64,000 nt of DNA from an uncultured Verrucomicrobiae bacterium. GTDB lineage: Bacteria; Verrucomicrobiota; Verrucomicrobiia; Limisphaerales; Palsa-1400. This document shows, in pieces, positions 1 to 64,000 of this stretch. Where the stretch lies: the NCBI GenBank assembly GCA_963764165.1, contig CAVXRD010000004.1:448001-512000 (forward strand). The letters run 5' to 3'. Under the pieces are notes generated by a model. That model saw nothing but the letters and a program-made list of their open reading frames with translations, searched no databases and was not told the DNA's origin. The position numbers and the translations under genes are program-made. How positions within the stretch are numbered: the first letter of the stretch is position 1; each line of letters begins with the position of its first letter.

Positions 1-24
1 TTCCATTTCAGGCGTCTGTCCATA

Positions 25-627
25 TCACGCGTGGATGCCTTCCTCGGGCGGTTCGCCTTCGGATTGTTGACTGGCGATGTCGGCTGCGTCGCGGCGGATT
101 TTTAGGTTGACTGCGCAGGAGGCGGCGAAGAAATCGGCGCAGAAGGAATCGACGGCGCAGACATTTGGCTCTCTGGATTTCTCTTGGCAGCGCGCAGCCA
201 TGGCTTCGATTCGTTCGACGGGGAGGCTGCTCATCGATGCTTCGTTTATTTTGCCGATGGTTGCCAGCAAATCGACGAGGCCTTTCCAGGGCTGCTTTTC
301 ATCGATCATGATGGCGATGGCGCCAGGCACCCCTTTTTGCGAGGTGGCGCAGCGGCAGGCGATGCCGCGCTGTCCAAGTTCGGCGCAGGCGAGGATCTTG
401 GTGAGGTTGGCGCAAAATGCGCCGATGGTATTTTCGCAATTTGGATCGAAGGAGGCGGCTTCCGCGCGGGCGCGGACGGATTCGGCTTCTGCGTCGCTCG
501 CGCCGGCCAGCCGTTTTTCAATCGTATGGCAAATGCTCTTGAGGATTTTTTGCATGGCAACCCACGGTTCGACAGAACTGATGACGATCGCGTGGGCTGG
601 GGCGGGGTTTTCGGGTTCGGTGTTCAT
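25..627 (-). CDS. Phage hypothetical protein
   Basis: 200-aa ORF co-oriented with the leftward early operon; stop/start overlap (GCATGA) at its 3' end. Confidence 0.7.
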   Translation of the reverse strand: MNTEPENPAPAHAIVISSVEPWVAMQKILKSICHTIEKRLAGASDAEAESVRARAEAASFDPNCENTIGAFCANLTKILACAELGQRGIACRCATSQKGVPGAIAIMIDEKQPWKGLVDLLATIGKINEASMSSLPVERIEAMAARCQEKSREPNVCAVDSFCADFFAASCAVNLKIRRDAADIASQQSEGEPPEEGIHA

Positions 628-643
628 AGGCCTTTTGAATTTT

Positions 644-1051
644 TTAGGATTTAGGGAAACGGCGAAGAAGCGCTTCGATCAGCCTGGTGCTGCTCGGACG
701 CGCAAGTTTGCGGATGAGAAGGGCGTCGCGGATGGCCGCGACTTCGTCCCGGGTGAAATTGTCAGACCATGCGTGGCATTTGTCGCAGAGGTTTTTTTCG
801 ACCCAGCAGCATCCGCCGGCGCAGGCGCGTTCGTTGGTGCAGCCGCAGCCGCGGCATTTCCATTTGGAGGTGTCTTCGCCGAAGGGGTTTTCGATGTCGG
901 CATTTTCGATGGCGACTTGGTTGCGCGCGGCGTTGAATTGGCGGTGCATTTCTTCTCGGCGCGCGGCGGATGTCGCGTCTGCGCGGACGGGTTGCAGGTT
1001 TCGCGTCCTCGGACGCCTCGGCGAGGCGTCCCTACCTTTTAATGTGCTCAT
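644..1051 (-). CDS. Phage Cys-rich zinc-finger protein
   Basis: ATG at 1051 overlaps the integrase stop; motif CRGCGCT-x4-CAGGCCWV-x4-CDKC. Confidence 0.7.
   Translation of the reverse strand: MSTLKGRDASPRRPRTRNLQPVRADATSAARREEMHRQFNAARNQVAIENADIENPFGEDTSKWKCRGCGCTNERACAGGCCWVEKNLCDKCHAWSDNFTRDEVAAIRDALLIRKLARPSSTRLIEALLRRFPKS
1010..1037. repeat. REP-like palindrome CGGACGCCTCGGCGAGGCGTCCCTACCT (copy 1)
   Basis: Hairpin GGACGCCTCG/CGAGGCGTCC next to CTAC (GTAG on the other strand); identical 28-bp copy at 6431-6458. Confidence 0.85.
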
Positions 1052-2637
1052 GCGATTTTTTGGTTGGGTAACGTTACTATGTTTGACTGCGAGGGGAGAT
1101 TTAGGACGGTCCACGCGGGGTCGCCTGTTGTCGGGATCCAGGTCATTTTGGGGCCGTCGCCTTGGAGCCAGTTGGTGGGGACGGCGCCGTAGGTTGTGCT
1201 GAGGAGCTGGGGCCCGCCGCGGTGGCCGATCATGATGCTGATCTCGACGTCGCTCTTGCCCCAGCTTCGCCAGGCGGTGACGAAGTAGGCGCGGGCGCCG
1301 TGGCTGGTGAGTTTGCGGCCGAGGTGTTTGCGGCTTGCATGGAGGTTTTTGCCTAGCGTGGCTTTGTTGGCGGGGCTTTTGCCGCTGGTGTTGTAGCCGG
1401 GGAAATACCAGGGGGACTCGGGCCATGCGATTTTGCGCCATTGAAAGAGGGCGTCGAGGAGCTGGCGGAGTTCGGGGGTGATGGCGATGTAGGGGTTGAC
1501 GCCGCCTTTGCAGCGGGACATTTCGATTTGCTTCCAGGCGCCGGTTTGCTTGTCGACGATGATATGCCCGGGCTGGCCGGGGGCGGCGTCGGCGCGGAGG
1601 CGGAGTGCTTCCTGGGTGCGGACTCCGGTGAAGGCTTCAAATAGATATTGCCACCCGCAGACGACGGTGCGGATGTCGCTGGTGAAGAGGCGGCGGGCGA
1701 TTGCGTGGAGCTCTTCGGCGTCGCGGGGCATGAATTCGCGGCAGTGTTTGACGTCGCGGGAGTTGACGTATTTGACGCGCTGGCCGTAGACGGGGTTGTA
1801 TTTGGCGAGGCCGCAGCGGACGGCCCAGGTGAAGGCGTTGGAGAGGGCGCCCAACTCGGAATCTATGGTGGTGTGGCCGGGGCCGCGGATGATTTTGGAG
1901 GCGCGGATCTGCTTCAGGCGGTGGTCGCAGTAGCTGTCCATGGTCTGGAGGTTGACGTTCTCGATGGGCATGTTGTCCCAGTAGCCGAGGAGCATTTCGC
2001 AGGCGCGTTTTTGGGCTTTGCGGGCTTGGATGGGGCGCTGGGCGCGGCGGCGGTCGGGGCAGTTGTCGGCAATGTAGCGGCGAATGATGTCGCCGGTTGT
2101 GGTCAATACTTTTTTGGCGTAGGGATCGGGGGCGGCGCCGACTTTGGATTTGGCGTGGTTGAGCTGGTTTTGGGCGAGGGTTTGCCGGGCGGTTTTTTCG
2201 TGATTTGTCTCAAGGCTGCGGAAGGTGGGTTTTCCGTTGATGCGGGGGCGCTCGTAATACATGCCGGTTTTTACGTAGCGGTAGAGGCCGCCGCCGCAGC
2301 TTTCCCATGTTTTTAGTTTTAGCTCGGGCTGGGCGGTGTCGGCGGCGGGTTGAACACGCTTTTTTTTGTCTCCAAGGTTTCTAAGAGCGAGGAGTGCAGC
2401 ATTTTCACTTCGTATTTCGCCAACTTGGCTTGGCAAAGAAATTCTTCCGCTTCCGCCCTGAACTTGACGCACTTCTTCCGCTCGATCCGGACGGCCACAT
2501 ATATCAGGAGTTGCTCGGCCAGGCAGATCGCCCAAATCAGCCGCATTAAGGTGTCGTATTTCATTTGTGGGATGGGGACAAAGCCGGGACGGCTCTGCCA
2601 CTCTTTCATTGTCAATTATACATTTGTCGGGATGCAT
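1048..2637 (-). CDS. int: Tyrosine recombinase / phage integrase (true start may be downstream of 2637)
   Basis: Catalytic residues TGVRTQE (R), RCKGG (K), HGAR (HxxR), IGH (H), TTYG (Y); N-terminal GLYRY..YYER arm-binding-like segment. Confidence 0.92.
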   Translation of the reverse strand: MHPDKCIIDNERVAEPSRLCPHPTNEIRHLNAADLGDLPGRATPDICGRPDRAEEVRQVQGGSGRISLPSQVGEIRSENAALLALRNLGDKKKRVQPAADTAQPELKLKTWESCGGGLYRYVKTGMYYERPRINGKPTFRSLETNHEKTARQTLAQNQLNHAKSKVGAAPDPYAKKVLTTTGDIIRRYIADNCPDRRRAQRPIQARKAQKRACEMLLGYWDNMPIENVNLQTMDSYCDHRLKQIRASKIIRGPGHTTIDSELGALSNAFTWAVRCGLAKYNPVYGQRVKYVNSRDVKHCREFMPRDAEELHAIARRLFTSDIRTVVCGWQYLFEAFTGVRTQEALRLRADAAPGQPGHIIVDKQTGAWKQIEMSRCKGGVNPYIAITPELRQLLDALFQWRKIAWPESPWYFPGYNTSGKSPANKATLGKNLHASRKHLGRKLTSHGARAYFVTAWRSWGKSDVEISIMIGHRGGPQLLSTTYGAVPTNWLQGDGPKMTWIPTTGDPAWTVLNLPSQSNIVTLPNQKIA

Positions 2638-2669
2638 ATTTTGTTTTGGGTTGAGGGTTAATCTGGAAA

Positions 2670-3026
2670 TCAGGAACGGGGGCCGATTCTTGAAATTATC
2701 AGCTCGCCATGCTCTTGGACGGCATCAACGAGGTTGTCGGTTCGGACGTGGATCGACGGATTGGCGCCGAGCAATTCAGCGGCGCGAAATACTGCGATCA
2801 GCGAATTAACCCACGTCGGCAAATCCGTGTGCGGCTTTCCATCCGGCCAAACAAGGTCTTTGATGCGGTTGCCGCCTTCTGCGGCGTTGGCGGATTGTGT
2901 CGGGCTCTTGCCCCAAGTTAAAACGTGCGAGGTGGATCCGTCCGAACAGACGATGATGATTTCGCTCTGAAAGTGTTCCTCGGCCCATTTCTTGGCGTCT
3001 TCCCAGGGGATTTGTTTTTCGCTCAT
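2670..3026 (-). CDS. Phage hypothetical protein
   Basis: 118-aa ORF with ordinary globular composition in the leftward operon. Confidence 0.7.
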   Translation of the reverse strand: MSEKQIPWEDAKKWAEEHFQSEIIIVCSDGSTSHVLTWGKSPTQSANAAEGGNRIKDLVWPDGKPHTDLPTWVNSLIAVFRAAELLGANPSIHVRTDNLVDAVQEHGELIISRIGPRS

Positions 3027-3200
3027 AAAGGGAAAGTTTTAATCAGGAACGTCCGAACTCAGGAACGGAGGCTGCAATTCTTGCGAGGGCCATCCAGGGG
3101 GCGACGTCTTTGCCGCGGAGGCTGTCAAAGGGTTCCCAGGGCTCCCACGGATGGCGCATGACGTGGCGGGCGTGCAAATCGCGGGCCTGCGCATACATTG

Positions 3201-3286
3201 CTTTGCGGCTTGGCGTCTTTGCGCCGTTGCGTTGAAGTCCGGACAGGGAACTTAACGCAAAGGCGCAGAGGCGCAGGGACGCAAAG
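3201..3286. repeat. Paired host-type (A)ACGCAAAG repeats in inverted arrangement
   Basis: CTTTGCG..TTGCGTTGAA, 15-nt spacer, TTAACGCAAAGGCGCAGAGGCGCAGGGACGCAAAG; similar units at 54243-54271 and 56015-56051. Confidence 0.7.
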
Positions 3287-3360
3287 AAGCGGCGAAACCC
3301 AAGAGTTACTTTTTCAATATTGTAGGATTTTTTGGCCATTGTCGGTAAAATTTTTTGTGG

Positions 3361-3681
3361 TTAGAACCAGTGATTGCACCTCGCGCAGTGGAACTTGGAT
3401 GACTTCATGCAGGAGCCGGCAAAGATCAGGATCAGGCCGGTGAAGAAAACGGGTATCAGGCAGATGCCGACAATCAGCAGCGCTTTGGCGGTGCCGGTCA
3501 TTTTATCCGACGGCAGAGAAGTGACGGCGGTGTGGCAACGGGGGCATTGAACGGCGCGGAACGATTGGCCATCGGCGGAAAGGGTGGATCTGCAAACAGG
3601 GCAGGAGCAAAGGCCGTGATACGCCGGGTCGGGCGCCAGCTCGTTGGCGCAGACGGGGCATGTGGTGGCGATGGCTTGCAT
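3361..3681 (-). CDS. Membrane zinc-ribbon protein with LITAF-like domain
   Basis: CPVC..CPVC ribbon, then CPRC-x~15-hydrophobic hairpin (LLIVGICLIPVFFTGLILIFAG)-HCARC. Confidence 0.7.
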   Translation of the reverse strand: MQAIATTCPVCANELAPDPAYHGLCSCPVCRSTLSADGQSFRAVQCPRCHTAVTSLPSDKMTGTAKALLIVGICLIPVFFTGLILIFAGSCMKSSKFHCARCNHWF

Positions 3682-3685
3682 GCTT

Positions 3686-4099
3686 TTAACACATCCCGGC
3701 CAGGTCGATGATGACGAGGCGCAAGGACTCATTCTCATGGGCGGAGGCGCGGATGGTTTCGACGGCTTTTTCAAACGCGCTGTCCATCTTGTTGGCTACG
3801 TAGGGCGGTGATTTTTCCTCGATGATGATGCCGCCGTGGCGCGGGCCGATCTCGACGAGCTCGCGGCCCTGGGCGGGGAATTCATCTTCGAGATGGGCGA
3901 CGGTCAAATCGTATATGTGCTCGGGTTTATCGAAGGCCTTGATGATGGATTCGACTTGAGGGCGGGACGGGCTTTCGACGCGGCCCAGGGTGATTTGGTT
4001 GAGGGTGGGGCGCGAAATGCCGGTGCGCTCGGCGAGATGGCGGAAGTTCATGCCGACTTCCTCCATGACTGTTTTTAATTTGTTGCCAAAGTAGCCCAT
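3686..4099 (-). CDS. XRE-family HTH phage repressor (CI-like)
   Basis: FGNKLKTVM..MNFRHLAERTGISRPTLNQITLG..P HTH; divergent from the rightward early operon. Confidence 0.85.
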   Translation of the reverse strand: MGYFGNKLKTVMEEVGMNFRHLAERTGISRPTLNQITLGRVESPSRPQVESIIKAFDKPEHIYDLTVAHLEDEFPAQGRELVEIGPRHGGIIIEEKSPPYVANKMDSAFEKAVETIRASAHENESLRLVIIDLAGMC

Positions 4100-4132
4100 C
4101 GCTGGAAATGTTTTTAACCGCACTCCGTTTTG

Positions 4133-4230
4133 AAGGCAAGAACTATTTGTTAGATTTTATAGACAAAAGAAAATTGCGATTGTGAATAACTTTTTCTTGC
4201 CTTTGTCTGCGTTTTGCATCAAGATGCAAA
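4133..4230. promoter_or_regulatory. Lysis/lysogeny switch: divergent promoters and operator
   Basis: AT-rich intergenic region; inverted AAGGCAAGAA (4133-4142)/TTCTTGCCTT (4194-4203), each giving a TTGCCT -35-like hexamer; perfect palindrome TTTGCATC-AA-GATGCAAA (4213-4230) just before the ATG at 4233. Confidence 0.65.
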
Positions 4231-4232
4231 TT

Positions 4233-4430
4233 ATGGATAGTGAATTGAATCCGAAATTGAGAGTGACGAGAATGCTGTTGAACGCGGCCAAATCGATTCG
4301 GCGCGGGAAACAGTTTGCGCTTATCCCGGCGGCGCTGGAGCTGGAAAAGGAGTTTGAGGCGCGCGTCGCTGAACTGGAAGACGAGGGCGGCAAGCCCCGG
4401 CGCGGCAAGAGAGAGCCGATCGCGGCGTAG
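4233..4430 (+). CDS. Small protein in the Cro position
   Basis: 65-aa ORF divergent from the repressor; no clear HTH seen. Confidence 0.55.
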   Translation: MDSELNPKLRVTRMLLNAAKSIRRGKQFALIPAALELEKEFEARVAELEDEGGKPRRGKREPIAA

Positions 4431-4480
4431 ATTCACCATTCGAAATTCACCCATCACCATTTAACTCCCCCCGCCCCTCC

Positions 4481-4783
4481 ATGAATGCAAACCCGACAAA
4501 AGAATGCCCCGCCAACGGGATAGAAATTTTTGACCGTCCTGCGGACACCAAGCCTAACGAGGCGTTTGGTTCGATGTGCATCTTTGACCGCACGGCGGTC
4601 AATGTCGCGCGGGTGCGCGTGTCTGAGCAGGCGGATCGGAGTTTTGTGGTTTACAAGACTGCCGGGAATCGGACTTCGCGGGTGCCATACCAGCGCCGAG
4701 CGGCGGCGATTGAGTACGCCAAGAAGTGGATCGAGGAGCGCATTGCGCTGGCGATGGCTGAGAGGGAGGAGGTGGCGGCGTGA
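4481..4783 (+). CDS. Phage hypothetical protein
   Basis: 100 aa; ends EEVAA with a GTGA overlap into the next ORF. Confidence 0.7.
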   Translation: MNANPTKECPANGIEIFDRPADTKPNEAFGSMCIFDRTAVNVARVRVSEQADRSFVVYKTAGNRTSRVPYQRRAAAIEYAKKWIEERIALAMAEREEVAA

Positions 4784-5193
4784 GTTCTCAACAGAAGGAC
4801 GCGAAGGTTGCGGCCGGGACGGTTGAAATTCTCATTGAAAATCGCGGGCGCCGGTTTCTCTTCCAATGCAAACAGTTGGTTGAGGGGTTTGCGGTGGATC
4901 CTGTTTTGCCGCGTGAATTTGACTGCACTCCGAACGATGGCCGCACTGATCGGGATTTGGCGTGGTGGGATGTTCCTTTTATTCGGACGACGGAGCGATT
5001 TGGCGCGAACCTGCAATACGGCAGGGATGGCTTTGAGGTGCGCTGCCTGGACGGCGGCGCTTGGGATCGCTCCACTTACTTGGGCTGGGCGGATTCCGTC
5101 GAGAGGGCTGTTGAGATCGCGAAGGCTGGATCGGTTTGGAAAAGAGGCGTGCCGGCTGTTTATCCGGTGGTGGGGACGGGGGTGGCGGCGTGA
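4780..5193 (+). CDS. Phage hypothetical protein
   Basis: Translationally coupled; EVRCLDGGAWDRST motif. Confidence 0.7.
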   Translation: MSSQQKDAKVAAGTVEILIENRGRRFLFQCKQLVEGFAVDPVLPREFDCTPNDGRTDRDLAWWDVPFIRTTERFGANLQYGRDGFEVRCLDGGAWDRSTYLGWADSVERAVEIAKAGSVWKRGVPAVYPVVGTGVAA

Positions 5194-5444
5194 GCGCGGG
5201 CACAGCAAAGACGGATCGCGACGAGGACGAGGATTTGATCCAGCAATGCATCGAGGCCATCCGCAGCGAACAGACTGCGAGTGTTTCTTTCCTGCAGCGA
5301 CGGATGCGAATGGGCTACACGCGAGCCGCCCGCATCATGGATGAATTGGAATTCCGCGGGATCGTGGGACCGCTGCGCAAAAACTCAAATCTGCGGGATA
5401 TCACGCGGCATAAGCCCCAGACTTCAAAGCCCGTCAGACGATGA
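5190..5444 (+). CDS. Stand-alone FtsK gamma (winged-helix) domain protein
   Basis: DLIQQCIEAIRSEQTASVSFLQRRMRMGYTRAARIMDELEFRGIVGP matches the FtsK gamma consensus. Confidence 0.9.
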   Translation: MSAGTAKTDRDEDEDLIQQCIEAIRSEQTASVSFLQRRMRMGYTRAARIMDELEFRGIVGPLRKNSNLRDITRHKPQTSKPVRR

Positions 5445-5659
5445 ACGTTGCGCTTCTATTTCAAGATCGCAGCCGGGCAGCATCGCTGTCGTGCCCGCAA
5501 TGCGGCGCTGCCATCTATGCGCCGGATCGCGTCACGCTGCATGACAAATTGATTCTGCATTTGGATCTCTGCCCGAGGTCCATCATAGATGCCAAGGCGC
5601 GGGCGGAGGTGGCTCCCCTGCCCGCGCCTTGCGCTATTTCGGGGGAGGTTGCCACATGA
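5441..5659 (+). CDS. Small zinc-finger protein
   Basis: CPQC...HLDLC; coupled ATGA overlaps. Confidence 0.6.
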   Translation: MNVALLFQDRSRAASLSCPQCGAAIYAPDRVTLHDKLILHLDLCPRSIIDAKARAEVAPLPAPCAISGEVAT

Positions 5660-5898
5660 TGGGGCCCGGGAAATACGATTCGGTGGCGAGCGCAGCGCGC
5701 CATATTTGCGTAGCTGAGGGCGTGGTGCTGATTGTCTTCAACGGACTCGCAGGTTCTGGCTTCCAATGCCAGCTTCCACCCAAGCTCGCCGAGGAAATGC
5801 CGAAAATTCTGCGCGAAGTGGCGGAGCAGATTGAGCGTGATTTGCAGCGCGAGGCGGCGATGAACGTAACTGCGCCTCCGCCTGGTGTGACTATTTGA
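5656..5898 (+). CDS. Phage hypothetical protein
   Basis: MMGPGKYD start coupled to the upstream stop. Confidence 0.65.
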   Translation: MMGPGKYDSVASAARHICVAEGVVLIVFNGLAGSGFQCQLPPKLAEEMPKILREVAEQIERDLQREAAMNVTAPPPGVTI

Positions 5899-5902
5899 TA
5901 AT

Positions 5903-6400
5903 ATGAAAATCGTTTCTCCATCGCGAATTTCCACGGCTGAACCGGACAGGCTGAAGCCTGCACAACTTGCGCCCGAGGCAAAATTGTCGATCGGGCGGTG
6001 CAAGTATTGCGGGGAGGCGTTTTCGGCGTCGAGCAGGGCGAAACTGGGGGCGGCGATTTCGCTGCATTTGCCGGTGTGCCCGAAGATTGAGCCGATCTTG
6101 CCGCCCGGGTTCATCACGCTGGAGGTGGCGGCGGTGCGGCTGGGGCTTTCGACGGCGACGGTTCGCAGGCGGGCCATCGCGTGGCAGGAGCATTCGGTCT
6201 TCATGTATATCCGAACGAAGATTAATAATTTTGGCCGGGTGTTTTACTGCGAGTCTGATTGCATGGCGTTGTACACGCCGGAGTCCCCGGGAGAGGAAGC
6301 GAACAAGCCGAAGCGCCGGGGCCGCAAACGTGTCTTGTTTACACATTCTCCGCGCGGGCGCGGCGACGCGACTGGCCAGCGGCAATTATCTATCGGGTGA
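5903..6400 (+). CDS. Zinc finger plus excisionase-like HTH DNA-binding protein
   Basis: CKYC..HLPVC then ITLEVAAVRLGLSTATVRRR HTH. Confidence 0.65.
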   Translation: MKIVSPSRISTAEPDRLKPAQLAPEAKLSIGRCKYCGEAFSASSRAKLGAAISLHLPVCPKIEPILPPGFITLEVAAVRLGLSTATVRRRAIAWQEHSVFMYIRTKINNFGRVFYCESDCMALYTPESPGEEANKPKRRGRKRVLFTHSPRGRGDATGQRQLSIG

Positions 6401-6401
6401 T

Positions 6402-7127
6402 ATGGCGCTCGATGAAATATCGCACGCTACCGGACGCCTCGGCGAGGCGTCCCTACCTAATTTGGCGGTGCAAACTCGTCTGTCGGGCGAGGCTCATAAA
6501 CCGTCTGAGGCGCGCGTCCTGGGGGGCGCGCGTCTCACTAACTTAAAATCTCCCGCGCTATCGAAGCGCGGGCGGCGAGGCCGCCCCGATCGGACGATGC
6601 CTTCGGGCCGTCCCGAACGGGCGATGCCGGCCGGGCGCAGTGTGGTTGTCACTGCGCCCGGTGTTTCTTTGTCGGTCGATATTTCTCCCGGGAACAGCAG
6701 CCCGGGGGAGAAACGGTGTTGCCATAGAGCATCGTCAAAGAGTGCGGTTGAATCACAGGCCGCAACGCCCGCGCGCCGAATGGAAGCGGCGCGCGGGAAG
6801 CGGTCGGCCCGCACCATTGTGCCGGCGATTCCGGAACAAGCTATTGTTGACGCTATTTTGAAGATGGCTGGCGCGGAGTTAATTTTCGCGCCGCGTTTCA
6901 TTGCGTCCACCTTCGGCCTGCCGGTTGACCAGGTGCGCGTGCATTGCCAACTGCTGGCCCAGGTGGGAAAGCTGGGGCCGACGCCGCGACATGGTGAAAC
7001 GTGGTACCGCAAACCGGTTTTGCGGCAGGCTGAATTGGCGTTGCCGAAGTTGAATTTAATGCAGGCTGCCGGGGGTGACGCTCCGGTTTCGCGGGCTGCG
7101 GTTCGCGATTTCCCGCAAGGGACGTAA
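6402..7127 (+). CDS. Phage hypothetical protein with C-terminal winged-HTH-like region
   Basis: ATG immediately after the upstream stop; PRFIASTFGLPVDQVRVHCQLLAQVGKL. Confidence 0.5.
   Translation: MALDEISHATGRLGEASLPNLAVQTRLSGEAHKPSEARVLGGARLTNLKSPALSKRGRRGRPDRTMPSGRPERAMPAGRSVVVTAPGVSLSVDISPGNSSPGEKRCCHRASSKSAVESQAATPARRMEAARGKRSARTIVPAIPEQAIVDAILKMAGAELIFAPRFIASTFGLPVDQVRVHCQLLAQVGKLGPTPRHGETWYRKPVLRQAELALPKLNLMQAAGGDAPVSRAAVRDFPQGT
6431..6458. repeat. REP-like palindrome (copy 2)
   Basis: Identical to 1010-1037. Confidence 0.85.
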
Positions 7128-7193
7128 GTGGATGTCAATGGTTCACACTCCTTAAAAATCTCATCCTGCGCCAATTTGGAAACTCAAAATTAC

Positions 7194-7415
7194 ATGGCTG
7201 TTCTGACGGTGTTTGCGTTCAGGCGCGGGTCAGAGCCGCTGGTGAAGCGGCACGACACGCATGAAATCATCGAGGCCTGCAAATCGCCGAGCGTGGCTGG
7301 CATCATTCGTTTGATCGAAGCGCCTAATGAGATCGAGGCGCGGGCCATTGCAAACAAGCTCGTGCGCGCCGGTGAATTTGAAAAGACTTTCGGACATCCC
7401 GATTACGCGAAATAA
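7194..7415 (+). CDS. Phage hypothetical protein
   Basis: 73-aa ORF in the early operon. Confidence 0.55.
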   Translation: MAVLTVFAFRRGSEPLVKRHDTHEIIEACKSPSVAGIIRLIEAPNEIEARAIANKLVRAGEFEKTFGHPDYAK

Positions 7416-7419
7416 TTTT

Positions 7420-7743
7420 ATGGCGATTCAAATTCAAGAGATCACGGTGACGGCGGCGCGGACGTTCAATCATCCGCACGAGCAGTATTCCAATTTGCGG
7501 CCGGAGGTGACGATCAGGGCCACGCTGGGGCCCGATGATGACGCCACGGCGGCGGTGAAGGCGATGCAGGCGCAGGCGGAGGGTTTGGTCGAGGACCACA
7601 AACGGAACATGCTCCAAAGCATCAACGAGCTTTACGAGATGTCGCAGGAACAGGCGGAGCTGAAGGGCCTGCAAAAGCAGCTCACCGGAGCGCAGGCGCG
7701 GATTGATGAGATTCGCGCGAAACATCCGCAACTGATCGCATGA
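7420..7743 (+). CDS. Phage coiled-coil hypothetical protein
   Basis: ITVTAARTFNHPHEQYSNLRPEVT plus a coiled coil; AT-rich leader. Confidence 0.75.
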   Translation: MAIQIQEITVTAARTFNHPHEQYSNLRPEVTIRATLGPDDDATAAVKAMQAQAEGLVEDHKRNMLQSINELYEMSQEQAELKGLQKQLTGAQARIDEIRAKHPQLIA

Positions 7744-8057
7744 TTGACTCCACGATAATTGACGAGCTGCAAAAGAATCTCGCGGCGGCTGAGGTGAATA
7801 TCAGCCGTTCCGCAAAACTCCTGGAGACGCTCAAGCAAATCTCTTCCGGTCCGACGGACCATTACAAGCCGGATTATCTGGCTAAGCTCGCAGAGGTCTT
7901 GAGGATTGCATTTAAGGATCGCACTTTCACTTGGAAGGAAGCTAGACACATCTGGACGGTTCTCGATATCGAGCCCCTGAATTGCGGAAATGCGTTTGAC
8001 GCCTTGTTGAGAGTTAATCAGCTCAAGAGAGTTCCGCTGGGATTTCAAGTCGTTTAA
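7740..8057 (+). CDS. Phage hypothetical protein
   Basis: ATGA-coupled 105-aa ORF. Confidence 0.65.
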   Translation: MIDSTIIDELQKNLAAAEVNISRSAKLLETLKQISSGPTDHYKPDYLAKLAEVLRIAFKDRTFTWKEARHIWTVLDIEPLNCGNAFDALLRVNQLKRVPLGFQVV

Positions 8058-8411
8058 TTTCCGCATGAAAATGCCTGTCACCCATAAAACGGCCGGAAAG
8101 TCCGGTTCTCAAACGCCGTCGAAATCAAAGGCGGCCAAGTGCGTCCACCGGACGGGGCTTTGGACGATGGAGGTTTTCATCGGACCGGACGGAAAGCGAA
8201 GGAAGGACCATTCGCTGACTCGACAGGTACCGGCACGATCCGACTCCCGAACTTGTGGAGTCTCTCAAGGGCTGCTCCTCACCCGAGCCGATCCTGATCA
8301 TCACACGGCAGGTTGTGCGGCCTGCCCGCCAAAAGGCCGATTACACACAATTGGCGCTGCCTGGCATTGACCCGGCACAGTCACACACACATAAATAGGC
8401 TCACTCACTTC

Positions 8412-9161
8412 ATGAGCCTAAAACACACACAGGAGGAATTGCCGATGTTCGTCCATGGCGCACTGGACGACGCGGGCCTTCCCAAACTCGACTTCCGACT
8501 CTACGGGCACATCCGCCGCCGCGGTGAATGCAAGGAGAGCTTGGAAAACATGGCCAGATATTGTCACACCAACGTTAACAAAGTGCAGGCTGCTTTGGCC
8601 AACTTGCTCGAACGGCACATGATCACGAAGGAGACGCGGATCGGCTATACCGCGATTTATCGCGTTACGCCGCTGAGCGCGTGGGTTTCGGTGCTTGAGC
8701 TACAGCCAAATGGCGCATTGGGGTTAAGCCAATCGGCTGTACCCCCACCGCCAAAGGATACAAGGGGGTTACGCCAATCGGCTGTACAAAGTGCATCCCC
8801 TGAAGTGAATCCTGTAAAGGCATTCCCATTAAGTAATCATGAACATGGGAAGAAATTAGGGGGAGATGCGCTTGCAGCGGCTGGGGATGGGAAGAACCCC
8901 AAGGGCGCGGCGACGCCTGGCCGCAAAACCCCAGCCCAGCTCGAGCTGCTATTCGAAATTGAGAAGGTGATTCCGGACGCGCAGCGCCAAATCTTCCCGC
9001 GCCTGGCTGAGAGCGATCCGGACACGCTGCGCAGGGCGTTCGACGATCTTCGCGAGCGGATGAAGTTCGCGCCGCGAATCAGAAACCCGGGCGGCTATCT
9101 TGTTGACACATTCAAACGGTTTCGCGGGCGGATGCCGGCGAAGAAAGTTGCGAACGTGTGA
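8412..9161 (+). CDS. Phage replication initiator (N-terminal HTH)
   Basis: FRLYGHI..SLENMARYCHTNVNKVQAALANL..MITKETRIG HTH; C-terminal IRNPGGYL motif typical of Rep proteins. Confidence 0.75.
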   Translation: MSLKHTQEELPMFVHGALDDAGLPKLDFRLYGHIRRRGECKESLENMARYCHTNVNKVQAALANLLERHMITKETRIGYTAIYRVTPLSAWVSVLELQPNGALGLSQSAVPPPPKDTRGLRQSAVQSASPEVNPVKAFPLSNHEHGKKLGGDALAAAGDGKNPKGAATPGRKTPAQLELLFEIEKVIPDAQRQIFPRLAESDPDTLRRAFDDLRERMKFAPRIRNPGGYLVDTFKRFRGRMPAKKVANV

Positions 9162-9388
9162 GGCCTGGTGAAATAGTCACGATAACCACTCCCAGCGGGT
9201 CTATATACCGGGCGCTGGTTTACGAAACGCGTATCAATCGAACCCGCTTCGATGAAATCGAGGGTGAAATTCGATTAAGGATTTACGCCGGCACGATCAG
9301 CGAAAAGCGGCCGCAGAAGACTCTCGAAGAATCGGTGGCAATCGAGACGGAGGCGGAAATCATCCAGGAGCGGAAACTGTTGCAGTGA
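9158..9388 (+). CDS. Phage hypothetical protein
   Basis: Coupled 76-aa ORF. Confidence 0.6.
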   Translation: MRPGEIVTITTPSGSIYRALVYETRINRTRFDEIEGEIRLRIYAGTISEKRPQKTLEESVAIETEAEIIQERKLLQ

Positions 9389-9681
9389 AAGATTTGTTCG
9401 GCAATGAGGTGTTTGATTCGGAGCTTCCGCGCTCACCGGGAGAGAAAAAGAAGCGTGATGGATCGGCGCGAGGTTATAGCGGCAATCCAGGGAGAGGTCC
9501 AGCCGGAGAGAAGTGCGGCACCTGCATATTTGCGATCAATACCTATAAGAGCTTTTACAAATGCCGAAAGGTTGAACACCTGTGGACTCGCGGGAAAAAG
9601 ACCGATATTCGCCTAAGATCGCCCGCGTGCCAATTCTGGGAGGCGAAGCCGAAAACAAAACCTGCAAAGCGAAACCGGTAA
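9385..9681 (+). CDS. Phage Cys-containing hypothetical protein
   Basis: DLFG start; GPAGEKCGTC..YKC..W..TDIR..PAC..WE pattern. Confidence 0.75.
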   Translation: MKDLFGNEVFDSELPRSPGEKKKRDGSARGYSGNPGRGPAGEKCGTCIFAINTYKSFYKCRKVEHLWTRGKKTDIRLRSPACQFWEAKPKTKPAKRNR

Positions 9682-9742
9682 TTTTGGACTCTCACTGGAA
9701 AAGCGGCGAGGATCGCAATCGGTGGGGGGTTGATTGAGTCAA

Positions 9743-11123
9743 TAATAGATTCCTTGGGGGGTGCGGCTGGCGATGATTATTCCAAGGGCGTTCGATGATG
9801 GAATTAATACGCTTCAATTGCGATGCAACAGGCAACTACAGTTCGCATGCGCTCAGAGAATTCCCCCAGCGCGCCGCCATACACGCGTTTTCTTCGCGGA
9901 GCGTGGGCCGCGCGCGGTGCCGGTCGCTCTCGCTAACGCTCGCCGCAGCGCCTTCCTCTCTCCTGCGGTGCCCCTCTCCGGCGCTGGGACGCTGGTCTTC
10001 GCGCGCCAGAGGAGCCGTCTCTCTTGTCCACGCGAATTTGCAATTTCACGCGCTCAGGTTCGCAAAGCTAATCCGGCGCGCTCAGACCCCGGCACAATGA
10101 AATATTGGCGGCGCTGCGCGCCGTGAACAAATTTGCAATTTTGCAACGCGCGCGAGCCGCCGCCAGGCTCGCTGCTCGCCAAGCGACGGCCCGCGCGCTT
10201 GGGGGTTTTGGCCTGACTGCGCCGAGTTCGCATCGCGTCCGCTCCGTTCCATTTCGCAGGCTGCATTACACTCGGCGACCGCGACACGAAGTCGGCGCAG
10301 ACAGGCTTTTCCCCGGCGCATGTCCATTTTCGCGCAAAGACCGCGGAGCGCGAAAGTCGACACACGCCCCCGAATTCAGACGGACCTATGGGCAAATGGC
10401 AAATTGGCCTGATCGCATTTTACCCTTACGCCCTCGCGATCTGGCCATTTGCCAATTTCCCACACGTCCGTGAAATTTGGATTTTGGGAGAGCGCGCGAA
10501 AGTGGATTCGCTTCGCGGCAGCGTGTCACGCGGAATGCTGGCCGTTCCTTCGCACAACACTTGTTGGCTGTCAGTTTTCTCCCCGCGCCAGGGCACCCGG
10601 CAAGCCACCCTATCGCGGGTCCCCGCCGCCAGGCATGAAGTCGCCGACGCGGCTTCGCAACTCAGCCCGACGCGCTCCAACATGTCCGGGCGGCCCGAAA
10701 ACCGAAGCCAACAAGGAGTTGTGCGAAAGAAGGCCGGTCGCGCCAGCCGTGGATCTGCGCCCCTGATCCACGCACGGCGCGACCTGAGCATTCCGCCCGC
10801 CACGCCGCCGCTCCGCTGGCCTTCGGCCATTAGGCGCGCGCTGGACGGCATCGGCGGCCGAGTCCGCACACTTCGTGGCCGGTGCGACGCGAGCTGCGCG
10901 GCTCGGCAACGTCGCACCGCTCGGCCGCCGATGCCGTCGGGACAAAGGCATTGAAATCGGAAACGCGTTTTCGCGCGCTCGAACGCGAATCGGCGGTCGG
11001 CTACGCCTTAAACCGCAGTCGGCCATCGCATTCCTATATGCGCCATCATGCGCAACAGGGCGCGCCACGGGTGATAATAGGGCGCTATATAGCGCGCCCT
11101 ATTGGCATCCAAGGAATCTATTA
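9743..11123. repeat. Perfect 15-bp inverted repeats bounding a 1.38-kb ORF-poor segment (candidate packaging/cos region)
   Basis: TAATAGATTCCTTGG (9743-9757) is the reverse complement of CCAAGGAATCTATTA (11109-11123). Confidence 0.75.
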
Positions 11124-11237
11124 GAACGAACCCCCTGGGCCGGGTTTAAGTGTATGGCCTGTTTTTTCCGTGAGACCCCTATTTTTCCGGTTTCGGATTG
11201 CAGAAAATCCACCAATGAAATGCGGGAAAACGCCAAG

Positions 11238-11245
11238 TGCCGCAA
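11238..11245 (+). promoter_or_regulatory. TGCCGYAA late-gene motif (terS)
   Basis: TGCCGCAA starts 26 nt before ATG 11264. Confidence 0.7.
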
Positions 11246-11263
11246 TTTGCGCACGAGGGCGGA

Positions 11264-11860
11264 ATGCGCCGCACCAGGAAATCGAAAGAAAAAACGCCGA
11301 GGCCAAAAACTGTCAAACAAACTCCACCGCCGACAGCACCGGCACCGCCCTCTCCCGTCAATATGGAACCAATTATTGACACGATTTCCGCCCTCGAATT
11401 GGAAGAGATCACCGGCTTGACGGACCGTCGGCATCGGCAGATCGCGGACGAAGGGTATTTCCCGAAGCCTGACCTGGGGAAGTACCGGCGCGACGAGACG
11501 CTCCGAGGAATGTTCCGCTACTACCGCGAGCGCAACGACAAAGACACACTCACGGCTGAACGCGTTTTGCTCACCAAGGAAAAGCGGATCGAGCAAGAAA
11601 GCATTAATGCCGAGCGTTCCGGCCAGCTCGAATCGAAGGAAGCGATCGCGAAAAAGATTTTCGCGCTCGGGGAGGAAATAAAGTCGACGCTCAATTTTCA
11701 ATTGACCGACCGCCTGCCGGCATTGAATGCAGGCCTCGACGCGCCGGCACAGCGCATTAACAACCGCGCTGTGTTTCTGGAAATTCTCAAACGCTTTCAG
11801 GAATTCGCCAAACGGTGGATCGCGCCCGATTCACCAGCCGAGAAAAAGGAAACCGCCTAA
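11264..11860 (+). CDS. terS: Terminase small subunit (Nu1-like)
   Basis: ISALELEEITGLTDRRHRQIADEG HTH plus coiled coil; overlaps the terL start. Confidence 0.85.
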   Translation: MRRTRKSKEKTPRPKTVKQTPPPTAPAPPSPVNMEPIIDTISALELEEITGLTDRRHRQIADEGYFPKPDLGKYRRDETLRGMFRYYRERNDKDTLTAERVLLTKEKRIEQESINAERSGQLESKEAIAKKIFALGEEIKSTLNFQLTDRLPALNAGLDAPAQRINNRAVFLEILKRFQEFAKRWIAPDSPAEKKETA

Positions 11861-13779
11861 TGGACGTAATGGCAAAGGCGTTGCACGACGCCTGCGAGCC
11901 GCCCGACATGCGTCCCACGCCTGAGTGGGCGGCGGAGTATTTGGAACTGTCTCCCGGTGGTTACGCCATCCCGGGATTTTTTCACGTTGAGAAATCCCGC
12001 CAGCTCCTCGAGCCGCTGCGCGCACTCGATGACGACCTTACCCGGCGTGTTTCTGTGTGCGCGGCCGTGCAGGGTGCCAAGTCGCTCATCCCGGATGTCT
12101 GGATCCCGCGCGTTCTCAGCGACCGTCCGGGTCCCGCCATGTTTGTAATGCAAACGGAACAGATTGCGAAACAGCACGCGGAGGTCCGGCTCATTCCGAA
12201 CATCTCAGGCTGCAAACCTCTGCAGCGTCTTCTTCCAGACAATCGTCACAAGGCGCGAACCAAGGAGATTATTTTCAAAAATGGTGTCCCTCTCTACATA
12301 TTCGGTCCGGCCATCAGCAACGCGCAGTCGAAGTCCATCCGTTATCTCGCGATCGACGAAGCGTGGCTGATTGCCGCCAACCAACCCGGCCGCATTTTCG
12401 AGTTCCTTAACCGGACCAGCAAATACGACGAGATCGGCAATTCGAAGCAGCTGATCATTTCCCAGGGCGGCGACCTCAAAGTCGATCCGGACGGCAAAAT
12501 TATCGGCGACGATTGGGCCATCATCTGGCATGAAGGCTCGCAGGAACTTTGGACCGTGCCTTGTTTGCACTGCGGATTCTTTTTCGTTCCGCACTTCACG
12601 ATCAACGTCCCCTACCCTGGCGGAAACGCGCCGACCGGCTATGACGACAAGGCGGGGATGAAATGGGACGCCAATGGTGAACAGGTCCGCTACGAATGCC
12701 CGCGCTGCCGTCAGGCTATGATCGATACCGACGCAACCAAGGCGCAATGGAACGATCGCGGCCTCTACACGGCTACCAATCCGGCAGCCCGCAACAATCG
12801 CAGCTTCTGGTGGCCAAAGCTCATATCGGCGAAGTGGGAGCCGCTGGTGCAAAAGTTTTTGAGGGCCATGCAATCAATGAAAAGCGGGCTAATTTTGCCA
12901 CTGAAAGAATTTGTGCAAAAGGATGACGCGGGGTTCTGGGACGAGCGGGCCCACACGACCGCCAACGAGATCGCCATCAGCACGGCTGATTATACGCCCG
13001 ATCCTCTCAAGTCCTGGCCTGACGAAAAATTCCGGTTCATGACGGTGGACTGTCAGGCCAACCTGCTTTTGTTTTTCGTCGTGATTCGCGCCTGGTCGGC
13101 GACTGGCGAGTCGCGCCGACTCTATCGCGGCCACGTCGAATCGTGGGAGGAGGTTCGAAAACTCCAGGAGAAATTCGGCGTGCCTTCCAAGTTCGTTGCG
13201 GTCGACTGTGGCTATGAGGCGACGAAAGTTTTCCGGCAATGCTGCCGGCATGTGGAGGAAGTCAGCGCCCGCGGCTGGACGGCGTTTCGGGAATCCGATT
13301 CCGAATGGTTTATCCATCATTTCAAGGACCGCAAAGAGCGCCGGATTTATTCCGAGGTGGAATTCGCCAACGCCGCGCTGGGTCTCAGCAACCCGGATAT
13401 GGCCAAATGGCTGGCCTCGGTTTCTCCGACCGCGTCAAAACTATACCAGCGCGGCAGCCTGCGCTGCTGGGTGGTCACTTGGTCGCGTCCGAGTGTGTCC
13501 GATGTCCTGGCGGGGCTGCGGGACGGCAAGGGCGCGCCGTTTCTGGCCCCAGCCGCCGACGCCAACGATCCGGAGGAAGCCGCTTATCGCCGCCACATGG
13601 GCAGCGAAATCAAGAAGCCCAAGAAAGACAAGGGCGACAAAGTCGAACGCATGCAGTGGGTGAAAGTTCTCCGCGATAACCATTACTGGTCCTGTGAAAA
13701 AATGCAGGTCGTGTGCGCAACAATTGTGGGTTGCATCAAGGTCGAACTGCCGGATGAGAGTGAAAAACCGGCCGCGTAA
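11860..13779 (+). CDS. terL: Terminase large subunit, lambda GpA family
   Basis: EWAAEY, AAVQGAKS (Walker A-like), SKSIRYLAIDE (Walker B), PCLHCG and YECPRC, MTVDCQ nuclease, DNHYWSCE. Confidence 0.95.
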   Translation: MDVMAKALHDACEPPDMRPTPEWAAEYLELSPGGYAIPGFFHVEKSRQLLEPLRALDDDLTRRVSVCAAVQGAKSLIPDVWIPRVLSDRPGPAMFVMQTEQIAKQHAEVRLIPNISGCKPLQRLLPDNRHKARTKEIIFKNGVPLYIFGPAISNAQSKSIRYLAIDEAWLIAANQPGRIFEFLNRTSKYDEIGNSKQLIISQGGDLKVDPDGKIIGDDWAIIWHEGSQELWTVPCLHCGFFFVPHFTINVPYPGGNAPTGYDDKAGMKWDANGEQVRYECPRCRQAMIDTDATKAQWNDRGLYTATNPAARNNRSFWWPKLISAKWEPLVQKFLRAMQSMKSGLILPLKEFVQKDDAGFWDERAHTTANEIAISTADYTPDPLKSWPDEKFRFMTVDCQANLLLFFVVIRAWSATGESRRLYRGHVESWEEVRKLQEKFGVPSKFVAVDCGYEATKVFRQCCRHVEEVSARGWTAFRESDSEWFIHHFKDRKERRIYSEVEFANAALGLSNPDMAKWLASVSPTASKLYQRGSLRCWVVTWSRPSVSDVLAGLRDGKGAPFLAPAADANDPEEAAYRRHMGSEIKKPKKDKGDKVERMQWVKVLRDNHYWSCEKMQVVCATIVGCIKVELPDESEKPAA

Positions 13780-13947
13780 ATTGCGTGCCGTAACGAAGCG
13801 CGGGCAGAAATGCACCGGGAAATCGCCGATCACGAGGTAAAATTTCCACCGATGCCCGGTCAGGGTTTGCCTGCCGTAACATCGCGATAGGGAATGTGCG
13901 CAATAAGTTTATCGCCCAATTGCTGTCCTTAGTGCATTCTCTTTAAC

Positions 13948-14208
13948 ATGTCTGGACTCCAAACACGTCAGGTTCTCACGTTTCAAGGATACATCCTATT
14001 CACCGGCGACCGTCAGACGCTTCCCATCACGATAAAAGCCTTTGACATGACGGGAGCGGCCGCAAAGCTCGCGCGCATCGTCAGTGACCAGCCAGGGGAA
14101 GCGATCGGGATCCAATTGCGCCAAGTCAAAGAAACTCTGATCGTGCCGGCCAATGGAGCGAGCATAAACCACTGGGGTCGGCGTCGCGGGCCAAACAGCG
14201 GAAGCTAA
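13948..14208 (+). CDS. Phage hypothetical protein
   Basis: 86-aa ORF; two TGCCGTAA motifs upstream (13786, 13872). Confidence 0.6.
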   Translation: MSGLQTRQVLTFQGYILFTGDRQTLPITIKAFDMTGAAAKLARIVSDQPGEAIGIQLRQVKETLIVPANGASINHWGRRRGPNSGS

Positions 14209-14212
14209 CCGA

Positions 14213-14758
14213 ATGTCGCACACGGACAAAAGCGCGCGGCAAGTTGTCACCAGTTTTCCCCAGCAGGAAATTGCAGCGCCGGACGCCGACATCGACGAGC
14301 GCAACGGATGGACCGACGAGCCGGATCGCGGTAACCCTCTTTCGCGCTTCGAGGAGAATCCATTTGACCGCAACGAACGAGTTTCGCTTTGCGCGGATGA
14401 ACTCGGGTTGCTCTTTCAGTGGCTGCTGTTCGGCGGATCGACCCGGAACCGCTCGCGCAGCGCGCCGGTCAACCAGCGGTTGAAAGACATCTGCAAGAAA
14501 CGCGAGATGAAGAAAATCTTGCGACGGCCGAGCATTATCGGCCATCGGCTGGTTGCCATGCTTTTGCGGTTGCGGCCCGATCTGCTAGACGGACATAGCG
14601 CGGCCTCCGTTTCGCGAAAGATGCGCATCTCCCCGCGCATGATGGCGCTGCACACAATGTCGTTCGGAGAGAATTTCCCACTGGCGTCAAAAACAATTCG
14701 GCGGACCAGCAAGGTTGTGAAAGAGGAAGTGTTGCGGGCCAGACACCGCGCAACTTGA
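14213..14758 (+). CDS. Putative DNA-binding regulator (C-terminal HTH-like)
   Basis: LRPDLLDGHSAASVSRKMRISPRMMALH resembles an HTH; basic C-terminus. Confidence 0.55.
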   Translation: MSHTDKSARQVVTSFPQQEIAAPDADIDERNGWTDEPDRGNPLSRFEENPFDRNERVSLCADELGLLFQWLLFGGSTRNRSRSAPVNQRLKDICKKREMKKILRRPSIIGHRLVAMLLRLRPDLLDGHSAASVSRKMRISPRMMALHTMSFGENFPLASKTIRRTSKVVKEEVLRARHRAT

Positions 14759-14943
14759 AAAAGTATGACGAGGGCGAATTTAGCCGTCACGGAGAGGACG
14801 GTCGGCGATTGTTTGTCTGACCTTCGCCGGAGTTGTTACCGTGGCGCCGGCCGCGTTTCTCTGACCGGCGATACTGGTTTTTTAACCAGCATCCAATAAT
14901 TCGGACACGCTTTCATTTTGTTGTCCGCATTTCTGCGGGCCAG

Positions 14944-14970
14944 CCGCGCCGAAGCTTTAGCGAAGGCGGG
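14944..14970. repeat. REP-like repeat CCGCGCCGAAG-N6-CGAAGGCGGG (also 21351-21377 and inverted at 18556-18582)
   Basis: Three near-identical copies in late-gene intergenic spaces. Confidence 0.8.
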
Positions 14971-14996
14971 TGCCGTAAGTACGCCCCTCAGTCGAA
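14970..14996 (+). promoter_or_regulatory. TGCCGTAA late-gene motif; 27 bp identical to 29759-29785
   Basis: GTGCCGTAAGTACGCCCCTCAGTCGAA directly before ATG 14997. Confidence 0.8.
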
Positions 14997-15308
14997 ATGA
15001 CTGACGAGCAGGCGGCCACTTTAGCGGGGCAAATCACCCCAATGACCAATCAATTGATTGGCGAGGATCTTCTGCAGGGCATCGAGATTCCGCAATTGCT
15101 TGAATGGCGCCGGATGGCCTGCGAGGAATTGTTCGAAGGCATCATCCAATCTACCAGCGCCGGCGACACCTCGGCCACCCGCTTCGGAAAAGTCGACCCA
15201 AAAACGCGGATCCGCCTCATCAATAAAACCCTCTGGCTCCGCGATCCTGTCGCCTTCCCAATGAACCAGCCGGTGAAGCGCACGCGGCCGTTTTACACGT
15301 TTGGTTGA
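14997..15308 (+). CDS. Head completion protein (gpW position)
   Basis: About 100-aa ORF between terL and portal, coupled to portal. Confidence 0.6.
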   Translation: MTDEQAATLAGQITPMTNQLIGEDLLQGIEIPQLLEWRRMACEELFEGIIQSTSAGDTSATRFGKVDPKTRIRLINKTLWLRDPVAFPMNQPVKRTRPFYTFG

Positions 15309-16981
15309 AATCCGCCATGCGCATCAATGACAGGCGATCTAGTCACGGCGGCGACGCAGCGCCGCCCTACCAGGGGAAATTTCCCGACGGATACACCCAG
15401 CTAAAATCGGGCATTGTCGTGCCGACGGTCGAGGCGGCTCAATACAGCCTCTACAACACGCCGCGCAGCTCCGGGCAGTTGGATCAATATCGCCAGCGCT
15501 GGTTTACGACCGGCGATATTCGCAAGCTGGTCACCGATTACGACCGCTGGGAATTGATGTCCTACTCGCGCCAGTTATTCGCAGGCCTCGGTAACATGCA
15601 CGCGGCGATTCTGCAAAAGGCGCATCGTTCTGTCGGCGAGGAATGGCGGGCGCTTTACGCCGGCACGGAAACCGCCTGGGGAGATGAAGTCGAGGAATGG
15701 TTGGAACATGTTTGGTACCCAAATTGCGACATGCGCGGTCCGCCCTACGATTTCGTGACCGACTTAATTCTTTCGTCGATTGCGTGGGACGTGGACGGCG
15801 ACGACGCAATGATTTTGACCGAGGACCCTTCGACACATTTTCCGAAGGTGCAGTTCATTCCGTCGCACCGGATCAACACGCGCATGGCCCGGGGCAGCGC
15901 CGACCAAAAATCGACCAGCGGTTGGTCCAGCGGCGCCACCGTCAGTCAGGGAATTATTTACGATCGCAACATGGCGGTCATTGGCCTGCGCATTCTGGGC
16001 GACGGCGAAACGCAGGATCGAGATGTTCCTCTGACCAGTTGCCAGCTCATGTACGACCCTGAGTGGCAATCACAGAATCGCGGACTTCCCACGCCTTCGT
16101 GTGAAATCATGGGCGCGCTGGATTACCAGGATTTCGATGTTTTTATCAAACGCGGGGTGAAAAAAGCCACGTCGCTGGCATTGATTCGCACCACCGAATC
16201 CGGTCAGGCCGATACGGGCGATGCCTTTATTGCCGACACGCCGATTCAGGACGCGACACCCGGCATCAAGCGCGAACTCATTCGCGGCGGCGAAGATTAT
16301 TATTTGACAGCCAACAAGGGAGAAAAAATCGAGGGCCTCAAATACGAAATGCCGTCGCAGTCCATCGAAGGTTTCATAAAGCGCCTCGAACATCGAATCA
16401 TTCTCGCCTGCGGCTGGTATGCGGAACTGCTCAACCCCAAGGAAGTCGGCGGGGCCAGTGTGCGGCTGATCCAGGACAACGCGCGGGCGACCGTGCGGCA
16501 CCGCCAAAAATCCATTCGCGCCCGCTCGCTGCGCGCCATCCGTTACGCCGTCGCGAAGGCGATGAAGAACGGCTGGATTTCCCGCAATGACGTGGATTGG
16601 TGGAAATTCGATTTCGAGTATCCCGCCTTATTGACGGTGGACGAGGGTCGTGATTCGCGCAGTGATTTGATGATGCTCTCGCTCGGCACTTTGACCGAGA
16701 CGAAGTACCACGCCAAATACGGCGACAACCAAAAACAGGTTGCCCGCCAAAAAGACCAGGAAGTCTCCAACCGAATCAAGCGGGCCAAATCCATTTCAGA
16801 GGAAACCGGCACGGATTGGGAGTGGGTCTATCAGCAGCTCTGGTCGCCGCGAAGCCCGCCCGCCTTGTCGGCCGAGGGCGATTGGGGACCCAACGGTCCG
16901 CCCAAAGGCGACCAGGTTGCGCCCGGTTCCGGAGGAGGCGGCGAAGAGGAAGGCGGCGGAGGCTCAGAAGGAAACCAATGA
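15305..16981 (+). CDS. Portal protein (lambda family)
   Basis: Size and position; DVDGD..IL, KVQFIPSHRI, QNRGLP, VDEGRD motifs. Confidence 0.85.
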   Translation: MKSAMRINDRRSSHGGDAAPPYQGKFPDGYTQLKSGIVVPTVEAAQYSLYNTPRSSGQLDQYRQRWFTTGDIRKLVTDYDRWELMSYSRQLFAGLGNMHAAILQKAHRSVGEEWRALYAGTETAWGDEVEEWLEHVWYPNCDMRGPPYDFVTDLILSSIAWDVDGDDAMILTEDPSTHFPKVQFIPSHRINTRMARGSADQKSTSGWSSGATVSQGIIYDRNMAVIGLRILGDGETQDRDVPLTSCQLMYDPEWQSQNRGLPTPSCEIMGALDYQDFDVFIKRGVKKATSLALIRTTESGQADTGDAFIADTPIQDATPGIKRELIRGGEDYYLTANKGEKIEGLKYEMPSQSIEGFIKRLEHRIILACGWYAELLNPKEVGGASVRLIQDNARATVRHRQKSIRARSLRAIRYAVAKAMKNGWISRNDVDWWKFDFEYPALLTVDEGRDSRSDLMMLSLGTLTETKYHAKYGDNQKQVARQKDQEVSNRIKRAKSISEETGTDWEWVYQQLWSPRSPPALSAEGDWGPNGPPKGDQVAPGSGGGGEEEGGGGSEGNQ

Positions 16982-17796
16982 AGTTCCAACATATTATTGA
17001 CGCGCTTTACCGGCAGCCGCTCGCCATTACGGAAGCGGGATTCCAAACCATCGATGCGCTGGTGCGCCCGATCATTTTTGAGGGCAAGCGGCCGGAGACG
17101 GATTTGTCCGGCTCGCCGATGCCGCAGATGAAGATTGAAAACGGGATCGCCGTCATTCCGATCATCGGCCCGCTCCTGCAGCACGCCTCGCTTTTATCAA
17201 AACAATGCGGGGCGACCTCGTATGATGACATCCGGGAGGATTTGGAAACGGCCGCGAAGTCACGGGTTGACTCGGTTATTATGAACATCAATTCGCCCGG
17301 CGGCCAGGTGATCGGCTGTCTGGAATGCGCCGAGTTCATCAGGGATTTTCAAGAGGAAACGAAGATCCCCGTCTATGCCTTCACCGACACGCAAATGTGC
17401 AGCGCAGCTTATTTTCTCGCCTCGGCGTGCGACACCATTTTCGCCGCGCGCAGCGCCATGATGGGAAGCATCGGCGTCATCGTCGCCTTCATGGATTCCA
17501 GCAAAGCGATGGATCAAGCCGGATTGAAGCCGATGATTTTCACCAGCGGAAAATACAAGGCCACCGGCTCGCCTGGCGTCGCTTTCACACCGGAGCAAAT
17601 CGAATACCTCGAGTCAATGGTGGCGGATGGCTTCGCGCAATTCGCGGATTTCGTCTCCTCGCAGCGCCCTCAGATCTCCCTCGACAACATGCAGGGCCAA
17701 ATCTTCTGGGGCGAGCAGGCGCTGGCAGCCGGGCTGATCGACGACACTGTCAACTCGATTGATGATCTCGGTGAGATTTTCGGATTTTCAGAGTGA
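16978..17796 (+). CDS. S49 (SppA/gpC-like) capsid maturation protease
   Basis: IAVIPIIGPL, INSPGG, MCSAAYFLAS, GSIGV, SGKYK. Confidence 0.93.
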   Translation: MKFQHIIDALYRQPLAITEAGFQTIDALVRPIIFEGKRPETDLSGSPMPQMKIENGIAVIPIIGPLLQHASLLSKQCGATSYDDIREDLETAAKSRVDSVIMNINSPGGQVIGCLECAEFIRDFQEETKIPVYAFTDTQMCSAAYFLASACDTIFAARSAMMGSIGVIVAFMDSSKAMDQAGLKPMIFTSGKYKATGSPGVAFTPEQIEYLESMVADGFAQFADFVSSQRPQISLDNMQGQIFWGEQALAAGLIDDTVNSIDDLGEIFGFSE

Positions 17797-17831
17797 AAAT
17801 TTCCTGTGCCGTAACTTCGCATCGGGAGCGA

Positions 17832-18347
17832 ATGAAGTTCTCGGAAATCGTTTCGGCGCTGGCGAGCCTCACGGCAAAAATCACGGGCATTGAAGCCAAG
17901 GTCTCTGACCTCTCGGTTAAGGCCACCAATCCCAAGCCCATCTCCGACGAGGAACGCACCGCGTTCAACGCCGAGATCGCCGGCGTCAAAGCATCCGTCA
18001 CTGAACTTCAAAACGGCCTGGTCGCAGCGACCACGGCCATTACCGAGGCCACCACGGCCAACACAAATTTAACGGCGGAAATCGCTTCGCTCAAAACTCA
18101 GCTCACGGACAAGAAAGCCCTGGCCACGGCCGGAGTCGCTGCCGCGGCTGAATTGGCTGCGAGCCAGACCACGCAAGCGGTTTCGCCCAAGACCGATATC
18201 GACCCCTCCGGGAAAACGCCCGAGCAGCTTCTGCAAGCGCAGATGGCCGCGGCGACCAGCCCGAAGGAGAAAACCACCATCGCCCGCAAGCTGCGGGAAT
18301 TGCGAGGAGTTTCGTTTGCCGGCCAGGAAATCAAAGCAACGGCGTAA
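17832..18347 (+). CDS. Scaffold / head assembly coiled-coil protein
   Basis: Ala/Thr coiled coil between protease and capsid; TGCCGTAA at 17807. Confidence 0.65.
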   Translation: MKFSEIVSALASLTAKITGIEAKVSDLSVKATNPKPISDEERTAFNAEIAGVKASVTELQNGLVAATTAITEATTANTNLTAEIASLKTQLTDKKALATAGVAAAAELAASQTTQAVSPKTDIDPSGKTPEQLLQAQMAAATSPKEKTTIARKLRELRGVSFAGQEIKATA

Positions 18348-18611
18348 GGGCAACGACGTCTGGCTCGGATCCCAGCGCGAAAAGGAAATCGGCTGGCTGC
18401 AGGCGCGGATGAAGGAGACGCCCGACGGCAAACAAAAGATGCGCCTGGCGCGGGAAGCGCGGTCGCTCCGGCACGGCACGGACATTTTGCGGGGCGGCCG
18501 CGACTACGACTTTAGCTCGGCGCTGCGCGGAGTGCGGCTGCCGGCGGTTCACTGACCCGCCTTCGCCGAAGCTTCGGCGCGGCGAGCAGTAGAGAAGAAA
18601 ATAGAAATTTT

Positions 18612-19565
18612 ATGGCAACATTAAGCGCAGCGGAAATTCTGGCGGACACACTGGACGCCTTCAAAACGGAAGTGCCGATTCTCTCGGCGGTTTCCACCGA
18701 CCTTTCGAGCGCGCGCGCGGTCAAGGGTTCGCAGATCATCGCGCACATTTCGGTTTTGCCGACCGTGCAGGCGTATGACCCGGTGACAGGTTTCGCCAAC
18801 GGCGCCACGGACGCCAGCAACCTCTTGCAGGACGTGCCGGTGACGATGAACTACTTGCCGCACGTCCCGACCGACGTCACTTACCTGGATACGATCGCGT
18901 CGCAAAAGGATTTGTACAAGGAGGCGATTCGCAATTCCACGTACGTCCTAGGAAAGAACGTCGTCGATACGCTGCTTGGTTTCATCAACGGCCCGGGCGG
19001 AAACAATTTTTCCAACAAGTATCTCGCCTCCCTGGCGAATACCACTTTGGACACCGTCGAAGCCGTGAGGTCGCTCTTGAACACGAACCACGCCGCGACT
19101 GTGGGCCGCTTTGGAATCGTCAGCACCGGGTTTGCCCAGGCGCTGCAGGAAGATCAACGCACAATGAGCGCGCTGTTCTACTCGCAGCTCAACGGCGACA
19201 ACGCGCTGCGCCGCTTTCAGCGCATCGGCGGTTTCAGCAACATTTGGGAATACCCGGATATGCCGAACAACGGCATCAATCTGAGCGGCGCGTTTGCCGA
19301 TCGCCGGGCCTTCACCGTGGCCACCCGCATTCCGACGCTGGGCGCTTTCGCCGGCAATCCGCTCAACGCGCCGATGACGGCCGCGTTCGAAGTCGTCGAG
19401 GATCCCGACAGCGGCCTGTCGCTCCTGGGCATCGTGTGGATTACCAACGGCACGTTCAACATGAACATGACGCGCACGTTCCTGTTCGGCATAAGCGCTG
19501 GCAATCAGGGCACTGGCAACGGCCAGAAGACGGACAACGCTTTGGTCTACACGACCACGGCCTAA
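18612..19565 (+). CDS. Major capsid protein
   Basis: 317 aa in the canonical position; AT-rich leader; HK97/P22-coat-like pattern (RFGIVS..IGGFSNIWEY..AFTVATR). Confidence 0.8.
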   Translation: MATLSAAEILADTLDAFKTEVPILSAVSTDLSSARAVKGSQIIAHISVLPTVQAYDPVTGFANGATDASNLLQDVPVTMNYLPHVPTDVTYLDTIASQKDLYKEAIRNSTYVLGKNVVDTLLGFINGPGGNNFSNKYLASLANTTLDTVEAVRSLLNTNHAATVGRFGIVSTGFAQALQEDQRTMSALFYSQLNGDNALRRFQRIGGFSNIWEYPDMPNNGINLSGAFADRRAFTVATRIPTLGAFAGNPLNAPMTAAFEVVEDPDSGLSLLGIVWITNGTFNMNMTRTFLFGISAGNQGTGNGQKTDNALVYTTTA

Positions 19566-19600
19566 CGCGCAGACGGCGCAACGCATCTCGGAAAGCAAAT

Positions 19601-20251
19601 ATGTATATCGCAGTTGGATTTCCAAGCAGCGCCCGTGAAGACGGGGCTGAGGTGCTGTACGCCGGACAAGACAAAGGCGCGATGCTCAAGGCGATTGATG
19701 CCGCGATCGCCTCCAAGAAATTTCAACTGATCGGGAAGCTGCTCAGGCCGCTGTTTCAGAAACACACCATGACGCCCGGCGTGCATGTGATTGTCGATTG
19801 CAGCCCGGCCCACAACGCAGGTTTGAAAGCGCAAAGCGCGGCCCTCGCCTCCGGTGCGACTGCTGAGGAAGCGGCGTCCAAAGGCGCGAGCGTCAAGCTC
19901 GATGCCGCCAAAGCCAACGCCCTCTCGCTTGCCAAGCTCGCGGAGGACGAGCGCGGAAAATTTGCAAATTTGCAACGGGAGTGGCAACGCCAGATCGCGG
20001 CCGCCCCGGGTGACAACCGGCTCAAGGTGCACATCGGCCATTTGGAAACGCGGGCAAAAAATGTCGTGGACTCCGCGATAACGCTGGCGACGGAAGCAGC
20101 CGAACGCGCGACCGCCGCCGAGAAAGATTTAGCAGTCAAACAGAAAGCCGCCGAAGACGCGAAAGCCGCTGCCGAGAAAGCCGCGGCGGAAAAGGCGGAC
20201 GCAGAAAAAGCCCAAGCCGAGGTTGAATCCAAAGGCAAAAAGAAAAAGTAA
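19601..20251 (+). CDS. Phage hypothetical protein (Ala/Lys-rich C-terminus)
   Basis: ORF after capsid ending in AEK repeats and KGKKKK. Confidence 0.7.
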   Translation: MYIAVGFPSSAREDGAEVLYAGQDKGAMLKAIDAAIASKKFQLIGKLLRPLFQKHTMTPGVHVIVDCSPAHNAGLKAQSAALASGATAEEAASKGASVKLDAAKANALSLAKLAEDERGKFANLQREWQRQIAAAPGDNRLKVHIGHLETRAKNVVDSAITLATEAAERATAAEKDLAVKQKAAEDAKAAAEKAAAEKADAEKAQAEVESKGKKKK

Positions 20252-20252
20252 T

Positions 20253-20879
20253 ATGAAGTCCATTAAAAATTTTGCAGTGATGATCGTGGTGTTGATCGCC
20301 ATGCTGTTTGCCTCATTGCGCGCGCGCGCGCAAGGCGGCGGCAGCGCCCCGCAGAACCTGGGACCGCAGGGCGCCACGACCGTTGTGCTGGCGACCAATT
20401 ATCCTTTCGCCTCGCTGCCAGCCAGTTCCACCAACACGTTTCCGCAGACTTATACGGTCACGAATATTTATTCGAACGTGTTCTCGATTCCGGTCACCTA
20501 CGTGACAAACATCACCACTAACACGGTGACAGGTTATATTGACCTCACCGGCCAGCTCGATCTGGCGATCCAGACTGGTTTTTCATGCACGAACCCCACC
20601 GACGTTTCGAACGTGGTTTGGAAGCTGATGCCGTCCCTCGACGGGGTCAATGCCGATACGACGAACGCCGCCTGGTGGGTCACAAACACCAGCCCGGGCA
20701 GCAATGGGCTTGTGCAGACGACTGTTTTTTCCAGCGCCCAAAAATCAGGCATTGCCGGATTCTTTGTGGGAGAGGTCATCAACCTGAATACGAACCCAAT
20801 TTTCCCGTTCTTGACCAACGCGACCGGCAGCAATTACCAGTTCATGCAGGTACGCGGAACGAAGCCTGTCCGTTATTGA
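20253..20879 (+). CDS. Thr/Asn-rich beta protein with signal peptide (possible decoration protein)
   Basis: MKSIKNFAVMIVVLIAMLFASLRARA/Q has n-, h- and AxA c-regions. Confidence 0.7.
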   Translation: MKSIKNFAVMIVVLIAMLFASLRARAQGGGSAPQNLGPQGATTVVLATNYPFASLPASSTNTFPQTYTVTNIYSNVFSIPVTYVTNITTNTVTGYIDLTGQLDLAIQTGFSCTNPTDVSNVVWKLMPSLDGVNADTTNAAWWVTNTSPGSNGLVQTTVFSSAQKSGIAGFFVGEVINLNTNPIFPFLTNATGSNYQFMQVRGTKPVRY

Positions 20880-20880
20880 T

Positions 20881-21276
20881 ATGACGAAAGTAGCCCTTTT
20901 GCAATTGGCCCAGGCGACCGCCGCAACGGTGGTCACCGGGAGCGCGTCCGCCCTGGCGGCGGATCAGGCGATGGTGAATGCCTTCGTCGGCACCGGCAAT
21001 CCGGCGACGGATTATCCCGGGTTCAAGCAGAGTTTCGGCCGCGAGCTGCAAAGCTACCGCCAAGCTGCACAAGCCGACGCAGCGCCCGCGACCGCACCCG
21101 GCGCAGGCCCGAGGACGCAGGCGATCTCGGCTGAAGTCTTCGCCAAATTGCCGCCTGACATGCAGGCTCGATTGGTGGCGGCCAACCCGGCTCTTGCCAA
21201 TGTGGTTGCGGCTGCGCCCGCGCCTGTATCCGCAACGGCTGCGGCTCCAGTTGCATCAGCGCCACCGGCAGCGTAA
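20881..21276 (+). CDS. Ala/Pro-rich hypothetical protein
   Basis: 131-aa ORF followed by a terminator. Confidence 0.65.
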   Translation: MTKVALLQLAQATAATVVTGSASALAADQAMVNAFVGTGNPATDYPGFKQSFGRELQSYRQAAQADAAPATAPGAGPRTQAISAEVFAKLPPDMQARLVAANPALANVVAAAPAPVSATAAAPVASAPPAA

Positions 21277-21301
21277 GATCATTTTTTGTGTGGGGGGAAT
21301 C

Positions 21302-21340
21302 GCGGGCGGCTTCTGTCGGGAGGCCGCCCGCATTTTTTTT
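21302..21340 (+). terminator. Rho-independent terminator ending the head operon
   Basis: GCGGGCGGC..GCCGCCCGC stem followed by A and T8. Confidence 0.85.
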
Positions 21341-21403
21341 CCAACCCTTGCCGCGCCGAAGCGCCAGCGAAGGCGGGTGCCGCAATTCCGCTGCTAGCTC
21401 AGA

Positions 21404-21727
21404 ATGAGCCCACTCGGCAGCATGCACAATCAGGCGCTTCGCGACTTGGAACGTCTCCTTAAAAATCCACAGTTGAAGTGGCTTGGCTTCCCTTATGTTT
21501 GCGCGCCCTCCACGCTCGAGCGCGGGCAGACCATCGGTTTCGGGGGCCGATTGTATGACGTCAAATTGACACTCACCGTGCGGACGGAAGTTATTAAAGG
21601 CGCGGCCAAACCGTTGGAGTCAGGAAAAGTCATCGAGTATGACGATGAACAATACCGCATCGCCGTCGCCAAGACCGCCTCCACCGGCGATCACATTCGC
21701 TTGACACTCATTGATCCCAACCGATGA
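21404..21727 (+). CDS. Head-tail joining protein (gpFII-like)
   Basis: About 107-aa beta protein, GKVIEYDDEQYRI..IRLTL; TGCCGCAA at 21378. Confidence 0.65.
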   Translation: MSPLGSMHNQALRDLERLLKNPQLKWLGFPYVCAPSTLERGQTIGFGGRLYDVKLTLTVRTEVIKGAAKPLESGKVIEYDDEQYRIAVAKTASTGDHIRLTLIDPNR

Positions 21728-21728
21728 C

Positions 21729-22556
21729 ATGGCCAGCGATATCCAATTCTCGGTCGACATGCAGTCGTTTGGCTCGCAGCTCGCGCGCCTGGCGATGGCA
21801 TCGAGGAGGACGAACAAAGAGGTCCTGATTCAACAGTGCCGGATCATGGCGGTGGATTTAATCAGATCCACCCCGCCGACCGGCAACCGGCCTTTGACCG
21901 AATCTTTTGCCGCCCAAAAGAAAAAAGGCGAAATGTCGGTCGACCGCGATATCACCAGGCTTTTTCAGCCCCTGACGACCATTCGCGCCGTGCTCGATCC
22001 CATGCCGCGGCGCGGCCACTACAAACCGAGCAGGCTCGACTATTTGAAGCATCTCGCGGAACGCGGCCAGTTTCAGGAACTGAGCGAAGCGATGTTTGAT
22101 ATGCAGATTACGGACGAGCGCGTCCCGATCGTCGCCGCCATCACCACGGAAGAGTACCGCGCGGAGTGGATGCTCTTCGCCACGCGCGGGACCGTCAGCG
22201 CAAAGCGGGCCCGCCGCACGCTCGTGTGGGACAGCAGCGCCCTGGCGGTCGTGCGCGAAGAGGTGAAGAAACGCGTCGGCTGGGCCAAAGCCGGCTGGAT
22301 GCCCGCCGCGCGCCACTTGCAGGCGAAACGGCTGCCGGCGTGGATCACCGACAAGAACGCCCCTGGCGGCTTCATTGACGACACCAACGATGCCGACGAG
22401 CCGGCATTCACTTTCATTAACAACGTCAAGTATATTGCATATTTGAACAATGGAAACCGGCTGTTGCTCCGGGTTATTCGCGAACGGCAGCGGGCCATGG
22501 AAATTTCCATTGAGCACGCGCTGGAGCATTACATCGAGGAGTTTAACGCGGCCTGA
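21729..22556 (+). CDS. Neck / tail completion protein
   Basis: Position; TPP..VGWAKAGW..NNVKYI motifs typical of HK97 gp10/gpZ-like proteins. Confidence 0.6.
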   Translation: MASDIQFSVDMQSFGSQLARLAMASRRTNKEVLIQQCRIMAVDLIRSTPPTGNRPLTESFAAQKKKGEMSVDRDITRLFQPLTTIRAVLDPMPRRGHYKPSRLDYLKHLAERGQFQELSEAMFDMQITDERVPIVAAITTEEYRAEWMLFATRGTVSAKRARRTLVWDSSALAVVREEVKKRVGWAKAGWMPAARHLQAKRLPAWITDKNAPGGFIDDTNDADEPAFTFINNVKYIAYLNNGNRLLLRVIRERQRAMEISIEHALEHYIEEFNAA

Positions 22557-22589
22557 CCGCCTCTACCGTAACTCCGGGCCTCGGGCACG

Positions 22590-23627
22590 ATGGCAAAGGC
22601 CCCTTACAGTCCCGAACTGGATACGCTGGAGTTCCGCATCGAGGCGGCGCTGAAAACCTATTTGCTCTCGGTCGGCATCACCGGCAATCCGAACATTTAC
22701 ACCGGTGAAGAGACTGAGGACCGCGAGCTGCCCGCCATCGTTTGTGAATGCCACGGCGGCCCAGAGAATCCTCCCGGAACGAATAATTTTCTTGAGGACG
22801 CCACTGTTTGCATTGTCTCGAATGTTGACGAAACGGAGTCCGACGCGGATCCATTCCCGCCAGCCAGGCGGCTCGTTGAGCAAGTCAAGTATTGGTTGTG
22901 GGATGCTCTTCTCGACAGCAACGCGAATGAGCACTTGCACGAGATATTGACCGCTCAGGTGCCAAACCTTCAGGTGCAAAACCAAATTCAATTTCACGGC
23001 CCGGTCATCGCGATCCACGATCGCAAGATGATCACGGAATTGAAATTCACGATGCAGGCGTATCAGGGCTTCAACGGCGTGGCTGGTCCGGCGCCGGGAT
23101 TTTCGCTCCACACGCTTCTGCCCGTTGCCTGTGGCGTGGCGCAAGGAAGCACGGAATGCCACTGCCCGGCCGGGTCGACGACGATCGGCATTCTGCCAGG
23201 GATCGCCGGGAAAACGTATCAATACACTTTCCTGGTCAGCGGCCTGGTCGAGCTCAAGAGTTACACTGGCGGAACGCAGAGCGGCTTTTTTTACACGGGC
23301 GGTTCCAACGCCAACGATGGCAACGCCAATTCGTACGGACTCGTCGTCACCACGCCCGCTAATGCGCCCAACGTCACCGCCAGCCAAGGCCAGTTTTTCC
23401 TGAACGCGTCCACTGGCGGGGCTGGGAGGTACCAAAACAACGTCGTTCAATACAAAGTGACACTGACAGCTCAGGCGGGACAGGCGATGGTGCTGACCAC
23501 CAATTCATTCGACGGCTTCCAAGCCAGCAACCCCAACGCTCTGACCGTTCCCGGAATCACGTCCCCTGCGCAGCCGTTCAACGGGCAATTTATACGGCTC
23601 GATCTGGTCAACGCGGTGCAGGTGTAG
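22590..23627 (+). CDS. Tail terminator-like protein with C-terminal beta-sandwich extension
   Basis: NIYTGEE..LPAIVCE N-domain; TACCGTAA at 22564. Confidence 0.55.
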   Translation: MAKAPYSPELDTLEFRIEAALKTYLLSVGITGNPNIYTGEETEDRELPAIVCECHGGPENPPGTNNFLEDATVCIVSNVDETESDADPFPPARRLVEQVKYWLWDALLDSNANEHLHEILTAQVPNLQVQNQIQFHGPVIAIHDRKMITELKFTMQAYQGFNGVAGPAPGFSLHTLLPVACGVAQGSTECHCPAGSTTIGILPGIAGKTYQYTFLVSGLVELKSYTGGTQSGFFYTGGSNANDGNANSYGLVVTTPANAPNVTASQGQFFLNASTGGAGRYQNNVVQYKVTLTAQAGQAMVLTTNSFDGFQASNPNALTVPGITSPAQPFNGQFIRLDLVNAVQV

Positions 23628-24501
23628 CCGTTGCGTAACTGAGATCGACGAATTCGAGGTCGGGGTTAAACCACAGCACCGCCTCGCCCACCGTCGACGT
23701 GCATTTCAAAAAGAACTGACAACGGGAAAGTAGGTGCGCCTCAATTAGAACATCCTTGCCGAGGCGGTAGCCATTCAGCGAACGCTTTTGGAACACGTTC
23801 TTGTCCGTCCTGGATCGCACGGAGTTGTAACAAACAATTCGCCCTTCGTAGCGGTGCTTGAACATCTCCAGGTACTGCGCCTGGTCCGTGGCAACGAAAA
23901 TTCTTGCATCTGGATGCGCGGACAGCATCGGATCAATCCGGTCGAAATAATCCTGAGGCTCGATAATCCTCATGGCCCGCGGATTGGCCACGTTGGTGGC
24001 CTTGTCGGTCCCCCGCACATGAACTCCAATCACAAAACGCCCACTCATGTGGCGACCGTGGAACTTGTCAATTTCCTCGCGAATGTGGCTTTTGATTTTG
24101 ACATACTTTTTAATCAGAGCCGCGCCCTTGCTCCTCTGGAGCCGGTACCAGTCTGGATCGTAATCGGCTTTCGCAAAATAAACCCCGTAGGGATAAGGAA
24201 ACACGCTCTCGGGATCTTGGAAGTGGAGATGGTGCAGTTCATCCGCAGTCAGCTCGAACAATTTCCCAGGGACAGCGGCCCGCACATCCTCGTAAGTCAA
24301 CCCGGCCACCGGCTCAAAGTAATAATTCCACATGTTGGAGCCGAAGCGTAAATCATAAAAATCATTGCGACCGCTGCCGGCCCGCTTCCCAAAATAAACC
24401 ACCGGGAAATAGCCGTTTCGCTCGCAAAGAGACAGTTGGTTCAACGCGAAAAGGAGATATCCGAAAAACCCGACATTGTGGCTCTTAAGGGTGATGACCA
24501 T
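23608..24501 (-). CDS. NodZ / O-FucT-like (GT23-type) fucosyltransferase, moron
   Basis: VGFFGYL, NMWNYYFEP, IGVHVRGTDK, IFVATDQ, DVLIEAHLLSRC..STVG. Confidence 0.85.
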   Translation of the reverse strand: MVITLKSHNVGFFGYLLFALNQLSLCERNGYFPVVYFGKRAGSGRNDFYDLRFGSNMWNYYFEPVAGLTYEDVRAAVPGKLFELTADELHHLHFQDPESVFPYPYGVYFAKADYDPDWYRLQRSKGAALIKKYVKIKSHIREEIDKFHGRHMSGRFVIGVHVRGTDKATNVANPRAMRIIEPQDYFDRIDPMLSAHPDARIFVATDQAQYLEMFKHRYEGRIVCYNSVRSRTDKNVFQKRSLNGYRLGKDVLIEAHLLSRCQFFLKCTSTVGEAVLWFNPDLEFVDLSYATATPAPR

Positions 24502-24781
24502 GATCGCGTTGAATTCGGCGCAAGCAGCGATGGAAACGGTCCGCAAACTCTCTTCTTTCCGGAAACGCGAGATAGAGCGAACGGTCGAGGGTTTGAGAGA
24601 GTCGATGGCAAAAGACCCCAGGGCAATGCAGTCGGCGACGAAATACCTCCGCATCCAGCCCGCCGCGATGACAACGGCCGGAAGACGATTTTTAAGAAAT
24701 GTCTTCAACGGGTACCAATGATAGCGATCCCTGGCGGCCCTGTCAGGCTTTAATGTGCCGTAACTTCAACCGTAGGGCGAT

Positions 24782-25195
24782 ATGTCGCTCAACGTTTTTG
24801 GCCAGGCAATCGTCCGCGACGCCGCGACGAACATCGATTTTCTTTCCTCGGGGGCGTATTCGTGCGACGACTCGGATTACTCCCAGGACTTCGGCCGCGA
24901 TGATGTCGAAGGAACATCCGGCGCGCTGGCGTCCGTGCTGGTCAAGCGCCTGATCGAGAAACTCACCATCACGGTGACTCCCATGGGCGCCACCTTCGAG
25001 AACGCGCAGTCCCAGGCTGTTCTTCCTACACCTATGCAGGTCGTGACGCTGTCCGAATCGACCATCGCCAATTATAACGGCACCTGGAATTTCATCTCCG
25101 GTGGCAAGATCAAAAGCAAAAAGGCCGGCGTGACAGTCATGACTTACATGCTGGAGCGTTACGATGGCGCGGCCCTGACGCAAGTCACCACCTAA
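24782..25195 (+). CDS. Major tail tube protein
   Basis: 137 aa preceding chaperone and tape measure; TGCCGTAA at 24756. Confidence 0.6.
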   Translation: MSLNVFGQAIVRDAATNIDFLSSGAYSCDDSDYSQDFGRDDVEGTSGALASVLVKRLIEKLTITVTPMGATFENAQSQAVLPTPMQVVTLSESTIANYNGTWNFISGGKIKSKKAGVTVMTYMLERYDGAALTQVTT

Positions 25196-25207
25196 GCGCG
25201 GCGGTCC

Positions 25208-25822
25208 ATGAGCCCGCCCGAATATCTCTCCGCTTGCATCCCCGAGCCATTCACGGTCCTGGGAATGAAACTGCGTCCGCTCAGCATCGGCCATATTCTT
25301 TTGATGCAGTGGCAGGGGCTTTCCTACGTCAGCGAGAGGCCCGAGCCGCCAACGATGGACGACTTAATTTCGGGATGCCTGATTTGCTCGATGGGATTCC
25401 GGGAATACAAGGAGTTTTTGGAGCGCCAGGATTTGCGCGAAGAGCTGACCCGGCTTGGGCGCGTCTTTAGCTTTGACGAACTTCCGGAAAAATACGCGCT
25501 GTTTCGGGCCTACCTAGACCAAGGAACCGAATCGCCCGAGGTGGAAATACCCGACAGCATTGCCAGCGGGGTTCTCCTCGGCACGCCCTGGCTGCAGAGC
25601 CTCCGCATCTGCCTGATGAGCAAACTGCACGTCAGCAACGAGGAAACATTTGATTATCCATACCGGATGGCGCTCTGGGATTGCTTCTCGGTCCGTGAAT
25701 CCGAAGGCCGCCTTGTCATCAACACTGGCCAAATGGACACGGCGGCTATGCAGGAAAAAATTGAGGTAATGCAGGCGCTCAATCTGGCGTTTCTGGAACG
25801 GCTGGGAGGAATTCCAAAGTAA
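25208..25822 (+). CDS. Tail assembly chaperone
   Basis: VLGMKLRPLSIGH; acidic helical protein before the tape measure. Confidence 0.6.
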   Translation: MSPPEYLSACIPEPFTVLGMKLRPLSIGHILLMQWQGLSYVSERPEPPTMDDLISGCLICSMGFREYKEFLERQDLREELTRLGRVFSFDELPEKYALFRAYLDQGTESPEVEIPDSIASGVLLGTPWLQSLRICLMSKLHVSNEETFDYPYRMALWDCFSVRESEGRLVINTGQMDTAAMQEKIEVMQALNLAFLERLGGIPK

Positions 25823-27154
25823 ATGGGCCTTCACGTCAAAACATCCGTCGACGGCCACGGCTTCGCCGCCGGCCTGAAAAAGATGGAGGAGGACGCCGAG
25901 CATTTCGGCAAAAACCTCTCAGAGAAAATCTCCGGGCATTTCGGAGAAGCAGTCATGGGGGTTATCCCCGGTCTGACTAGCTCCATTGCAGGCGTTTTTG
26001 CGGCGGAAAAAATCAAGGAATCGCTCAAGGAATTTGGCGAGCAGGCCGAACGCATTGAATTTGGCTCCATCCGTCTCAACGTCGATCCAGAAACATTTCA
26101 GCGGCTCGACCGGGTGATGAAAGTCACCGGCGAGACCGCCGAGACGGCCGCGACTGCCTTCGACAAACTGGCTGTGTCCGCCACGAAAATCGAGGACGGC
26201 CGCGACAAGACAGGAGAGCTGCGCCAGGCCTTCGCGGAGCTGGGTGTCACCACGGATGAGCTGGCGAGCAAGGATTACCGCAAAATATTTTTCCAGATCG
26301 CCGAAGGCTTGAAGGATATCGAGCCGAGCAAAGAGCAGATCGCTGCGCTGCGCGAGGTCTTCGGCAAGCAGGGCGATAATTTGCTGCCCGCGTTCAAGCT
26401 TGGTTTTGACAGCGACTACGCCACGGCCGGCGTCCTGGATGAGAAGGAATTGCAGGGCATCAAGGCGGTGAATGATGAATGGCGCAAACAGGGTGCAACC
26501 ACGGCTGGAATGTGGAACACCACGAAACGGGCCGCGCTTGAGGCTGCGTCCGGCCTCGCCCTCATGATCAACCCATTTAGATGGGCACAGAATTTGGGCA
26601 CGCCTGATGAGGACGGATACCACCAAAAATTCATGGCCGAGGAAGCCAAACGCCTCGCCGAGATCACCGCCGAGAAGCGGAAGCAGGCGGCCGCGCAGGA
26701 AGCGCTGCATGAGGCGAATAGGAAATCGGACGAAGCGGATCGCAAGAAAGCCGCCACGATCGACAAGGAGACGGAAGCGCTAAAGGAGCGCAACCGGATC
26801 GCCGCCATGACGCCTGAGGAAAAGCGGCTTTATTTGCTCGATCAAATCCGGCAGATGCAGGGCGAACTGGATTACGGCGCCGGAAACAGCCGGGCGGATG
26901 ACGCGACGTTGCGCAAAAAAATTGCCGAAGCGCAGCATGAAATTTCGCAGCTCGACAAGGTTAAGCCGAAGGCCGTCCACGAACATCTTTCTCATCTAGG
27001 CAACCAGGCCATCGGCGGAATCATGATGGGACACGACCGGCTAAACGAGATGGCCGCGCATACGCGCCGGTCGGCGGAACACCTCGCGAGCATCGACAAG
27101 AAAATGGCCGCGCGGCAGCCGTCCGGCCGCACGCAGCATCACGACCTGCCGTAA
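25823..27154 (+). CDS. Tape measure protein (short, 443 aa)
   Basis: VDGHGFAAGLK start, RLNVDPETFQRL, AFAELGV, VFGKQG..LLP helical repeats. Confidence 0.8.
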   Translation: MGLHVKTSVDGHGFAAGLKKMEEDAEHFGKNLSEKISGHFGEAVMGVIPGLTSSIAGVFAAEKIKESLKEFGEQAERIEFGSIRLNVDPETFQRLDRVMKVTGETAETAATAFDKLAVSATKIEDGRDKTGELRQAFAELGVTTDELASKDYRKIFFQIAEGLKDIEPSKEQIAALREVFGKQGDNLLPAFKLGFDSDYATAGVLDEKELQGIKAVNDEWRKQGATTAGMWNTTKRAALEAASGLALMINPFRWAQNLGTPDEDGYHQKFMAEEAKRLAEITAEKRKQAAAQEALHEANRKSDEADRKKAATIDKETEALKERNRIAAMTPEEKRLYLLDQIRQMQGELDYGAGNSRADDATLRKKIAEAQHEISQLDKVKPKAVHEHLSHLGNQAIGGIMMGHDRLNEMAAHTRRSAEHLASIDKKMAARQPSGRTQHHDLP

Positions 27155-27171
27155 TACCGCAGTCATGGTGT

Positions 27172-27546
27172 ATGAATATAACACCTGAACGGATTGCGGA
27201 CGCGATCGCTCGCGGCCTCTGCGCAAGATGTTTGCGCCGCAAACATCGTCCCGGCATGCGAACGTGCAGCTATTGCGGCCATCTGGACGCGGCACACAAA
27301 AAAAGCCACGTCGAGAGACTGAAAAAGAAAGGCGGCTGTTTCCGCTGCGCACGGCCCGCGCTGCCTGGGCGTAAACGTTGCGAGCCATGCACCATATTTC
27401 ACAATGCCTATTGCGTCGCGAAGAGAAAATCATGGAAGGCGGCTGGGCTTTGCACGGGCTGCGGAAAGGGCACGCCTGCCGAGGGCAAGACCAGATGCCA
27501 GCGGTGCATAGACTGCGGCGCGCGCCGCAAGCGGTCGATGCCGTAA
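27172..27546 (+). CDS. Basic multi-CxxC protein
   Basis: Six CxxC pairs in repeated GLCxxC..RCxxC units. Confidence 0.75.
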   Translation: MNITPERIADAIARGLCARCLRRKHRPGMRTCSYCGHLDAAHKKSHVERLKKKGGCFRCARPALPGRKRCEPCTIFHNAYCVAKRKSWKAAGLCTGCGKGTPAEGKTRCQRCIDCGARRKRSMP

Positions 27547-27564
27547 GTACGCCCCAGAGTCACA

Positions 27565-28338
27565 ATGGCAGCACAAAGCGAATGGGGCCAGGCCGGCCCA
27601 ATTGAAACGTACGCGGACAGCTCCTACGATCCCATGTCAGGCTGGGAGCAGGAGCAACGCTGGACCGGCTTCCCGGCCGACATCGTCGCCCTCGGCAATT
27701 CATTCATCGCCGCCGGATGGAAAGCCCGCGTCGAAACGACGAACAGCCAATGGAGCCGCCTCATTGTCTCCATCCCCAACAACGGAACCGACGATTACAT
27801 TGATCGGTGGGAATTCAGCATTGGCTTCAAGCAGCAGGATTTGTTTCTCAATATTGGCGTTAACGCCTACCTGCAAAACGCCGGGCTTACCGATGCGCAA
27901 ATCATTGACCTGCGCACCGTGCTCAAACCCTATCTTGATGCGAACACTGGCAACGCAGCCGTGACGGTCGCGCAAGGCGCGGCGTCCGGCGCAATTTACC
28001 AGATGCTGCAGATGGGCCAGGAATTCGTCGAAGTCGCGCAGCCGACGATTTCGCGCAAGCGAACGTACGGATACAACTTCGCTGGCACCATCATGGCGAC
28101 GCGGGTGACGCAGGATGTTTGGAGCACGTCCGCTCTGATCGCCGCCTTCGGAATTCCCTCACAGGTCTCCGCGCAAATTTCGCCCGATCCCAGCGCGCCG
28201 CCGGTCACAAATTTCGCGTTCGGATGGAAGATGCGCAAAAACAATTTGGTGATCATTCCAGCCAAAAACAAAATCGAGGAGCAGCTCGAATGGGAATGGG
28301 ACCAGTGGTCGACCATCGCTTACAATTATATTTCCTGA
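27565..28338 (+). CDS. Tail tip / distal tail protein
   Basis: Position after the tape measure; TGCCGTAA at 27539. Confidence 0.55.
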   Translation: MAAQSEWGQAGPIETYADSSYDPMSGWEQEQRWTGFPADIVALGNSFIAAGWKARVETTNSQWSRLIVSIPNNGTDDYIDRWEFSIGFKQQDLFLNIGVNAYLQNAGLTDAQIIDLRTVLKPYLDANTGNAAVTVAQGAASGAIYQMLQMGQEFVEVAQPTISRKRTYGYNFAGTIMATRVTQDVWSTSALIAAFGIPSQVSAQISPDPSAPPVTNFAFGWKMRKNNLVIIPAKNKIEEQLEWEWDQWSTIAYNYIS

Positions 28339-29405
28339 TGAACCTCCCTGAGCCACTTCCAGAGACAGACGATTTCCGCCTCAAAGGTCTTTTCAGTTGG
28401 TGCAACCGCCTTCGCGATTACGCGCAGTCAATAACCCTGATGCGCAGCGCCGACTCCAGGCTTGAGCGCACGCCTGCCGGCACGCTGCTTCGACCGGCGC
28501 GGGATTCAACGCCGCGCGATCTCGGCATTCGCAGCGTCACGAATTGGTATCTGCCTCCGATCACTATCACCGAGACGGATCGCGACGGCTTTTCCAATCC
28601 GCGCCAATTCACCTGGAATGGTTTGATCGCGTTTGGCCCCTGGGTCGGCGGCGCGGCCGCCAACGAAGAAAACATTTACGGAACCGGCGGATACGGCAGC
28701 GACACTTTGTTTGCATTCGATTACGGAGTATCGGGTTTCGTTGACGGAGAAAACACCAGCCCGCCAAGCAATTTTGTGTGGGACATCGATCCAGTTGTCT
28801 GGCCGGGCTTCGCCGATTTCCAGGACGCGGCCGACAACGCGGCCTTCTACCTCGTCGACTTGCCGCCGACCCTTCGCAATCAAATCGTGGGCGGCACATT
28901 CACTCAGCAGGATCAGCGCGAAACAGGACTCACCGAATGGCTGTTTGACTACGCTTACGCTAACGGACAGCCCACCTTGCCCCAGATTTACGACCGCTAC
29001 CCTTTTGATTCTACCAATGGCACATATTACGGCGACGGCGTCGGAAACGGCACCGGCAGCGGAGCGGCTACAGATGATTACACGGCTTATATCGAGCCGA
29101 GCTATTTCCCCGGCTCAACGCTCTACATTGCGAACCCCAACAGACTGCGCACCAGTCGCCGTTACTTTTACCAGGATGCCTATTTCGGGGCGACGATTGA
29201 GCTGAACATGGGATGGGTTGACTTGAACGTGGACGCCCGCCGCTGGATGGCCGCCGGTTTGGTGGAAAACCACATGAGAGTGCAGATCGCTACGAACGGG
29301 TCGGGAGTAATGATCCCACCGCCAAACGCCTCAGTCGGCCTGGACGGCAACCTTTACGTCCCCGTCAACCAGGACTCAAATTACTATCCCGCCAACACGA
29401 TTTAG
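28338..29405 (+). CDS. Tail / baseplate protein
   Basis: TGATG-coupled; NRLRDY..ERTPAGTLL N-terminus; aromatic/Gly-rich. Confidence 0.55.
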   Translation: MNLPEPLPETDDFRLKGLFSWCNRLRDYAQSITLMRSADSRLERTPAGTLLRPARDSTPRDLGIRSVTNWYLPPITITETDRDGFSNPRQFTWNGLIAFGPWVGGAAANEENIYGTGGYGSDTLFAFDYGVSGFVDGENTSPPSNFVWDIDPVVWPGFADFQDAADNAAFYLVDLPPTLRNQIVGGTFTQQDQRETGLTEWLFDYAYANGQPTLPQIYDRYPFDSTNGTYYGDGVGNGTGSGAATDDYTAYIEPSYFPGSTLYIANPNRLRTSRRYFYQDAYFGATIELNMGWVDLNVDARRWMAAGLVENHMRVQIATNGSGVMIPPPNASVGLDGNLYVPVNQDSNYYPANTI

Positions 29406-29599
29406 CCATAGCCATGCTTCGCCGCCTCGGCGTCCGCGACGCTGGCGAGCCATCCGCTCAGATTGGATTTGCTCTTCTGCGCGGCCTTGACCCAAGCCGA
29501 TTTTTGCCGGGGGCGGACACGCAGCTTCACGATAGCGGTGGATGAATCCTGGCGGTGATTTCCCGGCCAATCGGCTTTTGGGTTGTTAGAATCGTTCAT
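29402..29599 (-). CDS. Ribbon-helix-helix DNA-binding protein
   Basis: IVKLRVRPRQKSAWVKAAQKSKSNLSGWL. Confidence 0.7.
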   Translation of the reverse strand: MNDSNNPKADWPGNHRQDSSTAIVKLRVRPRQKSAWVKAAQKSKSNLSGWLASVADAEAAKHGYG

Positions 29600-29750
29600 T
29601 GCATCTCGCTCATTAACGGAAGTTTCCTGTCAAGAATCTGAATCGCATAGTCCAGCGGGGCAACCCCTTTGAGCTTTGCCGCGCGCCGCAGCCTGGCGGA
29701 AAGGGTTTCCGGAAGTCGCGCCAGGCTAATCTGGCGGGGCTTCGGATCGC
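29596..29750 (-). CDS. Second RHH-like small protein (start unclear)
   Basis: ISLARLPETLSARLRRAAKLKGVAPLDYAIQIL; stop coupled to the next RHH gene. Confidence 0.5.
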
Positions 29751-29787
29751 ATGCATACGTGCCGTAAGTACGCCCCTCAGTCGAACG

Positions 29788-30621
29788 ATGGCGATGCTCA
29801 ATGGAATCATTCTCCGAAGTGACGGGACCGCGCCCAATCCGTGCCAGCGATGGCCGGAAGGCTGCCCCATGCCCGGACCCATCCCGACCTCGCGCGCGGG
29901 CGATCTCAATAACAGCGTGGCGCACAGCCACATTTACTTTCGGCCCATTCAAACTCCGTTCGTCGATATCGGCCAAAACAACGCCATCATCATCGGCGGT
30001 GTCCGCCGCGCGCGCATCGATGCGGAGACGGGGGCTTTCACGATTCAACTTCTCCAGGGGAATTATTCTGTCGCGGTGGGCGCCGAAGTTTTCGAAATCA
30101 ACATCCCGTCCGACGCCGGCACGTTTGAGCTTTCGGCGTGCATCGTCACCGCTATGAATTTCCAACCGCCGGCGTCCAATACTTACCAGGGCAACTTCCC
30201 GTCCACCGCGGATGATTTTGTCCTGCCCGCCAACGCGGTGAATAACCCCGGCGCGCCGGTCGCCACTGGCTGGACGCAAATTGTCCAAGGCCCCGGCAAA
30301 TTCCAAATCGAAGCCAGCGTGATGGTTTACGCGACCAGCCGCGACGGCAACCAGCAGGACAACGAGACGTATACCGCGTATTTGTGGGACTCGACCGACG
30401 CCGTCATTGTCGGCCAAACCGTAACCGTCGACAACATATTCACCGGCACGCAGGGGCAGATCGTTTTGCGCGGCACGGTGAACATCGTGGGAGCAACGCA
30501 AATCCTCCTGGAAGTCTACGCCGCCGGCAACCCCAACACAGCCGACCAAAGCGCCGCCCCGAATTCCGTGGGAACAATCCTCATGGATCAATCCTCAATT
30601 TCCATCACGCGACTGAATTAA
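29788..30621 (+). CDS. Tail fibre adaptor / structural protein
   Basis: N-terminal prophage-tail-like domain (GAFTIQLLQGNYSV); motif at 29760. Confidence 0.6.
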   Translation: MAMLNGIILRSDGTAPNPCQRWPEGCPMPGPIPTSRAGDLNNSVAHSHIYFRPIQTPFVDIGQNNAIIIGGVRRARIDAETGAFTIQLLQGNYSVAVGAEVFEINIPSDAGTFELSACIVTAMNFQPPASNTYQGNFPSTADDFVLPANAVNNPGAPVATGWTQIVQGPGKFQIEASVMVYATSRDGNQQDNETYTAYLWDSTDAVIVGQTVTVDNIFTGTQGQIVLRGTVNIVGATQILLEVYAAGNPNTADQSAAPNSVGTILMDQSSISITRLN

Positions 30622-30625
30622 TTTT

Positions 30626-33600
30626 ATGATTTTCACAGAAGCCAACGAAGGAAACGAAGGGAAAATTGCGAGGAGCGCTTTGCCCAAGTTTCTCCGATTT
30701 ATTTTCCCCCTTTGTGTCCTTTGTTACCTTCTGTTAAATCCCCGGGTCCAGGCCCAGCTCGTCACCAGCCCGACCGGGCGAGCGATCGCCACCATCACCA
30801 ACGGGACCAGCAACCTTGTCCTGACGGCCCAGGGCGGCAGCGCCCCGCCCGTCTGGGCCCCGGCATCGGGCTCCGGAAGCTCGACGACCATCAACGGCCT
30901 GACCGGCGCCGTCAGCGTCATCATCACAAACATCGGCGGGAATTCAGGGATGACAGAAGTCTTGTTGACCAACGGAAACTATTTGCTGATCTCCAATAAT
31001 TGGAGCCAGGTCGCCACGCTCGCGTTGCTTGCGGCCCAGGGAACGGCCGACACAAATTACGCGCTAGCGATCGGCGCAGCGCTGACGAACGCGCTCGCCG
31101 CGCAAGGCGTCTCCGTGACAAATTTCGCGAATGCTGGTCTGGCTGCGCAGGGAGCGGCCGTCACGAATTTTGCCAAAGCAATCGGATCCGCAATCACCAA
31201 CGCGCTCGCCGCGCAAGGAACGGTGCAGACCAATTACACCCTCGCCGTCGGCGCGGCGATTACCAACGCGCTGAATTTTGAAATCGCGGCCGCCGGAGCG
31301 CAAGCCACCAATTACGCCAACGGCATAAGTTCCGCGATTTATGTCTCGCTGGGATCGGCGGGAGCGGCGATTACCAATTTCGTCAACGCCGGTTTGGCGG
31401 CCCAGGGCACGGCCACCACGAACTTTGCCAAGGGCGTCGGAACATCCGTGACCAATGCGCTGGCCACACAAGGAATGGCCAACACGAATTTCGCCAGCGG
31501 CATCGGAACCAGCGTCACCAACGCCATCGCCGCCGGTGGAACGGCCGCGACCAATTACGTTATCGCCTCGCTCGCCGCGCAAGGCACGGCCACCACGAAT
31601 GCGATCAAAGCGGCCACGAATACAATCGCGTCCGGATCGCTGGCCGGCGCGCTCCCCTACTCCGTTTACCCGTCGGGAATTTCAGGAACAGTTCTGTCAA
31701 ACACAGGCAGCGCGGTCGTGTGGGCCGCATCGCCGACCGGCGGTGGAACGGCAGGCATCGGCACGCTCAACGGCGTCGGCACCAACACGTATTTGACAAA
31801 CGCCACGACCAGCGGCGAGACCGCGACAAATCTAGCCATTTCGACCGGCGCGACAAAAACCAACGGGACCGGATCGGCAGGCTTCACCGAAAACATCAAC
31901 CTCGGCCCGAGCGGAATTTATCAAACCGTCGTCTCAGAAAACGCCGTCCACAAATGGAGCGTCCTGCAGACGGGAACGCTTTGGGAAATCCTCGATGGCA
32001 ACAGCCAGGTCGCCTTCGCCATCAATCAGGCCTCCGGCGATGTCATCTTTGGCAACGGAGGATTGTTGACCAACATCCTCATTTCGGCGCTGCAATCCAA
32101 CAACGCGGCCGCGGGAACGTACTACGCATTGACCAATACCGGCAGCGGCCTGGCTCTCATGCAGATTACCGCCATTGCCGGCGTCAACGGTCAGGCCACC
32201 AATACTTACACCACGAACGGTTTCACCAGCGGCGAAACAGCGACCAATCTGACCATCTCGACCGGCGCGACAAAAACCAACGGGACCGCCTCGGCGGGAT
32301 TCACGGAGAATATCAACCTTGGCCCGAGCGGGATTTATCAAACGGTCGTTTCCCAGAATGGCGTGGGAAAATGGCACGTCTTGCAGACCGCAACACTTTG
32401 GGAAATTCTCGACTCGGCCAACAATGTCGCCTTCCAAATCAACCAGGCATCCGGCGATGTCATTTTTGGCAATGGCGGATTGTTGACAAACATTCTGATC
32501 GCCGGAATTTCCAGCAACGGCGTCACGGCCGGAAGCGTTTTCGTCGTCACCAACACAGGCGCGGGCCTCGGCTTCATGCTCGCCCCTGCGGCCAGCGGGA
32601 TCAACACGAGCGGCGGCTTTGGCACCAACAATTATTTGACCAACGCCACGACCAGCGGCGAGCACGCCACCAATTTGACCATCGCCAGCGGCAACGCCGG
32701 CGGCGCAACGAACCTGAACGCGAATGCCTTCACCGGAGGCACAACCGCACTCACCAATCACAACGCGGCCGTGGCCAATTTCGGAAGCAACGTGGTTACG
32801 GCCGCAACGAACGTCAGCGGAGCCATCGCCAATTCCGGAACTTTCTCCACCGACGGCGGAAACATCAGCAGCGACGCTCTTGGCCACCTGTCCATTTCGC
32901 CGAATGAAAACAACGGCGTTGGCTTGACTGTTAGCCAGGATCAGGCCGGCGACGACATTGCGGATTTCACCGATTGGAACGGCAATTTGATCTTTCAGCT
33001 CGACGGACCGAATCAGCAAGCGAAACTGGCCGCGCCCTGGATTTACGCTGGCAACGGCAGCGACCTCACGACCCTTAACGCCTCGCAATTAACCAGCGGC
33101 ACGGTGCTTCCCGCGCGTCTCGGCGGCGGATCCCCCAGCTCGAGCACGGTTTTGTACGGCAATTCCACTTGGGGCCCCATCGTCGGCGGCAGCGGGATCG
33201 CGACCAGCGGCGGCGCCGGCACCAACAATTATTTAACGAACGCCACCACGAGTGGAGAGAGCGCAACGAATCTCACCATCGTGAGCGGCAACATTTCAGG
33301 GGCGACCAACCTGCCCGTTTCGGCGCTCAAGACAAACGGCCTGACGGCCGGAAGCGTCTACGTCCTGACCAATTCTGGAAGCGGAATGACCGTGATGGTT
33401 GCTCCGTCTGGAGGCGGCGGAGGAGGCTCGGGAATTCCAACCATCGCAGGCGTCGGCACCAACACGTATTTAACCAATGCGACGAGCAGCGGCGAGATTG
33501 CGACAAACATCAGCATTATCAGCGGTAATATTTCTGGAGCGACAAATCTCCCGCCGTCAGGCCTGAGCAGCGGCAGCGCGTCTGCAGGGCAAGTGCTCGA

Positions 33601-35695
33601 ATGGAGCGGCACGGCTTGGGTTCCAACGTCCATCAGCAGCTATCTCAATTTCACAACGGTCGGCGGCGTCAACGATGGCGTCACTCTAAATGATGCAGCG
33701 TTCTCGAACGCGTGCGCAGCCCTCGGCCCGGCAGGCGGCGTGCTCTATATGCCGAAAGGCAGCGGCTACAAATTCAAAGGCGGCATCATCATCACCAATC
33801 AGCAGATCACGATCCAGGGCGACGGCATGGGTGTCTACGGCGGATTGGGCGAGCCGGACGTTTTCAGCAGCGTCATCATCTGGACCAATCTGACGACCAA
33901 TCTCTTCACCTTCACAGGACAGTCAATAACATTTCAAAATCTCTCAGGATTCTGGACAAACACCGCCGCGCCGACCGCTGGCGCGTTCATCGCCGTCACC
34001 ACCAATTGGGACGGCGTCAATGGACAGGTGCAATGCAACTGGCTCAACGTGCTTTTGGATGGTGGATATCGCTGTGTTGATTATCAAGCCGGGCAGAACT
34101 GGCAGGCGACTCAATTGGAATGGGTGCGCTGGTGGATGGACGGCATCCGCATCAACAATTTGGCCAATCCAGACATCGGAGGCTGGACGATCACCGGCAG
34201 CGGTTGGGCTGCCGTGGCTGGCCTGCAATACACTATAGGAGCGCATGTTGCTAACAGCGCCATTTGCTGGAACGGATCAGGCGGCGGCTCGATCATCAAC
34301 ACGGGCGGAGGCGCATTCAATTGGGGCGGGTATAGCGACCCCGGCGGCTACACCAATGCCATCTTGATCCAGCCGGAATATCCATCCGGCGCGGATTCCA
34401 CCAGCACGTTCTTCATTAACAACGCGCTCATCGACAATTATCTTGTGCATGGAATTTACTCCGAGCCAGGCACGGGATCTTTCTCCAACATCAAATTCGT
34501 TCAGGTCCAAATGGAGTCTTTTGTCGGCGGCGCATCGTCAGCAATTTTGCTAACGGGCGGAATTGGAAATAACGGCACCATTGACGGGTTTTCAACAGAA
34601 CAGCCTATTGCCAATCAAATCACCTTGAGCGGAATGGCTGGCATCGGCCTCGGTTTGATTAACAACAGCGGAGTGGAACCTAGCGTCGAATTGCTCAGCG
34701 CATCGACCTGCTACCCATTCTCTGATTTCACCGGCATTTTTGATCCCTTCGCCGGAAATCCACAATTGAAGATCGGATCATGGTTTTTGCAATCGCTTAA
34801 CACGAACGATACCACCCTCGGATTCAACGGCTACTTCACCGGAAGCGGTTTGACCGCGAAGCAAACCGGCGCGGTCGCGACCATCCAGGGACTCAACCAG
34901 GGCGGCATGTTCATGACGCTCTACGGCCAGACAACCGCTGGAGCCGTCGTCGGCAGCCCCACGCAAATATTCGCCGTGCGGCCAGGCGGCATCGGCATCG
35001 GAACGTTCACGCCCGCGGCGGAACTCACAGTCAACGGGGCGGCCATTGTGAGCAACAGCGTGACCGCAAACGGCGGATTCATTGGGCTCGGCAGCGCCCT
35101 GACCAATTCCGCGGGACACAATTATCAGGACGGAGTCCAGGCAACGAACATGTTTGCCACGCTCGCCGCAACTCAGCCGACGAACCTTACTTTGACACAG
35201 ATCGCCAGTCAGACGTCCACGGCGATCAACGGCGCCGGCATAACGAACATCCCTTTGTCTGGTGCGGTTGCTGGCGGAAACACCATCGCTACAAACGGCC
35301 AGGCAACCGCAACCAATAATATTGGTTTTGTGCTTCGAGCCGAAGCTTTGACCCTCAACACCTCGGCAAATTATTTCGCGCCATCTTACAATTCCACCGG
35401 AGGCACGGAGGTAAACAAGGCGTCGGGGCTGCTCGGCGGAGTCTACGGAGACAACGTGACTGTCAACTTCTCTGCCACCAATTTGCCTGGGACTAACGTC
35501 TACATAATTTGGAGAACCAACCAGATTTCTTGTGCAACCAATGTGATTTCCGGCCCCATCACGCCATTGCAACCGTACACATTTTCAAACCCACTCACCG
35601 TGACAAACGGAACAACGTGGGATTTCATCATCACGAACAGCGTAAGCACGACCGGGTACTACATCACGATGGCAGTGAGCCAGAGGCCGCTATGA
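30626..35695 (+). CDS. Giant Thr/Asn/Gly-rich tail fibre/tailspike with pectate-lyase-like beta-helix domain
   Basis: LAAQGxxxTN repeats, five GTNxYLTNATTSGExATN-like units, GGVNDGVTLNDAAFSNACAA..GGVLYMPKG..ITIQGDG; signal-peptide-like N-terminus. Confidence 0.8.
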   Translation: MIFTEANEGNEGKIARSALPKFLRFIFPLCVLCYLLLNPRVQAQLVTSPTGRAIATITNGTSNLVLTAQGGSAPPVWAPASGSGSSTTINGLTGAVSVIITNIGGNSGMTEVLLTNGNYLLISNNWSQVATLALLAAQGTADTNYALAIGAALTNALAAQGVSVTNFANAGLAAQGAAVTNFAKAIGSAITNALAAQGTVQTNYTLAVGAAITNALNFEIAAAGAQATNYANGISSAIYVSLGSAGAAITNFVNAGLAAQGTATTNFAKGVGTSVTNALATQGMANTNFASGIGTSVTNAIAAGGTAATNYVIASLAAQGTATTNAIKAATNTIASGSLAGALPYSVYPSGISGTVLSNTGSAVVWAASPTGGGTAGIGTLNGVGTNTYLTNATTSGETATNLAISTGATKTNGTGSAGFTENINLGPSGIYQTVVSENAVHKWSVLQTGTLWEILDGNSQVAFAINQASGDVIFGNGGLLTNILISALQSNNAAAGTYYALTNTGSGLALMQITAIAGVNGQATNTYTTNGFTSGETATNLTISTGATKTNGTASAGFTENINLGPSGIYQTVVSQNGVGKWHVLQTATLWEILDSANNVAFQINQASGDVIFGNGGLLTNILIAGISSNGVTAGSVFVVTNTGAGLGFMLAPAASGINTSGGFGTNNYLTNATTSGEHATNLTIASGNAGGATNLNANAFTGGTTALTNHNAAVANFGSNVVTAATNVSGAIANSGTFSTDGGNISSDALGHLSISPNENNGVGLTVSQDQAGDDIADFTDWNGNLIFQLDGPNQQAKLAAPWIYAGNGSDLTTLNASQLTSGTVLPARLGGGSPSSSTVLYGNSTWGPIVGGSGIATSGGAGTNNYLTNATTSGESATNLTIVSGNISGATNLPVSALKTNGLTAGSVYVLTNSGSGMTVMVAPSGGGGGGSGIPTIAGVGTNTYLTNATSSGEIATNISIISGNISGATNLPPSGLSSGSASAGQVLEWSGTAWVPTSISSYLNFTTVGGVNDGVTLNDAAFSNACAALGPAGGVLYMPKGSGYKFKGGIIITNQQITIQGDGMGVYGGLGEPDVFSSVIIWTNLTTNLFTFTGQSITFQNLSGFWTNTAAPTAGAFIAVTTNWDGVNGQVQCNWLNVLLDGGYRCVDYQAGQNWQATQLEWVRWWMDGIRINNLANPDIGGWTITGSGWAAVAGLQYTIGAHVANSAICWNGSGGGSIINTGGGAFNWGGYSDPGGYTNAILIQPEYPSGADSTSTFFINNALIDNYLVHGIYSEPGTGSFSNIKFVQVQMESFVGGASSAILLTGGIGNNGTIDGFSTEQPIANQITLSGMAGIGLGLINNSGVEPSVELLSASTCYPFSDFTGIFDPFAGNPQLKIGSWFLQSLNTNDTTLGFNGYFTGSGLTAKQTGAVATIQGLNQGGMFMTLYGQTTAGAVVGSPTQIFAVRPGGIGIGTFTPAAELTVNGAAIVSNSVTANGGFIGLGSALTNSAGHNYQDGVQATNMFATLAATQPTNLTLTQIASQTSTAINGAGITNIPLSGAVAGGNTIATNGQATATNNIGFVLRAEALTLNTSANYFAPSYNSTGGTEVNKASGLLGGVYGDNVTVNFSATNLPGTNVYIIWRTNQISCATNVISGPITPLQPYTFSNPLTVTNGTTWDFIITNSVSTTGYYITMAVSQRPL

Positions 35696-35745
35696 CCTTC
35701 ATGACATGCCGTAAGTTCGCGCTGGGGTCGGATGGCGAATGATCG

Positions 35746-36021
35746 ATGGACACGACTCGAAATAATTTTGACGGCACTGGCGATACTGACCGCGCTTCTG
35801 ATCGTTCGTGGAAGCGGGCCGAAGTCATTTTTGCCGCCCTCGGCATGGCCATCGCGCTATTTGCCGGCGTCGGCTCGTGGTTTGTCCTTCCGTATCGAGT
35901 CACCGCCGCCGAACAAAAAATTGAAAAATTCGGGTCTGAGAAATCCGCTGATCACGACGTTCTGATCAAAATGGAAGAAGACTTGCGTCAAATACAAAAA
36001 ACCCTCGAAAGACAAAAATAA
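35746..36021 (+). CDS. Holin-like membrane protein
   Basis: One TM helix plus a charged coiled coil in the lysis position; alternative overlapping ORF from 35732. Confidence 0.5.
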   Translation: MDTTRNNFDGTGDTDRASDRSWKRAEVIFAALGMAIALFAGVGSWFVLPYRVTAAEQKIEKFGSEKSADHDVLIKMEEDLRQIQKTLERQK

Positions 36022-36115
36022 TTACGATTTTGGCGGGGTGTGGTGCGTGGGGAAATCCCATGACAGGGTTGAATTTTCCCCTCATGAATCACCCGCCGAA
36101 AATCTGAAAGTTAAT

Positions 36116-36832
36116 ATGAACGATACAACTCAAATTTTGCTGCAAACGCTCCTCAAATTTATCGCGGGCTCCCTTGTTACCAAGGGAATCCTCAGCGCGC
36201 ACGACGCCTCCGCCGCATCCGAACTCGCCTACACAATCGTCGGCGCCGTGATCGGCCTCTTCGCCCTCGCCTGGCACAAAGCCCACGCAGACAAATTGCT
36301 GGCCACGCCTCCGCCTGGGAGCGCCCCGTCCGCGCCAGCATCCGGCACACTGCTCCCATTAATCGCATTCCTCCCATTCCTCGCATTGCCCGCCTTCACC
36401 GGCTGCGCGCTCCTGGACAAGCCATTGCCCGGCCAGACAACTCCGGCGCCGCTCGTAGCCTTCACCAACGGCACTGCGTATTTGCTCGGCCACGCTGCCA
36501 CCAGCAATGAGGTCTACACCGCCGCCCACGACGCCGCCAAGGTCGGCACAGCCGGCTTGCTGCTCGAATTCCCGACCGCGACAAATTACATTTCAGACGC
36601 CCAAGTCGTTTTTGAAAGCTTCGCGACCGGCGGAACATTCTCGCTGCCTGAGTTGACCAACGCCATCGCGCAGATCGGCATCAAGAACGCCGGAGACGAA
36701 ACCGTCGTCTCCCTGCTGGGCAGTTCCGCGCTGAGCCTCGCGGGCCTCTACGTCGCCCCGCTCATCAGCGAAGACACCAACGCCGCCCCCTACATCCACG
36801 CCGCGCTGCACGGCATCGCCGACGGCCTCTAA
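36116..36832 (+). CDS. Holin-like N-terminus fused to a lipoprotein-like region
   Basis: Two TM segments (FIAGSLVTKG; IVGAVIGLFALAW) then ALPAFTGC lipobox-like motif. Confidence 0.55.
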   Translation: MNDTTQILLQTLLKFIAGSLVTKGILSAHDASAASELAYTIVGAVIGLFALAWHKAHADKLLATPPPGSAPSAPASGTLLPLIAFLPFLALPAFTGCALLDKPLPGQTTPAPLVAFTNGTAYLLGHAATSNEVYTAAHDAAKVGTAGLLLEFPTATNYISDAQVVFESFATGGTFSLPELTNAIAQIGIKNAGDETVVSLLGSSALSLAGLYVAPLISEDTNAAPYIHAALHGIADGL

Positions 36833-36862
36833 ACCGGTAGCCGTGAACTATAGATTACAGCC

Positions 36863-37058
36863 ATGAATTTCATCGGCCCGAATATTCAGCGCGATTGCCA
36901 GCGCCTTCAACTGGATGACTGGCCGCGACCAGATCAAAAACAGCCCTGCGATGCAAGCCGCCGCCGCCGCCAAAAGCGAACAAGCGCAGGTCGACAAGGC
37001 CACCAAGGCCATCGCCACCCAGGACACCGAAGAAATCAGGAAGGAGCTAGCCGAGTGA
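36863..37058 (+). CDS. Small spanin-like coiled-coil protein, apparent 1-nt frameshift near 36878
   Basis: MNFIG then IFSAIASAFNWMTGRDQIKNSPAMQAAAAAKSEQ..RKELAE in the shifted frame; stop overlaps the GTG of the next gene. Confidence 0.45.
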
Positions 37059-37432
37059 AACAATCCGCATCAATTCAGTGCAAATTCGCATTCCTCCCAT
37101 TCCTCGCATGCCTCCTATTCTGCCATGCCTGCACAACGGTCGTTCCGGAAAAGACCGAAGCGAAAGCCCCCAGCTTTGACGGCGGGGCTCAAAACAGCGG
37201 CTTCGAAGGTTGGACCACGAACACCCAGACCGGCGCCGTGTATGCCACATTGACCAGCCACGCCCGCGACCGCTACAACGCGCTTATACAAGCCTACGGC
37301 AAGCGTTTCGCGCCGCCGTTGGTCAAAGACGCCGGACTCATCCCAACAGCCACAGGCTGGCAAATCGACTTGCAGCATCTGGCTAATTTCGCGACCATGA
37401 ACCGCTGGAAAAAAGAAGCCGTCAAACCCTGA
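37055..37432 (+). CDS. Lipoprotein (o-spanin-like)
   Basis: FLACLLFCHA/C lipobox-like signal; last gene of the late operon. Confidence 0.6.
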   Translation: MKQSASIQCKFAFLPFLACLLFCHACTTVVPEKTEAKAPSFDGGAQNSGFEGWTTNTQTGAVYATLTSHARDRYNALIQAYGKRFAPPLVKDAGLIPTATGWQIDLQHLANFATMNRWKKEAVKP

Positions 37433-37455
37433 CGTGCCCCTCCCTCACCTGCCCG

Positions 37456-37477
37456 TTATACACGGTCTTATACACAG
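37456..37477. other. Candidate integrase arm-type sites (attR region)
   Basis: Tandem TTATACACGG / TTATACACAG just after the last phage gene. Confidence 0.5.
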
Positions 37478-37639
37478 TTTCGGAAAACCCGAATTATTTG
37501 TTGCTTCGAAAACATCCACGAAAGTTCTCTAAAGCCGACTGATTCAAGCAGTTGCACATAGATGACAGTTGTTGCAACCCACACAGTTCAAAATACGGAT
37601 TTGAACGATTTGCCTTGAGCGTTGTCTGATTAATAAGAG

Positions 37640-37791
37640 AAGGAACATCGCTCGATGAGTGTTGGCAAAGGGATTGATTGCTGTAATGAGTTTCGAGCGG
37701 TGTGAGTGTTGACTCATTACATTTTTGTGCGCGTTGGACGGACGCGTTTGATCCCATCGTCTTGGAGCCGGAGCAATCCGGCTCTTTTTTT
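37640..37791 (+). ncRNA. Candidate structured ncRNA with pseudoknot
   Basis: Stems 37682-37691/37712-37721, 37670-37677/37748-37755 and 37645-37655/37693-37703; followed by a terminator. Confidence 0.45.
37765..37791 (+). terminator. Rho-independent terminator
   Basis: GAGCCGGA-GCAA-TCCGGCTC followed by T7. Confidence 0.85.
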
Positions 37792-38320
37792 GTCTCGCGG
37801 GGCCGCCCCTCGCAGGAGAAACCGGGCCGATGTGTTTGGCGGTTGCTTTATTGAACCGGAATCGCCTGGCGGCAGGAGGCGACGAAGTTTTGCACGTTTA
37901 CAGGTGTATTCCGATAGGCGCTGACAGCCTCCTGTTCTTCGTTATCAGTCAGTGTCAGCGTGCCGTTGGTTATCGTGCGCATCCCCCGAAAGCGCTGTGG
38001 CTGTTGATGGTCCAATCCGACGCCGCGGCAAGCGTAATCGTCACGACGCTCAGGGAAGTGCCGTTGGGAGCCCCGGCCAGTGTAACGCGGTTGGATAACC
38101 ACTGATAAGAGGTGGGAGCAACCAGATTCGCTTTCGGCAGTTTGAGTGTTGCCGCGGCTGGTCTTCAACACAGCCGCGCCGCCAGCCTGCGTCCATCACC
38201 CGCTTTAATTCCCGCTCCTCGCATTATCAAAAGCAATTTTTCTATTGCCTAAAATTCTAAATGATAGTATGCGATAGTTAATGACAACACCGAATTGACT
38301 TCGACAACTCTGGAGGCTCT

Positions 38321-41300
38321 ATGACATCACAATTGCAAACCCAATCCAAACCCTCGATTTTCAAGCGGCTCGGCGCCTTGGCGGCGATCGGCCTTCTGGC
38401 TGTGGGCGCTTATTCCATTTACGTCGCGACTCACGAACCTGATTCGCAGGAAACGGTTCTGCTGGGCCAAACGCGCGTTGCGGCCGGCAGTCCGGCTGGA
38501 TTCCGGATCGTGGTGCGCAATCGAATCACGGGCCAGACCGTGCGCGGGGCCAATGTTGAAATAGCGCTCGCGTCCAAGAATTCGCAAAGGACGAGGCTCG
38601 GCAATGTTCACACCGACGCGAGTGGCACGTTTGATGGATCGCTCAATATTCCTGAGGTGGCGCCCGGGAATTATCAGCTTCTCGTCGATGTGACGTCCTC
38701 GTTAGGGCGCGATCACCTGGTGAAGAATATCGAGGTGGAAAATCCCGCCCGCGTCTTCTTGTCCAGTGACAAGCCGCTTTACCAACCCGGACAGACGATC
38801 CATTTGCGAACGATGCTGGTCAACCCGCGAACGGAAAAACCCCTTACGAACGAAACGATGACCTTTGAAATCAGCGATCCCAATGGAAACAAGGTCTTTA
38901 AGGAGACGCGTCTCCCCTCCACTTTCGGAATCGCCGCGGCGGATTTCGTCCTCGCTTCGGAGCTGAATCCCGGTCGGTACCAAATTCGCGCCGCCGCCGG
39001 CCCTGCCACGGCGGAGCGAGCTGTTGAAGTCAAACATTACGTTTTGCCGAAATTCAAAATCCGGGTTTCAACCGACAAACCGTACTACCTGCCAGGCCAG
39101 ATTGTGACTGGGACAGTGGAAGGGAATTACTTCTTCGGCAAACCGGTTGCGGAGGCGGACGTCAATTTAACGGCCGCCACGGTGGAGGACAAACCGGTGG
39201 CCATCGCCGGGTTGAAGGGAACGACTGATTCCAATGGCAAATACGCTTTTCGTTTTGTTCTGCCTGATTTTTTCGCGGGGCTGCCAGAAAAGAACGCGCA
39301 GGCCTTCCTGGACCTGACCGCGACGCTGACGGACACGGCGCGGCATTCTGAGAAATCAACCCTATCGCTCACCGTCGCGCAAAGTGAATTGGAGATCGCG
39401 GCCATTCCCGAGGCGGGGACATTTGTGCCTGGGGTTGAAAACGTTCTTTACGTGCTCACGTCTTACCCGGATGGCCGTCCGGCGGCATGCAAGGTTTTGC
39501 TGAATGGAACTGCCTACGCGACGGATGCAGCGGGTGTCTGCGAAATCAAACTGACGCCTTCCGACACAACGCCGCCGGTTGAACTTACCGCGCTCGATTC
39601 GGTTGGACGGAAAGCGAAGCTGGTGTTTCATCCGGACAAGACCCTCCCTGCAGCGCCGCTGTTGGTGCGTGCGGACAAAGCGGTTTACCAAGCCGGCCAA
39701 GCTGCCAAAATCACTGTTCTCTCGTCCGAAGGCGATAACACTGTGTTCATCGACGCGATCAAAGACGGCCAGACGGTCTTCACCAAGTCGGCGTCTCTAA
39801 AGAACCATGCGGCGGAATGCGCAATCGATCTTCCCGCGTCGCTGGTTGGCCCTCTTCAGATCAACGCCTACGTTATTGCAGCCAATGGCGAAGACAGAGG
39901 CAGTTCGCGCGTGTTGTTTATCAATCCCGCATCCGGGCTAAACATTTCGGCGAAATTGTCGAAGCCAATCTATCGGCCAGGCGAGTTGGCGACGGTTGAT
40001 CTGAGCGTCACAGACTCCCGTGGCCAGCCGGCGCCTGCTGCGTTAGGAATTGCGGCGGTCGACGAGAGCGTCTTCGCCCTGCACGAAAATCGGCCCGGCC
40101 TCTTGCAGCAGTTTCTCGACGCAGAAAGCGACTTGTTGAAGCCGCGCTATCAAATAAAATTCTTTGACACGCCGGACCAGATTCTTCTCGGCACGCAACA
40201 AAGGCTGGCGTCGGCGTATCTCGCTTCATTGGAGCAGCGATCCGCTCCGTCAGGAATCGAGGCCATGATTCACAGCGGCGATCCTTCGGCCCAATCTCTC
40301 GTGGATCAACTCCGCCGATTCAAGGGAACGAAGGAATATGAGTCTCTCCGCAATGACCCGCAGTTCGCCGAAGCGTTTCGTTTCGCCGAGGGCGGCGGAG
40401 GTCTTTACACGATGCGTGAAGCGACGGGTCCGGTGAAGCTTCAAGCAACGGAGGCGCACCGGCGGGCTTATTTCAACGCACTGGGCAAATATGGGCGAAA
40501 TGCCTTCCTTGCGGCGGTGTTCCTTGCTCCTCTAATCCTGCTGATTTGCCTGTCGCGACGCAAATCGGCTGTCATTTCCGCGAACGCAAGCCCGGGCGCA
40601 TTGCGTGGAGCAGAAATAAGCGTTCGTGTTTATAACAAGCTCGGCGCAGCGACCATTTTTCCATTGATATGGTATCCGGGTGGGCTGGCGCTGTTCGCTG
40701 GGCGAAACGATCACGCAGCGTGGTTTCTCTTCGGAGTGGAGGTGGTTGCAATTCTTCTACTTCTTTGCGTCGGATTTTTTGAAACAAGACCCACAGCGGT
40801 GAAGGATCTGGGGCGGGACACCACAAGCGCTCGCATCGGTCTCATTGCCTTTTTCACACAATTCGCATTTTCCCGCGCAAGTTTCGCCATGATCGCACTA
40901 AATCCGCCATCTTCGGAAGACATGCTCATCATGCTGCTGCTCGGGAGCGTTCTCGCGCCCCTGACCGTTTTGGCCTCCTACGGGATTCTTTTAAAGAACC
41001 AAATGGACAGTCAAAACATCACAACCCGGACTCCGCAAGTGTCCTTCGCGTTTTGGGCCTCAGTCATCGTCATGATCCTCGTCTTGTCATCCATGCTCCT
41101 GCCCTCGCTGGCGCGGGCCAAACAAAAAGCGCAACGCATTTCATTGATTAACACATTGAGGCAAATCGAGACCGAAAAGCAGATCATGGATTCCGATAAT
41201 GCGGGCCCGGAAAATGCCGCCCAAAGTTCGCCCCGCATCCGGCGTGATTTTCCCGAAACGCTTTTCTGGCGGCCGGAGTTGATCACCGACGACCACGGGA

Positions 41301-43321
41301 AGGCGAGTCTGGAAATTCCACTGGCCGATTCCATCACAACCTGGCGCACGGCGATTGATGGAATCAGTTCCACGGGAAAGATGGGCGGCGCGGAATTGCC
41401 AATTCCCGTCTTCCAGGATTTCTTTATTGATCTCGACCTGCCCGTCTCCATGTCGCTGGGTGACGAGGTCTCAGTCCCTATTAGCTGCTACAACTATTTG
41501 AACGAAGCGCAGGACGTTCATTTGACTCTAGCGTCCGCTGACTGGTTTGAATCACCACTGCGAACCGCTGCGATCCATCTCGCGCCCAACGAAGTAAAAA
41601 GCGCGACTCTGCCAATCAAGGTTGTCCGCGTGGGCAACCGCTCCCTCCGCATTTCAGCTCAGGGAACCAAAATGTCGGACGCCGTTGAACGCGAAATCCG
41701 AGTGCTCCCGGTAGGTGAGAAAACCGAGCGGACACAAAATGAGATTCTGCAAAGCGACTTCACCGATACGATGACTATTCCGGAAGGCTCCGTGCCGGAT
41801 TCGCAGAAATTGATCGCAAAGTTTTATCCATCGCGCTTTAGCGAGATTGTCGAAGGACTGGATTCGATTTTCGAAGCGCCTCATGGATGTTTTGAGCAGA
41901 CCTCTTCCACCACCTATCCAAACGTCCTCGTGCTTGATTACCTCAAGCGCATGGGCCGCTTGACGCCGGAGATCGAGATTCGAGCGCGCAAGTTCATTAA
42001 CACCGGTTACCAGAGGCTCTTGACCTTCGAGGTTCCAGGCGGCGGTTTTGAATGGTTCGGCCATACGCCTGCCAATGTGGGACTGACGGCCTACGGCATT
42101 TTGGAGTTTACGGATATGAACCACATTCAGCCCGTTGATCAAGCAATGGTAAGTCGAACTCTGGAATGGCTGCGGGCGCAGCAGAGCGCTGACGGCTCGT
42201 GGAAGCAGGCCGACGGCTACGACGATTGGTCGCAACGCAAGCCGCTCACCGCCTATGTGGCATGGTCTTTGGCTGAAGCGGGCGACCATTCGCCGACTCT
42301 CCAGAAGGCGCTGGATTACTTGCGAACTCACCCCGATGAAATTTCAACAACCTATGCCAAAGCCCTCGCCGCAAATGCGTTGCTCGGCAACAACCGAAGC
42401 GACGCCTTCGGTCGCCAATTGGCGACTCAGTTGCACGACACCGCTTTCAACGACTGCAAACAAATGGTTCATTGGAAATCCACCGGGCAAAGTCTTACGC
42501 ATTCAATTGGAATGGGAATGGAGACGGAGACAACCGCCCTGGCGGCAATGGCGTTGATGAAAGCAGGCATGTGGCCGCAAACTGTCAAACAGGCGTTAAA
42601 TTGGATCTCGAAGGCCAAAGACGCAAATGGCACATTTGGATCGACCCAAGCCACGATTCTCGCCATCCGCGCCCTTTTGACGGGAAGCACCACCTCGCTT
42701 GGACAAGATTTTGAATCCGTGATCTCAGTCAAGGTCAACGGACAATCCGTCGAAACATTCCACGTTACCAAGGATAATAGCGACGTGATGAAACAGGTTG
42801 ATTTAACAAAATTCCTTCGCCTCGGCGAAAATAAAATCAGCTTTCATCAAGAGCCGGCTGGCGAACTGCCGTTCCAATTTGCCGGCTCATATTGGAAGCC
42901 GTCTGTTCCGACTATATCGGCCGCGAAGACGAACGCCGATCCCCTGCAAATTGACGTCCAATACGATCGCACCGCCCTCTCCATCAACGACCAGCTCAAA
43001 TGCTCAGTCACAGTCAAGAATAACACGAGCCAGCGCATCAACATGGCTATCGTCGATTTGGGCATCCCACCGGGGTTCGAAGTGGACGAAACTTCGTTCG
43101 AGCGAATGCGCGAAAAGGATCAAATCGCCAAGTTTGAATTGACTGGAGCACAGGTCATTCTCTATTTGCGCGACCTTTCCGAATCGTCTCCATTCAAGTT
43201 CGATTACAGTTTGAGGGCCAAATACCCGTTGCGCGTCCAGACACCACCGAGCGCCGTCTATGAATACTATCAGCCCAAGAACCGCGCTGAGGCGAAGAGG
43301 GTCACATTGGAAGCCCTGTAA
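38321..43321 (+). CDS. Alpha-2-macroglobulin family protein with inserted polytopic membrane/pilin-like domain
   Basis: SDKPLYQPGQ, YVLPKF, AAVDESV, RRDFPETLFW, LADSITTW, thioester GCFEQT, STQATI, YEYYQP. Confidence 0.93.
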   Translation: MTSQLQTQSKPSIFKRLGALAAIGLLAVGAYSIYVATHEPDSQETVLLGQTRVAAGSPAGFRIVVRNRITGQTVRGANVEIALASKNSQRTRLGNVHTDASGTFDGSLNIPEVAPGNYQLLVDVTSSLGRDHLVKNIEVENPARVFLSSDKPLYQPGQTIHLRTMLVNPRTEKPLTNETMTFEISDPNGNKVFKETRLPSTFGIAAADFVLASELNPGRYQIRAAAGPATAERAVEVKHYVLPKFKIRVSTDKPYYLPGQIVTGTVEGNYFFGKPVAEADVNLTAATVEDKPVAIAGLKGTTDSNGKYAFRFVLPDFFAGLPEKNAQAFLDLTATLTDTARHSEKSTLSLTVAQSELEIAAIPEAGTFVPGVENVLYVLTSYPDGRPAACKVLLNGTAYATDAAGVCEIKLTPSDTTPPVELTALDSVGRKAKLVFHPDKTLPAAPLLVRADKAVYQAGQAAKITVLSSEGDNTVFIDAIKDGQTVFTKSASLKNHAAECAIDLPASLVGPLQINAYVIAANGEDRGSSRVLFINPASGLNISAKLSKPIYRPGELATVDLSVTDSRGQPAPAALGIAAVDESVFALHENRPGLLQQFLDAESDLLKPRYQIKFFDTPDQILLGTQQRLASAYLASLEQRSAPSGIEAMIHSGDPSAQSLVDQLRRFKGTKEYESLRNDPQFAEAFRFAEGGGGLYTMREATGPVKLQATEAHRRAYFNALGKYGRNAFLAAVFLAPLILLICLSRRKSAVISANASPGALRGAEISVRVYNKLGAATIFPLIWYPGGLALFAGRNDHAAWFLFGVEVVAILLLLCVGFFETRPTAVKDLGRDTTSARIGLIAFFTQFAFSRASFAMIALNPPSSEDMLIMLLLGSVLAPLTVLASYGILLKNQMDSQNITTRTPQVSFAFWASVIVMILVLSSMLLPSLARAKQKAQRISLINTLRQIETEKQIMDSDNAGPENAAQSSPRIRRDFPETLFWRPELITDDHGKASLEIPLADSITTWRTAIDGISSTGKMGGAELPIPVFQDFFIDLDLPVSMSLGDEVSVPISCYNYLNEAQDVHLTLASADWFESPLRTAAIHLAPNEVKSATLPIKVVRVGNRSLRISAQGTKMSDAVEREIRVLPVGEKTERTQNEILQSDFTDTMTIPEGSVPDSQKLIAKFYPSRFSEIVEGLDSIFEAPHGCFEQTSSTTYPNVLVLDYLKRMGRLTPEIEIRARKFINTGYQRLLTFEVPGGGFEWFGHTPANVGLTAYGILEFTDMNHIQPVDQAMVSRTLEWLRAQQSADGSWKQADGYDDWSQRKPLTAYVAWSLAEAGDHSPTLQKALDYLRTHPDEISTTYAKALAANALLGNNRSDAFGRQLATQLHDTAFNDCKQMVHWKSTGQSLTHSIGMGMETETTALAAMALMKAGMWPQTVKQALNWISKAKDANGTFGSTQATILAIRALLTGSTTSLGQDFESVISVKVNGQSVETFHVTKDNSDVMKQVDLTKFLRLGENKISFHQEPAGELPFQFAGSYWKPSVPTISAAKTNADPLQIDVQYDRTALSINDQLKCSVTVKNNTSQRINMAIVDLGIPPGFEVDETSFERMREKDQIAKFELTGAQVILYLRDLSESSPFKFDYSLRAKYPLRVQTPPSAVYEYYQPKNRAEAKRVTLEAL

Positions 43322-43510
43322 TCGCAAATCGACCGAACTCATATGAGAGATATGAGAACCGCCAAAGAAAATGCTGACGACCTGCCGCAACGCCGACCGG
43401 CTGGCGCGGCCTTTCCCCTGAGTGGGCAGATGCATCGCGCCGACGTCTCAATTCCTAGGCGCCCGACCGGGGGAAATATTGCTTAACGAAAAATTCTGTC
43501 CCACACCACC

Positions 43511-45778
43511 TCAACCCTTCTTGCCACGATTGAGCGCTTCCGTGAACCAGTCCGTGGCCGGAGGTTTGGCCGGTTGAACGCGCGCGGGTGGCCGGCTGGG
43601 ACCGGGAGAAGTTTTGCCCGCGCCGGTCCCGCCAATAATCGGCGCCGCCTTCATCGAAAGAGCAATGCGCTTTCTCGGCAAGTCCACTTCAGTGACTGTG
43701 ACCATGACCTTCTGCTGCACCTTGAGCAATTCCGCCGGGTCTTTTACAAAACGGTCGCTGATTTGGCTGACGTGGACCAATCCGTCTTGATGAACACCGA
43801 TATCCACGAAGGCGCCGAAGGCCGTCACGTTGGTCACGATGCCCGGGAGTTTCATGCCGGGTTTCAAATCCTCGATTTTCTCCACGCCAGCCTGGAAGGC
43901 GAATACTTCAAATCGCTGGCGCGGATCGCGGCCCGGTTTGGCCAGCTCGGCCACGATGTCCGTGAGCGTCGGCAAGCCAACCTCGGTGGTGACATATTTT
44001 TGCAGTTGGATTTTCTGCCTCTGAGCCACGTCGCGCATCAGATCATTGACGGTGCAGCCCGTGTCGCGGGCCATTTGATCGACAATGGAATAACTCTCGG
44101 GATGCACGGCGCTAGCATCCAATGGATGGGCGCCGTCGCGAATGCGCAAAAATCCGGCAGCTTGCTCGAATGCCTTTGGCCCCAACCGCGGCACTTCCTT
44201 CAATCCAGCGCGAGACTTGAACGGCCCGTTTTCATTGCGATAGGCAACAATATTTTCCGCCAGCGCGGGGCCGAGGCCGGAAACATATGCCAGCAACTGT
44301 TTGCTGGCGGTGTTGAGTTCCACCCCCACCCCGTTGACACAACTCATCACAACATCGTCCAGCGTCCGCTTGAGGGCGCATTGATCGACATCGTGTTGAT
44401 ACTGTCCCACGCCAATCGATTTCGGATCGAGCTTGACCAGTTCCGCCAGCGGATCCATCAACCGCCGGCCGATGGACACCGCGCCGCGCACGGTGAGATC
44501 ATGATCGGGAAATTCTTCACGCGCGACCTCCGAGGCGGAATAAATGGAAGCCCCGCTCTCATTGACCATGACCACAGGAATTGTGGAAGGCAGCTTGAGC
44601 GCCTTGACAAATGCCTCCGTTTCGCGGCCGGCTGTGCCGTTGCCGATGGCAATGGCTTCAATCTGATATTTGCGAATCAGCCCGAGCACCGTCTCGGCCG
44701 ATTCCCGCGCCTCGCCAGCCGAGGCGGCAGTCGGGTAAATTACCTCGTTGTGAAGCAGCTTGCCTTGGCGGTCCAGGCAGACGACCTTGCAACCAGTGCG
44801 GAAGCCGGGATCAATCGCGAGCACACTCTTGCGGCCGAGCGGAGAGGACAACAGCAATTCTCGGAGGTTTTCCGAAAATACGCGAATTGCCTCTGCGTCA
44901 GCCCGCTTTTTGGACTCAATCCGAGTTTCAACCTCAATTGCCGAGCCGAGCAAACGCTTGTAACTGTCCTGCACAGCCAAGCGCACCTGTTCCGCGGCGG
45001 GACCTTTGCCAGTGACAAAAAGCGGTTCGATCAAGGCAAGGGCGTCTTCCTCTTGTGGATTGATCCGCACCAGAAGCATCCCTTCACTTTCGCCGCGGCG
45101 GATGGCCAGCATGCGGTGGCTCGGGATTTTGGCGACCGGCTCGGTCCAATCGAAGTAATCCTTGAACTTCGCCGCCGCCTCCTCCTTTTCGAACATGACT
45201 TTCGACTTGACCATCCCCTTGCTCCAGAACAACTCACGCAGCCGGGCCCGCGCCTGCGCGTCGTCGCTGATTCGCTCTGCGAGAATATCGCGAGCGCCGG
45301 CGAGGGCGGCGGCCACATCCGCCACGCCTTTTTCTGCGCCGACATAAGCCTTGGCTTCCACTTCCGGGTTCACGGTGGATTGCCCTTGGAAAAGCAAGTC
45401 GGCCAGTGGCTCCAAACCAAGTTCCTTGGCGATGGTGGCGCGGGTGCGGCGTTTGGGGCGGTAAGGTTGAAAAATGTCCTCCAACACCGTCAGCGTCTCG
45501 GCTCCATTAATCGCGGACTTAAGTTCATCGGTGAGGAGGTTGCGCTCGGCGAGAGATTTAAGAATCACTTCCCGGCGCTGGTCCAGTTCCGCCAGATTAA
45601 GGAGTCGTTCGCGAACGCTGGTGATGGCCACTTCATCCAGCGATCCGGTCGCTTCCTTGCGATAGCGCGCAATGAAAGGAACCGTGGCGCCTTCGGCGAA
45701 AAGTTTGGCAGTCGCAGCAACCTGCCTCGGCTGAACTTTTAGTTCACCCGCAATTTTTAGAATATGTGCTTCGTTCAT
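43511..45778 (-). CDS. tex: Tex family transcription accessory protein
   Basis: GATVPFIARYRKEATGSLDEV, AIDPGFRTGCK, DPKSIGVGQYQHDV, C-terminal S1 domain. Confidence 0.97.
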   Translation of the reverse strand: MNEAHILKIAGELKVQPRQVAATAKLFAEGATVPFIARYRKEATGSLDEVAITSVRERLLNLAELDQRREVILKSLAERNLLTDELKSAINGAETLTVLEDIFQPYRPKRRTRATIAKELGLEPLADLLFQGQSTVNPEVEAKAYVGAEKGVADVAAALAGARDILAERISDDAQARARLRELFWSKGMVKSKVMFEKEEAAAKFKDYFDWTEPVAKIPSHRMLAIRRGESEGMLLVRINPQEEDALALIEPLFVTGKGPAAEQVRLAVQDSYKRLLGSAIEVETRIESKKRADAEAIRVFSENLRELLLSSPLGRKSVLAIDPGFRTGCKVVCLDRQGKLLHNEVIYPTAASAGEARESAETVLGLIRKYQIEAIAIGNGTAGRETEAFVKALKLPSTIPVVMVNESGASIYSASEVAREEFPDHDLTVRGAVSIGRRLMDPLAELVKLDPKSIGVGQYQHDVDQCALKRTLDDVVMSCVNGVGVELNTASKQLLAYVSGLGPALAENIVAYRNENGPFKSRAGLKEVPRLGPKAFEQAAGFLRIRDGAHPLDASAVHPESYSIVDQMARDTGCTVNDLMRDVAQRQKIQLQKYVTTEVGLPTLTDIVAELAKPGRDPRQRFEVFAFQAGVEKIEDLKPGMKLPGIVTNVTAFGAFVDIGVHQDGLVHVSQISDRFVKDPAELLKVQQKVMVTVTEVDLPRKRIALSMKAAPIIGGTGAGKTSPGPSRPPARVQPAKPPATDWFTEALNRGKKG

Positions 45779-45887
45779 CTAAGGAAAGGCCTGCGGTTTA
45801 ACGCAGCGGGCGGCGAGTGTAAATTGAAAATGAATTGTCGCGGCGATTTTCTCGGCGAATTATTGCGGCGCATTCAAACTCAGCAAT

Positions 45888-47498
45888 TTAGCCCGCAGTG
45901 AGCGCTGCGCGTTCATCGTTGAGCGCGCCGGTTTTTTCGAGGAAATAATCGTATCCGCCAACGTAGGGCGTGATCTTGCCGGAGTTGACATGCAGGACTT
46001 TGGTCGCCAGATGGCGGATGAAATTCACATCGTGCGAAATGAACACCAAGGTTCCTTCGTAACGCTCGAGCGCGAGTGTGAGCGATTCCACTGTTTGAAG
46101 ATCGAGATGCGTGGTCGGCTCGTCCATCAGCAGGAGGTTGGGTGGATCCACCAGGAATTTGACCAAGTTGAGGCGCGTCTTTTCGCCGCCGCTGAGAACT
46201 TCCGTCTTCTTGAAAATGTCGTCCTTGCGGAAAAGGAAGGATCCGAGAATGGCTCGTCCTTCTTCCTCGCGAAGGCTTGGCGCGCTGGCCAAAACTTCAT
46301 CAAGCACCGTTTTCTCCGGGTCCAGCGTGGCCGCGCGATGCTGGCTGAAGTAGCCGATCTTGGCATTGTGGCCGAGATCGCATTCTCCCTGCTGGAACTG
46401 AACCACTCCGGCGAGAATCTTCAGCAGCGTTGATTTGCCGGCGCCGTTTGGCCCGACAAGCACGGTGCGCTCGCCGCGTTCGATGGTTAAATCGAGTCCC
46501 TGGTAAACTTTGTGGGCGCCGTAAGCCATGTGAACGCCGCGCAAACTGACCGCCCGTTGCCCGCCGCGTGGCGGTTGGGGAATTTGGAAGCGGAACGGCT
46601 TCTTGGGCGCGACCGGCTTCTCGAGGAGTTCCATGCGCTCAATTTGTTTGAGCTTGCTCATCGCCTGCGACGCCTTGGAGGTGACGGAGCGGAACCGGTC
46701 AGCGAATTCTTGCAGCGCCTGGATTTCCTTCTGCTGGTTTTTGTAGGCGGCCAGTTGCTGCTCGTAGCGTTCCTCCCGCTGACGGAGGTAATCGGTGTAG
46801 TTTCCCGTGTAGGCGATCAGTTTCTTCTCCGAGATTTCATGCACCTCGGTCGCAATCTCGTCCATGAACTGGCGATCGTGCGAGATGAGCAGGACGGCGC
46901 CGGAATAATTTTTCAAGTATTCCTGAAGCCAGAGGAGCGCGAGAAGGTCGAGGTGATTCGTCGGTTCGTCAAGAAGCAACAAATCCGGCTCCATCACGAG
47001 AAGGCGGGCAAGGCGGGCGCGCATGATCCAGCCACCGCTAAGATCACGCGCAGGGCGATGGACATCCGCATCGCGATAGCCGAGCCCGCGCAGCATTTTC
47101 TTCGCCTTGGTCTCCACCTGCGGATCGGCCAAGGCGTCGTGCTTGGCATGGGTCTCAAAATATTCGGCGCTGGAAACGTCGCCCGCCGACTCCAATTCGC
47201 GCAGCCGCTTTTCGAGGCGGGGCAATTCTTCCACCCGGCCCGTGGCGACATCGAGGACAGTTTCGTCGCCGAGCGCTTCGGCTTCCTGCGGAAGAAAACC
47301 GACGCTCGTCCAGACATCCCGCTCAATCGTGCCCGTATCCGGCTCCTTCTGTTTGAGGATGATCGAGAACAAAGTGGACTTCCCCGCGCCGTTGGGCCCG
47401 ACCAAAGCGACGCGGTCGCCGGCATTGATCTGCAGCGAGGCGTTCTCGAAGAGCACGCGGCCCCCCAAGGTCATTTTCAAATCACGAATCGTCAGCAT
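45888..47498 (-). CDS. ABC-F family ATP-binding protein
   Basis: Two GPNGAGKST Walker A motifs, LSGG signatures, LLDEPTNHLD; no TM domain. Confidence 0.95.
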   Translation of the reverse strand: MLTIRDLKMTLGGRVLFENASLQINAGDRVALVGPNGAGKSTLFSIILKQKEPDTGTIERDVWTSVGFLPQEAEALGDETVLDVATGRVEELPRLEKRLRELESAGDVSSAEYFETHAKHDALADPQVETKAKKMLRGLGYRDADVHRPARDLSGGWIMRARLARLLVMEPDLLLLDEPTNHLDLLALLWLQEYLKNYSGAVLLISHDRQFMDEIATEVHEISEKKLIAYTGNYTDYLRQREERYEQQLAAYKNQQKEIQALQEFADRFRSVTSKASQAMSKLKQIERMELLEKPVAPKKPFRFQIPQPPRGGQRAVSLRGVHMAYGAHKVYQGLDLTIERGERTVLVGPNGAGKSTLLKILAGVVQFQQGECDLGHNAKIGYFSQHRAATLDPEKTVLDEVLASAPSLREEEGRAILGSFLFRKDDIFKKTEVLSGGEKTRLNLVKFLVDPPNLLLMDEPTTHLDLQTVESLTLALERYEGTLVFISHDVNFIRHLATKVLHVNSGKITPYVGGYDYFLEKTGALNDERAALTAG

Positions 47499-47617
47499 GG
47501 AAATAAAGTTCGAAGACGGAGAATCAGGTTCTCTGCGACAACGAGGGGTAGAGCTTATCATCAAAAACCCGCCTGTCCACCTGCCACTTTTCGGAGAGGC
47601 AAAGAAGAGTTTAGAAC

Positions 47618-47694
<77 letters not shown>

Positions 47695-47759
47695 ATGATT
47701 GCCTTCCTATTATGCGCAAATCCGCGGTCCGGAGCAAGCTGCCGTGCCAAGGTTCAGCT

Positions 47760-48425
47760 TCAGCGGCCAAGATACTTGAGCACCGCTTCCGTGCGGCTGT
47801 GGACGTGGAGCTTCTCATAAATCGTGCGAAGATGGGTGCGCACGGTTTCGAAACTTATTCTCAGAAGGTCCGCAATTTCCTTGTAGGAATGGCCTTTGGC
47901 CAGAGCCGCCAGCACTTCCTGTTCGCGCTCTGTCAAATTAACAACGGCTGACGCGTTGCGCGCGTCTGCCGGGAGTTCGCGGACGTTCTGGAAATACTGG
48001 ACGACGCGGCGGGCGATTTGCCGGGACATCGGCGCTCCACCGGCGTCCACTTCGCGGATGGCGTCCAGCAGCTTATCCTTCGAGGTGCGCTTGAGCAAAT
48101 ATCCCGTCGCGCCAGACATAAGCGATTTGAAAATCTGCTCGCTGTCCTCGTAAACGGTTAGCATGAGGACGGGGAGCTTGGGCGTAAGCTCTTTGAGCTG
48201 GCGGACGCAATCGGTGCCGAGCATCCCGGGCAGGTTTATGTCCATCAAAACCACATCGGGGCGATTGGCTGGAATGCCGCGCAGCGCGGCGAGGCCGTCG
48301 GGATATGCGGCCTGGCATTGGAAGCCCGAGGCGCTGTTCAGCATCGCCGTCAAGTTGGCGCGCAGATTCGGATCGTCTTCCACCAGGGCAACTTGAATCG
48401 GTCTGTTCACAGTCCGCTTATTCAT
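47760..48425 (-). CDS. NarL/FixJ-family response regulator
   Basis: VEDD, MDINLP, GYLLK receiver; LTEREQEVL..IYEKLHV LuxR HTH. Confidence 0.95.
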   Translation of the reverse strand: MNKRTVNRPIQVALVEDDPNLRANLTAMLNSASGFQCQAAYPDGLAALRGIPANRPDVVLMDINLPGMLGTDCVRQLKELTPKLPVLMLTVYEDSEQIFKSLMSGATGYLLKRTSKDKLLDAIREVDAGGAPMSRQIARRVVQYFQNVRELPADARNASAVVNLTEREQEVLAALAKGHSYKEIADLLRISFETVRTHLRTIYEKLHVHSRTEAVLKYLGR

Positions 48426-48475
48426 AGCCGTTCATCGCTCCTCCACCAATACCACATTTGAGGTATCATGACGCA

Positions 48476-51400
48476 TCACAAAATCGAGTTAAGTGGAAAG
48501 GTCAGGACGACACGCGTCCCCTTCCCCGGTTCGCTTTCCAAATGCGCTTCTCCGCCGTCCTCTGCCAGACGCGCCCGCATGTTTTCCAAGCCGTTGCCGA
48601 GCCCCTCCGATTTCGCGATGTTGAAACCGCGGCCGTTGTCTTCCACTTCAAGAGTCACGCGCTGTTCCTGGAGTTTGATGCGCAGCCAAACTTCCGTTCC
48701 ATGCGAATGCTTAAGAGCATTGTTAAACGCTTCGCGCACGGCCAAGAAGACGTTGTGGCGAACGTCCGCGCGCAACGGCACGGCGGGGAAGACGTCGGGC
48801 ACTTCCTGCCAGCAGCGGATTTCGGTATACTCAAAAAACTCGTCGCTGAAACGGCTGACGTATTCGGCGAAACTCACCAGCGTGTCGTTTTTTGGGTTGG
48901 TGGCCCAGACGATTTCGTCCAAGGCCTGCACCGCCACTCGTGCCTGGCTGCCAATTCGCTCCAAACGATTCTTGACAAGGTCTTTGTTCCCGGCTTCGTT
49001 CAATCCGAGATCGCTCAATTGCGAAACCTGCGTCAACACGCCGCCGACGTGGTCGTGCATGTCCTTCGAGATTCGCAGCCGCTCGCGTTCGATCGCGTTG
49101 AGCGTTTGCAATCGCAGCAACCGGCTCGCGTAGCGGGCGCGCAGCACCCACAGCAGCAAGCCCGCCAGCATGATGAACAGCGCCGAAAACACCATGAACC
49201 GGAACCACGCCGTTTCCCAATAATACGGCTGCGCGCTCACCGCGAGGACGGCGTCGTCATCACTCCAGACGCCGGCGGCGTTGCAAGCCTGGACGTGGAA
49301 CGTGAATTCCCCGGAAGGCAAGTGCGGATAATAAACCGTCCGGCGCCCCAGCGCTTCCGTCCAGGCATCGTCCAATCCTTCGAGACGATAGCGGAAGAAT
49401 ATTTTCTCGGGAGCCGAGAATTCCAGCGCGGTGTAGTGCAATTCCAAATCACGCGGCCCGGGCGGAATTATCAATTGCTTTCGCGTTTTTCCAAAACGGC
49501 CGGCCACCGTGAAATTCGTGGAGACTTGGGTTCGCCCATTGACAAGCAGTTCCTCCAACACGGCTTTCGGCGGCGGCTTTTCGGCGCCCTCATTGTCCTG
49601 ATTGAGAAAGACCAATCCGTGAACGGTGGAAAAACAGATGAGGCCGGATTTCGTTTTCAATCCCGCCGGACAGAATCCCCCGGAACATTCGTCGGCAGGC
49701 AAGCCGTCGTTGAGGCTGAATTGCCGCGCATGAAAAAACGGGAGCGCTCCGTCAGAGCAGTCAATTAAATTCTTCCTGGCAACTTTGTAAATGCCGGAAT
49801 CGCACCCGAGCCAAAGAAATCCATGATCGTCTTCGACGATTTGTGAGACGGTGCGTGGCAAGAGGCCCTGCTCCGGCGTGAACGTGGTGGTTTTGCCATT
49901 GCGCCAGCAGCTTAGTCCCCCGCCCTCCGTGCCGATCCAAAGCGTCTGGTCCGGATCCAGATGGAGCGCGCGAACGGAAATGCTGGCCAGGCCATTTGTA
50001 ATCGCGAAAATGTTCGGGTTTCCCTCGTTTACCCGCTTCACGCCGCTATCGCTGGTGCCCACCCACAGGCTTCCATCGGGCTGGACGGCAAGGCAGGTCA
50101 CAGAACCATGCGTGACTCGCCCCGGGAACTCCGTGAAATGCCCGCCCTGCCAATGCACCAGTTTCCCGCCGGTCGTGCCAAGCCAGAAACCGCCTTTCCA
50201 ATCATTCTGGAGCGCGATGACAAATACATTCTTGAGCCAGGATTCATTGGTGAAGCAGCCTTCGAGCTGATTGTTATGCCATTGCAGCAATGACCCATTG
50301 CCACCCCACCAGACCGAACCGTCGTCGGTCGCCAGCACCGGACCAACCTCCGCGTAGTAATAAATCTGCTCGCCAAATGGCGCTGGGCGAAATTGGCGCA
50401 TTTCCGAAACATCGCCGGAATACAAGCTGCCGCCCACCGTGCCAACCCACAGTTTGCCGTCCGACGTCTGGGCCACCGACCGGGCGAAATCGTTGGTCAA
50501 TCCTTGCGCGCCTGCCACGACCAGCACATTTCGTTTGCTCAGGCGATTCAATCCGCCGGTTCGCGTCCCCACCCAGAGATTGCCATCAGTGTCCGGATAA
50601 AGGGAACGGATGTCATCGGCGGAAAGATGGTCCGCGCGGCGCAGGCTGGAAAAATGCCCGTTGTCGAAACGGTACAAACCTTCGTCGAGTGATCCGGCCC
50701 ACATGGTTCCTGCCGAATCCTCAGCGAAGCAGCTAATGTAAGCGAAAGGCAATCCGTTGGATTCGTTGTAAACCTGCCATTCGTTGGTCTCGCGGCAGAG
50801 AACGGCGCCGTTGCCGATGCTGATCCAGAAGCGGCCCTGCCGATCTTCGTAAAGGCTGCGGCCCACCAATTTCTCGTGGTCCGGGGGACCGGGGCACCGC
50901 TCCAATTGCCCGCCCGTTTCGACCATGAGACCATCGCCAACGCTGGCGATCCACATGCTTTTTCCATCGCGGCTTCGCAGCAAATCGTGAATGGGCGAGC
51001 GAAGCAAATTGGGGAACGTCGGAACTTCCACCGATTTCCCATCGCGGCAAATCAACAAACCGCCGCGCGTGCCAATCCACATTTGGCCCAAAGAATCCTC
51101 TTGCAGGCAATTGATCGAATCGCTGCCCGAAAGATGTTCCGGGTCGGAAATCAGATCGATATGCCCATCCTGCATCACACACAATCCCGCGCCATCGGTG
51201 CCAATCCAGAGCCGCCCCTGTTTATCTTCGCAAAGGCATGAAATATCGACGCTCGAAAGTCCGCTTTCCAACCCGAGAGTTTTGAAGCGCACGCCGTCGA
51301 AGCAAGCCAGCCCATCGCGCGTGCCCAGCCACATATAACCGTCCTTCGTTTGCACGATTGCGGTGACGGTGTTTTGAGGCAGGCCGGCTTCTGTTCCCCA

Positions 51401-51520
51401 CGAGCGAATAATCGGGGTTTGAGCCGGGCCGGTGGAAATTTCCGCACCGGACAAAAGGCTTGGCGGACAGACTAACTTCAAGACCGCGACAAGAACGAGT
51501 AATCGAAAAAGCGAACGCAT
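48476..51520 (-). CDS. Sensor histidine kinase (beta-propeller, Y_Y_Y, HisKA_3, HATPase)
   Basis: GLPQNTV/LWIGT repeats, FRYRLEG, ERLRISKDMHD, EAFNNALKH, DNGRGF, GNGL. Confidence 0.95.
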   Translation of the reverse strand: MRSLFRLLVLVAVLKLVCPPSLLSGAEISTGPAQTPIIRSWGTEAGLPQNTVTAIVQTKDGYMWLGTRDGLACFDGVRFKTLGLESGLSSVDISCLCEDKQGRLWIGTDGAGLCVMQDGHIDLISDPEHLSGSDSINCLQEDSLGQMWIGTRGGLLICRDGKSVEVPTFPNLLRSPIHDLLRSRDGKSMWIASVGDGLMVETGGQLERCPGPPDHEKLVGRSLYEDRQGRFWISIGNGAVLCRETNEWQVYNESNGLPFAYISCFAEDSAGTMWAGSLDEGLYRFDNGHFSSLRRADHLSADDIRSLYPDTDGNLWVGTRTGGLNRLSKRNVLVVAGAQGLTNDFARSVAQTSDGKLWVGTVGGSLYSGDVSEMRQFRPAPFGEQIYYYAEVGPVLATDDGSVWWGGNGSLLQWHNNQLEGCFTNESWLKNVFVIALQNDWKGGFWLGTTGGKLVHWQGGHFTEFPGRVTHGSVTCLAVQPDGSLWVGTSDSGVKRVNEGNPNIFAITNGLASISVRALHLDPDQTLWIGTEGGGLSCWRNGKTTTFTPEQGLLPRTVSQIVEDDHGFLWLGCDSGIYKVARKNLIDCSDGALPFFHARQFSLNDGLPADECSGGFCPAGLKTKSGLICFSTVHGLVFLNQDNEGAEKPPPKAVLEELLVNGRTQVSTNFTVAGRFGKTRKQLIIPPGPRDLELHYTALEFSAPEKIFFRYRLEGLDDAWTEALGRRTVYYPHLPSGEFTFHVQACNAAGVWSDDDAVLAVSAQPYYWETAWFRFMVFSALFIMLAGLLLWVLRARYASRLLRLQTLNAIERERLRISKDMHDHVGGVLTQVSQLSDLGLNEAGNKDLVKNRLERIGSQARVAVQALDEIVWATNPKNDTLVSFAEYVSRFSDEFFEYTEIRCWQEVPDVFPAVPLRADVRHNVFLAVREAFNNALKHSHGTEVWLRIKLQEQRVTLEVEDNGRGFNIAKSEGLGNGLENMRARLAEDGGEAHLESEPGKGTRVVLTFPLNSIL

Positions 51521-51606
51521 CCTTTTGGCGTTAGGGCAGTCGCAGCATACCCAGACAGCGCAACGCAGGCAAGACGCTTCATTAAGCCGGAACGATTCGG
51601 TTGGAT

Positions 51607-51753
51607 TTGGGAGCGCGGCCGTCCCGGTCGCTCTGGCCGGCGTCTCGCCGGACAGCCTGGCAAATTCTTGGCGATCACTGTTTGAAAAATTGCCTTTGCA
51701 AAAAGAGTTTTCGGCGGGACGCCGAAAACAGCGGTCGAGACGACCGCGCTCCT
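51607..51753. repeat. REPIN/MITE-like inverted repeat
   Basis: GAGCGCGGCCGTCCCGGTCGCT ... AGCGGTCGAGACGACCGCGCTC imperfect inverted pair. Confidence 0.6.
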
Positions 51754-52129
51754 CGAAACCAATTTGCCTCCCAAATATTATTGAGGGTTACACTCCCGGC
51801 GCGTTTGCAATCCGTTTGGCCGCAGACGGCGTCGGACAAAAGAGCCACAGTGCCAGATCAAGCCAGCCGCGCGATCAGTAGGGCATTGAGTCAACTATAA
51901 TAATTAGGCGGGAACCCTCTGGATCGGCCTATTATGCTTTCCAAAAAACAGGTGTGATTTACTGAGATTTGGTGAGATTTGCTGAGACTGGGTTGGAATC
52001 CGAGGCCCTTGTCTCTTTTTGACTCGCTTCGCCAAATCGGCCATTGGGTGGCATATGTATACATACCCCCCTAAAAAGCCGTCACACCCGTCACAATGTT
52101 GTCAATCAACGACTTAGTCCGTCACAAAT

Positions 52130-53465
52130 GGTTCCTCCACATTTTCAGTGGAATTAGTGCCGGGCTCTGGCTATGCCTTGGGCATGACGCCAGAAAAATT
52201 ATTTCACGAATTGTTGGGACTCGGAATGAAGTGGGAAGTCACCGAAAGCCGTTTTGAATCCAGCAGCGGGACGGTATCCTTGGAAATCCGTGAAACCTCG
52301 GAGCTATGGCCCACGCTTCGCTGCCCCAAGGACGGCGGATTGGTTTCTTGCTACGACCACACCGAATCGCTGACCTGGCGCCACCTCAATGTTTTCCAGC
52401 ATCGCTGTGAGATCACCTGCCGGCTGCCGCGCGGCAACTGCCGCCAGTGCGGCCATGTCTTTCGGGTGCGCCCGCCTTGGGAGGGGTTGAGCACTCACTT
52501 CACCAAAGGGTTCGAAGCCTTCGCGCTCCTGCTCATGCGCGAGATGCCCATGGCCAAAGTGGCCGAGGTGACCCAGGAGAGCGACATGCGCCTGTGGCGG
52601 ATGCTCTTCAAGCATGTGGAGGGCGCTTACGCCCAAGCCGATTTTAGCAACGTCTGCTGCGTGGGCGTCGACGAGATGGCCCTGCGCAAGGGCCAGCATT
52701 ACATGAGTGTCTTTGCCGATTTGGCGGCCAAGAAGGTGATCTTCGCCACCGAAGGCCACGGCCACCAGAACGTGGGAAGTGTTTGTCCAGGCCTTGGAGG
52801 CTCACAACGGCGATCCGCGCGCCATCACCCAGGTGAGCATGGATATGAGCGCGGGCTACCAGAAGGGAGTCCAGGAGAACTGCAAAAACGCGCGGGTCGT
52901 TTTTGATAAGTTTCACGTCTTGGCCAATGCCAGCAAGGCGGTGGACCAAGTGCGCCGGGCGGAGTCGCAGGTGGGCGGGCAGGAGGCGCGGGAGTCGCTG
53001 CGCAAGAGCCAGTGGCTCTGGCGCAAGAACCCGGAGAACCTCAACGAGGAGGAGGCGGCCCGGCTGGCCAAGATCGAAGAAAAAAATCTCTGCACCAGCA
53101 AGGCCTATCAGATGCGCCTGGTCCTGCAGGACATCTATCGCAGCCCCACCGCCGGAGAGGCTCAAAAGCGTTTTAAGATCTGGTGCCGCTGGGTGCGGTG
53201 GGTGGCGCGATTTTACAAGTCCTACATTTTCAAGGCCATGGTCAGGATGGCCGACCAGATCACCGATCACCTGCAGGGCATCCTGGCCCACTGGAAATCG
53301 GGATTGACCAACGCCTTTATGGAAGGACTCAACAGCGTCTTCAGCGCTGTCAAACGCAAGGCCCGCGGGTTTCGTTCCCCCGTTTACCTCACCACCATGC
53401 TCTATCTGGTGGCCGGAAAACTCCGCCTCCCCCATTTCTAATTCCACTGAAAACGTGGAGGAACC
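52130..53465 (+). mobile_element. ISL3-family insertion sequence (1336 bp)
   Basis: 28-bp IRs GGTTCCTCCAC(A/G)TTTTCAGTGGAATTAG (27/28 match); 8-bp target duplication TCACAAAT at 52122-52129 and 53466-53473. Confidence 0.95.
52184..53441 (+). pseudogene. ISL3 transposase, frameshifted near 52768
   Basis: zf-ISL3 region, VGVDE, SMDMS, VFDKFHV, TNAFMEGLNS..KRKARGFR split over two frames. Confidence 0.88.
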
Positions 53466-54339
53466 TCACAAATACCGTCACAAACCCTCACACCGACCCG
53501 TCACAAAATCGCCCCTGCCAGCCAGGCGCGCCCAAAACATGCCTGGCCGCAATATGAACTTGTGTGACGGGATTGTGGTCCAGTTTGGACATGCTCCTTC
53601 GTCGAGTATTGGGCTGGCGCCCGCGCGTGGGTGCAATGCGGTTTTTGCCGCAAAAAACAGAGGGTGCAATAGGGTGCAATAGCATGCAATGCCCCGCCGC
53701 AATTTGACGGGGCGGACCTGCGTGTCCGCCCAAATATTCAGTCCGAGCCCAGCGACAACCAATTTACGGTGGGATGCGGATATGTCTTTGCGGCCACTCT
53801 GCGCACTCATCTTCTCTGCGCGAGAGTTCCTTTTGTGGTGCCATGAAACGCCATCGCGCGCGGAGTCGCCGAGAACGCAGAGATTCCTCGCCGCCTGACA
53901 TGAACGCAAAATATCAAAGAACACGCCCTGATGGCGACAGGGTGAAAAATAACGCCGAAAGTCCTTCGTGTCAATTCAGCTTGTAATCGCACGTTTCTGT
54001 GGTATTGATGGTCTTGTGGCACGATTTTGGGGGAAAAATGCGAAAAACGGAATCTGGAACGCCCGAACTCAGGAGAAGTGATCGAAGTTGGACCCAAGCA
54101 CATCGTTAAATTGTATGCCTTGGCCAGTGAGCGCCGTTAGACACGACATATTTGTAGCAACCACGAAGAATGAGCCCCAAGCCCCGTAGGGCGCGACATA
54201 TTGGCAATGTCGCTTTTGCACCAAAACCAAAAGACCGGGAAATTCAACGCAAGGACGCCAAAGCGCAAGGGCACAGCGCGGCAAAGCCGCAACCAAAAAT
54301 AAGAGGAAAGCGCCGTCCGGTCTGGGTAAGATTGGATGT

Positions 54340-55941
54340 ATGCAAAACAAACCGCTTACCCATGACGGCGCTTCCAACTCTTTTGTACACAAACATGCTT
54401 CCTCAATTCTAGGAGTTCTTTCGGGCTTTGATCGCCTGCGATTGCGCGGGACGCTGCGCCAGTTGTACGGCCCCCAGGTGATGGAGGCCTACTTGAACGC
54501 CTGCCACATTCTGATCAAGGATTTCAGCCAGTTGGTCGAACGGACCACCAAAGCGGTCAAAGACAAAGCCAGGGCCCTGGCACAAACAGCCGGGCGGCCT
54601 TTTCTTTTCGTCCCCTCCAGCCAAACCAGCAAGGAGGAGGTGGCGCGCAAGATTGCCGCCCGCGATAAAATCACCGAGGGACTGATCGCCATTCTCAATT
54701 GCACGGAACCCTGCATGTCCTTTCAAGTCGTCGGAAACCCCCAAACCAAACACATTGAGGTGAAGGTTCAGCAGCGCAAGTGCAGCCATCTTTATTTCTA
54801 TTTCGAGCATTCCAAGTTTGGCTTCATGCACCTGCGCCTGCAAACCTGGTTTCCCTTCCAGATTAATATCTGCCTCAATGGCCGGCATTGGCTGGGAAAG
54901 CAGTTGGATCAGGCAGGCATTGCCTATCAAAAGAAGGAGAACACCTTTTTGCGGGTGGCCGATATGGGGCGCGCTCAAGGCCTGCTGGACCAGCAACTGC
55001 AAACTGACTGGCCCAAGGAGCTGGGCCGGCTGCTCAATGAGGTTCATCCCCTGCACCGGTCGATTTGCCAGCCGCTGAACCTCAAATACTATTGGAGCGC
55101 TTCGGACACCGAATATGCCACCGATGTCATTTTCAAGGAGCCCGAGAGCCTGGCCCGGCTTTATCCCAGCCTGGTTCACCATGCCATCAGTTCCTTTTCC
55201 AGCGCGGACGTGATGAGGTTTTTGGGCCGATACGTTCCCATCAGCACGGGCAGGGTGTACGGCCAGTTTGAGGGCGAAATCACCAGCGACACCAAACGGC
55301 GGCCGGAGGGCGTGCGGGTCAAGCACAGTCTTAACGGCAACTCGATCAAATTTTACGACAAGCAGGGCTCGGTTTTGCGGATCGAAACGACGGTGACGCA
55401 CCCGGAGGAATTTAAAGTTTATCGCAAACCGGAAGGCCGGCCCAAGGAGGCCAAACGCTGGCTGACATTGCGCCGGGGGCTGGCCGACCTGAAACGGCGC
55501 AAAGAAATCTCTCACCGGGCCAATGAACGTTATTTGCAGGCGTTGGGATCCGTCAGCGGAACGGTGCCGCTGTTCCAATGGGTTGAAAAATGCTGCAAGC
55601 CCCTGCGGCAGGCGGGGCGGCGCTACCGCGCCCTCAATCCTTGGGCCCCGGAGGACGGACGCCTTTTGGAAATGGTCAGCCAGGGAGAGTACGCCCTCAA
55701 CGGCTTTCGCAGTCGAGACATTCGGCAGGCCTATTTTCCCAGCCGGTGCGATGACCGCGAACTCAAACGCAGAATGGGCTGGATTGGACGCCGACTGCGG
55801 CTCCTGCGAGCGCATGGCTTGATCGCCAAAGTCAGCGGCACCCACCGCTATGTTGTCACCGAGAAAGGGCGCACCACCATTACTGCGCTCTTGACCGCCC
55901 GCAAAGCGGACGTGGACAAATTGACCAAACTCGCCGCCTAA
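54340..55941 (+). CDS. Putative transposase with Rep-initiator-like motifs and C-terminal winged helix
   Basis: FDRLRLRG, HLYFYF..FGFMHLRLQTWFPF, VKH..IKFYDK..LRIETT, LRAHGLIAKV..RYVVT; flanked by inverted repeat units. Confidence 0.65.
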   Translation: MQNKPLTHDGASNSFVHKHASSILGVLSGFDRLRLRGTLRQLYGPQVMEAYLNACHILIKDFSQLVERTTKAVKDKARALAQTAGRPFLFVPSSQTSKEEVARKIAARDKITEGLIAILNCTEPCMSFQVVGNPQTKHIEVKVQQRKCSHLYFYFEHSKFGFMHLRLQTWFPFQINICLNGRHWLGKQLDQAGIAYQKKENTFLRVADMGRAQGLLDQQLQTDWPKELGRLLNEVHPLHRSICQPLNLKYYWSASDTEYATDVIFKEPESLARLYPSLVHHAISSFSSADVMRFLGRYVPISTGRVYGQFEGEITSDTKRRPEGVRVKHSLNGNSIKFYDKQGSVLRIETTVTHPEEFKVYRKPEGRPKEAKRWLTLRRGLADLKRRKEISHRANERYLQALGSVSGTVPLFQWVEKCCKPLRQAGRRYRALNPWAPEDGRLLEMVSQGEYALNGFRSRDIRQAYFPSRCDDRELKRRMGWIGRRLRLLRAHGLIAKVSGTHRYVVTEKGRTTITALLTARKADVDKLTKLAA

Positions 55942-56122
55942 AACTTTGCCAAAAATGAAGAGTTTTCCGAAATAGCACTGCAAGGTTTTGGAGACAGACG
56001 TATCAATGCAAATTCCTTTGCGATTTTGCAACTTTGCGCCCTTGCGTTTAAACGGAGGCGGACGGGCCATTTTGCACGCCCCAGCCCTTGCAATGGCGCG
56101 TGAGGTTGACTAAAGTTCAGTC

Positions 56123-56437
56123 GTGAACGCTGTTGCGACACCGAACCATATTCACCTTGACGCCGAAGGGCGGGCCTGGATTGACGATAGCAACACCAAG
56201 GTTATCGAAGTTGTGTTGGATCACCTCGCCTATGGCTGGAGCGCGGATGAAATCCACGTCCAGCATCCACATCTTTCACTTGGGCAAATCCACGCCGCGC
56301 TTTCGTTCTATTTCGATCACCAGCCGGAATTCGACAGCCTGGTTGGGCAATCGCTTGAGCGGGCGAATAAGCGTGCCGCAGATTCCCAGGATTCACCCGG
56401 TCGCCGGCGGCTACGCGCACTGGGCAAGATTCGTTGA
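56123..56437 (+). CDS. DUF433-family antitoxin
   Basis: GRAWI..KVIEVV..GWSADEI..HPHLSLGQIHAALSFYFDH. Confidence 0.9.
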   Translation: MNAVATPNHIHLDAEGRAWIDDSNTKVIEVVLDHLAYGWSADEIHVQHPHLSLGQIHAALSFYFDHQPEFDSLVGQSLERANKRAADSQDSPGRRRLRALGKIR

Positions 56438-56510
56438 GCGTTCGTCTCTACATGGATGTCCATGTTCCAGCGCAGCCCGCCAATTGTTCAATCGAGTCGA
56501 GTACCTGCCG
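56434..56510 (+). pseudogene. DUF5615/PIN toxin remnant (internal deletion)
   Basis: Coupled start MSVRLYMDVHVP followed out of frame by C-terminal-like FNRVEYLP. Confidence 0.65.
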
Positions 56511-56549
56511 ACAGCGACCGATTTCCCCCTTGCGTTCATGCTGAAAAGT

Positions 56550-56804
56550 ATGCACTTTTCATCCGTGAAGGCGACGCAGACAGAACTGCGCAGAGACACT
56601 GGCCGCATTTTAGGAACAGTGATTCATGGACACCGCTCCGTCGAGCTTACCCAGCACGGGCAAACCGTGGCGGATATCCAGCCTCATGCAAAGCCATTAA
56701 GCGGCGCCGAATTTGCCCGCCGGTGGAAAAACCGCAAACCGCTGGACAAGGCAACGGCGCGAGAAATCGCCGCAGCGATCAAATCCGTAGGTCATCCTGC
56801 GTGA
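56550..56804 (+). CDS. Phd/YefM-family antitoxin
   Basis: TQTELRRDTGRIL..V..SVELTQHGQTVADIQP. Confidence 0.8.
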   Translation: MHFSSVKATQTELRRDTGRILGTVIHGHRSVELTQHGQTVADIQPHAKPLSGAEFARRWKNRKPLDKATAREIAAAIKSVGHPA

Positions 56805-56932
56805 GGTTTCTCATTGATACTTCCATCCTCATCGAAGCCGAGCGCCGGAGTTTTGGCCTTGGCGCTGGCTGCAGAAGGCCGAGGAAGTTCATAAATGCGA
56901 CGCGACTTGCCCCGTTTTGCCCCCTGAGGTGA
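56801..56932 (+). pseudogene. Truncated VapC/PIN toxin
   Basis: GTGA-coupled MRFLIDTSILIEAERR, then loss of similarity and a stop after about 43 codons. Confidence 0.7.
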
Positions 56933-57041
56933 GGCCCAATCCGCGCTGGAATTTCAAACCATCCTTGCAGTCGCATCCCATGAAATATATTACTTGATGG
57001 TCAAGGCGTCTGTTACCCTCAGCCGCTTCGTCGCACATAGC

Positions 57042-57848
57042 ATGAAGACAACACATCACGGATATTTTCAATCGCTAGCGCGTGAATTGGAGTCGCAAGC
57101 GTCACGCGTCCGCCAACTGATTGGTGACGGACATTGGGCCCACGACGGGCGGCATAAGGAAGTATTACTCCAAAGTCTTATCCGTCGCCACTGTCCGTCG
57201 ACCGTCCTTGTTAGCACTGGCTTTGTCGTTTCATCTAACGATCCCGAGGTTCGCAGTAAGGAGCAAGACGTGTTGATAATTAACACATCCACCGAAGCGC
57301 CATTATTTCACCAAGGAGACTTGACAGTTGTGTTTCCGCATACCGTCATTGCGGCAATTTCGGTTAAAACCACGATGAATGATGAAACCCTCAAAGATGT
57401 CGTCGACGGACTCGCCACTGTGCGGGAAACCGCGAGAGACTGTCAGTGCAAAGCAAACCGAATCTGTTGCTGCGGATTCTTTTTTAACATAAAGCCGATG
57501 ATTCGCCAAAAACCTGAGGCGATTTATAAAAGTCTTAAAAAGCACATTCGATCCCGGCCTATTAAACCACCGCTCCTAGAAGACGGCCTTCCTCATATTG
57601 CAGGTCCTGATGCAATCGTGGAAGCAAATGACCTGTCATTTCTGTTAGACTATACCGTTAATAATAATATATCCGCTGCAAAAGTCCGCGGTTTCGATTG
57701 CCCGGGACTTTCCACCGCTGTATTTCTTTCATGTCTATTAGAACACATTAACTTCTTTTTTGATCAAAGGCATTCGAAATTTAACGATTTACTTTCGAAT
57801 CAACGGCTCGAAAGCATTTCGCCTCCCGAGTTTCAGATTTTACCCTGA
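57042..57848 (+). CDS. DUF6602 / NucC-like PD-(D/E)xK nuclease
   Basis: H..DGRHKEVLL..LIRRHCP..VSTGFVV..SKEQDVLI..P..VIAAISVKT; AT-rich. Confidence 0.75.
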   Translation: MKTTHHGYFQSLARELESQASRVRQLIGDGHWAHDGRHKEVLLQSLIRRHCPSTVLVSTGFVVSSNDPEVRSKEQDVLIINTSTEAPLFHQGDLTVVFPHTVIAAISVKTTMNDETLKDVVDGLATVRETARDCQCKANRICCCGFFFNIKPMIRQKPEAIYKSLKKHIRSRPIKPPLLEDGLPHIAGPDAIVEANDLSFLLDYTVNNNISAAKVRGFDCPGLSTAVFLSCLLEHINFFFDQRHSKFNDLLSNQRLESISPPEFQILP

Positions 57849-57858
57849 CTCTTCGCCT

Positions 57859-60800
57859 TCACGTTAAGCTTTGCACCGCGATTGGTCCCGCAAAAGCGAT
57901 AGCAATATAAGCATGAGCAATCTCTCCCTGCCTCGGCCATCGCTCATGACGACTGAGCAAAAAATCCCGACCGAATTCCTCAACTTTGAGGTAGTGCACT
58001 TCGGAATCACCGGTTATCACGCCCTGTACGGTCTTACGCACGCCCTCGCTATCGAGCAACACAGCACGAGGGTCATGCAACTGTTCCCGTGGAATCCGAG
58101 CCCTACGCAACTGAGAGAACATGGGCTCGGCCTCGGCCCACTTATGTTGTTGAACCAACGCGACCGCGCATACAAATTTGTAAAATGGATCGCCGGAATA
58201 TTTTGCTGTCGCCAGAACTGTTCTTCCCAATTCGAACAAAAATGCCCAATCAATAACGCGGTTTCGCACCTTAGAATCGTAACGGCTCACATTCCATTCG
58301 TAGTAGATGCTAGCCGCTGCCGCACACAAATCCCCCGACGGCGATAGGTTCTCCGCTTGAACCATCTCAATGATCCTTTTACAATACGCAAATGCGTCGT
58401 TATATGCACTTCCCGCGTTCTTCTCGCGGGCCACATTTAACATTTTGCGCGCGGCTATAACAAAACCCTCTGGCCTCTTGAACTGCAGCCATAAGTCTTC
58501 GGCGCTCGCCTTAAGTTCGTCCAAAGGCGCCGTCCTTGCCTGCAATTTCCCCGATATGTCCTCCAAAAATTCAATATCTTTTGTTGGTTGGTCACGAGCT
58601 GGTCGCAATGGGTTCTTAAGTACAAGAAGTGACGAATCCACTGCGTCCAGCGCTTGATTCAATAAAGTAAAAATATCCGCCGAAGCGATATCATTCAGTT
58701 CCGAAATCAACCTCAGCATAAGATTTGCCTGAACATGCACCGCCCGCGAATTAAAAAACGCATCAGAACGCGCGTGGTCTAAATGACGCAATATCTCCGG
58801 CAAGCTCTCTTCGAGCCGTACGCGCCCAGCGTCCGCAGCATCGAGAATCGTAGCTGCCAAAGACGTATGCACGTGCTCATCGGCTTCAACGCGGTCGGTG
58901 TACGGATAACTCCTCGTCACAAGCGCCGTTTCCAAAACCGACTTTGCGAATAAAGGATCATTCCCTTTTGACTTAATCCACAACCCTTTTTGATGAACTA
59001 ACGTCCGGTCCGGTAGCGGCAACGCAGAAAGCGCAGTATCATAGAGCTGCAGTCCGTCCGAGTACTCTAAATGGTTCAATTTGCTACAGGGAACCAATAT
59101 ACTAACAGAGAACTCCCTATAAACCAAACTCGTCCCGGTGCATGCTTTGAGAAGAGTCAAAAGACGTTCGACCTCACCAGTATGTGCTAACTTGCCGCCG
59201 TTGATCGTCTCTATTAAAGTGCGCGTTACAACAGAGTTACGAGGTCTGTAGCATTTTGTTGCGCCATCTGGAGTCGCTTCACCATACAACAAGCCCCACG
59301 CTGGGCCCTTTTGATCAACCGCATCTACCCACTCTCGGTAAGAAATGTCTAATGCCGACACCAGCACCTCGACTGGCAGCGGCGTGTGGTAGTGATCGCA
59401 CACCGCAGCCATCGCGTAAGCTTGCTTTAAGAAGGCCGAGGTTTTGTTATATGCACCGATAATAACACGTGACAATCCACCCCGCTCTCCCAAACGCAAA
59501 TATTCCTCTTGAATACTCGCCTCGATACTTTGTCGGGTCTTTGGCAAGAGCCAATATAGGAGGCCAAGCGTATCCGCCGTCCCGCGACTCGGGAAATTGG
59601 CAAGTTCAGCCTGCGCCTTGCCCTTATCAGGGAATACATTCAGGTGAACCAAATAATTTGGAAAGCTAGCTATCTCCTGCGCGTCGAAATCATCGAGCAA
59701 ATTGAACTCGCGCTGCAATTCGAGCGTGCCAATCAAATCTTCAGGGTCGTTCGTCTTCCAGTCAGAAGTTCGTACAACAACGACAAATGTGCATCGAATA
59801 CCGTTGTTTTGTGCGCTTGCGGCGATCGACGACACGGACAAAGAACCTAATCCAACTGGATCATCAATAAAAAAGAAAACGCGCCGCTTATTGTCTGTAA
59901 TACTGCTAAGTGTCTTAAAAAAATGACCTAGTGATGTTTGAACATTCGGATAAAAGGATCTACGAAACCAAAAGACAAGATTTCCTTTAAACGCTAGGTC
60001 ATACGCCAATCTTTTTGCTATCGTGGTTTTGCCGGATGCCGCGCTGCCAACCAGAGCGTACACAGGCAATGCTCGAGTTATTCGTGGTGGTTTCAAAATA
60101 CTGTCTTGCAATTGGTTCTCAATTGTCCGGCGGAAATCTAGCTTGTGAAAGAACGGATCCCAAGATGGAAGATTCGGGGAAAACAGCAAATCTAATAATC
60201 GCACCCTTTCTCCCTCGCTTATTTGCGATACAAGTTGCGCATTGACAACGGTGACGATATCATTAAAAGGTATCAGCCGATCAAACTCTGATTCTTTCTT
60301 GTACAAGGCAAGTGGCTGCGTTTGTCCAGCTCCTTCCAAATCCTTCAATCGACTTATCAACTCGGGGAGACCTGCGTCCACAAAAACTACATGCAACTTT
60401 CCCGAGGTTAGCTGAAGAATAGCATTATACTCCTTTTGCGTAAATTCGGTCTTTACCAAAACCAGCGGATCTATGAAAGTCTTTCGGTCTGATAACATTT
60501 GCGACAAAAGATCAATGAAAGACCAAAGACTGCCTTTTAGGCCGAGGCATACGACGGGGTTGCCTTGCACCTTATCGGCAAAATCTTGAACGGCAAAACG
60601 CCACGTTGGGCGCCGCGCAGTGTAAATCAAGTCCGTGTATACGAAATGTTCTTCAGTATTACCAAGCAATTTAAATATTGGTACACACTTCGGCGGTAAA
60701 GGTTGGGGAAAATCCAGCACCTGTGTTGGAATCGACGCTGTAGGCTTTCGCTCTCGCTCTCTTAACAGTTCTTGATCAAAAATGGAATCTATAGCTAAGG

Positions 60801-61098
60801 AGATTACAGCAGACCATTTCAACGCGGAAATTCGTTTGATGTATTGATAGGCTTTCTGTCCTTTCAGGAATGCCTGAATAAACCCCTTTATGTCGTTTGG
60901 ATCGATCCCCTGATCCACCGCGTGCTGTGCGTTCTGCAGATAGTTCTGAGTGCCATTCCCTCCCCATTTTGACGCGATCCCCGCTGACAAGTCGTGGTAA
61001 AAATCGCCTTCCGCGGTGATCCCGGGCCCGAAAATTAACCCCATCCGGCCGCGGAACAGCGGCTCGGCTTCGTCAATCGTAATGGTTTGCACGCCCAT
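57859..61098 (-). CDS. SIR2-like / STAND-type P-loop NTPase / TPR / OB-like protein (candidate antiviral)
   Basis: LIFGPGI..VISLAID..IFKLLG..VVCLG (SIR2-like), GSAASGKTT, FFFIDD, helical repeats, C-terminal beta domain. Confidence 0.75.
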   Translation of the reverse strand: MGVQTITIDEAEPLFRGRMGLIFGPGITAEGDFYHDLSAGIASKWGGNGTQNYLQNAQHAVDQGIDPNDIKGFIQAFLKGQKAYQYIKRISALKWSAVISLAIDSIFDQELLRERERKPTASIPTQVLDFPQPLPPKCVPIFKLLGNTEEHFVYTDLIYTARRPTWRFAVQDFADKVQGNPVVCLGLKGSLWSFIDLLSQMLSDRKTFIDPLVLVKTEFTQKEYNAILQLTSGKLHVVFVDAGLPELISRLKDLEGAGQTQPLALYKKESEFDRLIPFNDIVTVVNAQLVSQISEGERVRLLDLLFSPNLPSWDPFFHKLDFRRTIENQLQDSILKPPRITRALPVYALVGSAASGKTTIAKRLAYDLAFKGNLVFWFRRSFYPNVQTSLGHFFKTLSSITDNKRRVFFFIDDPVGLGSLSVSSIAASAQNNGIRCTFVVVVRTSDWKTNDPEDLIGTLELQREFNLLDDFDAQEIASFPNYLVHLNVFPDKGKAQAELANFPSRGTADTLGLLYWLLPKTRQSIEASIQEEYLRLGERGGLSRVIIGAYNKTSAFLKQAYAMAAVCDHYHTPLPVEVLVSALDISYREWVDAVDQKGPAWGLLYGEATPDGATKCYRPRNSVVTRTLIETINGGKLAHTGEVERLLTLLKACTGTSLVYREFSVSILVPCSKLNHLEYSDGLQLYDTALSALPLPDRTLVHQKGLWIKSKGNDPLFAKSVLETALVTRSYPYTDRVEADEHVHTSLAATILDAADAGRVRLEESLPEILRHLDHARSDAFFNSRAVHVQANLMLRLISELNDIASADIFTLLNQALDAVDSSLLVLKNPLRPARDQPTKDIEFLEDISGKLQARTAPLDELKASAEDLWLQFKRPEGFVIAARKMLNVAREKNAGSAYNDAFAYCKRIIEMVQAENLSPSGDLCAAAASIYYEWNVSRYDSKVRNRVIDWAFLFELGRTVLATAKYSGDPFYKFVCAVALVQQHKWAEAEPMFSQLRRARIPREQLHDPRAVLLDSEGVRKTVQGVITGDSEVHYLKVEEFGRDFLLSRHERWPRQGEIAHAYIAIAFAGPIAVQSLT

Positions 61099-61277
61099 CT
61101 GCTTCCGAGTACGAGACTACGCCCGAATATCCCGAAGAAGCAAACCCATTCTGCCTACTGATCCAGTTTCTGCTGACGCCCCTTTTGAACGCGATCTGGG
61201 TCGGTCCATCAAGGGTGAACGGCAAACGCGCATTTCGGATTTGGATTCTGCTTTGGCGCGGGTATCCTCTGAGCGAC

Positions 61278-61552
61278 ATGCCCACCCGTGCCGCGAAGCC
61301 AAGGAATCGGAACGCGCAAGCCATAATTTTGCGACGACACATTGGTCGGTGGTTTTGGCTGCGGGGCGGCAGGACACCGCTCGCGCTCGCGGAGCTTTGG
61401 AGAACCTTTGCCAGACTTACTGGTTTCCGCTCTATGCTTATGTTCGGCGAAATGGGCGGCCTCCGGAAGGTGCCAAAGATCTGACGCAGGGTTTTTTTAT
61501 TCGGCTGATAGACCATCAATCGCTGGCCAATGCCGACGGTTCTTATCCCTAA
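61278..61552 (+). pseudogene. Truncated ECF sigma factor (region 2 only)
   Basis: FATTHWSVVLAA..ALENLCQTYWFPLYAYVRR.G..AKDLTQGFF, then an abrupt stop; no region 4. Confidence 0.8.
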
Positions 61553-61767
61553 AACTCATCCGCCAGCGAATTGCGGCGGGCGGGCGGGCTCAGAACCTCG
61601 TCTTCCGGGCTGTCTGCCTGGACAGGGAACGGGATGGCCCGCCGTGTCATGATCTGCTTGTAAAAAAGCTCCAATGCCGCCCGCGGTTTCAGGCCAATCT
61701 CTTCCAAGACGGCTTCAGCCTGGCGTTTTAGCACGGGGTCAATACGGCTTCTGGCTCCTGCGCCCAT
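61549..61767 (-). CDS. RelB/DinJ-family antitoxin (orphan)
   Basis: RSRIDPVLKRQAEAVLEEIGL..ALELFYKQI..IPF. Confidence 0.85.
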   Translation of the reverse strand: MGAGARSRIDPVLKRQAEAVLEEIGLKPRAALELFYKQIMTRRAIPFPVQADSPEDEVLSPPARRNSLADEF

Positions 61768-61813
61768 GAGATCAATGTGGCCAAACTTAGCCTTCTGTCA
61801 AAAGCTCAAGCCA

Positions 61814-64000
61814 TTATTCGCGCAACCTGAAGAACATGGTTCCCGAGGCGGTCGAGATGGTGACGCTCCGGGTCGTGCCGTTGTCGGTAACCGGCGCGGT
61901 AACCGGACTCCAGCCGGAACCGCCGAGGTCGGAGGTCTGCTCGAGGACGTAGCCAGATTGGGACGAGGGCCAGGAGATTACGATGGTGGAGGCGCTGCCG
62001 CCGCCGCTTCCGGCCCGGGTTAGCACGATTTGAAGTGAGGGATGCGGTGGCGTGGCTTCGGCCAGGCTGAATGCAAAAATCGTACCGCGGCCCGCAGCTC
62101 CTCCGTTGGCGGTGGTGGTGTAAAGCGTGTTCCCAATGATGGTGACGCCGGAATACGGATTGGCGCCGTCGAGATTGGTCTGGACAAAAAGGTTGGTGTC
62201 GGAGTTGAGCGCACTGAACGAGTAAAGGGTCACAAAACCGCTGCCGTCGTTGGTGTCCACTTCGAAAATCGTGCCGGAACTGTTCGCGCCTCCGCCCTCG
62301 GCCGTGCCGTACAAAGTCGCGCCGTTCAGCAGCAGCGCGCCTTCGGGATTCATGCCGTCGCTGTTGGTTTCAAGCAGCGTGGCGAAGTCGTATTGCGACT
62401 GGCTGAAGCTGTGGAGAACGGCGTAGCCGGAGCCGTCGGTGTTGATCTTGAAGACGCTGCCGCTGGAATTCGTGCCGCCAAGGCGGGTTGTGCCAAAGAG
62501 GGTGTTGCCCGCCTGGATCAGGCCGCCGTAAGGCTGGCCGAAGCCGTCGGCAAAGTTATGCAGCACATGAAAACCATTGCCACTGACGTTCACGGCGAAG
62601 AGCGCGCCCTCGCCGTTGGCGCCGCCCTGGCTGGCCGTGCCGTAAAGTGTGACGCCATCGCTGCCAAGCAGAAGAGGCGCGAGCGGATAGGCGCCGTCCG
62701 CGTTGGTCAGGCTGTAATTGGCCGTGTCGAACGTCACGGCCGAGAACTGATGGATAGGCGCGAGACCGCCCTCGCCAGCCGAGAAGATCGTCCCGGTATT
62801 GTTCGCTCCGCCGTAGCCGGTGTTGCCGTAGACCAAATTGCCGACGACAATGACGCCGCTGGGAAAGCTGCCTTGGCTGAAATCGCAAAGGGTGCTGAAG
62901 CCGGAGCCGTTGGTGCCAATGCTAAAGACCGTCCCGCCGCCAAACGCGCCCCCGGTTTGGGCCGTGCCGTAAAGCGCATCGCCGACGCAAACCAACGTCG
63001 CCACCGGCGACGCGCCGTCCACGTTGGTCTGGCCGATGGTAGGCAGCGCGCTGAATTGGTAAAGTTCATCGAGGACGCCGTCACCGTTCGTGTCCAACGA
63101 ATAAATGGTGCCTGAACCGAAATCGCCGCCTTTGGACATGACGCTGAAAAATCGACCGCCAGCCAGCGTGAGGCCGGCCCGGGGATTCGCACCGTCGCTG
63201 TTGGTGGAAGCATTGAGATTGGTGTTGTAACTATAGCCCTTGGCGCCGAAGGTGTAAGCCGTCTGGCAGCCGGCCGAGATGCTGGGGCCGAGCGAGCCGG
63301 GAGCCGTGCCGTTGGTGTTGGTCACGGTAAGAACCACGCCGTAGACGCCGGCATTGGTGAACGTATGCGCTGGATTTTGATTGGTGCTGGTCGAGCCGTC
63401 CCCGAATTTCCAGAGCCAATTAGTGATCGGCACCTCAAGCACGTCCGCGGAAGGCGCCGTAAACTGCACCGCGAGCGGCGGTGGCCCGTTGGTCGGGGTG
63501 GCGGTGAAGACGACCAACGGGTAGTAGGCGGTGATGTTCGAGCCGCTCACCGAAATGGCGAGACCCAAATTATTGGTCACGGTGAGCTTGGGAGTGTAAG
63601 ACTTGGTTTTGGTCGAGAGATACTCGGTTTCGGGATTTTGGAGCGTGCTGAAAGTGTTATTGCCGAAGCTCCAATTCCACGAGACGATGGGGTTTCCAGC
63701 CGTGTCCTCGGACGGCCCATAAAACTGCACCAGAAGCGGCATGAACCCGTTGGTGGCCGAGATCGAGAAATCGGCGCTCGGCGCGCCGACGGAGATGTTC
63801 GAAGGGCCGACGCCGGAAACCGCCACGCCATAAATGTTGGTGGCGACAAGGCTTACAACAAAGTTTGTATTCGTGACGTAGGTATGGGACGGGTTTTGCA
63901 GCGTGCTCGTGACGCCATCACCGAAATTCCAATTCCAGTTCGAGATGGCCGAGCCGCTGCTGTCGATGTTCGTGGCGTCGAATTGGACGGTGAGCGAAGC
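61814..64000 (-). CDS. PKD-domain surface protein with GloVer (TIGR03803-like) repeats; 5' end beyond window
   Basis: WxFGDGxTSTxQNP PKD repeats; DGANP..LYGTA..GG..GTIF repeats; C-terminal ISWP..YVLEQT..FFRL. Confidence 0.9.
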   Translation of the reverse strand, partial: ASLTVQFDATNIDSSGSAISNWNWNFGDGVTSTLQNPSHTYVTNTNFVVSLVATNIYGVAVSGVGPSNISVGAPSADFSISATNGFMPLLVQFYGPSEDTAGNPIVSWNWSFGNNTFSTLQNPETEYLSTKTKSYTPKLTVTNNLGLAISVSGSNITAYYPLVVFTATPTNGPPPLAVQFTAPSADVLEVPITNWLWKFGDGSTSTNQNPAHTFTNAGVYGVVLTVTNTNGTAPGSLGPSISAGCQTAYTFGAKGYSYNTNLNASTNSDGANPRAGLTLAGGRFFSVMSKGGDFGSGTIYSLDTNGDGVLDELYQFSALPTIGQTNVDGASPVATLVCVGDALYGTAQTGGAFGGGTVFSIGTNGSGFSTLCDFSQGSFPSGVIVVGNLVYGNTGYGGANNTGTIFSAGEGGLAPIHQFSAVTFDTANYSLTNADGAYPLAPLLLGSDGVTLYGTASQGGANGEGALFAVNVSGNGFHVLHNFADGFGQPYGGLIQAGNTLFGTTRLGGTNSSGSVFKINTDGSGYAVLHSFSQSQYDFATLLETNSDGMNPEGALLLNGATLYGTAEGGGANSSGTIFEVDTNDGSGFVTLYSFSALNSDTNLFVQTNLDGANPYSGVTIIGNTLYTTTANGGAAGRGTIFAFSLAEATPPHPSLQIVLTRAGSGGGSASTIVISWPSSQSGYVLEQTSDLGGSGWSPVTAPVTDNGTTRSVTISTASGTMFFRLRE

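Follow-up and report, generated by a model that had tools for sequence, protein, structure and literature searches.

The late genes of this soil-type Verrucomicrobia prophage are preceded by a short repeated word at a nearly fixed distance from their start codons, which raises the question of whether the word acts as DNA or as RNA, and of what reads it. The window, meaning the whole stretch of DNA that was analysed, comprises 64,000 nucleotides from an uncultured Verrucomicrobiae bacterium (contig CAVXRD010000004.1, positions 448,001 to 512,000). Ten copies of TRCCGYAA (the box) were located 25-28 nt ahead of late-gene ATGs. All 12 coordinates and the ten motif-to-ATG distances (26, 26, 25, 26, 26, 26, 25, 26, 28 and 25) that had been listed in the initial annotation were confirmed. 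The boxes and neighbouring features were as follows.

11238..11247, plus strand: box (TGCCGCAA-TT), 26 nt to the small terminase ATG at 11264 (terS, phrog_57)
13786..13793, plus strand: box after terL, first of twins upstream of the 13948-14213 pair
13872..13879, plus strand: second twin box, 76 nt to the ATG of ORF 13948
13948..14208, plus strand: 86-aa ORF without known family, which adjoins the HTH gene in L074, L075 and L076 too
14213..14758, plus strand: 181-aa helix-turn-helix (HTH) protein (P0001), the candidate box reader
14971..14980, plus strand: box, 26 nt to ORF 14997; kept in L074, L075 and L076
17807..17816, plus strand: box, 25 nt to ORF 17832; kept in L074, L075 and L076
21302..21341, plus strand: intrinsic-terminator-like hairpin of 13 pairs with T-run, 37 nt before the 21378 box
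21378..21387, plus strand: box, 26 nt to ORF 21404
22564..22573, plus strand: box (TACCGTAA-CT), 26 nt to ORF 22590; kept in L076, not seen in L075
24756..24765, plus strand: box, 26 nt to ORF 24782; back to back with an antisense moron
27147..27156, plus strand: box over the tape-measure stop codon, 25 nt to ORF 27172
27539..27548, plus strand: box over the stop of ORF 27172, 26 nt to ORF 27565; kept in L075 and L076
29760..29769, plus strand: box, 28 nt to ORF 29788
35707..35716, plus strand: box heading a lysis-like block, ATG at 35732 or 35746

By position, ORF 14997 (a small gene ahead of portal) is gpW-like, ORF 17832 (after the S49 protease) scaffold-like and ORF 24782 tail tube-like, while adjacency makes the product of ORF 13948 a possible partner of the HTH protein. 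The 24756 box was kept in L075 and L076, with no ORF in between in their sense-strand listing. In the lysis-like block, ORF 36038-36832 had a holin Pfam match; the start that follows the 35707 box is uncertain, because ATG 35732 (77 aa) competes with the more gene-like ORF 35746 (91 aa), whose product has a hydrophobic stretch and then a charged helix. One copy had been said to follow a terminator, and the hairpin at 21302-21331 with its T-run was indeed the top row of a terminator scan, the total of which (33) was near that of shuffles (27.5 +/- 5.3).

The motif had also been described as phage-specific and late; the counts agreed and, in the late region, placed it on one strand. TGCCGYAA occurred 17 times in the window compared to 7.5 +/- 2.7 times in shuffles, 17 being reached in 0/100. 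Between 11,000 and 36,200 there were 13 copies of TRCCGYAA on the plus strand and 0 on the minus strand; for ten of the 13, one of 25 listed late starts followed at 25-28 nt (binomial p ~3e-22, a value that is partly circular since the list takes in the ATGs of the initial annotation). No copy was found within 60 nt of early starts (0/15), and six other plus-strand copies that were checked (7005, 26276, 43383, 53646, 62638 and 62965) had no ATG at 20-31 nt. Nor was the motif equally common before host genes: after dereplication, 4/4549 host ORFs had a box at 24-28 nt, and none at 25-27 nt.

Across 25 sites from the window and its relatives, the sequence logo gave an asymmetric conserved core, TGCCGTAA-B-T, in which position 9 was A in 0/25 sites and position 10 was T in 22/25. 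No conserved bases were seen upstream of the box, either in the 6 nt covered by the logo or, by eye, in 40 nt. The copies at 14971 and 29760 share 26 identical bases and so are not independent. A GNRA hairpin with a GYAA loop was considered and dropped, since by eye the bases after the loop did not pair with TGCC. No description of the box was found in a literature search that left most subscription journals outside its reach.

In the close viral relatives L075 and L076, the box was kept before orthologous genes and the spacer had diverged: there were five box sites at 23-26 nt in L075 and six at 25-26 nt in L076, with G-rich spacers in both. The downstream CGC and G(G/T)CG, previously put forward as shared parts of the element, were not kept in these relatives. 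Among 24 prophage regions chosen by capsid similarity, terL, portal and S49 were common to G307, G050 and G241, each of which had its own box before orthologous starts; most of the 24 were without terL or portal similarity and had no strong fixed-distance motif. A repeat in G105, GCGTATAAC, was set aside, as it occurred on both strands and at variable distances. Scans of viral contigs with the S49 protease alone and with the exact 17-mer gave no matches.

Across the wider phage family, TTGAC was found 19-23 nt before 77/801 first ATGs in 53 dereplicated loci, compared to 3/824 antisense and 23/2072 internal ATGs. Further loci had the TTGAC box before 57/549 late starts, in 24/40 loci. It also preceded 16/293 starts that lie upstream of terL by over 1 kb, and therefore the family box is not strictly limited to the virion block. 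From the end of the TTGAC(A) hexamer to the ATG there are 13-17 nt. Host TTGAC peaked at 35-38 nt, with no peak in the family-box slot; an apparent host peak at -22 was due to a repeated element and disappeared on dereplication. The GTAA-B-T of the window, at 19-24 nt before the ATG, occupies the slot of TTGAC(A) in most relatives. Judged from this positional equivalence, TGCCGTAA-B-T is the lineage's re-specified version of a TTGACA-like family box, although TGCCG could also be aligned with TGACG, 4-5 nt further out, in place of GTAA with TTGA. The forms seen in the family were TTGACA, TGGACA, GTAACA, RTAGCG, CAACGT and CCGTAA, with TTGACG/TGGACG in L183 and TGCCGTAA in this lineage.

The sigma70, sigma54 and sigma28 promoter patterns did not account for these sites. 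The claim that the spacing fits neither sigma70 -35/-10 promoters nor the sigma54 consensus held, at 0/10 window sites each. A sigma70 -10 hexamer (TANNNT at -12..-7) was absent from all ten; in the family, TANNNT was present at -12 in 1/149 sites, with no TTG peak upstream, and 15-18 nt behind TTGACN in 0/79. The -35-like hexamer starts 19-24 nt before the ATG and not at ~35 as for sigma70; an internal -35 with its -10 inside the gene was rejected. The sigma28 consensus is a GCCGATAA -10 with TAAA upstream, and (C/G)CGATAA was found at 0/10 sites. The arrangement expected of multiple activator-dependent late promoters of the P1, Mu and P2 kind, a repeated site in a fixed place before late modules, was present.

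The reading that we favour, with slightly better than even confidence and from sequence comparison, is that TGCCGTAA-B-T is a compact phage late promoter, with the HTH protein of ORF 14213 as its candidate reader and starts at or near the ATG. The box would act as DNA at initiation, before late modules; the HTH protein would bind it and bring the host RNA polymerase, and transcription would begin at the ATG or just ahead of it, making the messages leaderless or nearly so. The HTH may read the box as sigma region 4.2 reads -35 DNA, and box and recognition helix may have changed together. The twin boxes after terL could provide positive feedback on the 13948-14213 pair; since boxed genes precede 14213, that gene would have to be expressed by another route at first.

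The RNA upstream of boxed starts differed from that of other starts. A+T content at -15..-1 was 0.31 for boxed starts and 0.62 for the others (p 2e-4), and folding over -25..+25 was -12.8 compared to -5.9 kcal/mol (p 1e-4); the family values were -11.1 for 92 boxed and -7.2 for 225 unboxed starts (p 5e-8). When folded from +1, boxed starts were not more folded (-9.0 versus -9.7 kcal/mol). In the host, TANNNT peaked at -12 (141 versus ~40). The GC-rich, folded upstream RNA and the leaderless-type promoters of the host are consistent with leaderless messages.

Three regulators had been proposed previously. ORF 14213 was retained as a member of an HTH family; 5903 had no Pfam match and 29402 was, by inspection, a ribbon-helix-helix-like moron, neither being linked to the box. 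Genes of the HTH family are found close to the terminase genes throughout the phage family and, in most loci, immediately ahead of terS; the gene was present in 22 of the 40 loci that have at least 6 kb upstream, and further off in most others searched. The P0001 family matched the family HTH profile with a probability of 86% (E 5e-6; iterated HMM E 6e-5). A search of its own genome with family profile A5 gave just nine identical short matches elsewhere and missed 14213, which is thus distant from the A5 family. The predicted recognition helix spans approximately residues 140-154.

Structural comparison of the P0001 model, whose N-terminal 57 residues are poorly modelled, weakly suggested a sigma-region-4 fold. 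Eight of the best 11 VIA rows were sigma factors (best Z 4.9, rmsd 3.8, 65 aligned), none at a Z of at least 5, and the nearest named Atlas clusters were Sigma70_r4 (0.76-0.77). The better model, that of P0008 from a TTGAC-type relative (pLDDT 80), had unrelated top VIA rows and did not repeat the sigma pattern. Its row 6 was AlpA (Z 4.1, rmsd 5.7, 90 aligned), level with rows of unrelated proteins; the Q/AlpA fold has an N-terminal ring and a C-terminal HTH. Neither model had a Foldseek match at E<=0.001, and the best PDB sequence matches were TetR-type HTHs. No sigma match was found in Pfam or PHROG for P0001 and the other early ORFs scanned; Lpa, Mor/C, Ogr and Q were absent among the Pfam, PHROG and PDB sequence matches. 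To our knowledge, no holoenzyme geometry would place a sigma-4-like domain so close to the start, at 13-17 nt.

An unlikely alternative is a single-element, -10-like promoter of the T4 late or phiEco32 kind, in which a phage sigma-like factor melts the box and transcription starts ~6 nt downstream, giving leaders of 8-13 nt. The lone conserved element with A/T at its 3' side would suit such a promoter, as would the GG/GGG at -9..-5 in some spacers, and phiEco32 tAATGTAtA is a precedent in the part of that report available to us (PMC4331800). Leaders of this kind were not matched by better Shine-Dalgarno pairing, which was -2.56 at boxed and -2.46 at other starts in the window and -1.53 and -2.01, respectively, in the family. 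Furthermore, in the family at large the box is the -35 word TTGACA, the candidate is an HTH protein without a sigma-2 match, and a start at the ATG explains the fixed box-to-ATG distance more simply.

It is also rather improbable that a host factor reads the box (in the case of TTGACA, region 4 of the host's primary sigma, moved to a new position by a phage protein) and that the 14213 family does another job, such as antitermination. The common box form is the host -35 word, the place just upstream of terS is Q-like, and the AlpA row for P0008 (Z 4.1) points the same way. In favour of the phage HTH protein as reader, its recognition helix aligns with TRERIRQ, position 2 being that of sigma70 R584, which reads the -31 C in the portion of the source consulted (PMC2613000). 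Position 2 was K/R in 28/29 TTGAC loci and P/E/F in 6/6 CGT-box loci, and the base matching the -31 C was degenerate in the window lineage (C8, G8 and T9 of 25 sites). This covariation is not independent: the variant boxes all belong to a single, poorly supported branch and could be explained by two changes, and the six CGT-box loci may share one origin. The helices of TTGAC loci were very diverse (KQSLGRW, KQALSKS, RALISHY), which favours a host reader; in L180-L182 the K/R was lost, yet the C was kept at the -31-equivalent base, and G341, with a clear box, had no HTH match with profile A5. On the other hand, the CCGTAA, GTAACA, RTAGCG, CAACGT and TGGACA boxes all occur within hosts of one order, and the standard TRER(I/V)RQ helix, present in the three primary-type sigmas of this host, should not prefer GTAA-B-T. 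In one case, G534, a locus without a box was also without an HTH match.

Less probable still is an mRNA signal for translation initiation, bound by a phage protein inside long late transcripts. Its attractions are the tight distance to the ATG and the copies at 27147 and 27539, which lie at or over upstream stop codons; the box presumably sits at the upstream edge of the 30S footprint. The start-associated sequences (SAS) of mycobacteriophages are a precedent, their role being proposed in the available part of the report, but these are placed 3-7 nt ahead of the start and include AGGAG, which is absent from the box (PMC3203893). Against this reading, the initiation regions of boxed starts fold more strongly than those of unboxed starts. 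Several boxes were kept with no start codon at the fixed distance, which argues for a role as DNA rather than RNA. The further copies at 13786 and 13872 are present as had been reported, with an ATG at 24 nt that opens just 26 codons and a GTG at 24 nt, respectively; the twin boxes after terL in L076 (590 and 703) have no ATG at that distance, and the scaffold box of G241 is 49 nt ahead of an A-rich leader. Terminators support the same conclusion: in addition to the one 37 nt upstream of the 21378 box, terminator-like hairpins within 90 nt upstream were found at 9/117 boxed compared to 21/938 other starts.

Repeated loading sites of the Q/AlpA type, where polymerase pauses just past a sigma70 promoter and takes on an antiterminator, are very unlikely. 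AlpA, a protein with a C-terminal HTH, reads the asymmetric hexamer GGGACG at -25..-20, as the accessible text describes (PMC9371919, PMC7969949), and this hexamer resembles the L183 boxes. The loading frame, a site between -35 and -10 with a -10-like pause near +1, was nevertheless not seen at family sites or in the window, as the TANNNT counts indicate, and AlpA was absent among PDB sequence matches to E 10. The sigma54 consensus is TGGCAC-N-TTGC, with GG at -24 and GC at -12. Host sigma54 promoters are most improbable: the host has an RpoN box and the 25-nt copies have G at -24 and GC at -13/-12, but TGGC-N8/9-TGC was found at 0/10 sites, the GC is not kept in L075/L076 and relatives carry TTGACA.

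If the favoured reading, a compact late promoter read by a phage HTH protein, is correct, then one small phage protein and a site of 6-10 bases would, with no -10, point bacterial RNA polymerase at a start codon, a mode of initiation that none of the promoter classes compared here allows. A bolder version, which we advance tentatively and consider doubtful, is that a stand-alone sigma-4-like phage factor starts transcription without a -10, 13-17 bases from its site, at start codons, and that box and helix are re-programmed together between lineages to give natural orthogonal ten-base promoters. The window contributes a re-specified box, along with several more variants and a candidate for the reader. 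The variant boxes argue for a phage-made reader over a host sigma and name a protein and a residue with which the TTGACA start box, present in a large and widespread family of Verrucomicrobia phages, can be put to a direct test; the system could also be a source of very short orthogonal promoters.

The Lpa site of phage P1 lies near -22, and a -10 box and SspA are needed. P1 has 11 late promoters, each with a short site for the activator Lpa, which is encoded beside the terminase genes, according to the part of the source available (PMC10695390). The window is alike in its many putative late promoters, its candidate activator gene by the terminase and, should transcription begin at the ATG, a site near -22. 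It differs in that the P1 site is a 9-bp inverted repeat, absent here, whereas TGCCGTAA-B-T is asymmetric and has no -10 hexamer; no Lpa similarity was reported in Pfam and PHROG scans. AlpA, Q and GafZ, as far as the accessible texts go, share a small protein with a C-terminal HTH, a short site in the -25..-20 zone and a gene before the late block, but they use a complete sigma70 promoter plus pause at one or two sites, compared to 12 per genome here and no -35/-10 frame (PMC9371919, PMC7969949, PMC11150451). Sigma70 region 4.2 (PMC2613000) is similar in the TTGAC(A) family box and in the helix, where the HTH has K/R at the R584 position; the box hexamer ends 13-17 nt and not ~30 nt before the ATG, and no sigma-2 part was detected. 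The SAS of Cluster K mycobacteriophages are likewise asymmetric repeats in one orientation at a fixed place before the ATG, although, in the sections available, they mark non-structural genes (PMC3203893). Thermus phage Lalka27a is reported, in the part of the preprint available, to have sixteen late promoters that mostly give leaderless messages and do not rely on antitermination, with an inferred phage factor (bioRxiv 10.64898/2026.04.20.719267). Lalka27a keeps a TANNNT-type -10 (TAGGGT), where the window has none and instead a conserved word at -22..-17; it nonetheless resembles the window in dense late promoters and leaderless messages, both of which we propose for the window.

All twelve copies of the word listed in the initial annotation, and the ten distances from motif to ATG, were confirmed on the sequence. 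TGCCGYAA occurred 17 times in the window, compared with 7.5 ± 2.7 times after shuffling, and none of 100 shuffles reached 17. In the late region TRCCGYAA was found 13 times on the plus strand and never on the minus strand; 10 of the 13 copies lay 25-28 nt before a start on a late-start list that contains the ATGs of the initial annotation; for six of these, relatives have homologous starts. Two of the ten boxed copies share 26 identical bases, and the start at 35746 may apply instead of 35732 downstream of the 35707 box. Six other copies had no ATG 20-31 nt downstream. The word was missing at 15/15 early starts, as had been claimed, and preceded only 4 of 4549 host ORFs by 24-28 nt, which bears out its phage specificity.

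Scanning with a portal profile yielded 22 viral loci; L074, L075 and L076 among them were 75-79% identical, L074 and L075 being near copies. Boxes were present in L075 (five, 23-26 nt ahead of ATGs) and L076 (six, 25-26 nt), where they preceded homologues of the starts at 14997, 17832, 21404, 24782 and 27565, with an additional one before the 22590 homologue of L076, so that the motif is kept before orthologous late starts in related prophages. The consensus from a logo of 25 sites was TGCCGTAA-B-T (B, not A). The downstream CGC and G(G/T)CG, which had been described as shared parts, were not conserved in this logo, which includes the relatives. The box is real, conserved and phage-specific.

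The source genome is 7.0 Mb. The prophage extends from the integrase gene (1048-2637) to about 37,400; its plus strand carries the genes for both terminase subunits, portal, S49 protease, the major capsid and the tape measure, together with a holin-like gene. We take its host to be a verrucomicrobium, because the compared relatives came from the same order and class as the window. Other features were as follows.

9700-11230: about 1.5 kb from the last early gene to terS, with many short palindromes and no PHROG-matched ORF
14213-14758, plus strand: P0001, a 181-aa helix-turn-helix (HTH) protein
23608-24708, minus strand: antisense moron with Pfam matches to NodZ / FUT8 fucosyltransferase
24746-24718, minus strand: ordinary sigma70-like promoter (CTGACA-17-TATCAT) upstream of the moron, standing back to back with the box at 24756
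27172-27546, plus strand: 124-aa protein with repeated CxxC motifs and its own box; the L075 and L076 listings have no CxxC-repeat ORF in the interval from tape measure to the 27565 homologue
29402-29760, minus strand: two small antisense ORFs, ribbon-helix-helix-like by inspection, inserted immediately ahead of the duplicated 29760 box
14948 (plus), 21355 (plus) and 18578 (minus): REP-like GC hairpin directly ahead of two boxes and the major capsid gene; the pattern has 14 genome matches, three of them in the prophage
37593: 15-base repeat at the prophage right end, shared with G000:C4:444766 (the window's own genome), 3.2 kb left of the window; possibly an attachment core, or chance

Twenty-four prophage regions were selected by capsid similarity. 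Three (G307, G050 and G241) share terL, portal and S49 with the window prophage, and in each of them a word of its own preceded starts of terminase, pre-portal, scaffold, tail or lysis genes. A further capsid-similar prophage (L051, G105:C336:1-20000) carried GGCGTATAAC repeats on both strands (11 and 8 copies), at variable distance to starts. Across 53 dereplicated loci outside the window lineage, TTGAC stood 19-23 nt before 77/801 first ATGs, compared with 3/824 antisense and 23/2072 internal ATGs. In 40 further genome regions it occupied the same slot at 57/549 late starts (24/40 loci) and at 16/293 starts further upstream. Host ORFs showed no TTGAC peak at 19-23 nt; their peak was at 35-38 nt.

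Variant words in prophage regions (G) and phage loci (L)
GTTGAC: G307
CCTGGACA: G050
CGGTAACAAC: G241
RTAGCG in slot: L179, L180
CAACGT in slot: L181, L182, L206
T(T/G)GACG in slot: L183

In the window as well as in L075 and L076, the GTAA-B-T portion of the box lay 19-24 nt before the ATG. Because of this shared position and the intermediates GTAACA and GTAGCG, we read the window box as the family box in re-specified form. A large marine-type subgroup (L098-L116) had the slot words TTCACT, TTTACA and GCGACA, with AT-rich bases before the ATG.

On balance, we favour a mechanism in which the candidate HTH protein would bind the box in its DNA form and recruit host polymerase, with transcription starting at or just before the ATG and each late module having a promoter to itself. 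Feedback on the 13948-14213 gene pair would come from the twin boxes downstream of terL. The major capsid gene (18612), boxless and with an A-rich leader (A+T 0.87) here as in relatives, would be transcribed from the scaffold-gene box. This mechanism would require DNA opening without a -10 element, and another route for the first expression of 14213.

The box might itself be a -10-like promoter made of a single element and followed by a short leader, which we regard as rather unlikely. As claimed initially, the ten window sites fitted neither sigma70 nor sigma54, having no TANNNT at -12 and no sigma54 pattern; the sigma28 word was also missing there. Among family sites, TANNNT was present at -12 in 1/149, with no upstream TTG peak, and 15-18 nt behind the hexamer in 0/79.

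Clustering of locus proteins gave an HTH family near terS, to which P0001 was matched (86% probability, E 5e-6) and also recovered by iterated profile; it had three close database homologues. Among the 40 loci with at least 6 kb of upstream sequence, 22 contained the HTH gene. In G070, G216, G137, G613, G426, G561 and G674 it lay at a greater distance on the same contig, and in G141 on another contig only; it was not found in G341, which is boxed, or in G534, where no box was seen. The predicted P0001 model was modest (pLDDT 60; about 80-87 across the HTH part). Sigma factors made up 8 of its top 11 VIA rows (best Z 4.9), and Sigma70_r4 provided the nearest named Atlas clusters. Foldseek returned nothing significant for this model or a better family model, whose top VIA rows were unrelated, and PDB sequence matches were TetR-type HTHs. 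The proposed regulator 14213 is thus an HTH protein and a candidate reader; the resemblance of its model to sigma-4 is a lead.

The recognition helix was aligned to the host sigma helix TRERIRQ, position 2 corresponding to R584, which in sigma70 reads the -31 C (PMC2613000). Leaving out two weak matches (L155 and the second L121 ORF), position 2 was K/R in 28/29 TTGAC loci (4 of the 29 with one TTGAC site only) and in G050, G241, L183 and L094; it was P, E or F in 6/6 loci with CGT-type boxes. In the window lineage the base matching -31 C is degenerate, as predicted for R584 mutants; L180-L182 keep C at the equivalent base. TTGAC loci tolerate diverse recognition helices, and on the tree two changes suffice for the box/helix pattern, which is also compatible with one origin. 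In one TTGAC subgroup (L077, L079, L087, L088, L071) a second conserved family of 170-185 aa (cluster 35) adjoins the HTH gene and is a possible partner of its product. The host genome has three primary-type sigma genes carrying TRER(I/V)RQ; that the host reads the box, the phage HTH protein having another role, is unlikely.

The A+T content at -15 to -1 was 0.31 at boxed (n = 10) and 0.62 at unboxed (n = 15) window starts, and folding over -25 to +25 gave -12.8 and -5.9 kcal/mol, respectively; from +1 on, the same 10 and 15 starts folded equally. Family starts (92 and 225) repeated this pattern in 32 loci with at least two boxes, kin that are not independent, so p-values overstate. In agreement with the reported lack of a consistent Shine-Dalgarno, boxed starts paired no better than unboxed ones in window or family. 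A gap of ≤10 nt to the upstream stop was found for 8/91 boxed and 131/225 unboxed genes; boxed genes are seldom coupled. Since their upstream regions are GC-richer and more folded, boxed starts would be poorly accessible within a long message, and ordinary as leaderless messages. The host genome has a clear TANNNT peak at -12, a leaderless-type signature. As evidence for leaderless late messages, these observations are indirect. The copy said to follow a terminator does so: 37 nt upstream of the 21378 box is the end of a strong terminator-like hairpin, and such hairpins preceded 9/117 boxed compared with 21/938 other family starts. The box is quite unlikely to be an RNA signal, as copies without a start codon at fixed distance are retained: 13786 and 13872, the L076 twin boxes downstream of terL and ahead of the 13948 homologue, and the G241 scaffold box, 49 nt ahead of an A-rich leader.

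It is very unlikely that the boxes are Q/AlpA-type loading sites. AlpA reads GGGACG at -25 to -20, a hexamer similar to the box but framed by a full sigma70 promoter and a pause element (PMC9371919, PMC7969949). Sigma54 promoters are hardly credible, the pattern being missing at all ten window sites.

No description of the box was found in a literature search of incomplete coverage; the variant slot words and a named candidate reader are new here. The GafZ site lies between -10 and -35 (PMC11150451), mycobacteriophage SAS differ from the box in position and content (PMC3203893), and the box fails the defining sequence tests of the P1 Lpa, Lalka27a, AlpA and GafZ systems. We regard it as a variant form of activator-dependent late promoters, with a real chance that it represents a new initiation mode. 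The Lpa site of P1 is reportedly at position -22. Closest in working are the Lpa-dependent late promoters of P1, 11 in number with a 9-bp inverted repeat (PMC10695390), and the sixteen leaderless late promoters of Lalka27a (bioRxiv 10.64898/2026.04.20.719267).
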